A stretch of DNA of 64,000 bases. It comes from Takakia lepidozioides. Lineage: Eukaryota; Plantae; Bryophyta. The DNA lies in contig CM060731.1 of assembly GCA_030704615.1 (NCBI GenBank), positions 45,694,001 to 45,758,000 of the forward strand, read 5' to 3'. Under the pieces are notes generated by a model. The model was given only the letters and a program-made list of their open reading frames with translations. It made no database searches and was not told the DNA's origin. Positions within the stretch are counted from its first letter, which is position 1. Each line of letters begins with the position of its first letter. Shown piece by piece: positions 1-64,000 of the stretch. The position numbers were made by a program, and so were the translations under genes.

Positions 1-3000
1 CCATGAACAAACTCGGCCTCCAGCTTGAGAATGTCTTTGACAAGAGGTGGACGAACGACGGGCATGGAAACCAACCTACACAGGGGAATCTTCAACCTCC
101 CACCAGGAGCAAGCATACTTTGAACCACAAGCTGAGAGTTCACCTTTTGACCCCCCAGCATCTCAGTGGCTTTGCTTTCATAAAACTCATCGTCAACATC
201 AACTATGGTCTCCTTCCCCTGACCCTGAGGGACCTCATCCGCCACACTTTGCATTTTCGCCTGCAAGGTTGTTCACTCAAATTCTTATAAGAGAGGAATG
301 AAACGTCGACTGATGCATGAAAAGTGGGATCAAACAGGTAAGTGTTCTTTGAGCTGCCAGGTAAGTGTTCATTGATCCTCATGGACCTGCCCTATGTTCC
401 CGATTTTCACAGGGAAAGAACATTGAAAAGTTCTGCTCAAACAGTGTGCGTTGCCGCACACTTTTGAGCTGGCAGTAAAGGATTCATTTCATCCTCAGAT
501 ATGTGCCCATGAGGGCCGAAGGTTGCGCCCTTCAATATTGATATGTTCTGCCTAAACAGTGTGCGGTTCCGCAGACTGTTTGAGCTGACCGTGAAGAGTT
601 CATTTTATCCCCAGAAATATTACACTGAAGACCAAATTTTGCACCCTAAAACATTGAAATGTTCAGCTCAAACAGTGTGCGTTGCCGCACACTGTTTGGG
701 CTGACAGTGAAGGGTTCATTTCATCCTCACATAGGTGCCCCTGAAGTCCAAATTTTGCACCCAGAAACATTGAAATGTTCATCTCAAACAGTGTGCGTTG
801 CCGCACACTGTTTGGGCTGACAGTGAAGGGTTCATTTCATCCTCAAACAGGTGCCCCTGAAGTCCAAATTTTGCACCCAGAAACATTGAAATGTTCAGCT
901 CAAACAGTGTGCGTTGCCGCACACTTTCTGAGCTGGCAGTGAAGGGTTCATTTCACCCCCAGATAACAGACAGCAAGACCAAATTTTGCACCCTAAAACA
1001 TTGAAAAGATCTGCTCAAACAGTGTGCGTTGCCACACACTGTGTGAGCTGGTTGTGAAGGGTTCATTTCAACCTCAGATAACAGACAGCAAGACCAAATT
1101 TTGCACCTAAAACATTGAAATGTTCAGCTCAAACAGTGTGCGTTGCCGCACACTGTTTGGCTGACAGTGAAGGGTTCATTTCATCCTCACATAGGTGCCC
1201 CTGAAGTCCAAATTTTGCACCCTGAAACATTGAAATGTTCAGCTCAAACAGTGTGCGTTGCCGCACACTATTTGGGCTGACAGTGAAGGGTTCATTTCAT
1301 CCTATTATAGGTGCCCCTGAAGTCCAAATTTTGCACCCTGAAACATTGAAATGTTCAGCTCAAACAGTGTGCGTTGCCGCACACTGTCTGAGCTGGCAGT
1401 GAAGGGTTCATTTCACCCTAAGATAGGTGCCCCTGAAGTCCAAATTTTCCACCCTGAAACATTGAAATGTTCAGCTCAAACAGTGTGCGTTGCCGCACAC
1501 TGTCTGAGCTGGCAGTGAAGGGTTCATTCACCCTCAGATAACAGACAGCAAGACCAAATTTTGCACCCTAAAACATTGAAAAGATCTGCTCAAACAGTGT
1601 GCGTTGCCGCACACTGTTTGAGCTGGTTGTGAAGGGTTCATTTCAACCTCAGATAACATACCCTGAAGACCAAATTTTGCACCCTAAAACATTGAAATGT
1701 TCAGCTCAAACAGTGTGCGTTGCCGCACACTGTTTGGGCTGATAGTGAAGGGTTCATTTCATCCTCAAACAGGTCACCCTGAAGTCCAAATTTTGCACCC
1801 AGAAACATTGAAATGTTCAGCTCAAACAGTGTGCGTTGCCGCACACTGTCTGAGCTCGCAGTGAAGGGTTCATTTCACCCCCAGATAACAGACAGCAAGA
1901 CCAAATTTTGCACCCTAAAACATTGAAAAGATCTGCTCAAACAGTGTGCGTTGCCGCACACTGTGTGAGCTGGTTGTGAAGGGTTCATTTCAACCTCAGA
2001 TAACAGACAGCAAGACCAAATTTTGCACCCTAAAACATTGAAATGTTCAGCTCAAACAGTGTGCGTTGCCGCACACTGTTTTGGCTGACAGTGAAGGGTT
2101 CATTTCATCCTCACATAGGTGCCCCTGAAGTCCAAATTTTGCACCCTGAAACATTGAAATGTTCAGCTCAAACAGTGTGCGTTGCCGCACACTCTTTGGG
2201 CTGACAGTGAAGGGTTCATTTCATCCTATTATAGGTGCCCCTGAAGTCCAAATTTTGCACCCTGAAACATTGAAATGTTCAACTCAAACAGTGTGCGTTG
2301 CCGCACACTGTCTGAGCTGGCAGTGAAGGGTTATTTCACCCTAAGATAGGTGCCCCTGAAGTCCAAATTTTGCACCCTGAAACATTGAAATGTTCAGCTC
2401 AAACAGTGTGCGTTGCCGCACACTGTCTGAGCTGGCAGTGAAGGGTTCATTTCACCCTAAGATAGGTGCCCCTGAAGTCCAAATTTTGCACCGTGAAACA
2501 TTGAAATGTTCAGCTCAAACAGTGTGCGTTGCCGCACACTGTCTGAGCTGGCAGTGAAGGGTTCATTTCACCCTCAGATAACAGACAGCAAGACCAAATT
2601 TTGCACCCAGAAACATTGAAATGTTCAGCTCAAACAGTGTGCGTTGCCGCACACTGTTTGGGCTGACAGTGAAGGGTTCATTTCATCCTCAAACAGGTCA
2701 CCCTGAAGTCCAAATTTTGCACCCAGAAACATTGAAATGTTCAGCTCAAACAGTGTGCGTTGCCGCACACTGTTTGGGCTGACAGTGAAGGGTTCATTTC
2801 ATCCTCACATAGGTGCCCCTGAAGTCCAAATTTTGCACCCAGAAACATTGAAATGTTCAGCTCAAACAGTGTGCGTTGCCGCACACCTCTTGGGCTGACA
2901 GTGAAGGGTTCATTTCATCCTATTATAGGTGCCTCTGAAGTCCAAATTTTGCACCCTGAAACATTGAAATGTTCAGCTCAAACAGTGTGCGTTGCCGCAC

Positions 3001-3983
3001 ACTGTCTGAGCTGGCAGTGAAGGGTTCATTTCACCCTCAGATAACAGACAGCAAGACCAAATTTTGCACCCTAAAACATTGAAATGTTCAGCTCAAACAG
3101 TGTGCGTTGCCGCACACTGTTTGGGCTGACAGTGAAAGGTTCATTTCATCCTCACATAGGTGCCCCTGCAGTCCAAATTTTGCACCCTAAAACATTGAAA
3201 TGTTCAGCTCAAACAGTGTGCGTTGCCGCACACTGTTTGAGCTGGCAGTGCAGGGTTCATTCCATCCTCAGAAAGGTGCCCCTGAAGTCCAAATTTCGCA
3301 CCCTAAAACATTGAAATGTTCAGCTCAAACAGTGTGCGTTGCCGCACACTGTTTGGGCTGGCAGTGAAGGGTTCATTTCACCCGCAGATAACTGACTCCA
3401 AGGCCAAATTTTGCACCTTAAAACATTGAGAAGACTTGCTCAAACAGTGTGCGTTGCCGCACACTGTTTGAGTTGGAAGTGCGGGGTTCATTTCATCCTC
3501 AGAAAGGTGTCGTTGAAGGAAGAATTTTGCACCCTTAAACAGTGACTTGTGCAGCTCAAACAGTGTGCGGCAACGCACACTGTTTGAGCTGCCACTGAAT
3601 GGTTCTTTCTTTCTCAAATACCTGCCATTGAAAGCCGAATTCTTCACAAATGTGGGTCCTGTAGATTTTACCTTTTTCGTAGGTACTCGAGAAGACTCCC
3701 CAGTTGCCGGGGACCCTTTCCGCTTCGGGCTGCTCTCTTCGCCGACTATGTAGGTGAGCCTCTCCCCCTTCCTCTTTCCCGTGGTCAGATTCTTCGTGAG
3801 GCCAGTGTCAACATCTTCCTCCATGTCGTCTGTCTCTCCCTCAGACGCAGTGTCCTCCTCGCCTGTTCCTGGAACTATGTTGGGTTGTTGTTCTTCTCCA
3901 GATTCCTGCTCCTCCATCGCCACACTTTCCTGTATTCCCTCTTCTTCCTCCTTTTCCTCTTCCTCCACTCTTTCCATCCTCAT
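1..3983 (-). CDS. Spliced gene with an acidic N-terminal exon and a ParB/Srx-like domain start; accessory gene of the MULE-like element, runs off the left edge
   Basis: Exon 1 3983-3672 (MRMERVEEEE...RVPTKK) ends at AAG|GTAAAA (GT at 3671). Acceptor ccttgcAG at 261. A phase-0 join gives open exon 2 (260-1): AKMQSVADE...GRLKIPLCRLVSMPVVRPPLVKDILKLEAEFVHG, resembling the start of a ParB-like N-terminal domain. Exon 2 is absent from the supplied ORF track. Confidence 0.6.
421..3600. repeat. Tandem array of ~28 x 115-116 bp units, each with a 40-bp palindrome CAGCTCAAACAGTGTGCG-ttgc-CGCACACTGTTTGAGCTG
   Basis: Period measured directly (gttc at 661, 777, 893). Consensus 18-bp inverted arms with a 4-nt loop; many copies carry one or two substitutions in the right arm. 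Units are degenerate at both array ends. Confidence 0.97.
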
Positions 3984-4916
3984 TCTATATCTAGCTCTAT
4001 TCCTGTTTCTAGAACTCGTGAAGTATAATGACTTCCTTCTCTTTCTCCTCCGCTGGAAACAAGGGCTCCCCACGATGCCCCTGGAGCTCTCCAGTTTGAC
4101 GTTTGCAACAAGTCCTGGTATCGCATGTAACAAAAATAAAAATGGACGTTGTCAACCGTATTTGGATGCGGGTGTTGATATTGTGTGCGAACGGAATTCA
4201 TCCATTTTGGCGTCTTTGCATTACCCAGCTAATAAAGCGCCGAAGAAAAAGAACATCCGTTGCATGCATTTGCGATATATGTCAGATGTACTTCGCCGCC
4301 TGCCAATACATGGCGGCCTCCTTGCCTTCTTTCAAATTCGAATGTGCCGTAGAAATGTAGTGCTTTTTCAATTCCGAGCAGTTCTTCCAGATTCGCAATA
4401 ATTGTTATGCTTCACATATGCATCCACGTGTGTTGTACTGCATGCCCTGTGGTTTTTTTTATGCCGTGACCGTCCCCATGGGGTCATTCGGTATAAAGGA
4501 TTTTGTCGGATATGACCATGTGTTGCACACATTCGTGCGAGGTATCTCTTGGAGTGTCAGTGTTTGTTCTGTGCTATTCTGGCGCAACACAATCTCATTA
4601 CAATCGGATCTTCCTGTTTACTGCTCTCCAGGGTTGTTGCCGTCATTTCATAATGGATGGTTTCATGTCATTTTCAGGGTTTGTTTTCCATCCAAAAACA
4701 GCACGGCTTCTTGTGGCTCTGGTCTTTCAAAACGGTTTTTCTGGTTGGTGGGAGGTGAAGGTGCACGTCATCCCTACATCCTTGGCATGCATCGCCGGCA
4801 GCCTTTGGTTTGGTGCTACCCTTGTTGACCTCAGTTTGCTGGTGGTATTTCCACTTTCGATAATTACGGGCTCTCAGTTCGGGGATTCCGTTCTGAATCG
4901 CCAGTTTCGTTCAGTG

Positions 4917-7900
4917 ATGGAAAACATGTCGAGGGAGCGAGATGCACTCGCTCGATTCCATTCCAATGCAGGTACTCTTCCACTGACTGCCACTGCAGAC
5001 GACGATGGGTATGCAGTTGTTCATGAGGATGAGCTGGTTACAGTGTTCCCGCTGGAGTTGGGTTCTCTGCTTGTTCAGAAAGAGGTGTATGACGATGATG
5101 GGAATTTGGATTCTGGGCACTTGGAGAAACCCTTGGTTGGCGAGTGTGGAAGGAAGTGGAGAGTCCTTCCAGGAACATACCGTGTCCTTGGAAAAGAGAG
5201 AAGACAATCAGCAGGATCAGTCGTTACCCCTGGCACTGCAGCATCGGTCGTGCAACAGAAGGGCACAGTTCCTGTGAAACAAGAGGTGAGCACATCCACT
5301 ACCTTCGTGACTCTTTCGGACTCGTCCTCGGAGGATGTTTCTGAGATTCCTCCGCCAGTGCAAACTCCCTTATTGCATGATGACGAATTGCAAGAGATAA
5401 CAAGTGTCATTCCAAAATTGAAAGCCCTCGCAGGTGTGCCTGGGTGCAAGAGCGAGCTACGTTTTGTTGATTGGGAGTCCCTTCCAGTGCAACGGGTTCA
5501 ATACGTGCCAGCTCAGTTTGATGGGGACATCTTGTTTGAGCTCAACCCTCCCACGTCTTCCAGTGGACTGGCTGGGCTTCTGCAGGGCATGGACAAGAAA
5601 CATGACGGACATCCTTGGTGCAGGACAAAAACGTCGAACATCCATAACGACATTGGCTTGAAATTTCGGAGGTCGGTTTGCGTTGGGCATTGCAAGTGCC
5701 TGAATATTTCTTGGCCCTCGGCTGAGAAACAGCGCTCAGCCAAACGAAAGTGAGTGGGAAGGTGTGCCCCTGAATCCTTTCACCCCAGGGCTTGCACCTC
5801 CCAAGACCAATACTTTTGTGTGCAGGTTCTGCAAACTTTCCCCGTCCTGTGTTTCTGTTTGCCACGCTCGTATGTATCAGGTGGCACATCGATGCAAGAC
5901 AATGACTCGTGCCTGCATTCATATGGGTGCACACGAGCATCCTGTGTCCAAAGGGAGTTGCAGGGATAGCGTGGACATCGCTAGAAATCTACTGAAGCAA
6001 GAGTTCCACAATGCCCCTTGTGCAACACCTTCTGCTATAGCGCTTGCAGCTAGCAAGGCATTCCTGGAAAAACACATACTGGGTGAAGGGGATGCGATAC
6101 AGCCAATGCTGGATGCAGATTCCCTTGAGGCAGTCATGGACCATTTCTCCGTGTTGAGCTCTCCCAATATTCGAAACCAGGTGAATGCACTCAGAATGGG
6201 CACAGGCACTGCTGGATTCATGGACAACATTATGGACCTCAAACGGAGGAGTCGCTATGAATTCATTCAAAACAGTATGTTCCCTGGCCAGGGCTCGTCC
6301 AAAGTGTATTTGTTCAAGATGTCCGCTGTGGGCCAAGGCAGTGGTGTGAGCATTGTCCGCCGAATGCAACCTGGAGGAGATTTGGCTAAATGTTGGTTAA
6401 TGTTTGATCACTGCAAACGGGTGAAGGGTTGGACAACCATGGCGTGCCATGTGTATGATCCAGCGTACCAGCGTGTGCTCTCCATAGCAATTTGTGATAT
6501 GCAGTCGGAGGACACTGAATCCCAGATGCTCATGTGGAATTCCCTCCTGGCCGTCATGCAGCGCAATGGAATACAGAACACAAATTTTGCGGGCTTCATG
6601 GCTGATAGTGCACAGGCAAATTTCAATGCAGTGCGGCGCGTGTTTGGTTCGGGGGATCCTAGGGTCCCAATGGAAAATAGGGAGCGCACATGCCTCTTCC
6701 ATTGGAGTCAATCTCTGGCACGTCATACAAAGCGCTGCATTCGCCCTGACCTTCAGTTGGAGCATAGAAGGCTCTGTCTGAAGTACAAGAATGCCACCTC
6801 AATGGGAGAAGCTGAGAGCACTTACCAGGCAATCCGGGCTTGGTGGTTCTCCTCTGGTGCTGCTACAGGTATCCACCTGAAGGAGTTGGAGGACTGGTTG
6901 GTTTTCTGGCACTTCAGGTACAGACAGTGGGGAGCTTTCATGACGACGGTAAGCCTCACAAGTTTTCCTTAAACACAAATTGCACTTTGCATCGTGCCTG
7001 TTCATTTGGGGTTGTTCGATTGTCACTTGAAGAACCTCTACCATTTCTTTTCCTTCCTCACATTTCCATGCAATGCCTCCTGCAGGACATGTCCTTGGAG
7101 GACTTGGCCGACATGCCATCGTGTAATTTGGCAGAGACTGTTCACAACGCCTGGATGCAACAGTCTACCAAAGCAGGTCGTGACTTGTATGTGGCCACTG
7201 CTGATGACATGGTGCGGGCACTTACACAACAAACCAGGTACCGCAATTTTCTGATGGGACGGGGTGGAGGGAAGGGCCCCGATACGACTTTGTTGATGCT
7301 AAGGGCTGCGAGTAGGTCCGGAGACCCGTCAAAGATGGCCAGAGCTCTAAACAGGTGCACTGAAGGCTCCCCTCTGCAATCCAGGCTCCCCCATTTGGAA
7401 GGCGAGGAAAGATTTGGATCATGCAAAAGGAAATTAAACACTCTTCCAGGGTCAGATGGAGATTCCCATAGGCCAGACAGGGTCAATTTCTCTGTGCCAA
7501 AGGTGTCTCCAGTGCAGACTAAGTCCTGTGCCGGCCCCTTCCCAGGTGGGTCCTCCTCCTGTGGAGCAGGTGCAGAACATGCAAGCATAGCAGCGGAAAT
7601 CCCATTGGAGGAGGTGGTGGCCATGGTGCAGGAATCTGATTGCATTGATAGTGACTGGCATATAGAACGCACCCCACCGGGATCTAGAGTGGCTTGCATG
7701 GCAATTCGGACCCCCTCATTCAAGAAATGCAAATCAAAAATATGCAAAGGCTCCAGGGGGACTCCAGCTCCAACATTCACAGGGTTGTTCCGACCTTACC
7801 ATAGTGGGGAGTCAAAAGAGCACAAGTTTTGGTTCTGCCCAGACGATATGGCACGATGCGTGAAGGGAACAGTTCGTCCTTCCGTGATAATGAAGCCCCC

Positions 7901-8498
7901 TCCCCCCGCAATTTGGCCTGTGAAAATTGGGACATCGCTGTCCTCAACCGAGATAAGCATGCTGGAGGAGGGAGGGTTTTGTCTTGCACGGTCCCGGGTG
8001 GTGCCCTTATGCACTGTCGGCACAGATGTGCCACATGCTCCGACAATGCCTCCACCCGGTGCCGACTCCCACCCAACAAAAAGAGATGGAAAAACAGTGC
8101 GCCGTGTTGCTTCGGGTGCAGATCACGAATGCAAGATGGAATCGGCTAGAATTTTGCAGGCTAGGGTGACTCGTATCACCAAAGTCCCTTCCCCGGGGTA
8201 TGGACGGATTTACACAGTGCTGTCAATTGGCTCAGTTCTTCATGCCAAAGAATATCAGGTTACCATCGGGAATTTCCCATCGTGCACTTGTCCGGATTTT
8301 GTAACAATGCGTGAGGGCGCTCTCGGCATGAGAGGGAAGTGGGTCCCCTGCAAGCATCAATATTACATATACCTTGTAATTATGTGTTGCGACGGTAAGA
8401 GAGACCAATTCATTCACCAAGCCACACTAGGCTACGGAGAAGTCATCACCCTTCTGCAGCGGGACACCTCGCGTAGAGCTCCGCCAACTTCTCTTTGA
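4917..8498 (+). pseudogene. MULE-like DDE transposase with Cys/His-rich N-terminal region and C-terminal SWIM zinc finger (one frameshift near 5720)
   Basis: LMFDH (D1), FMADSAQA (D2), CLFH (CxxH), intron 6949-7085 (ACG|GTAAGC...TGCAG|GAC), NLAETVH (E), SWIM CTC...CKH in ORF 6840-8498. Confidence 0.8.
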
Positions 8499-8899
8499 AC
8501 ACATACGAGCCATGCCCGCTTCCCATGCTGGTTTCCAGGTTGCCGTGTGAAGACTTTTCATTTTATGACAAACATATACATTTCGTTCACGGAACCAGGG
8601 CAAATGCACTTGCGATTCATTGTAAGCGTCTCTCTGTGAATTGAAATAAACTGTGTCAATCATTCTGAGCTCAAATCTGCCATATTTACATATTCCTCTT
8701 TTTTGGCACGCATTGCAGACATGGTGCATGGTGGCCTCCTTTGTTTTGTCCACGGTAATAGGCCCTCTTCCTGCAATCCTCGCCTATAGGACCTGCTTCT
8801 CCAGCAGATTCATGCCGCTCACGCTTCCCTGAAGCGTGAGCTCAGCTCACGCTTCAAAGCTTCAACGTGAGCTCAGCTCCCAGGCTCACGGGGCTGGGC

Positions 8900-11354
8900 T
8901 CACGCCGTAGCTACGCTGCTATAGACATTGTCTATAGTAGTTGTGGCAATGTTCTGCACCTGCAGCCTGAGCTCATTCATCTCGCCCTGGGTGAGCTTCC
9001 GTGGTGCTTTGCCTTCCACCGGCCTTTGTGCTAACCAGACTTGCATAAGGTGGTTATCCACCAAGTTGCGTGTGGCACCCCTTAGAGTTTGCTCCTCTGT
9101 GAGTCTGTACACATCTATCTGCTGCTGTAAAGCTTCCATGCGCTTTGCATGAGGTTCAACCAAACTCGCATAGGCAGCAGCCAGATTATTGGCCTCCTTC
9201 CAAGCCTTGTTAGCCACAGAGTTCATTTCTATTGGCCATGAGCGTTTGTTGCAATTCCAGGATGTACCTCTCTTGGGTAGCTTCAACCTGCCTGTATTGC
9301 TTGAAAGTATTTTCATTGCGACAGATTGTATTCTTCATATCAATAATGAGTTTTGTCTGCTCGACATTATCTGTCTGTGCCTTTATACATCTTTCCGCTT
9401 GGTTGTTAACTTCTTTTGTAGTTTGCTCAAGCGTAGTTATGAGTGTAGCACATTGTATGGCCATCCTGTCATGCACTATCTGCAACTCCGTATGTAGTGC
9501 ATTTACTTCTTGCAACTTGCTCTCATGTTTCACCTGCATTTGGTATAGCTGTTGCTTATGTGCTTCGTGCAACTGGTCCTGCGCGAGGCCTGCTTCAATC
9601 AAATGTTCCTTGGCCATCTGCAAAGCAGCTGTTGTATCTTCTAACTCTTGCTGTAACTTGAGAGTGACCTCCTTATCAACCTTGTTTGCACACTCAGTGG
9701 CAAGTCGAGCCTCAAACTCCTTCCTGAGTTCCTCCCTCAAAGCTGCCAATTGGGTAGATGGAACATGGGATTTCACATAAGTGCCCAACAAATTAAGTGT
9801 CCTGCTTATGGAACTCATAAGCATGGCCTGTTGAGGGTCCTCATGGTGAGTTTGCTGCTGTTCTCCCTGATCCTCAACAGTGTGATGCCTCACGAACCAT
9901 TCGAGCCATTGCCCTACCAGATTTTCTTCCTGAACCACCTCATCCACCACAGGTGCTGCAGTGTCTTGACATTCTCCCCCTTGTACCTCCATCACAGGTG
10001 TGGTTATTACATGCACAATAGGGTTTCCCCTGGACACTCGCTGCACCTCTGGAATCATTGTTTCCCTTATCAAGCCAGAATTTTCATAGAGAATGTCACC
10101 CTTCTCAATTTCGGCCACGACCTGCTCTGTAGTGGGAATGTCTAATCTTTCTCCTTCTTGAGCAATTGGGGGTGATGTCACAGCATATACTAACTGTGGA
10201 ACCTCTAAAACAACAGAGTCAATTGGTTGTGGTGGCTGTGACATCGAAGTGACTTCCTCCTCCCTCTCTGAAGGCCCTGCTTCCAATAATAGCAGCTCTC
10301 TGTGCTGCTGTGCCCCTTCCTGCACAAGAGCTTGGGAAACATTATCATGCGGTTTCCGTGAAGCCAGTGGATCCGCCACTACAGTCTTTCCCCGCCTCTG
10401 TCTCTTAGACTGGGGTTGCACTGCCAGTCCACCCTCACTGTGTAAAGAGCCTTGCTCTTCAATTGCAGTGGTTTCTGTTTCAAACACTTCCATCTCCTTT
10501 CTCTCCCGAGTATCAAGTATGCAAGAATCAAGAATTATTTGAGCAATGATTGGACTGGACACAATGATGGGAGACTTAGCAATAGTGCCCTGTAACCTCT
10601 TCATCTCGTCCACCAATCCGTTGTACATTAACTCCGCCCAAACGACATCCTCTTCCCTTAAAGCTTTCAGGATCTCCTCTGTGAAGGACTTGCTCAAATA
10701 TTGTTGGTTCTGTTTCATGGCAAACAGAACGTTCAAGATTTGGCCAACCTCCCTAAGCCCTGGGTACTCGGCTTTGTTACAAGCAAAACCTTGAGTTTTA
10801 AAGAAACTCCCCTCTTGGAACAAATTCCCTATCTGCAATCTTGCCCTGTGCTCATCCACCTCCACATGTCCTGATGGCAAATCAAACAGTTGCTGCAGGT
10901 ACTAAGGAGTAATTTCTATATCTACTCCCCTCACCTGAGTAACTCCTGTCCGAGGCTCAAAGTTTTGGAGAAATTGTATCATGAACTGCCGATGATGCAA
11001 GTACCAGTCTTTGCGTAGCAATCCCTCCAATCACAGCTCCTTCAGTAGCTGCACCGCCTGTGGTACAGCGATCGTTTGCTTCTGTAAGATTGTGGTGCTT
11101 TTCACCTTGATATCTTCCATTCCTCTCACTCTCTTCATTCTGGACAAACAGACAGGTTTTGGTTGCAACAACTGAAGAAACGCCTGCAGGGCACAAAGCA
11201 TAAAAGTGTAGTTGGCGCAGAATGAAATGGGTAAGCGCTTGTAAGCCTGCGGGGCTTGCAAGTAGCGATTTAGAGAAAATGTACTCTCCGTTCGTCTGTC
11301 CTTATGCCACTGCGTAAGTAGTAAGGCGAGCGTGTAGTCTGTTATTTCCGCCAT
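8900..11354 (-). pseudogene. Extra ORF downstream of pol (plant-transposon-protein-like N-terminus, acidic linker, long coiled coil)
   Basis: ORFs 11031-11354, 9210-10880 and 8900-9316 join through stops/frameshift: ...LEGLL...QFLQNF...VRGVDIEITP*YLQQLFDLP... followed by a heptad-rich C-terminus. Confidence 0.6.
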
Positions 11355-11860
11355 AGCTTCAAAGTTATAGCTTTGATTGTCTCTCCTGACAAGACGCCCG
11401 TTACTTGGAACGACGCCGACTCTTGCGCTCAGAATCCCTCCATTTTCTTGATTTCGCTTCTTGGAAATTACCCTCTGCAGCTCATGATTGGCTGTTGGTT
11501 GTGTGATTTGTTTTGTAATTTAATTTCCTTCCATGGATTTTCCACTCTGGACTGTCCACTAGGATAGCACATGTGACATGGATTTCGCTTTTCGGTACTT
11601 TTAAAGGGTTCCGTTACCCTTTCCCTGTATGCATTAATGGGCCCATAATAAGTTAATGTGCCTTGTAGGTACTTTGACGGCCAATTTTGTCTTCTTCCTT
11701 GATAACAGTCACTCTTGCAATCCATGTCCGGCTGTGTGTCTCGCCCTGGCATCCACGTGTCCATTTCTAAACGTGCCTCCGTCCACTTTTCCGCCGTCCA
11801 CTCTTCGGATGTTAACCCACGTCCACCTGTCACTGATCCTATGGATTGTGTAACCCCAGT

Positions 11861-12165
11861 AGGCTGTGTTGAGCTGTGACAGGCTGTGTCATACTGTGGT
11901 ACGCTGTGATAGGCTGTGTCGCACTGTGGTAAGCTGTGATAGGCTGTGTGACACTGTGATGGGCTGTGATAGGATGTGCCATACTGTGATGGGCTTCGAT
12001 AGGCTGTGTCGCGGCTTGATGGGCTGTGATAGGCTGTGCCACACTGTGATGGGTTGTAATAAGTTGTGCCACACTGTGATGGGCTGTGATAGGTTGTGTC
12101 GCGCTGTGATGGGCTGTGATAGGCTGTGTCGCACTGTGGTAAGCTGTGATAGGTTGTGTCACGCT
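11861..12165. repeat. 30-bp minisatellite (~10 copies; AGGCTGTGTCGCACTGTGATGGGCTGTGAT-like)
   Basis: Clear 30-bp period. Read through in frame in ORF 11468-12637 as TAYHSPSQCG repeats. Confidence 0.92.
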
Positions 12166-12199
12166 TGTACTGCCCGCCCTGGTCATATATGCTTGGCCT

Positions 12200-13966
12200 A
12201 GCGACAAGTGCTCCATACTCCGTTGGTATCACTGGCGCAGCCCGTGACTGCTTCTGCGTTTCAACATGCAAATCATGCTGCAATGGTTTGTCATGGATAC
12301 CACTGTACCCCTTCAACTTATTGGCATTGACTCTTCCCAGCATCTCTTTGTTATTGGTTTGTAACATGGCGGTGTTGTTATCATACATCTTCTGTATGAC
12401 ATAAGGTCCTTTGCATGGTGATTTAAGCTTAGAAGCTTTAATCTTTCCCTTCTTCTGCAACCAGAGAACCAAATCTCCCGTCTTAAAAGTCTTTAACTTG
12501 TCTTCATCAAACTGTTCCTTTCTCTTCATCTGAATTCTGGTCATGTTATCAGCTGCATCAGCACGTACTTCTTCCACATGGTATAATTCATGTTTCCTAA
12601 CCTTAATTGAATCTTGCAATTCCTTCTTTTTCCCCATTCCGTTCTCATGGTAGGTAACAGGAATTCCACTGGAAGTAAAGCTTCCATACCATAAACTAAT
12701 TGGAATGGTGTATACTTAGTGGTGACTTTATATGAAGTCTTGTATGACCACAAAGCTGTCAGCAGCTTTGTATCCCAATCCGTTCTGTTTGCATTGATAT
12801 CTTAGCCAAGATAGTACATAGTATTTTGTTGGTAGCCTCTGCCTGCCCATTACCCTGTGGGTAATATGTTGTACTCTTCCTATGCACAATCATGAACTCT
12901 TTAGTCAATAGTTCAATGGTCTCATTAATGAAGTGACTTCCCTGATCAGTGATAAATTCCAAGGGACAGCCAAATCGTGTAAGTATGTTCTCATACAGGA
13001 ACCTTGCTGTGGACTTGGCTGTGTTGTCCCTCAAAGCTTTAGCTTCCACCCACTTCGTAGTATAATCAGTGGCTGTAATTATGTACTTGTTCTGTGTATT
13101 CTTTGCTGGTGGGTTAATTGGTCCAACAAAGTCTAGTCCCCATTTCTGAAATGGTTCAGTAGGTTATTGTAGGATGCAAAGCCATCTTCCCAGATCTCTG
13201 CAAAGGTCCTAGCCTCTGACATTCATCACAACTCTGACAATACTTGTGTACATCTTTGAACAAAGTAGGCCACCAGTAACCTGCAAGTAGTATCTTCCTA
13301 CTGGTAGTCTCTTCTCCAAAATGACCTCCAGCCACTCCTTTATGAACTTCCTCCAAAACTTTATTTACTTCATGGTGGTACAAGCATCGTTTAAGTACTC
13401 CATCAGGTCCTTGCTTATACATTCTGCTTCCTACCATAGTATAAGGTAAAGCCTTGATAGCGATTCTCTTCCTCTGCTCCTTACCATAACTAGGTGGGCA
13501 CTGACCATGAGTAAGGTAGTATCTGATTGGCCACTGCCAATCTAACCATTCATCTGCACTTCCTTGCATCTCCATTACAAATAAACTCGCATCAGATAAC
13601 TGATCGTCTACTCCTGTGGCGGCCTCTCATGTTATTAGTCGTGACAAATGATCTGCCACGAGATGCAAATGGCCAGGCTTGTAAACAACTTCGAACTCAA
13701 ACTCGTGCAAGATTATTAACCACCTCGCTATCCTTCCACTTATCAAAGGTTTGTTCACCAGATATATCAGAGCCTGGTGATCCACATAAAACATAAATTT
13801 TCTTCCCAATAGGTAATGCCCGAATTTCTTGACTGCATAAATCATTGCCAATGCTTCTCTTTCAGTTGTGCTATAGTTCCTTTCAGCACTGTTCATCAAC
13901 CTGCTAGCATAGTACACAGGTGAATCTATATTTCCTGTAACATTCTGGGCTAACACCGCTCCCAAC
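12200..13966 (-). pseudogene. pol: Gypsy pol 3' part: RNase H and integrase
   Basis: RH: GAVLAQ...NYSTTEREALA...VDHQAL. INT zinc finger: HKG...GHFG...CDECQ. INT core: ITDQGSHF, YPQGNGQAE. GPY motif. Confidence 0.92.
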
Positions 13967-16900
13967 CACTACAACAGATTGCGGCTTTTATGACTCCCAT
14001 GGCTGCGCAGTCACGACAGATTTGTGGCAGAAATGCCATTTGAAGTCGTAGATGCCTTTTGAAGTCATAACGCAGGTCCGCGGAAGGCATATATGCGATT
14101 GCATGACTACGGACTCTGCACAACACAGGTCAAACATGTTTGACCACGAATATTGGCATGGCAGATATGACTACCAGTCACGGTCATACCTACACTGGAA
14201 TGACGTGTACAAATTGCTAGATGGACATATGACTTTATGACTCTCACTCTAATGCATTCTGCCAGATCATCACATGGATGAATCACTACATGACTGCACG
14301 TGTCGATACATGCTTTTCTGGTTATATATATAATATATCAATATTTATATTTTGAAAAAATGTCGGAGACTCTAACTACTAGAATGAATTTTTAAAAAAA
14401 AATTCAAAGTGCACAAGATTTGAAAAAAACACATCGGCTGGAGGTGCACAGTGTGTCGCCCCGGTGGTTTGGGGTTCAAACCCGCTTCCCTTGTTCGTGA
14501 CGATATGTTTGGGCGTTGATCGTCCTGTAGGTCTCATGGCCCAAATGAAAGGGGGTTAATTTTTTCCCCTCCTCAAGGGCCTGAGGCTTCTTTTAAATTT
14601 TTTTAAAAAAAATCAAAAAATTGCTTATAGGGTTTGCAAGAAGGTTAAAAAACTTAAAAAGTTGCCCATCACGGTAGCCGTGAATAGAATTAGAGTGAGC
14701 GGGAGGGAGGGAGATAGAGAGAGAGGGCTGGGACTTGGAGCGAACGAGCGGGAGGGAAGGCAAACATGCATGGGAGGCCGCAGTTGGAGCAACCTTCGCA
14801 TCTGAAGCAAGCAACCCTAGAAACGCTAGGGTATGTGTGCGAGGAGGTTTTGGCTGGGAGCTCGTCGTTCTTGGGAGAATCAGCTTGGTCTTAGCAGGCC
14901 GTGTTTCAATCTCTACCCGCTCAGCTGCACCGTGGTGGTTCTCACAGACCAATCCGACATTACCTGACTACAGAAACAAGCAGCACACTGAAGAGGTCCT
15001 CTTGGGTTCATGGTCAGTCAAATCCTCCATGGGTCATGACACAAGGTCGAGGACAATGTGGTGAGGGCACCTTCTTCTTTGACCTATTTCAGCCTGTTTT
15101 GCCCTCTCATCAGACTCGGCCCTTCATTTGCAGCACGGAGCAGAGTTGGCATGAGATTTTTAAAGATCCTTCACGATGGTGCGACAACCGCAATGGCAAG
15201 GTGTGGCTTTTCCTTAATGTACGATGTGAAGAAGTTTGTCCATCCTGCAAATGTGGGCTGTTGGCTCCTGTTAGTACCATGATTTGGTATTCTTCCTGAT
15301 GTTTCAAGGTTCTTGGGAGAGTCAGCTTGGTCTTAGCAGGCCGTGTTTCAATCTCTGCCTGCTCATCTGCACCGTGCTGGTTCTCACAGACCAATCTGAC
15401 ATTACCTGACTACAAGACACAAGCAGCACACACAAGAGGTCCTTTTGGGTTGATGGTCGGTCAAATCCTCTATGGGTTCTTCTTCGACCTTTTTCAGCCT
15501 GTTTTGCCCTCTCATCAGACTCGGCCTTGAGATGCATATTGAATTATGTAAGTTAGTTCGTTGCTCATTGATAAGTAGGGTTGGGGGTGTTTGCTGGAAT
15601 GATTGTTGTATGCATGATTTTGTGCAGAGGATAGATAGCTGAAGGAGCAGGGATAGAGTGTGGAAGAGGGCCAGATTATCTCTGATTCCCTGTGGAAGGA
15701 TAGATACAAGAAACCTGCATGGGTAGATGGTCAATTGGAAGCCGCAGCAGCAGCGACACAATTGATAAAATCAAGCACTGCTAATGAAGGCACCTTCTGA
15801 AACACATTTCACCCTATTTTCCCCTCTTATCAGAATCGGCCCTAAATTTTCATGTTCAATTTTGTAAGTTAGCTGGTTGAGTGAATCTAGTTGGAGTGAC
15901 TTTGACATGATACTGCCAATGTGACAAGAGTATGCATTGAACCCATTGGTAGCGGGATATTGGGATATCTCTTGGCCATGTGCCATCGTCAAAGCTGAAA
16001 TAGTACTAGTTGTCATTCTGACCACTGCCCTAGTGGACATGTATGCCAAATGTGGGTGCAGCAAGCCTGATGCAAAGGGAGAGTTCGACAACATGGCTAA
16101 ATGAGATGTGGTGTTGTGGACTGCCATGATTGTAAGGTGTGTGTAGCATAGGTGTGGGAGTAAGGCTTTGGAAACCTAAGAACAAATGATGTGGGAAAGG
16201 ATGAAGCCAAACCAGGTCATGTTCATTTGTGTTTGTTAATATGCATATGCGAGCCTAGCAGCCCTGGGAAGGGCCAAGAGGTTCATGGTGACATCATCAA
16301 AGCTGGAATTGTACCTGATGTCATTCTGAACATTCCCCTGGTGTACATGTATGTCAAATGCGAGCCTGGTAGCCCTGGAAAGGACGCAAAGGTCCATTAT
16401 CAAATCTGGAATTGTACCACTGGATGTCACTCTAAACACTGCCTTGGTGGATATGTATGTCAAATGCACGCCTAGCAGCCCTGAAAAAGGATACAGAGGT
16501 CCACGGTGATATTGTCAAAGCTGGTATTGTATCTGATGTGATTCTGAACGTTGCCGTAGTGGACATGTATGCCAAGGTTGCAGGGTGCAACTATAAGGAT
16601 ACATGGCTGTTTTGATAATATGGCTGAATGAGATGTGGTACTAGCCTAGCCCATAATTGCACTTAACTAGAGTAGGCAATGAGTGAAGACGGGGTTTGTG
16701 ATGACATCGTCCAAGCTGGAATTAAACAAATGTTGTTATGAACTATGCCCTTGTGGACTTGTATGCCAAATTGGGGTGCATGGAGGATGATGATCCCAGG
16801 ATATGCACAATAGCGGTGCGGGATGGAGGCCCTTTGGAGAGGTCTATGAGCAAGTGGTGTGGGAACGGTTGATACTGCAGTGCAACCACATCGCGTTTGT

Positions 16901-18672
16901 TACATTTGCAACATGTGTGCAAGCCTGGCAGCCCTGCAAAATAGCAAAGAGGTTCGTGGTAACATCGTCCAAGCTGGAATTGTACTAGATGTCGATCTGA
17001 ACTTTGGAAAGTATCCAGAAACAGGTCACAGAGACGAGGAGAAGTTGTGGAATGGTGGGACAACCGAGGGAAAAAGGTTAATGCCTGTTAGATTATAGAG
17101 GGCAGACGCAATTCAGCATAGGAACTAGTGTGATAAGCTGAGTTGGGTGTTTCCTAGAACAAATCTAGGCTGTCATTATCAGCTGCAAGGCAAGGAAGTA
17201 TGCATGATTTGTGCAGAAGCAGTGATAGCTGAAAGAGCAGGGATAGAGTATGGGTCCAGATTCATCCAAGAGGGCCGGATTTCAAGCTCATGATTACCTA
17301 TGATTACATGTGGATTAGCTATAAGAAACCTGCATGGGTAGATGGTGAACTGGAAGCCGCAGGAGTAGCGGCACAATTGATAAAATCAAGCACTGCTAAT
17401 AAAGGAACCTTCTTCAACACATATCACCCTGTTTTTCCCTCTTATCAGAACCAGCCCTAAATTTCAATGTCTGCAAGTTAGCTGGTTGAGTGAATCTAGT
17501 TTGGAGTGACTTTGACATGATATTGCCAATGTGACAACAGGAAAGTATCGAAAAACAGTTAACGGAGATGAGGGGAAGCTGTGGAATGAATACTTTTCTG
17601 ACCCCAGTCAATGGTGGAACAACCGAGGCAAAAAGGTAAATGCCTGTTGGATTACAGAGAGTAGCAGATGCAATTGAGAATATGAACTAGTGTGGTAAGT
17701 TGAGTTGGCTGTCATTGTCAGCTGCTAACAGCAATGCAAGGATATATGCATGATCTGTGCAGAGGCATGGATAGTTGAAGGAGCAGCGATAGAGTGTGGG
17801 TCCAGATCATCCAAGAAAGCCGGATTTCAAGCTCCAGATTACCGATGATTCCATGTGGAAGGATAGCTACAAGAAACCTGCATGGGTAGATGGTCATGGG
17901 TAGATGGTAGATAGTTTGGAGTGACTTTGACATGATACTGCCAAAGTGACAATAAAAAAGTATCCATAAACAGGTAACAGAAATGAGGAGAAGCTGTGGA
18001 ATGAACTTTTCTGACCCCAGTCAATGGTGGGACAACAGAGGCAAAAAAGTGAATGCCTGTTAGATTACAGAGAGTAGCAGACGCAATTCAGCATAGGCAC
18101 TAAGGCAAACTCTCCTTCCCCGCAAGGGTGTGTTTTGGTATCTGAGTGAATAAATATTTTATCTAAGAATATAATTTCAAAAATTCGTTATTTAGTAATG
18201 TGCCACTGTCCCATGTTGGTCAAAAGTAATAATAATAATAATTATTATTATTATAGTAATTATAATAACAATAAATCAAATCCCCAAAACCCCCCCCCCC
18301 CACAGCGACGCGTGTCAATTGACATGAGGAACCACGTGTCAAAATCACGATGCGACACATGCTGACGTCTGATGCCCTCCTCTGCAGTCGGGATGGCGTC
18401 GCAGTCTGACACGTGGCGTGTTCTGTAGAGAGCACATGTCTCTCTTACACAGCGGCTGACATGGACCCGTTCAGTCATTCAGTAAAGCCAGCGTGTATGA
18501 CTACCCCCACAGCTGCTCAGGCGCCACGTCACAGCCAGGCTGGCGAGTCATATCTGCCATGCCACAACTGACTAGGGTTTTACGACTGCAGAGTCATGAA
18601 GTCGTAAGTGGCTTTCATAACTGCATTTGCAGTCATAACACAGAGTCGTAAAAGCTGCAATCTGTTGTAGTG
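13967..18672. mobile_element. Non-autonomous CACTA (En/Spm) element, 4706 bp, carrying captured PDF-motif and PPR gene fragments
   Basis: 30-bp TIRs CACTACAACAGATTGCGGCTTTTATGACTC / CACTACAACAGATTGCAGCTTTTACGACTC. 3-bp TSD AAC (13964-13966 and 18673-18675). ATGACT subterminal repeats. Removing it restores Gypsy RH DASGEALGAVL. Confidence 0.96.
15140..18100 (+). pseudogene. Captured, decayed fragments of PDF-motif/PLS-PPR genes, including introns
   Basis: KDPSRWCDNRNGK, repeated DPSQWW(D/N)NRGKK|gt exons, YKKPAWVDG, and several (T)ALVDMYAKCG PPR motifs with stops. Confidence 0.8.
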
Positions 18673-21046
18673 AACGCTTCTCCTGAGGCATCACAGTGAA
18701 CATGAAATACCACATGCCAGTGAGGGTTAATCAACACAGGTGTAGTTGTTACTGACAATGTAAGTTCCTCAAAAGCCTGTTGACATTCAGCTGTCCATGC
18801 AAACACTGCATCTTTCTTCAGAAGCTTGCTCAATGGTGCTGCTATCTGTGCATACCTTTTGACAAATCTTCTGTAATAACTGGTTTGTCCAAGGAATCTC
18901 CTTAGATTCTTAACATTTACTGGTGGTGGTGAGGCTTTAATGGCCTCTGTCTTCCTGGGATCCACAAGAAGTCCCCTCTTACACACAATGTGTCCCAGAA
19001 GCACCCCTAAGTTCACACAGAAATTACACTTATCTGGATTCAGGCCCAGACCTCTCATTCTGCATCTGGCCTGACATAACTCCAATTTATGCAAGTGCTC
19101 ATTCTTAGAGCTGTACACACTGAAATCATCCAAGAACACCTGCATGAAATCATCCAGATACTCATGAAAAGATTCACTTATCACTCTCTGAAAGGTTGCT
19201 GGTGCATTACAAAGTCCAAAGGGCATGACTTTGTATGCATAAGCACCCCAGTCTGTGATGAAAGCTGCCTTTCCCTGGTCTTCTTCTGCCACTTACACTT
19301 GATTATAACCATTGAAGCCATCCATGAATGAGTACATCTCATGGCCTGCCACAGTGTCCAATACTGCTTCTGTGAATGGCAAAGGGAATGGATCCTTCTT
19401 CGTGCAAGCATTCAACTTCTTATAGTTCACACAAACTCTTAGTTTACCATTCTTCTTGGGAACTATCACAATAAGTGACAACAAGTTGTATACTCTATTG
19501 GGTATATAAACTTAGCCTCAGCCAACTTCTTGATCTCTTCTCCAACCTTCTGTGCATAGTTGGGATTCATTCTGTACCTTGCCTGCTTGATTGGTACTGA
19601 CCCTGGTTCCAGTTCAATCTTATGCTGACAGATCTCAGGTGGTATCCCTTTTAGATCCTCGTAGCTCCAAGCAAATACATCTCTGTATTTTATGAACAAA
19701 CTCTTAGCTTCTTCAAAGAATTCTGGCTCCAAATCAGCTCCTACCTTCACCATCCTCGGTTCCTCTTCAGTTCCCACATTCACTTCCCTCACCTGCTCAT
19801 CAGCTGTGATTGTCCAACCAGTCACCACTTCATCCTGTAAACTCACAGTGGCTGGTTCCTCTAGGATTTCCATTTCTCCTTCTCTTTCTCCATAGAAATG
19901 TGATGGGTAACTGCTGGTTTCCTCTTCAATTGGTGTTGCTGACACTACACCACAGCAGATACCTCTTAAACAACTTAGGCCTTCCAGCCGCATCTCTGCA
20001 ACCTGCTCCCACTCTGGGTGTGCAGCGAACAGGGTAGCTTCCTGCTCCTCATCCAGTCCTCCCCTCCTGTCATACTCTCTGACCCCTCGAGGTCTTCTCG
20101 TAGCAGGTAATCTACTAGATTTCTTAGTGGTAATTTGTATCTCGTGCATCCCATTATGCACAGTTAGTAACTGAGAATTCCAGTCATGGAATATCCTGGC
20201 CTGTTTCAGCCACGGACGTCCCAATAATAAGGAGTAAGCCTCCATGACTTCATCCATCTTCAACACAGTTACTGTGATCATAAAGATCATCTTCTGTATC
20301 TGTATCTTAACTCCTCTTATCAATCCCAATGGCTGTACACTTCTTTGATCTGCCATTGTTACTATAAATGGGGCTGGTTTCATGTTACTTAGACCAAGCT
20401 TCTTCCTTAATTGGTCTGTCATGATATTTACTCCAGAGCCTCCATCTATCAGTACATCAGTTAGTTCTGTGCTTCCAATTCTCAATTGGATTACTGGCAT
20501 AGAATCATCAAAGTCCATGACTGTTTCTCGCCCTTCCGGCTTCACATTATAACTGGTCATCTTGCTGTTCAGGTCTGTGTTTCCTGTCTCCTAGGCAATT
20601 CGATTGATTGCTTGATACAGCCTGTATCTACAATAAGGTGCCACAGCCAACAGCTGTCCAATGGTAATCTCTGCTTTGGTCTGACATATTACTTCAGCCA
20701 AAGTCCCTTCATTACTTTGCATGTCTGCAGCTTCTTTCTTCCTTTCATCCTCACTCACTTCTTCTTCTCCATCAGAATCAGAGGAATCTGTCACAAGAAT
20801 ATCAGTACTCTTCTGCATTTCCCTTATGGTATCTGCCACTTCCTTGTGCAGTTCCTTCTCATCTCTCCAAGCCTCATCATCTTCAGGCATATCACTGCCA
20901 TCTTCATTATCATCATCTTCCTCAACTACTTGAGGTATTAGTTTGGCTTTGCTTCTTGTTACTATCATTGTACTTACTTCTGGTACAACACATGGCCTAA
21001 CCATGTGAGCTGCCACCACTGGGCCCTCATTCACAGGAGCTCTCAT
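18673..21046 (-). pseudogene. pol: Gypsy pol 5' part: aspartic protease and reverse transcriptase
   Basis: PR: VLIDGGSGVNIM. RT: KLRVCVNYKKLN, MDGFNGYNQ, MPFGLCNAPATFQR, FLDDF. Confidence 0.93.
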
Positions 21047-21220
21047 CTCATTCTGGTGTCTTATCCAGAATGATCAGGCTGCCATGGTTAGGCCTAACCA
21101 TGGTCCTGGCTGATTACAATAGTAACACAGTTCTTCACCATTGGGTCCTCGCCCTTGGTCTGCTCTTGGATTATTTCTGTAATCCTGATTCCTTGGCTGG
21201 TAATTCCCCCTTGGATTACC

Positions 21221-22845
21221 CTAATAGTTGCCTCTGGAATTTCCTTGGTAATTCCCTCTTGAATTACCTCTCCCTTCCATGCCATTGTTATAACCACCAA
21301 GCCTACCATAGTGGTCATGATCACTGTTTCTTCTTGGCTGGGGCTGCACTTGATGCACCCTTACTTGCCTAGGTTCTCTTGCAGCTGTCCTTCTGTTGTA
21401 GTAACAATTCTCAGTAGAATGGTTATCCATCTTACAGATGGTACAATGTTTCTCCTTCATGTGGCATTCAGTGGTGGTATGGCCTTCATTCTGGCACTTT
21501 CCACACCAAACGCCCTTCCTCTAATGTGTTACAGCCTCTGTGGCATACTTCTTCAAGATTTCTTCTAATCTTTTCTCATAGTTATCCCTCTTCAACTTCT
21601 CCTTTCTCTTACTCTTCCTTTTCAGTTCTTGCTCTTCTTCTTCATCTGACTCATCCTTAGAGTCCTCATCATCCCTGTTCTCTCTCCTGAGCATTCCCAA
21701 TTGCTCAATTCTATTTGTTGTTTCAAATGCCTCCTCCATTGTATTATGGGGTAACATATCCACTTTCTTCTGCAACTTTGGTCTTAGTCCACTCACAAAC
21801 CAAGTCTTCTGTAAACCTGGTGCTGGTACAGCAGCCAGCTTTTTCATCATCAATTCCATCTTTTCCATATACTCCTCAACAGTTTCATGCTTCTTTTGCT
21901 TTAACTGTTGTAAACTTCCATACACTTCATCCTCAGTTTTATTTGTCTGAACCTATTTCGGAATGCTGTATTCAAGCCATTCCAGGTTAGGAAATGATTA
22001 TCAGGGAATCTTGCATACCATTCACTTGCTTTCTTGATAAGTGAACAAGGAAACAATCTCATCTTGGCATCATCGCCATTCTCATTGTTCATTATACACA
22101 TGTGCTCAAATTGGCTAGTGTGTACATCGGGATCCCCTTTTTCTGAATATATTGGAAAAGGTGGTTTTGCCCGTGTTGGTTGTAACGCCATCTGTGGCCC
22201 TACCTTCTGCCCACTGACAGGTGCTGGCACCCTTGCTGGTGCTGGTCCTTGAGGACCTGTTGTAGTTGTGGTGGATCTTCCACCAAATGGTGGCCCTTGA
22301 GCACTCACTGCTACTGGCCCCACGATATTCACAGTATTCCCAGCTCCAGTTGCACTACTTCCCACACTCCCTATCCCCCCAGAGCCAGATCCAGGCAGCC
22401 CGCCTGATCCCTCTAAGCCGACACCTTCGTTGGCCTGTGATCCAAGTGCTCCACTTGATCCAGGTCCAATGGGTTGGGATGTCCTGGTTGTAGTCTCAAC
22501 CTCAGCTGTTGGGTCTACTTCTTCATACTCTTCCAATTTCTTCTCTCTGTTTTCATCCTCCAAGTTCTGCCCTTGGGTTTCTTCTTCACTCATGTAAATC
22601 AACTGCAATGGTGTTGGAGAGTCTGAACTCTCCGTTGGCTCTGCCACATCCTCTCCTCCTTCTTCACCTTCCGCTTCAGAAACTGGAGTTCCTGCTTTTG
22701 GTGTTCCATGCCAACTCTTATCAAAGATTTCTATCAAATCTTTTATCCAGGGATGTACCTCAGATCTTTCACCTCGTGATTGATCTTCTTCCCGTACCAA
22801 TTCCCTTAATCTATCTTGCAAAGAAAAAGAAGGAGTGGCATCCAA
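21221..22845 (-). pseudogene. gag: Gypsy gag with zinc knuckle
   Basis: DPDVH...LFPCSL...ASEWY...W...F...F, LKQ...ETVEEY, WFVSGL, and CTICKMDNHSTENC. Frameshifted. Confidence 0.88.
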
Positions 22846-23037
22846 CTCTAGTTCTTCCGGTATGGGTGATGTACTCTCTGATCTTAATGGTGTGAGAGGT
22901 CTAGATGATTCCCCTATGTCTATTCCTCTCTCCCAAAGATATGGATAATTAGCTTTCAGATAACTTTCTCTTTTTGCTGAATATCTCTAGAGTCTAGCTT
23001 CTCTTTCATCACTCATGTCCTATGTCTTTCATTTCTT

Positions 23038-23733
23038 TTAATGTGGCAATAACCAAAACTCTCTTCTGTAATATCTCTCGTATATGCCTGGGTTTCTTTC
23101 AAGCTTCAATGCACCCTTGGCTATACTAGAAGTCTCCGTTACCATATAACCATATGGCAAACAAGTCTGGAAAGCTGTTCTTGGTGTGAGTTTGATCCAC
23201 AGAATATCCTTTGGAATCCAATTCTTTACCAGTACAAGCTCTTCATGCATATGAGTATAAACATTCACCTTTCTTTCCTCCCAGCCTTCAAACTCTACTC
23301 GCTTAATGGATAGCAATGCTATCACATAAACTAGTGTTGGTAACCAATGTGCTCTTCCTCTACAGGCCACCTGATAAATCTTTATCACTCCTTTCTCCAG
23401 ACCCCATTCAGGGTCAGCATCATGCACTCTTTTAAGAATGTTTTCTTTACAACCGTCTGGCAATTCCAAGAACCTCTGAAAGAATCGTTTGGACAATCTT
23501 TCCTTCTCAGTTTCACAGGGAATTTGATTCACATCAAATTCTTTAATTCTCCAACCACCATGATCCCACCAGATGCCTGTCACATCTGGTTGTTCATGAC
23601 CCAGTTCCCCAGTATGGTCGCCAAATGTCGAGCGGCTTTTACTCACCCATCCCTTCGCTATCCGAGGTGGGAACTCCAAGATAGAAGAGTTGGAAATCTC
23701 TAAGCACTCAGCCCGCTCAGAACAATCAGTCAT
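23038..23733 (-). CDS. Unknown 231-aa ORF between the putative 5' LTR and gag
   Basis: ATG-initiated open frame on the same strand as gag; no recognised motif. Confidence 0.4.
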   Translation of the reverse strand: MTDCSERAECLEISNSSILEFPPRIAKGWVSKSRSTFGDHTGELGHEQPDVTGIWWDHGGWRIKEFDVNQIPCETEKERLSKRFFQRFLELPDGCKENILKRVHDADPEWGLEKGVIKIYQVACRGRAHWLPTLVYVIALLSIKRVEFEGWEERKVNVYTHMHEELVLVKNWIPKDILWIKLTPRTAFQTCLPYGYMVTETSSIAKGALKLERNPGIYERYYRREFWLLPH

Positions 23734-24243
23734 GACCTACAGCTAGTGTATCATGGGGGTGTTTCCTATTTGTACTCCTTCCCACATTCATGTTAGCGAG
23801 TTACCTTACTGTCTGCAATTAAGTATTAGTTTGCTTCAGAAATCTATCAAGTTCCATCCATTCATTCCACAGCTTCACTCAGGTCTCTCTACACAGTGTG
23901 AGTATGAAGTATATATCAGATTAATATCTATCAAGTATCAGGTTGAAGTCATGGTGTCTCTAATCTACTCTACATCACAATTCTACAGCTTGCATTCATC
24001 AAGTAACAACAGATCGTCACTTCTCCTACTCCGTGCTCTTCATCTTTTCCCTCAGAGATGTGCTCTCCCCTCTATTTCCAAGTCGTGATGCCAGAAGTCC
24101 CCCACCAAGAAGTGTTTTCCAGACGTCCCCGCTCTTCGCTTTATCTCCCTACAAGCTGTTCTAACTGCTTTCCTAACTAACCGTCATCCCTGTAGTACAC
24201 GTTCCTTTTTTAGATGTCGTTCCCCACAGTCGTTCCCTGCCAA

Positions 24244-24575
24244 TGATAACTGTCCCCCAGCTGTGCCGAGCTGTGACTTGCTGTATCAGGCTGTGGCGGG
24301 CTGTGACTGGCTGTGTCGGGCTGTGTAGGGCTGTGCGATGCTGTGGCGGCTGTGTCGGGCTGTGTCGGCTATGCGAAGCTGTGACGGCTGTGTCGGGCTG
24401 TGACTGGCTGTGTTGGACTGTGACGGACTGTGTTGGCTGTGTCGGGCTGTGTATCTCCCCCCCTAAAGCCTGTTGCTGTTACCCCTAAGGCTCCTGTTGG
24501 TCTCAGTCTGCGTAAAAATTAAGGGTACCCCACAGATCCCGTAAAAGCGTCCAAGTCCCAAGCAGCCCTCTAACA
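24244..24575 (-). repeat. Putative 5' LTR (TGTTA...TATCA) containing GGCTGTG micro-repeats
   Basis: TG at 24575 directly abuts LINE RT sequence. CA at 24244 is followed by a PBS-like tTGGC...CGACTGTGGGGA. No second copy in the window. Confidence 0.5.
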
Positions 24576-24800
24576 GCATAGACGGTATGCCTGTTGAATT
24601 TTACAGCGCCCTCTGGCAGGCATTACTCAAGGACTTCCGTGCAATGGCAAATGAGATCAAAAGAAAAGGATCCATGCCAAGACAAATGACTCACTGAATT
24701 ATTACTCTTCTCTTCAAAAAAGGAGATAGAAAGCAGATCTCAAACTATAGGCCTATAACATTGCTCAATGTTTCATACAAGATCATTGCAAAGGCATTGC
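24576..24800 (+). mobile_element. L1-type LINE ORF2 fragment (start of RT)
   Basis: IDGMPVEFY...IITLLFKKGDRKQISNYRPITLLNVSYKIIAKAL. Confidence 0.88.
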
Positions 24801-24874
24801 GGCATTGGGAAGAATGATAGAGATGAATTGAGCTCTGCCTTGGAACCACATCTCTTCTTTTTGAATTAGGGCAG

Positions 24875-26713
24875 CTATTGAGGGAGAAAGAAGGATCGTT
24901 GTTCCTCCTCTGGGCTATCATCTATGGGCTCTTTGATGACGAATTTTTGAATGTCCATTGTTGTGATCCACAGAGATTCCATCCCCTCCCTGTCAGGGGA
25001 TGTGATCAGAATTCTCGGTTCATCCTTGTTGCAGAATATCAGCGGGGTGATGCAAGTGGCTTGGGGTTCCTTTGAAGAGACCAGCTGAGTGCATCCACGG
25101 AGAGAGAGAGTGGGGAAGGTCCGCAACCTCAGGCATATATTAGCAATTATAGGGTTAAGTGCAATCCCTATGTTTGCATCTAGATTTTGAAAGTCAATTG
25201 ATCTCATATGAGCCTTGGAGTTGGAGGGGAGCCCAGTGATTTCATGATTTGGATGTGACATTGTGGGTGTTGCTGGGGTATCTTCAGAATCAACAAGAAC
25301 TGTTGTGGATGTGATGATTGGCCCATGTTGTGGGGATGACTGATCTTTTGGGGCCTCTATAATCGCTGAATTCCGCTGTAACTCCAGTATTGGTGACCAC
25401 AGAATGCCTGTTGACATCTCCTCGCCGCCATGGATATACTGGAGGGGGGACCTGGTGTTCACCACAGATCTGGAGATGTCATTTTCCAGCTCCATGGGGT
25501 CATTTGGTCTACGGTGTTTTTTGGCAGTTGTGCTGCTGATGATGATGGAATCCCATATAGGGACCAGCAAGGGCTATCACCATAGATACCAGGTGTAGTT
25601 TGTCTTAAAGCAGCTGCCTGATCCTGACTAGGCCTTGACTGAGTTGAGGGTACTTTCTCTTTAGAAGAGGCATTCCCCATAGGTGCTTGCATAGTCTGAG
25701 TTGAGGGAACTTTCTCCTTAGAAGAGGCATTCCCCAGAGGCGCTTTGGACCCATTGGTGCAGATGCCGTTTGTTGGTGTTATTTGATTCCTGTGAGAGGT
25801 TGCAATCAGCGGAGCAGAGGTTGCCAGAAGTGAAGTAGAGGCCAATTGGATTGAGGAGTTGCGTTTTCTCTTTCCAGTAGGACAGTCTGCTTTCATATGA
25901 CCCTGCTTTCCACAGTTGAAACAACCTGTACCAGGCGAGTCTTCCATTAGTTTGACTGAGAAGAAGTTTCCCTTGTTGTCTATGGGCAGCATTTAGCCCT
26001 CATTGGGCATCCTAAATCACAATTTTGGGCAAACCATTCTCCTTCATTTTGGAAGCAATTGTGACTCCTTTCCATGCTTATTCTTTTCTCAAGTTGTCCA
26101 GACACATCTCAGGATAAAAAACAGCCAGACACCCCAGGTAGTAACCAAAGGAATTCCCAATGTTTGGGAGGAAATATAGGTATTGATCTGGGATTCCACA
26201 AACAGTAACGATCCTTGGGGCCCAAATTTTCCCATTCATGTTTCCCATCTGAGGAGACCATGGAAAAATGTTAACATTGAACCCCAATTTGTGGGGGTTG
26301 AACGCCAGGGCATGATCGGCTACTGCTTTTGTTTCAAACATTATGGAAAAAAAACCACGTCCTTTCGGATGACAAAAATGTTGTTGCAGATCGCCCGATC
26401 CTCTAAGGTGTGAGGTCACCCAGTCCCTTACATCGGTTCTGTTCTGCTTCTTCCCGGGAAAATGCAAGAGAATACCTCGTTCCTGGCATCCAGAGACTTT
26501 GTCACAAAGGGAATCAAAATCGATGGCTATCGAGAGCGCCGCTTCTTCCATTTCTACCTGTGATTCTTCAATATCGTCATCCTCAGACAATGCTTCCTCT
26601 GGCTCGTTGGGCATACTGGAGGCAGTGTGAGGTGGGGGGACTGATCGGTCAGCTGAAGACACTACTGCAGTGGCCAAGGCAATTGATTCTGCTCCTGGGG
26701 TTGCTGCGCGCAC
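24875..26713 (-). mobile_element. L1-type LINE ORF1 remnant (RRM/DUF4283-like region and zinc knuckle)
   Basis: KGRGFFSIMF...IFPWSP...GIP...IGNSFG and CFNCGKQGHMKADC. Confidence 0.75.
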
Positions 26714-27299
26714 CCTTGAATTGAAAATTAGGACCCATCTTCAACTGATAAAGAGAGGTTCGCTTAATCAATAGAGGGAGATGTGGCTTGCCCAGAGTCT
26801 AGAACACGATCTGGAGAGAGGCTTGGGGAGAGACACACTTGGTATAGGCAAAAGGTGGTGGAAGAGTGAGAGTAGTGAAAGGTGGCTAACTGTCTCCTCA
26901 CCTTTAATAAAGGATAGCTACAGTCAGGCCAAAATATCGGCACTGTGAGAATGGGGGCGCATTGAAGCGAAAGATTTTCTCGAAAAAAGCATCAGGATGA
27001 AGGTAGATGGATACATGTTTGTGTTTAGATAGGCTTGATGAAGATTGATTTGTAGTTGAAAAATTCTGGAGCTCCGTTCATCAGGGGGCTTCTTGCTTTG
27101 ATGAGCCTGAGTAAAGGATTGCAAATAGAAGAGACGGCGAAGACGGTGACGGTTAGACAGGAAGGAAAGTGGCTTTGTCTCGCATATCGCTGATCGCTCG
27201 ACGAGCTTGAGTTACCGTTGCTTCTCTCCCCTCACCGCAACATGCAGAGCTACATCTCGCCCCTTTCTCTTCGCCAATTGTACTAGTTTTTTGTTTTGT

Positions 27300-27518
27300 T
27301 TTCTTGTATCCAGTTGAGATCCAGTATTTTGGCTATATATCCGAATACAATTCAGTTATTGAACCTTTTTATATCCGGCGGGTAGGATCCTATCCGGATC
27401 CTCCGTTTTATGTATCCGCCGGATATAAATAGTTGTCGGATCCGGATCCGGATACATTGATATCCGGGTTGATATCCTACTATTGATATCCTGATGACTC
27501 TATATCCGCCCAACACTG
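27300..27518. mobile_element. Terminus of a hAT-like MITE
   Basis: Clustered ATCCG/CGGAT subterminal motifs ending in CCGCCCAACACTG (= CAGTGTTGGGCGG). Confidence 0.55.
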
Positions 27519-28539
27519 GCCAGATAGTATTAGATATTCATAGCAACTGGTGACCAACTCGAACATAAATAATAAATAGTGGTAGCCAATATGTAAAGCA
27601 GTTTCATTCGGCCCGATTAATTCTAGAGTGGTCCAGGAATTAGCGAGGTCCAGGAGTTAAAAGTGGGGGCCAATGTAATAAGGCCACTTGTATTAATTAA
27701 CGAAATGAAGGGTCCCAGAAAAGACGGCAGGAAGCTGATAGCTATTACAGGTGTCAAGTGGTGAGAGTGGGCCTGATTAGGGTCTCCCACCTTTCTAGAA
27801 GGGTCCACCGCTTGAAGCTGGCTTCGGAAGGTCCCACCGCCCTCACACGGTATATATAGGAGAGCAGGGCTCTTCCTACTTAAGTAAGTAATTACTTACT
27901 AAATTAGTAGCTTATTACTAGCTAGGGGGCCTGCGTCGGCTCTGCAGACGCGGGGCCCAAAAGAAAGAAAACAAGAACCATAGATCTATTAATTAATACA
28001 AAGATCAATACCCTGTTTTCACGGAACATTGCACCAAGCATACAACTAGACTTTGGGGGACAACTATTTAGGAAATGTAAGAACATAACTTTTTTTTTAC
28101 TACCGAACAGGGGACAGAGGAAATGGAAAAAATAACCACCCTGGCCGTGAAGGCTTTACAGTGGGGATGCCACTTTGTGACTGAACATAATGCATGTCTT
28201 TAATACGATATACAGGGCCTATGTCCCCTTTTATCTTTTTTATTCCTTAAAAAAAAGTAATGTGTGCTAGCGATTTTTGACAGCATGGTTCACCGGTTTT
28301 TGGCATGCCAAATCTTCCCCACCCCTTCTCGAGAGCGACACAAATTGGGGTGACATGTGACATCATCCAGAGTGACACCAGGGTGACATAGAAGGGAGTG
28401 TCTCTCCAATCACTGTAATGCCCACTTGGTGTCACAAAATTTGACCAAGTAAAAAGCGTAAGTTATACCAAACAAGGGGTTATACAAACCACACAAGTTG
28501 GGGTGACACAGACCAGGTTGACACAAGGGGTAAAGGGAA

Positions 28540-29150
28540 GGGTAAGGGTTTAGGGTTTGGATTTAGGGTAGAAAGGGACAAACAAATATGGAAGACTCAC
28601 ACATGGTAGTACAATAACTTGGTTTGTAGTGTAAGTAGGGTAGTACACTAACCTGGTTTTTGGTATATGGTAAGAGTACTAATGGTTTAGGGTAGTAAGT
28701 GTCAGGCTTAAGCTTAGGGTAATGATTAAGGCCAGGGTAAAGGAATGGGTAAGGATTTAGGGTTTGGATTTAAGGTAGTTCAAAGGGACAAACAAATATA
28801 GAAGACTCACACATGGTAGTACAATAACTTGGTTTGGAGTGTAAGTAGGGTCTAAGTACACTAACCTGGTTTTTGGTATATGGTAAGAGTAATGGTTTAA
28901 GGTAGTAAGTGTCAGGCTTAAGCTTAGGGTAAGGATTAAGGCCAGGGTAAGGGTTTAGGGTTTGGATTTATGGGAGTACACAAAGGTTTTTGGTGTATGG
29001 TAAGAGTAATGGTTTAGGGTACTAAGTGTCCGGCTTAAGCCTATGGAAGGGTTAAGGGAAGGGTAAAACGAAGGGTAAGGATTTAGAGGTGATGGTAAAG
29101 GTATAAATGGACAAACATATATGGAAGACTCGCACTCACTAGAACAAGAC
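28540..29150 (+). repeat. ~210-bp imperfect tandem repeats (about 3 units) rich in telomere-like TTTAGGG/TTAGGG
   Basis: GGACAAACAAATAT.GAAGACTCACACATGG and GTCAGGCTTAAGCTTAGGGTAA recur; several TTTAGGG. Confidence 0.8.
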
Positions 29151-29508
29151 ATTGCAAAAAAACATTTAGACCGGATTGGAAAAGAAAGAATCCAGGGGTT
29201 GTGCCTGCATTTTTTTTTTCTTTTGGGTGCACTGTCTGTTTTGTAAGCCAGAATCCCCTATGTCACGAATATATGTAGATGAACAGAATGTACAGCAGTG
29301 CAGAGTCCAACACGACAAAAAGAAAATAGAGGAATGTCCACTGCCCACTCGAGGTTCAGTGCGACAGAAAAAGAAGACATGAAGGATCACCCAACGCAAA
29401 CACGAAGGGAAAAAAACGTAAGATTTTTTTTTTATCTTAAAACGAAAGACCGGAAATGATCTCAACTTTTAGTCCATGGATGGAAAGTGGTTTGCAAGAA
29501 GGAAACCT

Positions 29509-32500
29509 TCAGGTATCTGGCTGAAGGTTAGCCACGTCCAAATTCGTGCGCGCCTTCACTACTTCCACCGATGTAATTCTCTTGGTGCTATTTCTTGTCG
29601 TATTTTTTCGTGGCGGCATTGTCCACACGACATTGTTCACGTGGATCCATTGAGCAGGATCTGACGGGTTGTACTCCCAAACTTTTGACCAACAATCCCT
29701 GTACCTCTCAAAGTCTGAGGGGTTACCTCCTTTCTTCGGTCTCCACCACTCCACCTTCACTTTCTTAAAATTAGGATCTTCCCTTTCTCGGATGACATCT
29801 GAAATTGCCATTCCCATCCAGACTGGGCACGTTGTTGGGTCATGAGGGCGAACGAGCACAAAAAACCCTTTCTCAATATCCTTGGACGGATTCAAGGGTA
29901 TCCTTGGACGCTCGCACCTAGGGCCACAGTAAGGTTATGAAACTTCATCCTCATCTTCCATATCTTCCAGTATTTGTGGCTGGATGCCATCCCTCCGATG
30001 GTTTGAGGACCAATTTGTTTTCGGCCAAAATTCCTCAAGAAGCTGAATACGATCCGGAATGTCCTACATTGGCTTATCAAGTTCGGCAAGAATATTTCCC
30101 CAGTATTGATCATATTGTTCCATCACACCCCGGTAATGATCGTCAAGCAACATTCATTTGGTCCAAAAATCTTTGTATTTCTTAATACCATTTTTTATGA
30201 ATCACTATTTTTCTGAGGAGTCGTCCCCGACTCCCCATATCGGTCTTCTTGGAACGGCATCTGGGTCTCTTTCAGGGAGATTTGGAGTCCCATCAAGGTT
30301 GGACTTCCACATCTTAACGTTGGAGTTTGTAGGAAGCCACTCCGAATCAGTAGCTGACTTCTTGTACTTCATAACGGGCCAGCCATCCGCATCCTTAAAA
30401 AACCGAAAGACGTGCATATCTGAGATCCCGACCAAATCCTCCTTTCCATCATGAATACAACCCTTAACAAACTTCTTGAAGTCGGGAACCTCCTGAATGA
30501 TTTGAGGAATGAATTGCATATCTTGGGAGATCATGAATGACCTCATCAAATCCGGAAGAATGTAGGTGCTGCGTTCCTTTAGCTTCTTCGAGAGATAGCT
30601 AAAGAATCCGTCAATATCCTCATGGGTGTGCCCGACCATGAGAAAACCAAGATGGATCTCTTCAAAGACATCTTTGGCAGTGAGGATGGATAGGAAAACA
30701 AGCATCCATCTGTTTTTATTGTCCTTGGAGGAGTTGTCCATCTGCAAATAAAGTCGTCTAGGAAGTGGTCGAGCACCACGTTTATCGTGCGGCCTGAAAG
30801 GTTTCAGAGCCTCCAAACATCTCGATTTACCTCTCATGAGCGTTTCAAAAAAATCATTTTAAACTTCAGTGTCGAAAATGTTCCTGGATTCCCGGCATGT
30901 GGGTTTTTCCAGTTGGCGCAGGCACCGAGCCAGCGACCCAATTGTGAAGTTTGAATTGTCTTTCCAGAACTCAAGGGAAAATTGAGCGTAAGCTCCATCA
31001 CCGTGTCCATGCGTAACCATTCCTGTCAATGAGACATGCAACTGACCCAATCCCGAGACCATCTTGTTCGTCGTCTGTAGCCTCGGAATAGCCGTTTTCC
31101 TATGATCCATCTTATCGTGAATAATACACAGGAACTCCTCCGGAATCATAACGGACTCATTCCTCTAGCTATGGTACAGCCTTCTGCATGACTCTTGATG
31201 CCTCAAGTGCAAATCAAGAGCCCGCTTACGTGCGACCTGTTCGGAACTCATTTTAATTGACTTCTTGATCAAGTCCTTCAACATCTCGCATTCTGTGCAC
31301 TTAGCAAAGGTGCTTCCTGTTTTCCGAACCTCCACGTTAGGAAATATTTGATTATGTATACGGCTTATAGCTGGCTGCGAGACTCCTTTCAAACTGAGCA
31401 GTCTGTTCGTCTGCACCCCAACTCCCCAATAATGCCAACGTCCACTTGGCAGTGGAGGTTCTACAAAGTGGAAGAACAAGAAAGCATGATGGCATTAAAG
31501 AGAATAAAATCAGCCACAGTATTTTGAAAAAGGAAATGGGGACAACGAATAAAAGTCACCTCGTTGGACTCCTCTCGAATTCTCTTCCAGTTCATTTCGG
31601 ATGGCAAAATTCTCAAAGTATCCCGACGTCCCTCTCCAATGCAACGTGTTTTGTGAGGCATAAGGTCAGTATTGGCATTGATAATGGACATAATGTTCCC
31701 CTATGCCTGGATTGTCCCTGGTCGAGGCCGCTTGACGCCACGATTTCCGTGGAAAGATGACAAACAACCCTCTTTACTGAGGTTTTTGTACTCCATGTAT
31801 GTTGACCTTCCAATTCCGTGTATTATCCACCATGCTGTCTCACAAACATCAACACCTTCTATCGTAACATACGACCTGCGCGATGACCCATCCATAATGT
31901 GAAGTCGGTTTGAAACATTCAATCCAAGTTCTCTCCTTTAATCGAATGACGAACCCCAAAATGCAGTATGAATTGCCAAGGTTTTTCTCCAATCAAAATA
32001 CTGGCAGCACTGAAGCTTGCAGCAAGGTTTGCTGCTCACCGACCTCACTTCATCCAAAGTAAGATTTTTCTTGCACTTTTTGGAGTCCTCCATATTGGAT
32101 GGTTTCTTCTTCCTAGTAAAATGTCTGTATGTTGCTTTCTTTACGTCTGTACCATGCTCGTCATTCTCCATGTCACTGCATGATCGTAGGAAATTTTCGA
32201 GATCAACGAAGAGTATCCGGCCATTTTCAAGAAGTCTTGTTTTTGTTAACGGCCATTTCACAGTCGACATCAGTGAACCGGATCTACAGAGATTGTTTTG
32301 GTGACCAGAACCCCAACATCGTCCTCTCCGAGTTTGTCATTCAGAATGATCTCGTTAGGATTGCATGCCTGAATTCGGCCTTCGAACAGGGCGTTTCCAT
32401 CCTCCCCAAGAAGAAAACACTGCAAGTTTCTCCAACAATCTCTCCCCAGACCTACAGGCAGATCCCCTTCAGTCTCACCATTTGACGGAATTTCATTGCT

Positions 32501-32848
32501 TTCAGTGCTTTGTCCTTGATAATCACTATCTTCTGTGATGGAATGACATCTTGGGTTTCTCAGGGATGCTGAATCCACAGTTTCATGCGTGCGAACAAAG
32601 GACACGTCCCACACAACTGGAGTCCCAATCGCCTCCTTCAATGTGTTAGCATCCATGTGCCGATAAGGCAGAGGACAGGAGCCAAATGCGTCATCACAAA
32701 AGATCAGGGTAACTGAAATGGTGGACGAACACAAGTGATGTCCGTGTCAAGTTCCTTCCCCAGAAACATTCAGGAAATCTCCTGAGGCAACAACTGAAGG
32801 AGATCCAGGAAGCGACAGAAACACCCTTTGGCCTACTTGGAACCCCAT
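29509..32848 (-). pseudogene. Sola-like (DUF7869-type) DDD transposase with stops and frameshifts
   Basis: CCKLQC, VC...HGIG...HGNRG, DLMPH, FAKCTEC, IIHDKMD, LYLQMDNSSKDNKN, FLMVGHTHEDIDGFFS. Intron 31559-31411. Confidence 0.8.
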
Positions 32849-33566
32849 GAAGTTAGTAACCTCCACTGGGCAGTGGAGGTTCAATAAAATCCTATTACAG
32901 GACGGAAGATTAACTGAAGGAAAGAACGTCGTGACACCGAAAGGAGAAACTTTAAGTATAACTTTCTCGACGGTTCTGAATGAGAAAAACAATATGGTGT
33001 CAAAAAGTAAAGTCAATGTTTGGATGTACACTGGGACTGATGAAAAACAATTGGAATTAAATTGGAGTATGAGGGTGGAGTATAGACTACATCTATCTGA
33101 ACTGTCAGATGAAGTCACAAATGCCAACCTCCACTGGACAGTGGAGGTTGGATGATATCTGTTGATGAAATCAACCACATGGATGAACAATCGATAATGA
33201 AAAAGCCCTCTGTAGATGAAAAATTGATTCTATGGATGGATGAATATTAATGTGGCGACTGCCCAGTGGAGGTTTGGGAGTAACTTTAGACAAACAAAAG
33301 CAAGTTTAGCTGGTGCACATGGAGAGTACACAAAAAAATGAGTATCATACTATCCTACGTGAGAAATGTGCAGTTGACACATGAGACTAAGGAAGCAGGG
33401 AGAGACTCAGAGGCTGCTTCAGAAGTACCCTATGGGCAGAGTGGTGCAGGACAGGCAAAGAGGTACACGTTGTCCAGAGAGGTGCAGGATGTCCAGAAAG
33501 GTGCGTGAGAGAAAAGTAGCAAGCGAGAGGTTCACAGTGGGAAGTTGTGCTGTGTGGAGTCGGACG

Positions 33567-33574
33567 TTATATAG
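33567..33574 (-). promoter_or_regulatory. Candidate TATA box of the Sola-like transposase
   Basis: CTATATAA on the minus strand followed by a CT-rich leader, upstream of the transposase ATG at 32848. Confidence 0.4.
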
Positions 33575-36055
33575 AGGTGACATGTAACTTTCATCTTTGA
33601 ATCACTCCAATGGTAGTGTGGTATGCTTTCTCTCCCGGATCGATTGTGGCCACCGTGGATTAAGGCAGAATCGAACGGCTTATTTCAACTCGCGAAATCA
33701 TGGCTTCATTGAAAGTGTGCACAATTTTCCATTTATTGACAGCAGCCATTGTCACATTAATTATGGAACAAATGATAATGGCCGCGATCAGACTGAATTC
33801 TATCGTACTTGTACGTTAGTAGGACTACATGTCTGGCATCATTATCGTGCGGCTCTGACAGCAGACTCTGGAATAAGCGTGAATGATGTCGATTCTGACA
33901 AGTGGTCTGGAGAAATGAAGTCAGGCGGCTAATCGCCACAACTAATTCTGGACTGCCGTGCCTTGTCGTGCTCTGCTGTGCCTTGCTTTCTTGCACATGT
34001 TTAATGTAGGGATGGACCCCTCGTGTCGGGTATCCCTCGATAAATGGACAGACCTTAAATCGAGGAATGCCCGACACGGGGGGCCATCTACTATCCTTAA
34101 AGCCGTATGTCACATGGCACTTGCGGGTGTTGTCAGGGAATATTGACGCCTGGCGGCCAACAGCCGAAAATGATTATGGACGGCTCATAATGAGAGAATG
34201 ATTATAGAGTGTGAGGAATCCGTAGGTACAGCGCTGTGTCCACTAGCAGATTGAGTTTGAAACGACTGCCTAGGCGTGTCACGTGGGTGGTCACATGGGC
34301 GTTTGGGGCGTGGGTTAAGGTTTGGCGGCTTGGAATCTATTTTAAGATTTTTGTAAGCGTGAGGGTTGCAAAGTCTGACCAATGGCGTCATTACAGTCAT
34401 TTCGTTCTTTTTTCACTCGTCTGTCCGGTCGTCTGTCCAAAAGTGTGTGCATTCGTCATTCAATTTGGAACAAAAATTGAACTAATTTCATCTGTGTGGA
34501 TGGACAGTATTAATGTTAGTTTGCGTGGATGTGGCAGAACATCCATTTGGGCCGCGCAACCATTCGATTTCGGACGGAGGCGATGGTTCAGATCATTCTT
34601 GAAGGTTGCTTATAAGGGGTGCGCTCTTTGAGCCCGACCTTTGGGCTTCCTATTTTAGACGCGTAAGCGCTGCGCGAGTGAGAGCTTGACTGTTGAGAGA
34701 GGAGAGAGTGAAAGGGAAGAGTTTTGGAGCGCGGAGAGAAAGAGATTGTACACTGGAGCGTGGAGAGAAAGAGAGCAAATTTGGCTGAGTGCAGAGAGAG
34801 CAAAGGGTGAAAGGTGAGAGAGTGAAAGAGGTGAAATTTGAAGAACGGGGAGGAGAGACAGGACAGTGGCAAGTGGAGATTGACGAGTGCAGAGACGAGA
34901 GCACAGTGCAATTACCGGCAGGCGGAGGTGCGGAAGAGAGTATCAAACGAAGGACTGTTGTTGTAGGGGCACCAAAATGGCCGGCACAAGCAGGTACAAC
35001 ATTGAAAACTCCCTCTTTTCGTCTTATGTTTCATGTTTTGTCTTGGCTTATTCTCAATTCGTATGGCCTGCTCTCGATTCATGTGGCCTGTTCTTGATTC
35101 AATTCGTTTGGGATCCTGCTTCATTCTATGTTGCACTGCACTGTCTTCAGTGCACTCTCACTTGAACTTCAGTGCTTCAGTCCGTGCTTCGGTGCACATT
35201 AGGTTTCTGTTTCATTGTCTGCTTTGTTGTTTGCTTCATTCTTCATTCTCTGTCAATTCATTTCACTCCTGCTCCATTCTGTGCTTCAGTGCACTCCTGC
35301 TTCATTGCTTCAGTGTTGTTGTTCAATTCACTGATGGTTTGTAGGGTGGTTTTGTGTGGTGGTTTTGTGTGCAATAGGGTAATGTGTGTGCTTGTTCTGG
35401 TCGATTAGGGTAATGGTTTAGGGTGGCGGGAGATTACCGTGCTGGTTGTATTGCTTGTTTTGTTCAATGTGGTGGTTTTTTTAGGACAGTGGTTTCGAAA
35501 ATGTCCGGTTGTTTATTTCTCAACAGTTTTCTTGATCCCCAAATCCAGCGTTAGTTTGTTCTTGTCAATAGTTTATGTCTTTCTTCCCATTCAAATTCAA
35601 TTCTGAATGGCAATTTTCATTTCATATCCAATTTTGTCGAATTCGGCAATTATGAAAAACCACGATAGCCTAGTCTACTTGTATTCTACAGTAGACATAG
35701 GCTAACAGTAGGCTTCGTGCAGGCCAAAGTAGACTATTCGTAGACCAATGTCATACACATGAGGAACCAAAAACTGGAACGTCCACTGCCCAGTGGAGGT
35801 TCGCGAGAATTCTGTATGGGGAAGCTGAAAGACATTTTTTAACATTACGACGAAATCGGATAATTCCGGGAAAAATGAAAATCAGTGTGAGAAGATGTGG
35901 GAACGAGTGATGGAATCATATGTGTAACATTGTAAGTGTGACACATACTTTCCAACGAGACTGGGATACGATAATTGGGAACCTCCACTACCCAGTGGAG
36001 GTTCGATATTTCTTTGGGTCAGCCAGTTACACACTCTGATTAGTTTTTATGTCAG

Positions 36056-36710
36056 TATTAGAAAGAGGAGCGAGGGTGGGGAACCGGTGTCTGACGAAGA
36101 GTACAAGACCGTCAGCTTAAATTGGAGCAAGAGACGATGTTCGGTAGACGTGATAGAAGCGGACCATCCAGATCAAAAATTTGGTGTTTCGGAACCAAAT
36201 GAAAAATCCAGTTGGGGGTCTACCGAGCCGAACAAAATGTCTGTGATTGACAAAAATGTAACTGTAGAATCCCCGTGGAATGCATCCGAATCTCCCAACA
36301 ATACAGCAGAAGACATCTCCAAGGATACCCTGGCGGAAATAAGAGAAAGCGTTCATGTAAACAATGATGTCAACGGATCTCCTGCCTACTCCCAAGATTA
36401 TCCGACGTACACTCCTCCAGACTATTCCCCGGACACATTGGCGGCGATACGAGTGACCGTTTTTGGATATCCCGCATCTCCGGGTTACTCGACAGTATCT
36501 CCTGAATCCACAACAGGATCTGCAGGATATTACCCTCCATCCTTCTCCCTGGACACTGCAACGAGACAGGGAGTCCTGGAACTCCTGGACGTCTCCGGAT
36601 CTCCAAGATACTCCCCTGTGTCTCCTGATAGTATCACCGGATCCCCAAAATATACCCCTCCAGACTATTCGCTTGATACACTCAGAGAGATCAGAAGGAA
36701 CATTTTGTAG
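36056..36710 (+). CDS. Low-complexity ORF/exon with Y-S-P repeats resembling RNA Pol II CTD heptads
   Basis: Acceptor-like tgtcAG at 36055. SPAYSQ, YTPPDYSP, SPGYSTVSP, SPRYSPVSP and SPKYTPP occur in three larger repeats. Confidence 0.5.
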
Positions 36711-37032
36711 TTCTTGGGTATATAATCTAGAATCGTCTGAATATAGTGCGGAAAGTCCCTGAGTATTTATTGGACAAATTAGGTTCGAAGATTTCTTTTG
36801 TAGATTTGCCCTGTTTCAGGATGATGTACTCAATGGCTCCTGAGCCTCATTTTCATTAAAGTTTTTTTCTACAACATCTCTAATATATGGAGGATTTTCC
36901 ATTTCATGTAGAAAGCCTCATACATACGAACCTCCACTGTCCAGTGGAGGTTCTTATTTCTGGAATGATGGATGCTAGTAAGAGAGATCTTGTTATTTTA
37001 TTATCTAATGAATTTGTGTTTGGTTGTAACAG

Positions 37033-40000
37033 AAGACATCCTACACCACCAGATTGCGTCCCGGGATTGATTGGAGATATTTGTGGCGCATTCGTATGCC
37101 GGAAGTCCTCACATTTCAAAACTGAGCATACCGCAATTTTTGAGCTTAACCCAGAGGTGACAGATTGGGGAATCGTGCCTGTCGGTACACCTCCTGATCA
37201 CAAACTGTCTTTTCATTACAGAAGTCATGGAGTAATAACAGACTTAAAATACGTGGAAGCTCTCGATATAGAGCTTGAATCTGAAGAGGAAAACCCGATG
37301 ATTGGTTTTGTTCCTGCATGAGGATGCGAGAACCCCTAGGACGTTTGGTTTCAAAGTGGAGGTGGGTCGTCTGAACAAGTCCTTGATAAGTGAATGCATT
37401 GCAATGGGTTTTAGATTTCCAGACGAGGGCTCAATATTTACCGACGTAGGTTTGTCGAGGGCCTGGAGTATTTTTCTGGATCTTCTGCACGCAATGGGGA
37501 ATGACATTCGTAAGAAACGAGCACTAGAGGAAGCATCAAAGCCGAAGAGGGGAAAACGCAAGTCATCGACAGCCGGCAATGATGACAATGAGGCCGGGAC
37601 TTCCGCAGGAAAGAAGAAACAGAAGGAGGATCAGGATCCAGCATTGATGTCAGATAACAAGAGACCTAAAGCTGGGGAGTTCTTCGACAAAGAAAAATGC
37701 GAGAAGATGGAGGAGAGGCTCACGAAGGAATATGATGACGTATTTCCATTCGGATTCGAGAGTACCTTCCTTGTGAAGGTTTCCATGATGGAACTAGCTC
37801 CAATGAGCATGGTTTACAGGCCGTCAAATATCAAGCATAAGGACGAAGTGAAAGCGCGATTATTCCAACTTCATTTGTTCGACTCCAAACATCCGGTGTA
37901 TCTTGCACCAATCAATCCTTCCAATCCCGAGAAGATTACTTCATCGCGACCAAAGCAATGGAAGGAAATGGACGTATCCAGGTTCTTCGTCATTGGTGGA
38001 CAACACACCATCGTTGCAACAAAGGTAATGGACTTCACTTCCACCCAGACCTCTCTTTTAATGAACCTCCACTGGGCAGTGGAGGTTGGTGATCCCACGA
38101 AATTGGATATGTCCCTACCCTTTCAACTCTCTCATCCATTTTACATTAACTGTAGCAGGAACTTCTCGAGGATCTTGCCGATAGCGAACTGAAGGAGTAC
38201 TACCGGGAGTGGCCTGCGAAGATTGTATGGTCTACCGATGAACAAAGGCTCTTGAAGTTGTCAAAGCTCCTCAACGATCCCAATAAGGCGCAAAAGTTTG
38301 ATACAACAATGCCGGAGAAAGTTGCGCATGCGCGAATGTTATTCAATCTGAGGGGGAAGCCAAAGAAATACAACGATCACACCACCAAGTCCGAGACGAA
38401 ACAATGGAAGGTATGCATTTATGGAATGAAAATCTACTATTCACATTCATTTTATGCTAAATAATACTTCTGTCGTCGGAGTGACACCTAATTTTTCCGT
38501 GGATGAAAGTGCAGGAGTTCATGTTTGCCTGTCATTTGATACTTGAAATGGGTAGCATTTAGGAGGCAATGGTCCTGGTACTTTGCGACGACGACGTTTG
38601 GAAGATCTGGGAAGATGTTTTCAAAATCTGGGAGCGGGGAAAGCTACTCGACCCGCTTGGGATACAGTACAAGGGTGATCAGCAACAGCTCACGAAATCT
38701 GCTATTGCAAAGTTGCAAGGGTTGAACACATGGTAGCTGATAAAAGTTGCGTAGAAAATCCTGGACCTGAAATTGACCATTCAAGATTACAAAGGACAAA
38801 ACAAATCAATTCAAGGCATGAACAAAGTACATAGACGACATGAAAATGCGTCGGTTTATTGTCGACGATGTTATGGAAGTGTTGGGGTGGCGTCGGAGGA
38901 GCAAATAGTGCGCGGAACCATACACTAAGGACGAGTGGCGTGAAGTGAAGAAAAAATACCACTTCAACAAGGCAGAGTTCTCAACATTTAAAGACAAATT
39001 GGGGACGGATTACATCCAAAGCAAGATCAAGATGAACATGGAGACAAAACCACTCACGGCCGCTTTTGTTAAGTACATCTCCTCCATCAAGAAAGCTTAT
39101 GAGGATAGAGAGGATGCCATGGCGATTATTTCAGTGAGTTTCAAAACTCATTACGCTCTTATGGGGGGGGAAACAAAATTCACCGATGCCAAGTCCCGTC
39201 TGCGATTCGCACCGAAGAAACGGTTTGACAACATAGCGATGGTGTTCGTCAATACAATTTCTGAAGATGACTCTGTGGTATTTGAGTCCAAGGATTATGT
39301 GAACATACTGGAGGCTTTTTGTGGCTCAAAAAATGAACACAAGTGCTTTTGTTTTCTTCTCGATGCAACCGTCCTCGGCCAATCTGGTCTCCTACATCCA
39401 AAATGGTCCCGGAAGAACATCGTATCTTGTCCGGCAGGGATTTTATATTCCGGGGGAGTATGAAAATGTTTACAAAAACAGAATGAAGACTTTCTCTCGG
39501 ACTGTACTGTGCCTGGACTATGTTTTTCCAGTGACACCTGAGGAGATGCAGAATCCGGACGAGCACATCGCCACCGTACTCTTAATCGAGCCAATACAGC
39601 CGATTCTGGAAGGGCCTTTTGAGAAGCCATCAGCTTTTGAAGAAGAGTGCAGGACTTATAATCATGAGCTACGAGTTGACACATACGACTATTTGGCCTC
39701 CCTGTTTTGTCGAGATGGGATGTCAGCTGTCAACATCTTCGGAGGCGTGATGTTGACGTACGCCCTTCATGTAAGTGTAAAATCTTTTTGCATTTTAAAT
39801 ATGAATTTTACATTTTTGATCGAACACGTCCTCGGTTTTACTGACTGGGTTTATCTGCAGGCAAGAAACATTCGAGTGCTTGACATCAATCACTCAACCA
39901 AAAAAAAATTTTGCAAAGAAAAAGTTGAAGCGAATTTTAAGAAGCTTCAAATTGAGAATGACAATGTTGCTGAAGAGGTTGACGGCGGAGACAATGATGA

Positions 40001-40353
40001 GGATGAGGAGGAGGAAGATGAAGACTTGGAAGAAGGAGGCGGACATTCCAAACACGGAGAGGAGGACGAGGGCATCGATGGTAACGAGGACCTATAACGA
40101 GGGCCACGATAAAGACAATGCAGACCGTTGGGAGGCTGGACACCTAGATGTGATTCAGGACTTCAAAACTCAGACACAGGATGGTCTTGAGAACATCACG
40201 CAAGACGTTGCGATCCACAAGGTCGTGATTCTGGATGGGGATTCGTTGAGTTCAAGCGAGAGAACTAAGAGTAATCCTGCTTCACCCTCAAGGGGTGCGG
40301 AGGCGAGCTCAATCGAGGTGGGCGGCAATATTGTTGGGAGTGCAGAAGACTAG
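37033..40353 (+). pseudogene. Multi-exon gene: ParB/Srx-like domain, degenerate DNA-methyltransferase-like region, acidic tail
   Basis: FLVKVSMMELAP...YRP...HPVYL...FFVIGGQHTIVATK. Introns e.g. 38025-38158, ~38411-38514, ~39771-39860. ELRVDTYDYLASLFCRDGMSAVNIFGG...ARNIRVLDI. Several frameshifts. Confidence 0.6.
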
Positions 40354-41127
40354 TTCAAACCTGTAGAAGGGGACGAGCCGGCGCCAATGTCCCCGTCTCC
40401 CGCAAAAGAGAGGGTAGAGAGAGCGAGGACAAAGAGCCCGTGTCCCACAAAAGATAGCGGACACAGAGCAAGGACTAAGAGTCCGTCTCCCGCAAAACGG
40501 GACAGTGGTGACAGAGCCAGGACTAAAAGCCCGTCTTCCGGAAAAAACAGCGGAGGCAGAGGCCGAACTCAGAGCCCAACTTACTCTCAAAGTGTCTCCC
40601 AGCATGTCAATTTGGATGTAGGTAACGAATGACACCTGGAGATTTATGTATTATAAATGGAACAAATTGTGTGGGTATTGCATATGGTTGTGTTCTGGTT
40701 GTATTTTTGCCAATATCTAATCTGTATCTTGATATTTCCCATCTTCTTCAACATTACATGTGACTGACGGTTACGAAAACTCGTATAGATCCATGAACGG
40801 AAATTGGAGGAAATCACACAAACCCGGACATAATCCATCGCGACTCAAACAGTGAGGAGGCAGGTGGACTTAACAATAAGGGTCAGCCCACCTGATCCGG
40901 TCATACAAACAACCTCCACTGCCCAGTCGACTTTGCGAGATGGAGGAGATGAGTCGGATACGGTTGTTGCTCAGCGCGAAGGAAAAGAGTGCAAGCAGCC
41001 ACAACAGCAAATTCGGAATCCCTCCCCGAAACGGGTACACACTTCATAACCATCTTAGCTATGTTCTTCTTTTTCCTTCTTCTAGTTTTCATAATAAATT
41101 AATTGTTTTGTTATTCCACAGGATGAT

Positions 41128-42327
41128 ATGATTCACCCTCCAATCGACTATCACAAATCTGTGAACCCACAAGATTGGTATCGCCTCTCTGAGGGACCGA
41201 AAGGATCTCGACCAGGATACTACGTCTTGGTTCTTGACGTCGGTTACCTTGGTGAGGTTTACATCCGAGATGGCCCGAGATCCCCTCCTGCAACCCATCC
41301 TTGTGTGTGCGCTGGAAAATTCAAGCTTGCAGTCCGAAATGGGTTGGACGACTTCCTGAAATGGGTCCTTAAGCATTTTAAGAACACTGGACCGTTAGAA
41401 AATGTCCTGGATATAGAGTTGGCTTTGTTTGGAAGAAGGTTTTATAAGGTGAGGGAATTCAGCAATGAGAACTGCGTGAAGCATAGACAGACTTTTAGTG
41501 ACGAATGGCCCAAATATCCGAGAGCGCCAATATATCTTAAACGTCTCTACGACCTTTTCACTGTAGACGACACTGTAGCGTACAAATCAAACACACTTCT
41601 TATCGACACTGTAGAAAATATGTATAAGTCCTACTTGAACCCAAAGTCGATGGGTATCTTCCTCCCAAAATATAAAGCGCTCGTCGACCCATACAAGGAC
41701 AAGTTTCTTTTGGATGAACTCAAACCGCACCTGGAAGAGTTGCGGTTATCTAGAAAAGACGCTGATATATTCAACGTGGAAAAACCCATAGGATGTCGAC
41801 CGTATAATGACTCAAAGGTCAAATGCCTTGACCTTGTAAGTTCGTTTCTGCAGGTTCATGGAGATGCTGCTGATGCCAACTTCTTGTCGGGACCTCCATT
41901 GGAATCCTCCATACCAGAAACTCGTCGACATAGGGACAACATTCACACTACTGTTGAGATTTCTGTCATCGACGGTGAAGCATCATCCAGGCACTTGGCT
42001 TCCCTTCAATTGCACGACCCTCTTCTTCAGTCCATTCCTGAAAATGATGTTCTGTCACATGATTGTTTAGGATTGAATGTCGAAGATGGAAGCCAACTTG
42101 ACAAATGTGCAGGGGATTTTGTGGACCTCACTCTACAATCCTCACCCTCCATGTCAAGTGTCAAGGGTCTGAAATCTACCTCGAGAATGTCATTCATTGA
42201 GGACGCGACTGAGGCTGCGGCTCCGCAGCACACTGTTGCTTCTCTTCCCTCCTTCTCTCCCCAGCACGAAGGTTGGACAACCCGAATCAGAAGGAGTCAG
42301 GTAAAATTACTTATATCTGAATTCTAA
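41128..42327 (+). CDS. Degenerate NIF/FCP1-like HAD phosphatase domain protein (copy 1)
   Basis: VLVLDVGYL...VRNGLDDFLKWVLKHF...NTLLIDT...KSYLNP...IF. Confidence 0.55.
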   Translation: MIHPPIDYHKSVNPQDWYRLSEGPKGSRPGYYVLVLDVGYLGEVYIRDGPRSPPATHPCVCAGKFKLAVRNGLDDFLKWVLKHFKNTGPLENVLDIELALFGRRFYKVREFSNENCVKHRQTFSDEWPKYPRAPIYLKRLYDLFTVDDTVAYKSNTLLIDTVENMYKSYLNPKSMGIFLPKYKALVDPYKDKFLLDELKPHLEELRLSRKDADIFNVEKPIGCRPYNDSKVKCLDLVSSFLQVHGDAADANFLSGPPLESSIPETRRHRDNIHTTVEISVIDGEASSRHLASLQLHDPLLQSIPENDVLSHDCLGLNVEDGSQLDKCAGDFVDLTLQSSPSMSSVKGLKSTSRMSFIEDATEAAAPQHTVASLPSFSPQHEGWTTRIRRSQVKLLISEF

Positions 42328-43169
42328 CTCATCCTTTTGTTTTCCTTACTGCTGGGTCTGATGTTCTTGTTTGATTCCAGGCCAGAAAATCTGTGGATTG
42401 TGACATTCCTGTCAAACGACGTCTTCATTGGAAATCTGTTCCGAGGTAATCCCTTCGTTACGTGTGAATTCCATTCAAGATGTGGAGTGCTCAAGGAACA
42501 ATTTCCATTCCGTTCCCCTTCTCCGCAACCCTTTCGACGAGGACAAGGACGAAACTTCAATTGCAACTTCTCGGCTTCCCGACCCTGCAGTGTTGGCGCA
42601 ATGTTCTGCACCGAGGAAGCGGAATAGGGCCCCCAAACCATTTCCATCTCTTCTACAAATCGGTTCCACCGGAGAGAAGCTCTTTGTCAGAGACAAAGCA
42701 GACTCGAGGATGAAAATGAATACCTCGGACATACCGGGGTCTCGTCAAAACACGTCCGTTGGGATGCCAACCCCGCCAGCAAGACTTTCCAATAAGGCGA
42801 CATCGGTACTATTCGATATCATTTCTCCACTTTCTTCTCTTTTCTGTTCGTTTGGTTATGCACTAATTAACTCCATCTTTTCTCAACAGGCGGAATACCT
42901 TCATCAATTTCCCTCCATACAAGGTACTTTCTTGAACCTTCACTTGGCAGTCGACGTTCCTCTTCTTAGCAATATTAACCCTCCTCTTGAAACATTCCAA
43001 GCCCACAACATTGTGCAGGATTTTACCATTTTCTGCACAATCGTCTTGATCTTCCATATACTCAATCATTCTAGGTCATGGGTATTTTCATGGCAGAAAC
43101 ACTAATGTCAGTGTGTGATTAACCTGCTCAGGATAACTTTGTCTCTCATCCTTTACATGCAACAGCGGG

Positions 43170-43900
43170 GAAGAGGAAATGGATGTTGTTAATTTTGAGT
43201 ATCAACGGACTCTTCTGCTACCGGCCACCGGAGGTGAACTGTTTAAGGAGAAATTTCGTTTCAGGAATGTGACATTTCAAGTTCCTAACAGACCGTTTGT
43301 GGTGCCTCGGCCTGGAGTCTTGGAGTTTCTGGACCTTGCATTGAAGCATTTTCACGTGGCCATTTGGTCATGTGCTGATAGAGGTGTTCTTTGTAGGATG
43401 TTGGAGAGCTTCGTCCCTACGAAAATGTCGAAGAAGTTTTGCTTCATATGGTCTGCTGAGGATTGTAAGGATACCACCGGTTATATCAGGCTCGGGATGA
43501 AATATCTCGTGAAGGATATTCGAAGTATTATTGTCAGGTACCCTGGTAGACCGTTTGCTACGTAGGGGCAAATACTTCTTGTAGATGATGACCCATCAAA
43601 AGGCCTGCGAAACCCACAAAATACTGGATTCTTCCCTTTCTCATTCAAGCCTTCACCAAACGGATTGCATGACCGGGATGATATGACAAAATCGGTGTGG
43701 CCATATATATCGGAGATGGCTGGAGCTTCAACAATCGTTGATTACATTAGTGAGAACCGGGCAAAGTGTTCTCATAAGCCTATTGGTCGAGACCATGCCT
43801 GCTGGGCCTGGTATGGAAGAAATCTAGATCCTCGTGTTTGGATCCCACAACAAAAGGAACTTGATTACCTTGTTAGGCACGTGGATCCCACTATTCTGTT
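43170..43900 (+). pseudogene. NIF/FCP1-like HAD phosphatase domain (copy 2), catalytic Asp replaced
   Basis: LLILSINGLFCYR (alternative frame from ~43183), VPRPGVLEFL...FHVAIWS, FIWSAEDC, VKDI, ILLVDDDPSKGLRNP. One frameshift and one stop. Confidence 0.75.
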
Positions 43901-44819
43901 GTTTGTTCATAATTTGATTTTTCAATTCTTTTGCATTTGCATTTACCTCAACAAATCCATATGCAAAACTTCCACTTTGGGCCTAACTTTTGTCATTTCA
44001 ATCGCTTGTCCCCAGTTACATTCAAGGAACAAATTCTAAAAGAGGAACAAGAGCTGCGTGATTGAGAAGAATGGCAGGCGTGCCGGGAGGCTTCAAGGGC
44101 ATCAAGTAGAGTTGGCAGTAACATTTTCAGATGATAATGTCAGCCGGTTTCACCTTCCTGAAAGTATCTCCGTGTCCTCTGGTGCGGAGATCGTTGCAAG
44201 TGGCTGTGGTAACCGATGGCGTCTTCGGACACATGCCTTGACTGCAAGCTGTTTGGGAGGAGGCTCAGTATTATTAATGAGTTAGTATAAGCCGTAACGG
44301 TTCTATGGCTTCAGAATCTATGGCTGGTATGGCATTAAGTCCATGAACGGATGGACAGTTGATGTTCATTTTTCTGTTGGTCCATCGCCTTGAATGATAT
44401 AATCTCAAATAAAATATGAATGTTTCATATCATCAATCAGGTCCCGACAGACTCGTTTTTCCATGTTGTCATCTTCATCACATGCCATCATTGTTTCATA
44501 TTTGGTTCTGCCATTGTTCCATGTTTGTTTGTGTATGTCATTTTGGATATCGGAGCTCTCATCATTGTTTGATTCATTGCATCCTCCCATTCCTTTTAAT
44601 GAACGTCAACTTGGCAGTGGATGTTCATCTAAGACCACAATACATACTTGTATTTTTGCGTAGAATGTGTGGAGGATTATATAATTCGTTGTTATATAAT
44701 ACACAAATAGTCAAATAATTGTAGATATATATCTTTATTTCTATTATAGATTATAATTATTCATACATCTTGTATTATTTCTGGACCAAACAAAAGTCCA
44801 AAATTAGTTAAAATAGAGT

Positions 44820-47800
44820 TCCAAGCCTTACTTATAGTAGTAGTTCCAATTCTATATTGTATCTGCTTCTCTCTGTAGTCCAATAGGCATTCATCTTTTT
44901 GTCTCTTGCAGCTGATAATGACAGCTAGATTTGTTCTAGGAAACACTCAACTCAGCTTATTACACTAGTTCCTATATTGAATTGCGTCTGCTACTCTTCT
45001 GTATCAAGCATTCACCTTTTTGCCTCGGTGTCCCAGCATTGACTTGGGTCATAAAAGTATTCATCCACAGCTTCTCCTTATCTGTGTTACGTGTTTTTGG
45101 ATACTTTCATGTTGTCACAGCGGCAGTATCATGTCTCCAGCCCTAAAGTTGAGCTGCAGTGTGAAATAAGAAAGATGAGAGACAATTCCAATGAAGGCAA
45201 ACTTGTGACTCTCCTCACCAAAACAGAGTCCCTCCTTATCTTGACTATTTGCAGCAGCAATCAGCTTGTCAGTCAGTAGTTACCCCTTCTTATCTAAGTG
45301 TGCATCCCACAAACAAATTAAGACCTTAGCTTGCACTCAGGCACCCATTGATAAGTTTCCAGGGCCCTATACTCTCTCAGTCTGATAACCCAACATCAAG
45401 CAAGAGAATCTCTACTGCAACTATATGTAAAGCAGGAACAACCATCAGATTGTAAAGTATTCACCAAATGCATCCCACTACTTGGTGCATGCTGGTGCTG
45501 TACTAGACCCTAACTCTTGACAGATAGAGCCCTCATTCCCAATCCATGATACTATCTAGCAACTCCCTCTTATCTCTACCCTACATCAAGTTCTCTGCAG
45601 ATCTGATTGCCATGAAAACCCCAATGCAAAGTTGATCCCAGACTCACAATGCTGGAACCAGAATATGAAAAGCAAGCTCAAGACAACACACTCTATGACT
45701 GAGGGATTGGAGAATTGAATCCCCTTAGTCAACATACCAATCTACACTTCCATCACCTCCCTTTCTCTCTACATCTCCCTGGTTTGAAGTTCAGACAATC
45801 CCTCTATTCCATTTTTCAAAAATTTATCATCTCCCTCATGCTAACTTGAGAGCATCAACCGGAAATTTCAACAACATCTATCCTAAGTAAAAAGAAAAAA
45901 AAGCCTCCAAATCATCGCACTTAGCTGTTCTTATATCCTCCCTTAAGCGGTGGATGTCTATCTGTCGGTTCATCCCCCTTCCTCGCTTCTGCTGCCAGCT
46001 CGATCTCATCTGCCGTTGTCACTGCCATACTGACGCACCCAGAAAGACATCATACATTACTCTATGGTGCTAAAATCTTTCACAACCGCCTCAGCAGTCC
46101 GTCATAAATTCAACAACTCGATAGGCCCTAATTTCCACGATCAGCAGCACGGATCACCACACCGCCAGTCCTTTCTGCCCCTTCCTTCATCACCACTACT
46201 ATTTACATGCCTAAACTATAATCAAAACCAGGTAGAAACATGTTACCCAAATCTGATCGTCATAAACAGGCTGGTATCGCTCAGCCGTCATGCCCGCCAG
46301 TACTCCATCGTTGCCATAGCTCTTGGCAACACCACACACTTAGGTTATCGTGCTTCCTTTTCCTTTCTTATCTCCTGCTGGTTGCAGCCCGATTTACCAG
46401 GCTGCCATTGCCTTCTGCCCTCATCTCCTTCATCACTACCTCTAATCAGAGGCCTACAGCAAGATAAGCAAAAAAAACACAGAGAATTTGTTCTGTTTTG
46501 TCATAAACAGATTGTCTTGCTCGGCATATTCACTTGCCTACGAACCCTATCTTACAGGTGATCCGATTCATTACCCACTCTGCTCCTCCTTTGAGGTCAT
46601 CTCTATCAAGTAAGAATCATAAAGCCATGCGGCACCGCTTCCCTTCACCTATACTTGCACACCAAACCACGTGGTCTCCCCCGTAACTTGATCTTTCTGA
46701 AACAGATCATCATAAAGAAAGAGGCAGCACCGCCTGCAGCTGCATACCCTACCAAACATCGTCCCTTAACTGACTGCTGCACCGCATGCCACGACGTTCT
46801 CCCCGTAAGGTAATCTCCCAGAAATTGATCATTACCAAGATGATGACGGTACCATTAACACAGAGTTGAATTTGCTCTTTGTGTCCCGGCCTACTCTCCC
46901 TGCTCATTCCATTGCCCGCAGCAGAATCCACTAAGTGTTTTCCTGCCTACGCTCCCTGCTACACACTCTTGCTCATTCTTCTACTCATAGCACCCCGTAG
47001 GGCATTCCCCGCCATCGCGCATAGATGAAGTTCATTCATCTCTTGGATGAAAAACACACCTGGCCATACGTTCATCCTCATGGATGATAAATCATGGATG
47101 GATGAAAATCGCAGGTACTTAGGCTATATCCTGGTCGAGCGTTCCAACGTTCCCATGATGTTCCTAGAACATGGATAAACTTCATTCATCCGGTGGATGA
47201 AAAATCCATTGTTTCATAGATTACCCACTTCCTTCTAGGCAAAAATCCTTTTCTCAACTCTTGAAATAACCTGGAAAGTATGGAAGTACTCCGCCATCGT
47301 TGGGATGATAGATCAGGGAGAAAATCTGTCCATTCAATGGATGAAATAAACTCACAGGGATAGCTCAACTTCCTTCCCATTGGTATCAGAGCCCCTGTCT
47401 TGTAGAAATGCAGAATCTGAACAAGTAACAACAAAAATTTCAATGTCACTCCCCTGCATTCACACAACACTGTGTTCACGGCTGAACGTGGGCAACCCTA
47501 AAGCAATTTTTTGAATTTTTTAACTTTTTGCACTTTGTGTCATTCCATTGACACAAGTGCTTCGTTAAAGATAGATGGATGAGGTAATCCAATGGATGAA
47601 CCCATTTATGTATATGCCTTAATATGCCACGTGTAGTGATGTAGTCATATAAATAAAGTTGTGAAACCTCCTGTAGTCATCTAGTCATAAGCTTCTATGG
47701 CATGTCATCAATGTGTAGTATTGGTATAGTCATTTAGTCATAAGCTTATATGACACATGTCTGATGTGTAGTATTGTGTATGACTACTAGTTATATAACC

Positions 47801-47992
47801 CAAGCTTATATTCATGGTCAACAATGTTTGACCGCGGCTCCTAGTCATGTAGTAGAACATATGACTGCATTAGATTAAAATATATTAAAATACGCCCAAC
47901 AATGGGTTTCATCACCTCGTAGTCACATGTATAGTCATGGTTATCAAGGTTTATATCACCCGTAGTCATAAAAACGTTAATCTGTAGTATTG
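44820..47992. mobile_element. Remnant of a second, related CACTA element with PDF-motif exon fragments on the minus strand
   Basis: 44820-45135 is the reverse complement of sequence like 17050-18100. 47630-47992 has GTAGTCAT subterminal repeats ending in the degenerate TIR AGTCATAAAAACGTTAATCTGTAGTATTG. Confidence 0.6.
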
Positions 47993-49740
47993 CAGGCTAC
48001 CACCAATTGATTCAAAATATTCCTGACAACTGGATTCAAACTCTCACGGTAGGTCCTCAGCAGGCTCGCCCTGGTAGCTGGGTCACCTGCTCAGCTGCTC
48101 AACAGCCTTTCATCAGGTTATATACATCACTGAGGCATGACCCATCCACTTTAAGGGAATAGTTCTAAACAAAATTGAGCTATCAAACTTTCTCGTGGTG
48201 GAATCATTGAATCCAGTGACTATCTCTGCTGGGCAGTTCACTCCAGTTCGTATCTGTCAGTGGTCTTCTCCTGAAATAGAAATGAACCCGTCTGTTCCAA
48301 AAGATCAACCCCTAAATGATTGGCTCTCATCTCAACTATTTCTCTGGGTGGAAGGAGTGCCCCTTATGGGGCCTTATGGGGGTCATGGTGGACCCAAAGG
48401 AATGGTCTTGGAATTTTGGAGCTTCCTGTCCTTCGTTCTTCAATTATTCAGCCAAGGCAACATATCGTTCGCTGCTAAAGCCTCAGTAATTTCAGGATAA
48501 ATGGGCCTCCAAATGGGCTGGCTATAGCTTGAATCTGGCTAGATGGAATCTCATATGGGCTAACATATGGAACAAGGTCAGGCCTACCAAAGTGGCAGCC
48601 TTTCTGTGGCAGGTTGCAAATAGGGTTCTGAAAGTAGGTTTGTGGCTGGCATTCTCAGAGGCATTAATTTGCAAATGCTGCAACATAGGGATGACAGAAT
48701 CTCTGGAGCACTATCTTCTCCATTGCAGTATCCCATCAAAAACCTGGCCCCGCCTCATACCCATCATGCAGATATGGGAACCTGGGATATCCTCGGCGAC
48801 CCACAAGCTTCTTAACTATGATAGAAACCTTCACAACATTCACAGTCATTGTCCAGTTTATGAGGCGATCAGATCTATCTCTCTATGGAACATCTGGAAA
48901 GTAAGATGTTTATGGGTTTTAAATAGAGAGAAGACTTGTCTCTCTGTGCTTTTATCTACAATTCCATGAGGTGCAAATTGAGGATAGAAAGCCCTGGGCA
49001 AAATTGATTGCAGACATCAGAAAGAATCCAGAGGCGGAATATCAGTTCGTCAGCAAATTCAAATGCTCATGGGGAAAAGATAACATCATATGCAACTGCT
49101 CTTCGTCGACAATCTGTCTCTGGACCAGAGAGCCACCGGACTCCTGGCAAGGGCAACCACTGTGCTACCATGACTCACCGGAGTTCGATAGGGAAATTAA
49201 TTGGAAGCACATCAATGGCAGGAACTCGACTCGGCTTTGCTTCGGCAAGTAGCGTCCTCCAACGCCAGCAGCGAAAACATGCTCCCTGGTCTCTGTCTTC
49301 AAGAATTCCTTACTCTAATTGTTCTCTTTTATTTCTCTCTAGGGCTCCAACCCCTGCTTGATATGGATCGCTCACAGCTGATCTCTCCAAGGAATTATTC
49401 TCTCAATCAAATCCTTGCTTCCTCGTTCTATAGATGCAAGGTTCACTTTTAGGTTGATCTTCTCTTTGTTAGCAGTGGTAGGAATCTGTCAGGGCTAGTC
49501 GGCACTCCAAGAGCTCGCATCTCGTGAGCACTACTTTCGCTCTTCGCCCTCTCCTAGCTGTTTTTTTCTCATAATCGTAGCTTTCCACATCATCCTCTTG
49601 GATGGATTTCTCTCCGTTAAAGTACTCTGGGTACGTCCCTCACCGTTAGGTGTGTTTGCCTTATGGTTCCACAGGGGTTCATTTTTTTCCCCTCACATAA
49701 TAAAATGCAAGATAATTTTTGGAAAAAATAAAATAAAATA
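47993..49740 (+). mobile_element. L1-type LINE 3' end (zf-RVT region, 3' UTR, A-rich tail)
   Basis: WANIW...PTKVAAFLWQV...CKCC...ESLEHYLLHC...LWNIWKVRC; A-rich end near 49700-49740. Confidence 0.85.
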
Positions 49741-49849
49741 TATTAATATTTTATTAGATTTTTAGTAATTTAAATTTATTAAAAAGTAAATCTCAATAAA
49801 GTTAAATCAGGGCTACAATCCCCCTGTTTATATATATATATATATATAT

Positions 49850-50063
49850 TTCATGATTATTTATATCCGAATTACTCTATAACCACCGGATATTAAAATC
49901 TAAATATCCGGACTTATTTATATCCGGTAGATTGTTAAAAACTTCCACTATGCATAACCGGCGGATATTAGAAATGCAAATTATTTTAATATCCGGATCT
50001 GCAGGATATATCATTCTCTAATTTGTCAAGTATCCGACCAAAATTAAGAACCGCCCAACACTG
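49850..50063. mobile_element. Terminus of the same hAT-like MITE family as 27300-27518
   Basis: TATCCG/CGGATA motifs ending in CCGCCCAACACTG. Confidence 0.55.
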
Positions 50064-50755
50064 GTATGTACTATGTACAAGAAGTACAAAATATCTCAAT
50101 ATCAACACCCTTTCCATGCCGCCTGGTATGAGAAAAAGTAATACCCGCCCAACTCTGGTTTGCTCATACTTGGCAGCAACATTGCGCAGACGACGAGTAC
50201 GAGGGTGACTAACGCGGATGCTACACAGCCGAGTTGAGGCGACGCCCCATCACACGGGCGCCCATAGATATTGCCGAGTGTAAAGTGATGTGTGCAAGGG
50301 AGACGACGGTGGGTGCACAAGTGTGGTGGCCTCGTCTGCGTGAATGTACCGTCCATGGCGGCCATGCACATCTGTTGACCATCACCGACCGCGGTGGGTT
50401 GACTGTGGAGAGAGGGTTGGTGGGTGGGTGCTGTGTATCATCCAACTGCTACGCTGCCCTCCTCATATCACTTGACCAACTCCCTCTCTTATTTCATCCC
50501 GAACACTACATGTACATATAGTCTCTGGCTGCTCAAGCCGACTTTGAGTTCTCCACCACTGCTCCGCAGCTTCCCTTCAGTACATTCCACAGACCTGAAC
50601 TTTCTTCTGCCTCCAAGTCTCATATCTCTCGATCCTCTCGGTCTCCGAGCTTCCGTTGCCCGCAATACAAGCTGATCAATCTCTAGATTTTACGATCAGC
50701 TCTTTCTTGTTTCAAATCCGTAGAGTAGCTGCCTCCACCAGAAGTTTTGTTCAAA

Positions 50756-51745
50756 ATGGCGAAGTGCGTGCAACTCAGCACGATGGGTCTTGTACTCCTG
50801 ATTGTCTACTTGTCGGCTCTGCCTTCCCTGACATCATGTGGTGAGCATCTCTGATCTCCCTCTTATTCTCTCTAGAGATATATTCATGTTGCCTCCTCAC
50901 ACGGGTTCTGTTTCAGATCATCGGTCAATGAACTTCGGACCGGCCATGACATTCTTTCGAACGTTATATTTCTGTGGGCTCGGTTCGAAAACAGCTGCAG
51001 GTTGGGATGATGCCTAGTCCCAACAAAATGTATGTACATGTACAGTTTCATGCTTAGTCCTGGGCAATTTTATGCACAAGAAAATGTATGGAGTCCTGAA
51101 GTTAGCCCTGTGTGTGTCCGGGGTTGAATATTGTTGCAGCCAGGGATTATGAGTTCAAATTCGGTTTGAAACGGGACCGGCACCTTCTTGATACGCTCTC
51201 TACACCTGGTGAGGCACATTCCCATGACCTGCACCTGAGCTTTGATTTTCACTTTCGGAATTTTGTTCTTCACATCGACCTGGAGGATGGTCTAAATTAG
51301 TGATCTCGCTGCTTGGACCTACTTCGCCAGCTGGGTGTATGCTGGACTCGATTTTCATGCAAACGTACCTAGGGAAGCAAATGCCGCACTTTCGTACATC
51401 GAGAGTGAGCTGAGGGATTTGAAAGTTCCCGTCTATGGTCACGAGGCTCGTCTGATTGTGGAACTAACACCCTTCCGATCTGGGAATGCAGCGTGTGTCA
51501 ACCAGTTTCAGACAATGAACTATACAGCAGTCACTCAAGTATGCGATTCTACAAAACCGTCGCCAAGTGCAGCTTGTTGTGCGGCGTTCAACAATTTTGC
51601 CTGCCAGTATCCAGCGGAGGTGAACAACTTCCAAACAGTATGCCCCATTGTGTTCCTGGCGTACTTGAATTTGGCAGGCAACTACAAAGATGGTTATTTT
51701 GTGGGCCAGTGCATCGATGGCACCAAGGGCCTATGTGTTCAATGA
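50756..51745 (+). CDS. LLG: LORELEI-like (LLG) cysteine-rich secreted protein, copy 1, ~112 aa
   Basis: Exon 1 50756-50840 (signal peptide MAKCVQLSTMGLVLLIVYLSALPSLTSC). Exon 2 51492-51745: C..FQTMNYT...C...CCAAF..FAC.Y...N....C....F.YLNL.G.Y..G.F...C..G..GLC. Confidence 0.85.
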
Positions 51746-53429
51746 ATGTTCGCGCGCTTGAATCACAATAAATTGTCATGTACATATATATTCTACCATG
51801 ATCAAATGATACGCGCACATCTATCAAGACTTCAAGATCAAATCCATGGAATTGGAGGGCTGCACAATAGCGGAAGTACTGCGTTGTCAAAGACAACGTT
51901 GTACTACTTATCCTTATCTGTATCCGAGTTGTATGCTCTTTCAGTTTCCAATTTATGTAGGCTGATGTTATATAAGTACTACAGACTACAGTACCTGCAG
52001 AAGCTCCCTGAACAAATGAGGAATGAGAGTAGTCCTGCTGGACGTAGTGTTACGTTTTGGACCACTTTACTTAAGTGAAATGTCTTATTTTGGCGACTAG
52101 CTCACTAGATACGAACATTCAAGTGTCAAGTCCGAACAGTTTTTGAGGATCTAGACGTCATGCAGAAAACCTTACAGTCAAAGGACTATTGTACATTGAT
52201 CGCAGCCCAACTGGCACCTTTGTCAGGGAAAGGAAGATCTTCATATTCCAACGGTTCGAAATCTTTCGAGCAGCTGCTACGTAATTTGAGTGCCATTGTG
52301 TTGGGGGTGTGTTGGAGTGGGGCATGTGTGATTTGCAAGCATGCTTCGTGATGATTTCTAGACATCTAATAACCTGCTGGTAAACGAGTGACCGCATCTG
52401 AAAAAAGAGTTATCAAACTCGTCTTTACGTGCATTCATCTCTGAGTGAGACTTCGCAATCTGCTCAATTTACATTCTAGACTCTGTTCCCTGGGCAGCAG
52501 TCCCTCTCCTCAAATCCTCCGTTTCCCCTTCTTGGGTCTAAAGTTTGCCAAAATTAAGTGTTGAGTTGGAGGGGAAGTCTGGTCAACAAGGAAAGGCAGA
52601 CTAAGTATTGCCTACCTGTAGATCGTCTATCTCTAATAAACTTCCATAAAGTTCCATCTGGTCTTGTGGAAATCTTGCAAAATCACAGCTTTTTGTGGGC
52701 TTCAACCTAAAAACTTCGTGAGCAATTCGAATTCTCTAAATTATGGCTAATCCAAATGACGTGAAATTCACACAGCACTCTCATCACATAATGGGCCCCT
52801 CCTCGTCCACCGAGGTGGTTTGATGCCTGCAGGCTCCTCACCAATTTCTGTATGCCAGGCCGATTATTGGTTATGGCTACCAGCTCTAATAAGCTGCACA
52901 TATGGATGGAACCCCATCGAGCCGAGGTCATACTGCAAGCAGTTTTTAGTAATGAACTAAGTACGAATTCCCTGTCGTGAACTCTATATATTTGATATCA
53001 TAAAATTCATGTGCAGTAGCCGATGAGTCCGGATTTGTAAGCCGACTTCAAACCGAAGCCTTGTTGAAGTCTCCCAACTACTTAGGCAAAGATAAGGACT
53101 TACTGTGACACAATGCCCTGCTTGCCCAAGGCTTTTTGTAATGCAACCTCGGAGTTCGAAAATGGGACTTTCTCCAGTCGCCCAGCCAGACCAGAACCCC
53201 AGACATGAGGTACCTAGTATTTCTGCAACAGGAAGCAGAGCGCAAGTTTCTCAGGTTTCTCAAGTTTCTTAGGTTGTGCCATGAGGTATGGTAGTCCGGC
53301 ACTAGGAGAGGGAATAAGAGAAGAGAAGTGCTCAGAGCTGAGCATAGGTGACGGTGACTCTTGTCACCCACTTGCTTGCCTTCCCATAATTTTGGGTTGT
53401 CTCAAGAAAATGTTGCAGAAGGAGCAGCG

Positions 53430-55959
53430 ATGCAGGGACTAAGTGTGCAGAACCTGCTGTCCTCCCTATGTTGTCCAGGCATCCCCCGGTGCTCTCACAA
53501 GCTTCTCGCGGCTGGCAAGCCTGACTCTGTACTGAGAGCGTCAAGTAGGTGTGGCATGTACAATATGTACGGGATCCCTGTCCAATCTCCGAACCGCATG
53601 GCGTTTCAATTTGCTTCAAACAGTTTCGAGTCAATTGCGGGGCAATGGAGACCAGTAGAAGAGGTCGACGTCAATGGACAGGGGAATGAGCAAGGAGGCC
53701 ACAAAGATGAATATCGAGAAAGCAAGGATACGGACGTGGAGAATCTCTGGAACAAATATTTTGCAGATCCAAGTCAATGGTGGGACAATCGAGGCAATAA
53801 GGTGAATACCTGCTGTTGTGTTACAGGAGAAGAAGACAACATGCCTTTAATTTATCTGCCGATTTCTGTTGGTGGCCAGGGTTTCTCTCTCTTTCTCTCT
53901 CTCTTTTAGCGTGCCATGTCTTCTCGAATTTGCAAGGTATTATGCTTTGTAGGATGAGGATAATGGCAGCTCAGTCATCAACAGGCAATGCCCTGTAATT
54001 GGATTGTCGGTGGCTTTGAATGACCCCTATGGAGAATCTGTGCTGTTCTCAAATACCCTGGTGATCTGAAACCCTAACTGGCCTCGAGAGAATTTTCTCC
54101 GCCTCATTTTAAGAAACTTCAGAGTGATTGAATACCGGCATTGCATTCATAGCCACATGTGTCATCTTAAGGTGGAGGGCTAATGTAGCGGTGCAGATGT
54201 AACCATCGTGCTTAATGCGGGCACAGAAATGTTGCAGTCACTCCGTTGATGTGAGCAGTATGACCCTGGTGGGTTGAAATCACACTGCCGACTGACAACC
54301 GGAGGTTTCAAGTATCCAGTGGCTAGTCTGCAAGGGTATGTCCGGCAAGGACATATTCTCTATTTGCTCACAGCCTATTTTCAGTCTACTCACCAATGCA
54401 ACATAGAGTGCCACAGAGGTGGGGTCTTTGCCATATTAAAAGATATTGTCATTGTCAATTACTTGGGGTGAGGGGGTATACATTTGGCTGCGGAGGCAAG
54501 CACATAGCTGATGGAGGCAGGCATGGAGTTTGGGTGCAGACCTGTGCTAGCGGACCAGATTTGAAGCACAAGAGTATTGGAGGCACTCTGGATTGATAGC
54601 TACAAGAAACCTGGATGGGTGAAGAGAGAATTGGAAAAGCTGGATGCGGATAGGTATCATGAGGGTAGATTTAGGACTTGTGAGAGTGTCTTCCTTCTTC
54701 TTCAGCATTTAGACTTGTTTTGTCCTCCATCGGATGGATCAGGTTAGAACTATGTGTCAGCTTTTTTTTCCCCCCCCTTTCCTCACGGGGTTCACTTGAA
54801 CAAGTGCACTTCTTTTTTTTGTCATGGGCTCTTAGCTTGTTTTGTGGGTCACTTGTGCTTCTGAGTGATTTGACATGTTACTGCTACTGGAAGTGCAGGC
54901 AAATATCCAAGAAAAAAAAATAGAGACGAGGAGAAGCTTTGGAAGGAATATTTCGCAAACCCCAGTCAATGGTGGGAGAATCGAGGCAGAAAGTTGAATT
55001 TATGGCACAGCAGAAGCAGACAACAAGATGCATTGAATACTCACTCTGTCAAGAACGCTATTCTTCCTCTCTCGGTCACACACATTTTGAAAGTCCTGGC
55101 AGGATTTCAGCATAGGAGCCAGTGTTTGGTACGGGGTGGTGGTATCTGCTGTGTAAGTTATGGGTTGTCAGTGTCAGCTACTTGTGGCAAGGAGGAGGAT
55201 ATACGCAGGCAGGGATACCTGAAGAAGGCAGGGGAATGTGGGTGCAGATCTATCCTAGAGGGCCAGATTTTACGCACAAGATAACCAAGGAGGCACTGTG
55301 GATTGCGAGCTACAATAAACCTGCATGGGTAGATGACCAACTGGAAGCAGGGGCAGTGCAGTCGACTGAATCAGGCACCTCCACCATGACGACTTCTTTT
55401 GAAGGACAAAAAGATGGAGTCCACCAGGATTCTCCTGGCACTTGATGTGATCACACTATGTCAGGGAGGACAACTGAAAGAGGCATTGCACATTTTGAAC
55501 CAAGGAGGCATTTCAGCAGACTCCAACACTTATGTCTGTCTCTTGCAGGAGTGCATTAAGATGAAACTCCTAGCAGAGGGAAAACAGGTGCAGGCCCACA
55601 TTATCCAAAGTGGATTCAAACCGAACATCTTTCTACACAACACTCTCATAAACATGCATGCCAAGTGTGGGAGCCTTGTGGATGCACGCCTAGTGTTTGA
55701 CAAAATGCCTGAGCGAGACATGTGTACGTGGAATACAATGATGGCAGGATATGCTAAGCATGACCGAGTTAGGGAGGCCTTCGAGATCTATGAACAAATG
55801 ACACAGGAAGGAGTGATGCCAAATCAGGTTACATTCGTTTGCATTATCAAGGCATGTACCAGGCTGGCAGCTCTAGAGAAGGGAACAAGTCAGCTTTATG
55901 ACAAATCCCAGACTTCAAAGTCAATGAAGTCTCTGGGTGGGGGGGGTGGGAAAAATTAG
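53430..55959 (+). pseudogene. OSB-type PDF motif (x2) + PLS-class PPR fusion gene, disrupted and truncated
   Basis: LWNKYFADPSQWWDNRGNK|GPDLKHK...LWIDSYKKPGWV; LWKEYFANPSQWWENRGRK|PRGPDFTHKITKEALWI; then PLS PPR motifs. Frameshifts, one GT>TT donor, ends after ~3 PPR motifs. Confidence 0.8.
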
Positions 55960-56119
55960 AGACTCTGTGTAAAGGCACCGATTGGTGTGTTGCGCTGAGT
56001 CATGCCCATCTCTCACCTTCCTCTTATGTTTTGCCAAAGCAAGAGAGCCAATCGCCGTTTTAGGCTTGTTTCCTATGCGTGCTCTACCCTCCATTCTTAT
56101 TATTATTATTATTATTTTG

Positions 56120-56345
56120 TGACAAGGGTGTTGAATAGACGGATATTTGGCTCGAATCCATGTTGGATAATGTGGGCATGCACTTGCTTTCCCGTTTCTA
56201 GGTCTTTACTCTCGATACACCTTTGTAAAATGCACAATTAAGTATTGGAGTCTGACAGCCAAAATGAATTGTTGGTTCAAAACGTGTAGTGCCTGTTTAA
56301 CTTGTTCTCCCTTACACGGGGTACCCACAGCCGCAGCAGTGCCAG
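56120..56345 (-). pseudogene. PPR gene N-terminal fragment
   Basis: GEQVKQALHVLNQ and GKQVHAHIIQHGFEPNI; similar to 55440-55640 in inverted orientation. Confidence 0.65.
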
Positions 56346-57769
56346 AAATTTTTTTCTCGAGTCCCTCTCGTGATCCTGTTTCAAAAGCATTTGTTGGGGA
56401 GGAGGTGCCATATTCAAACAACTGCACCTAATTCAACAGGGCCATCCTGCATGATTCAAAATCTTCAACAAACTTACATTCATATGGCATATTGTATTTC
56501 CTAGCTCATTGATAAGCCAAGAAAATATCTCTCAAAGAAGAGAGGCTTGGGGCTAGGTATGAAGATAAAAATGCTAAAGTCTTATAGTTAGAGAATAAGT
56601 GGTACGAATGCTACATGTTTGAGTTGGACTTGGAACCCATGAAAACAATAAAGACAATACCATATGTATTCACGGACTTTTTTTTTTTTTTTTTTTTTTT
56701 TTCCCACGGACGGGAGCTTCACTAATTGTAGTTGTAAGAAGTTCACACTTCTTTTCATTTTTCGTTTTAATATCATATGACAAAATTGTGTGAAAGGTCA
56801 AAAATCTGTCAACCTGTCATGTGAAAGGCATTTTCTCGAAGTTGTCTGTCACAGTGACTGTCAAAACAAAATTTAACCTGTCACAAAAAAGGTAGGGCTA
56901 CCTGTCAAAAAACAACACTGCTCAGGATCTACCTTTCTGGTTGGTTCTTCCAGTGCCAATCAATCCTAATCATGTTTGTGCCGCTATATGACAGGCATTC
57001 ATGTTAAGAATAAAAAATTTGTAACAGGAGAATATTACGCAGGCCACTACGTGCCAGCTGTCACTGAACGTCTTCATGAGGCCAACAATGTTTTTCGCAG
57101 TCACTTTTCCCTATCCCTCATCTGAGATTTGTGGTCTCACTTGTTACTAGAAACACAAAATTTGTAAAGCTTTTCTTTGACTTTCCATAGAGGGGGTGTT
57201 GGGGCTTCATGCAGTCCTGGTATAGGTAGGAAGGTACACATCACACAAACTCTCTAGGGAAGTGATGCATAGCATCCTGTAGAGGACTATTTTTAACAAT
57301 CTTTGATCAGTTTCAGTAACCAGTGGCGAGCAGATTCGTCTAGGTGAGTGCTTCTCAAACTTTGTTAGGCCGAAAGCTGCTTGACACAGATTGATCCAAG
57401 TTCTTGCCATCAACCATAAGCAATCAGCAAAGGTCACTTGACATTTGCCGAAGTGACAAAGCAAAAGCTCATAAATGATTACATATTAAATTCATTTATC
57501 AATTTTTGTTGTCGTTTGTCTATATCATAATTTTAATACAGTAATAATGTAAATATACAAAATCCACAGTTTCAATAACAAATCATAGACATTGTTTTAG
57601 TTTTCCAGAATTGTTTTCTATATGACACAATAAATTTGCTTCAGTAATAAGAAACTTATTTTTTCGATACGATTGGTTAAATGAGATGTATTCCCTAATA
57701 TTACGGCACCGTATCATTCAACATTTAACAGATCTGAATTCAAATGATCCACGACTGATTATGCATCCA

Positions 57770-58410
57770 ACCAAAATATCAGATGGAGATAACTCAAATA
57801 GAGCATCCAATTATGCTATAGTTATCTCAGTTAATTTTACTCAATTAACATAAATTAGTTTCTTACTCAAAACTTGAGAGTACCAGAAATAGCGGTAAGA
57901 GATATTTCAGCATCTAATTATACTATAGTTATCTGATCTAATTCTGCTTAGTTTCCTTAAGTTAGCTTCAATTAGGAGTGACTTCTTATAGTGGCAGAAT
58001 AGCAACTGCAAATAACTAAGCATCCAGTTATGCTATAGTTATCTCAGCTAATTCTACTCAGTTACCTTAAATTAGTGACTCAAGTAATAACAAGTGGAGA
58101 TAATTCAAGTTCAGCATTGTAATTATCTCAACTAATTTTGTTTATTTATTTTACGTTAGTTTCAGATAATAATGACTCAAGTTATCTCAGCTAATTCTAC
58201 TCAGTTACCTTAAATTAGCGACTCAAGTCATAGTACCAGAATAACAACTGGAAATAATTCAACTTCAGCATGCATTTATGTTATGATTATCTCAACTAAT
58301 TTTATTTATTTATTTTAAGTTAGTTTCAGTTAATAATGACTCAAATGTCAGAATGAGATAAATCAAGTTCAGTATCTAATTATGTCATAGTCATCTCAGC
58401 TAATTCTACC
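57770..58410. repeat. AT-rich degenerate tandem repeats (GTTATCTCAGCTAATTCTACTCAG core)
   Basis: Core recurs about 7 times. Confidence 0.7.
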
Positions 58411-58832
58411 ATAGATCTTGAGTATAAATATGGAGAGCTTAGAGAGAGAATAACACTTTGTAATTTTAATATCAACCTTTGTAAACCTAACAACGAATCT
58501 ACATCACTTCATTTATTCATGACAAGTCACTGCCATTTCCATCTTAGATTCAATAAATCTACAACAACTTACAATTCTTAGTTAGATCATATATGGATTA
58601 ATGCACAATCTTTATCCAAAGCATACTCCACCGACCACAAACCAATTTACCTCGCATTTAAACATTTAAATTCCCAGATTATATTAATCATTTCACAACC
58701 AATTCATAACTATGTCACGGCAGGGCTCGCATGTAACCTGGCATGCATTTGTTTATTTATTTATTTTTCCATTTTTCCATACCACAGGTATGATGTGACG
58801 GAGTAATGTTAGCAAGGTTAGAAAGGTTAGTA

Positions 58833-59000
58833 AAGTGGCTATATAATAGGTGGTACGTTCTAACAGGTCCACGTAGGTAAAGTTAGGCAAGTGGCTGTAT
58901 AATAGGTGGTACGTTCTAACAGGTCCACGTAGGTAAAGTTAGGCAAGTGGCTATATAATAGGTGGTACGTTCTAACAGGTCCACGTAGGTAAAGTGAGGC
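58833..59000. repeat. 56-bp tandem repeat x3
   Basis: Units start at 58833, 58889 and 58945. Confidence 0.95.
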
Positions 59001-59799
59001 TCGTGATATTAAGTTACGCGCTTTCTGGCAAATTTTTCAATTTTTATCCCCTAATTGCATTGTACAAGTAACTAACCCATTTTCCAGGTGGCAAAAAAAC
59101 ACTGCACTTTCCACAAAACTAGCGGAGCGGCTCAGTGTCGCTCCCAGGTCTTTCCCTTTTGAAACAGAAAACAAAAAAAAACGAGCGAGCGTTGCGTTTC
59201 CAAGTTGGGCGGGCCCAAGAAGTTGACGCCAAAACTTATCCCACGTACGCAAATGCCCCACTTTTGTCTTCTTGGGCTTGGGCCTAGTGTAATATACGAA
59301 CTCTCCATTTTGGCTTGGTCCGGTTGGGCCTTCGAAAGACGACGGTGGGGGCACAAGTGTGGTGCCCTCGTCTGCGTGAATGTACCGTCCATGGCGGCCA
59401 TGCACATCTGTTGACCATCACCGACCGCGGTGGGTTGACTGTGGAGAGAGGGTTGGTGGGTGGGTGCTGTGTATCATCCAACTGCTACGCTGCCCTCCTC
59501 ATATCACTTGACCAACTCCCTCTCTTATTTCATCCCGAACACTACATGTACATATAGTCTTGGGCTCTCTGGCTGCTCAAGCCGACTTTGAGTTCTCCAC
59601 CACTGCTCCGCAGCTTCCCTTCAGTACATTCCACAGACCTGAACTTTCTTCTGCCTCCAAGTCTCATATCTCTCGATCCTCTCGGTCTCCGAGCTTCCGT
59701 TGCCCGCAATACAAGCTGATCAATCTCTAGATTTTACGATCAGCTCTTTCTTGTTTCAAATCCGTAGAGTAGCTGCCTCCACCAGAAGTTTTGTTCAAA

Positions 59800-60856
59800 A
59801 TGGCGAAGTGCGTGCAACTCAGCACGATGGGTCTTGTACTCCTGATTGTCTACTTGTCGGCTCTGCCATCCCTGACATCATGTGGTGAGCATCTCTGATC
59901 TCCAGGCTCTTATTCTCTAGATATTATGTTGCCCGTATTTCTCACACGGATTCTGTTAATTCTTGTCGTTCAATGAACATCTGACCAGCAACACACCTCT
60001 TGAACATTGTCAGTACCTCTTGCCCCGCTGACTCGGACAGCGGCAGCGTCATCTCTCCAGTTTCAGTTATTTCAACGGTTTCGTTATATTTCTGTCGTGG
60101 GTTCGAAAACAGCTGCAGATTGGGATGATGCCTAGTCCAAACAAAATGTATAACATGTACAGTTTCATGCTTAGTCCTGGGAAATTTCTTGCACAACAAA
60201 ATGTATGGAGTCCTGAAGTTAGCCCTGTATGTGTCTTGAATATTGTTGTGCAGCCAGGGATTATGAGTTCAAATTCGGCTTAAAACGGGACCGGCACCTT
60301 CTTAGTACGCCCTCTACACCTGGTGAGGCACCCTCCCATGACCTGCACCTGAGCTTTGATTTTCACTTTCGGAATTCTGTTTTTCACATCGACCTGAATA
60401 ATGGTCTACAATTAGTGAACTCGCTGCTTGGACCTACTTCGCCAGCTGGGTGTATGCTGGACTCGATTTTCATGCATACGTAGGGAAGCAAATGCCGCAC
60501 TTATGTACATCGAGAGTGAGCTGAGGGATTTAAAAGTTCCCGTCTATGGTCACGAGGCTCGTCTGATTGTGGAACTAACGCCCTTCTGATCTGGGAATGC
60601 AGCGTGTGTCAGCCAGTTTCAGACAATGAACTATACAGCAGTCACTCAAGTATGCGATGCTACAAAACCGTCGCCAAGTGCAGCTTGTTGTGCGGCGTTC
60701 AACAAATTTGCATGCCAGTATCCAGCGGAGGTGAACAACTTCCAAACAGTATGCCCCATTGTGTTCCTGGCATACTTGAATTTGGCAGGCAACTACCTAG
60801 CTGGTTATTTTGTGGGCCAGTGCATCGATGGCACCAAGGGCCTATGTGTCCAATGA
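59800..60856 (+). CDS. LLG: LORELEI-like (LLG) cysteine-rich secreted protein, copy 2
   Basis: Exons 59800-59884 and 60603-60856. Paralogous block 59337-61790 matches 50301-52600. Confidence 0.85.
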
Positions 60857-62357
60857 ATGCTCGCTTGAATCACGAGTTGCCTTGAATCACAGTATGAAGA
60901 TACGAGCGCATCTTTCAAGACTTGATCAAATCCATTGGAATGCAGCACAATAACGAGGAATCAAAGTATTGCAATAAGGAATGATCTATCTGTATCCGAG
61001 TCGTGTTACATGATACAAGTGGGGTAGAGGAGGGGTGCGTGTGGTTTAATGGTCCACCACTTCCTTTTGCCCGGCTACATACTCACTCTAGATACGAACG
61101 TCAAGTCCGAATAGATTTTGAGGATCTAGGAATCTTCTGTGCTCATGCGGAAATTCCTGACGGTCGAAGGACTGTGTATATTGATCGCACTATAATGCCC
61201 TGCTCGCATCTTTCTCAGGAAAGGGAGATTTAAATTATCCAAGTTCCTTCGTCGAGCAGGTGCTGATTTGAGTAACATTGTGTTGGAGTGGGCAAGTATG
61301 ATTTGCATGTACCGTGATTTTGGTCGACATAATCTTTGAACAATTTTTTTCTGGCTGGGTAACCCGTGACTGCACGATCTGAAAAAAGACTTAGCAAGCA
61401 AGTGCCATGCATTCATCTCTGAGGCCAAGAATTGTGCTCAAGACACAATTTGCGCAATCCCCAACAAGGAAATAGTTTGTATCATTGAACAAATGTTGTC
61501 ATTGTCCAGATATATCGGTCTACAAAACCTCCGGTTGGACATTTGCGTTGGTCAACCAGTTCTTCTGTTCTCTTCTGTTATCATGTACGCTGCAACCAAC
61601 CTTAAAACCAGATGACCGACCTAGATCTACAATTTACATATTAATTAACCGAGTAAGTATGTTCCCTTGGCAGCAGTTCCTCTCCTCGAACCCTGTGTTT
61701 TTTCCCCTTCGACCGTCTAAACTTTTGAGAGAGGTGTTGCTCAAGGTTCTAGAGGAAACTTGTCCGACAAGGAAAGGCAGACTATGCCAAGAGAAACTTC
61801 TGACGTTAATTCTTAACATTTCTGTGACGAACACTCTATAGGAGTTTCATTCCTATACCCTTCCTCTACATCTACATGTATGGACTCTCTGTTCTGAAAT
61901 CTAGAGCTTTCACTTCACCATCTGCAAACTACATATATATCTGCATTGTTCAAAAAGTAGAATCTTCCCAGTACTTAGTGTTTGCCCGGTGACTCATGTA
62001 GGCTTCAAATTATCAGCTCGCAGGAATTTGTTTTTGCTGATATTGGACAGTTTTACATGCACCTTGAAATGATTGTATTTCAGAGATTTGGCATCCAGGA
62101 AACGAATAGTACAGGTCTAGAGCCATTGATCTCAGAATGAATGCGCTACAGCTCAAATTCACAGTTAAAGAGCTAGAACCTCATTCCGTCGCAGATAGGC
62201 TTGGACAGTATAACTAGAGTCTGAACTGTGTTGGAAACGGACCAAGGAACAACCTGAGGTCTCCTGATGCAGAAGAGCAGCAAATGCTGCCATTTCTCTC
62301 TTCCGGACAGCGTGGTCTATTTACAAACTCGGGAAAGGACAAACTCGGGAAAGGCAC

Positions 62358-63259
62358 CTAAATCATGACCTGATCTGGAATCATACCTTCCCGTATCATT
62401 TGCTCATATGTCTCCAAAGCCTCCCTACCACACCCATGCTGGGTGTATCCTGCGATCATTGCATTCCATGAGACCACATCTCGATGAGCCATATTGTCAA
62501 ACACTTGATGCGCATCCTTTATACTCCCACATTTAGAATACATGTTGACTAAGGCAGTGCCCAGAATGCTACCCGGCACAATTCCGGCTTTGACGAATGG
62601 ACCACTTTCCCCTTCTCCAGAGCTGCCAGGCTGATACATGCCTCGAGGACGGAAACAAATGTGAACTGGTTGGGCATCACGTTTTTCCGTATCATTTGCT
62701 CATAGGTCTACAAAGCCTCCTTACCAAAACCCAGCCGGGCATATCCTACAATCATTGCACTCCATGAGACCACATCTCGCTGAGCCATGTTGTCAAATGC
62801 TTGACACACATCCTTTATACTCCCACATTTGGCATACATGTCAATCAAGGCCGTGTCCAGAGTGATACCAGGCTCAATTCCAGATTTCATAATTTTAGCA
62901 TGGACCTCCTTGCCCTTCTCCAGGGCTGCCAGGCTGCCACAAGCATTGAGAATGGAAATGAACGTGACCCGGTCAGGTGTCATCCCTTCCCTTATCATTT
63001 GCTCATAGGTCTCCAAAGCCTCCCTGACCCGACCATGCTGGGCATATCCTACAATCATTACACTCCATGAGACCACATCCCTTTCAGCCATATTGTCAAA
63101 CACTCGATTAGCATCATTTATGCTCCCACACTTGGCGTACATGACCACAATTGCAGTGTTCAGGATGATATTTGGCACAATTCCAGCTTTGATGATATTG
63201 GCATGGACATGGCCATTTACAGGGTGCCAAGACTTCACCAAAATTAGGTATTCCAACAA
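62358..63259 (-). pseudogene. PLS-class PPR repeat tract, disrupted
   Basis: Three P-L-S triplets (TALIDMYAKCGSI...RDVVSW..MI.GY..HG...EAL) with an internal TAG at 62708 and frameshifts. Confidence 0.88.
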
Positions 63260-64000
63260 TACATGAAACTATCAATAAGAGTGTGCCACAGCTACTTGAT
63301 GAACCACTGCTTGGAGGAAATGATGTGATTATTTGTACTTCAATAGATTCTGGAACAATTGTTAACTCAGTATTTGAACCAAGAGTTTCATTAACAAATA
63401 GAAGTGAACAATAGTGGCATAATGGAGTCCCTTCATAGGCACTTACTTCACCTCATTAAAATTTTGCATAGACAGAGCTGCTGGCACATAAACGGTGGCA
63501 ATGCTTCAAAGCTCTTAGATGCACAGAACAGACTGGCTGTAAGCACAGAGGAGCTTGGCCAATATGCAGGTTATTTTGCCCTAGAACGCAGTCATGCTGC
63601 GAAGTAATTTGATCTCTATGCCTCATTTTCTTGCGGGTTTAGAAGGTCTTGATTCCGTAGACTTACATTTGGACCAAAACAGGATATGTGAGCCTTGCGT
63701 TCGCTGTCACTCTTTGGAATCTTCTGAATGTGATTATCGTCCTGAAAATTGTTATAGACCTGTAAATTCCAGATTAAAATAGCCTGAGTATCAGTACATA
63801 GCTGACAACAGCCTTACGACAGGGGATTTGTGTTCATCTAGGTCTGTAGTTCTGGACATATTAGGTGGTATGCTATCGATGAAGCACTGGCATGGTGGCC
63901 AGAGAGAGAGAGAGGGAGAGGACACTGTTCTGTGCAAGATTTTGCACATAAGCACAAAGTGATGGTTATTTGGTGCAGGATGTTCTACTTCTTCTTTTGA

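Follow-up and report, generated by a model that had tools for sequence, protein, structure and literature searches.

Divergent accessory genes and family-specific palindromes in two unrelated DNA transposons from Takakia lepidozioides

Introduction

To our knowledge, few mechanisms are understood by which large DNA transposons evade silencing; one is that of VANC in Arabidopsis. VANC is not known to be ParB-like, and the motifs that it recognises are short. These motifs are non-coding, often tandem and specific to each family, and they evolve via tandem repeats (PMC5735166). In the brown alga Ectocarpus, the large Sola element Sola1-1_Ec32 carries an opposite-strand gene encoding ParB-like and N4/N6-methyltransferase domains, and the authors suggest that its protein binds and modifies its own element (PMC12477816). 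Among the Plavaka accessory genes PAG2/PAG3 of the red alga Bostrychia, a ParB-like accessory protein is encoded beside tandem inverted-repeat arrays and is likewise proposed to bind and modify its own element, and these genes move between transposon families (10.1101/2025.02.11.637652). A ParB domain followed by an N6/N4-methyltransferase domain is a common order in phages (10.1101/2025.10.10.680097).

We analysed 64,000 nucleotides of Takakia lepidozioides (GCA_030704615.1, contig CM060731.1, positions 45,694,001 to 45,758,000; hereafter the window). A sequence-only reading had described two unrelated transposons, each with a divergent ParB-like gene and its own palindromes, and had proposed that the protein loads on the palindromes for anti-silencing, end synapsis or segregation. 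We find that the accessory gene, spliced and divergent from the transposase, is accompanied by a site of two-fold symmetry that is specific to the family and repeated in introns and spacers. The best explanation of the whole, to which we assign a probability of about 0.5, is that each of these transposon families has a cassette for self-recognition.

Results

Layout of the Mutator-type element

Element 1, of Mutator type, spans 1-8.7 kb of the window. Its transposase (4908-8498, forward strand) was assigned from motifs; the DDE and CxxH residues, in the order D, D, CxxH, E, and a SWIM-like finger were recognised by eye, with a weak SWIM match (E 0.085) and no MULE match in Pfam. The gene contains an intron (6949-7085) and is broken in the window, with a frameshift near 5713. 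The accessory gene lies head-to-head with it on the reverse strand. An upstream exon of acidic and basic character (3672-4133), whose 5′ limit is uncertain, matches the Mutator-type relative L001 weakly (E 0.02). It is followed by a phase-0 GT-AG intron predicted from the sequence (261-3671) and by the exon containing the start of the ParB/Srx-fold domain (1-260), which runs off the window so that only 86 codons are present.

The predicted intron is occupied by a 116-bp tandem array of 27.7 units (419-3620) with one 40-bp palindrome per unit. All 28 palindromes, an exact count, lie at 433-3591 and are tandem rather than dispersed. Variable columns are fewer in the palindrome (4/40) than in the spacer (25/76; p 0.007, for units that are not independent). 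Palindromes likewise stand immediately upstream of the ParB exon in L001. The left end of element 1 lies outside the window and its right end is missing, an LTR retroelement relic adjoining at about 8.7 kb.

Layout of the Sola-type element

Element 2 spans 28-44.8 kb, and the DNA between 8.7 and 28 kb is part of neither element. The element 2 transposase (29509-32734, reverse strand) matches DUF7869 (E 7e-39) and has visible D-D-E motifs. We take DUF7869 to be the Sola-type transposase domain. It has a predicted intron (31413-31560), an in-frame stop (31165-31167) and further frame breaks. The accessory gene is again head-to-head with the transposase, and both are broken in the window. On the forward strand it encodes in turn a ParB-like domain (37647-38410; exons 37647-38024 and 38159-38410), a helical and degenerate methyltransferase-like region (38513-39770; stops at 38560, 38734 and 38752, and frame breaks), whose identity was inferred from L011 and from the Riccia copy L064, and two NIF/FCP1-like domains (41122-43870; stop at 43563). 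Comparison of 26.7-29.4 kb with 43.9-45.6 kb revealed no terminal inverted repeats; the ends may have decayed or may fall outside those ranges. Element 2 was found in no RNA run searched.

Twelve dispersed copies of a 24-bp palindrome, allowing up to six mismatches, lie between 29333 and 44625 and recur every 1-3 kb along the whole element. Eight are within three mismatches, where 0.00 were expected from 100 shuffles. The first (29333-29356) is 3′ of the transposase and the second (31437-31460) is in its predicted intron. Three more begin at 32858, 33126 and 33251, 5′ of the transposase (32858-33274), and another three at 35778, 35980 and 36929, in the 5′ non-coding region of the accessory gene (35778-36952). 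The ninth (38064-38087) is in the intron within the ParB-like domain, the tenth (40911-40934) and eleventh (42935-42958) are in predicted introns, and the last (44602-44625) is 3′ of the accessory gene. The exon model, itself predicted from homology and splice sites, takes up 56% of the element, yet none of the 12 overlaps it (P about 5e-5). On recount, the two elements, the 28 and 12 palindromes, the head-to-head genes and the placing of nearly all sites outside coding exons were as first described, all 28 in element 1 being in one predicted intron.

Among the half-sites of element 2, 24 pairs are broken, no change is compensated, and two positions recurrently tolerate C or G. This pattern is expected for a protein site and not for an RNA stem, and an RNA-hairpin reading of the palindromes was rejected because compensatory changes are absent.

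Fold of the accessory proteins

Spliced genes were searched and modelled one exon at a time. No ParB match was obtained for either family in Pfam, PHROG or PDB sequence searches. The ParB domain of L001, to which the element 1 exon is 63% identical over 60 residues, was modelled at pLDDT 83. The model matches PadC (Z 8.2, rmsd 2.4 over 94 residues), KorB (Z 8.1) and Srx (Z 7.0). Its best 14 VIA matches are nearly all ParB/Srx-superfamily proteins, its top Foldseek match is ParB (probability 1.00, E 0.034), and its top Atlas match is also ParB. The modelling supports a ParB/Srx fold for the accessory domain of the element 1 family, a relationship that is visible by fold only and not by sequence search. 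Purifying selection on the domain is supported by dN/dS values of 0.10-0.23 in three pairs and 0.41 in a fourth. Binding of NTP by ParB requires the arginine of the P motif, GxxR. This motif is present as DGNHR in intact-looking Mutator-type relatives; the corresponding region of element 1 itself lies outside the window.

The ParB-like domain of element 2 gave no fold match, from a low-confidence model of a truncated single exon (pLDDT 65). An index-free homologue search found 19 relatives of this exon, and a word-indexed search found no match. In those members that reach the motif, the residue after GQH is T, S, I or M (GGQHT in the window) and the arginine of GxxR is missing. The family matches the element 1 family profile with P 0.003-0.007, above 100 shuffles, but with a probability of only 5%, and language-model (Atlas) leads are DUF6551, DUF3723 and ParB_N. 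The ParB assignment of this gene is the weaker one; that faint profile similarity and the language-model leads are its sole ties to ParB. The likeness to ParB/Srx first proposed for both proteins is borne out by fold for the element 1 family and stays tentative for element 2.

Sequence searches detected neither an HTH nor any other established DNA-reading domain after the ParB domain, where a conserved helical segment stands, and neither ParA nor a partner ATPase was found among the ORFs scanned in both elements or among annotated relatives. With ParA absent and an HTH undetected the system is not ParABS, and the suggested role in segregation is not supported. No relatives of the accessory proteins were found at sequence level among PHROGs or viral contigs.

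Methyltransferase-like and NIF-like domains

The sequence-only reading had overlooked the methyltransferase-like and NIF-like domains. In relatives, too, the accessory gene encodes an altered N4/N6-methyltransferase-like domain, of the beta class of amino-methyltransferases. The homologue from the liverwort Riccia sorocarpa matches N6_N4_Mtase (PF01555; E 9e-4, below the curated cut-off) and M.RsrI (E 0.0011). Mutator-type pieces give weak methyltransferase HMM matches (E 0.045-0.4), and pieces from the window give weak matches or none. The catalytic motif IV, (D/N/S)PP(Y/F), is in none of the copies read (DIPE or DVPE, for example), and motif I is altered in most. NIF phosphatase-like domains are added in the Sola-type accessory gene. 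Those of element 2 match PF03031 (E 1e-3 and 7.6e-6), and neither has the catalytic DxDx(T/V) motif.

Co-occurrence of gene and palindromes in relatives

A divergent ParB-type gene is present in all seven Mutator relatives fetched, and six of the seven have a palindrome family of their own. The Mutator-type families have in common a CpG-rich core, CG(G/T)-NN-(A/C)CG. A clear palindrome family is absent from the L060 Mutator element and from old peat-sample copies. A Sola element of Riccia contains 22 palindromes and a divergent methyltransferase-like/NIF gene, in a copy without its ParB exon. The same layout is found with an unrelated transposase in element 2 and the Riccia element, which leaves the accessory gene as the common factor. 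As proposed, gene and palindrome co-occur: a transposase together with a divergent accessory gene and a palindrome particular to the element is a combination supported across independent relatives, including Riccia.

The matrix of palindromes against elements is nearly diagonal. Within the window, the palindromes of elements 1 and 2 are confined to their own element, and neither has a copy in the 17 further locus regions compared. Neither 30 shuffles nor the host part of the window yielded a comparable palindrome family. In element 2, L001, L011 and Riccia the palindromes are dispersed within unrelated flanks; in L001 and L059, clusters lie just 3′ of the transposase and are possibly subterminal. 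Co-variation of gene and palindrome, also named there as a check, was not seen: across seven elements, palindrome distance followed neither ParB distance (Mantel p 0.81) nor transposase distance (p 0.45).

In L010, L058, L060 and this window, the DNA 3′ of the Mutator transposase contains Sola genes. A compound Mutator-plus-Sola element was not adopted. Nesting in transposon-rich regions is simpler, since the spacing varies and each part has its own palindrome.

Discussion

We consider it probable that the palindromes are bound by the accessory protein. It would do so as a dimer, one subunit on each half-site. In the Mutator type, which keeps GxxR, nucleotide binding may then close the protein to form a clamp able to spread over the element's length. 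More speculatively, the methyltransferase-like and phosphatase-like domains could act as readers, decoys or recruiters, so that the element's chromatin stays open and transcription of its transposase continues, in the manner of VANC in VANDAL elements. The purpose would be anti-silencing or self-activation, for which we would put the odds a little short of even.

The protein might instead bind the palindromes in a mechanical or autoregulatory role, bridging distant sites so as to compact an element of 11-20 kb and assist the transposase in pairing its ends, holding the excised element or repressing the divergent promoter. KorB acts as a promoter repressor and is among the top fold matches. The spread of sites through element 2 and the lack of catalytic motifs from the enzymatic domains also fit such a role, but it leaves unexplained why methyltransferase-like and CTD-phosphatase-like domains are retained, and no ParA or partner ATPase was seen in the elements. 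We regard it as unlikely.

That the protein is an active DNA amino-methyltransferase, writing 4mC or 6mA at the palindromes or in their surroundings to mark self and block host 5mC, is improbable. The Riccia matches to N6_N4_Mtase and M.RsrI, the CpG-rich core of the Mutator-type palindromes, the existence of active 4mC writers in Marchantia and the prediction of such an enzyme in Ectocarpus Sola1 are in its favour. The absence of motif IV from all copies read, the altered motif I of most and the weakness of the Mutator-type HMM matches argue against it.

It is equally improbable that the palindromes are transposase or subterminal-type sites, comparable to those of Spm TnpA or Mutator ends, with the ParB-type gene as cargo serving another role. 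The L001 and L059 clusters that follow the transposase on its 3′ side would suit such sites, cognate copies can be activated by transposases themselves (10.64898/2026.08.24.746577), and the co-variation test does not separate the two proteins; but most sites are in accessory-gene introns, far from the ends, and transposases of two unrelated superfamilies are found in this same layout. Least probable of all is that the palindromes are neutral by-products of tandem amplification or self-templated repair, or RNA hairpins affecting splicing: the 28 copies of element 1 are indeed one tandem array rather than 28 independent events, and intra-strand repair could conserve the palindrome within it, but copies are dispersed in unrelated flanks elsewhere, compensatory changes are absent, and the pattern recurs across many families with different sequences.

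A self-recognition cassette offers many natural protein-site pairs with sharply defined candidate sites, and with relatives in a transformable group, the liverworts, the algal hypothesis becomes directly testable. It raises the question of whether plant chromatin can support a sliding clamp of bacterial type; if so, a sequence-specific epigenome-editing tool is possible. More doubtful is a widespread, transposase-independent cassette of seed-free land plants, in which a nucleotide-gated ParB clamp would load on family-specific palindromes and spread on chromatin, with pseudo-methyltransferase and CTD-phosphatase-like domains shielding the element. Were it true, it would provide the first demonstration of a ParB clamp at work in the nucleus of a eukaryote, and the families would form a natural set of orthogonal protein-site pairs.

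With bacterial ParABS, KorB and Noc and with the phage fusions, the present elements have in common palindromic sites and, in the Mutator type, the modelled ParB/Srx fold and GxxR. They differ in that ParA is absent and an HTH undetected, the genes are spliced, and the Sola type is without the P-motif arginine. VANDAL elements resemble element 1 in combining a Mutator-type element, an accessory protein and family-specific non-coding motifs. The accessory proteins here have no VANC-type Pfam match. The function of VANC is proven (PMC5735166), and the candidate sites of the proteins here are palindromes of 20-40 bp.

The sequence-only reading knew of no such description in plants. We found no description of the cassette from land plants in the literature, but the architecture and the self-binding hypothesis are already published, as a 2025 proposal, for red and brown algal transposons. 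Ectocarpus Sola1 is from a brown alga, and its published text mentions no palindromes and, in the passage on this gene, no NIF domains (PMC12477816); the present system is from land plants, includes Mutator elements and has degenerate catalytic motifs. The Bostrychia system is from red algae, with an EnSpm/Plavaka transposase, ParB fused to a 2OG oxygenase, and a methylase that is encoded apart from it, by a gene with a SET domain. By comparison with the published text, Ectocarpus Sola1 has the same layout of a Sola element with an opposite-strand ParB-like/methyltransferase gene, and Bostrychia Plavaka the same pairing of a ParB-like accessory gene with adjacent inverted repeats.

Organisation of the two cassettes

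The cassette of transposase, divergent accessory gene and palindromes is real, general and well patterned; its function is putative. In element 1, the transposase (4908-8498, + strand) was recognised by eye from Mutator-type motifs and by a weak SWIM match. It carries a frameshift near 5713, and the right end of the element is gone, an LTR-retroelement relic abutting there. The accessory gene lies on the minus strand and extends beyond the window edge. A homologous head-to-head gene, about 2-7 kb upstream, was found in 7/7 independent transposase relatives fetched, and a metagenome scan repeated this orientation, with the transposase matches upstream of the accessory gene lying on the strand opposite to it (loci L028/29, L035, L036 and L055/56). 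At three relative loci (L010, L058 and L060), Mutator-type transposases are followed 3-7 kb downstream by Sola-type ones on the opposite strand, as in the window, an adjacency that possibly reflects mutual targeting.

The element 2 transposase (29509-32734, - strand) matches DUF7869, which we take to be the Sola-type transposase family, and is disrupted by one stop and frame breaks. Its divergent accessory gene, whose exon model was predicted from homology and splice signals, no RNA run being found to cover the region, has three stops and frame breaks mid-gene and a further stop at 43563. In one sequencing run with the same organism label, 1983 contigs pile up at 85-99% identity, indicating a multi-copy family. 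A Riccia sorocarpa element has the same order, with a Sola transposase, a divergent gene homologous to that of element 2 in the helical and NIF regions, and its own palindrome in 22 copies; the ParB exon is missing from this copy, apparently by deletion. A protein kinase gene immediately 3′ of the Riccia transposase (L064:15693-17501) is candidate cargo. A third Sola-type accessory gene (L011) is accompanied by 12 palindromes, the fetched DNA stopping short of the transposase.

Element 2 also holds a 207-codon ORF (36087-36710), without a Pfam match, whose Tyr-Ser/Thr-Pro heptad-like repeats recall the RNA polymerase II tail; it lies upstream of the gene with CTD-phosphatase-like domains. A Ser-Pro and Arg-rich repeated segment of the accessory gene (40354-40629) derives from a 45-bp repeat, and 210-bp repeats with telomere-like TTAGGG runs lie near the left end of element 2 (28528-29135).

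Sequence surroundings

Plant nuclear DNA makes up the window, and its final 20 kb contain PPR genes. Relatives of the transposases were found in metagenomes of moss or peat type and in the liverwort Riccia, which makes a seed-free land plant the likely source. A decayed Gypsy-type LTR retroelement with RT and protease matches occupies 8700-24500 on the minus strand, where no LTR pair was found. This region contains a further 556-codon ORF without a Pfam match (9210-10880) and 10-bp-unit repeats (11860-12160 and 24260-24452). Within its pol region sits a 4.7-kb CACTA-type insertion (13967-18672), with 30-bp terminal repeats starting CACTA and a 3-bp duplication, AAC; it holds fragments resembling the PPR-like genes found later in the window. 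LINE-like ORF1 remnants with a zinc-knuckle-like motif follow on the minus strand (24875-26713), and a host gene region is duplicated (50301-51872 and 59337-60955, 89-94% identical).

ParB/Srx-like domains and the regions that follow them

Sequence searches and folds were run per exon. For the element 1 family, the fold was tested on the domain of its closest relative, L001, which is 63% identical to the window exon. The AlphaFold model (pLDDT 83) best matched PadC (Z 8.2, rmsd 2.4, 94 residues), followed by KorB (Z 8.1), sulfiredoxin, SerK, SbnI and Spo0J. Foldseek placed ParB structures in its top rows, with E above 0.001, and an Atlas search agreed with these matches. The Z values are moderate, and it is the near-uniform identity of the matches that carries the ParB/Srx assignment. 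The P motif, GxxR, is retained in this family; its arginine is required for NTP binding (10.1101/2025.10.10.680097). The domain evolves under purifying selection, with dN/dS of 0.10-0.23 in three pairs and 0.41 in one. In Mutator-type relatives, a helical region and a segment whose motifs are ordered as in beta-class amino-methyltransferases lie downstream; HMM support for the segment is weak, and DIPE or DVPE stands where DPPY is expected.

The first conserved domain of the element 2 accessory gene has 19 relatives. A collinear alignment with the element 1 family spans 101 columns (P 0.003-0.007); it beats all 100 block shuffles and has an HH probability of only 5%. A language-model search led to ParB-related clusters; no fold match was obtained with a truncated model of a single exon, and the P motif is without arginine. 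The family is therefore probably ParB-like, and a canonical CTPase is unlikely. A methyltransferase-like region and two NIF-like domains without catalytic motifs come next in element 2; the Riccia gene has a domain that matches PF01555 and M.RsrI.

Palindromes

The sequence-only reading had counted 28 copies of a 40-bp palindrome in element 1 and 12 of a 24-bp palindrome in element 2, and both counts proved exact (at 433-3591 and 29333-44625). The 40-bp copies are units of a single 116-bp tandem array that fills a predicted 3.4-kb intron, and thus represent one amplification, not 28 events. The centre of the last one (3552-3591) is inverted relative to the other 27. The 12 element 2 palindromes are dispersed with unrelated flanks, eight of them with ≤3 mismatches where none were expected, and 0/12 fall in modelled exons, which cover 56% of the element (P about 5e-5). 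Changes in one half-site are independent of the other and none is compensated, which argues for a candidate protein-binding site over an RNA stem.

Palindrome families occur in 6/7 Mutator relatives (3-16 copies each); most copies lie in introns of the accessory gene, and some lie 3′ of the transposase. Neither 30 shuffles nor the host DNA of the window yielded a comparable family. Each family is almost confined to the element that carries it. The Mutator-type sites share an inner core, CG(G/T)-NN-(A/C)CG, with divergent outer arms; TGCG is common to element 1 and its sister L001, and TCGG to the others. Overall palindrome distance correlated with neither ParB nor transposase distance (n = 7), which gives no support to co-evolution with the ParB protein in particular.

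Proposed mechanism and rival explanations

The best reading, to which we assign a probability of about 0.7, is self-recognition: a dimeric accessory protein would recognise its own element through candidate binding to the palindromes. Its most likely purpose would be anti-silencing or self-activation, by analogy with VANC, put at a little under even odds. A clamp step is plausible for the Mutator type only.

The accessory protein might instead have a structural or repressor role, or be an active 4mC/6mA writer. Two further rivals concern the palindromes, which might be transposase sites or neutral repeats.

Comparison with known systems

The concept of a self-recognition cassette is already published, for algae. 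Ectocarpus Sola1-1_Ec32 has an opposite-strand gene with ParB and N4/N6-methyltransferase (PMC12477816). In Bostrychia, Plavaka elements have a ParB-like gene next to inverted repeats in tandem, explicitly proposed to bind and modify its own element (10.1101/2025.02.11.637652), and ParB-methyltransferase fusions are common in phages (10.1101/2025.10.10.680097). No land-plant description of such a cassette was found in the literature searched, which under-represents subscription papers. New here are the occurrence in land plants, the presence of two superfamilies next to each other, sites that are specific to a family and have a core in common, catalytic motifs that are degenerate, and the NIF-like domains.
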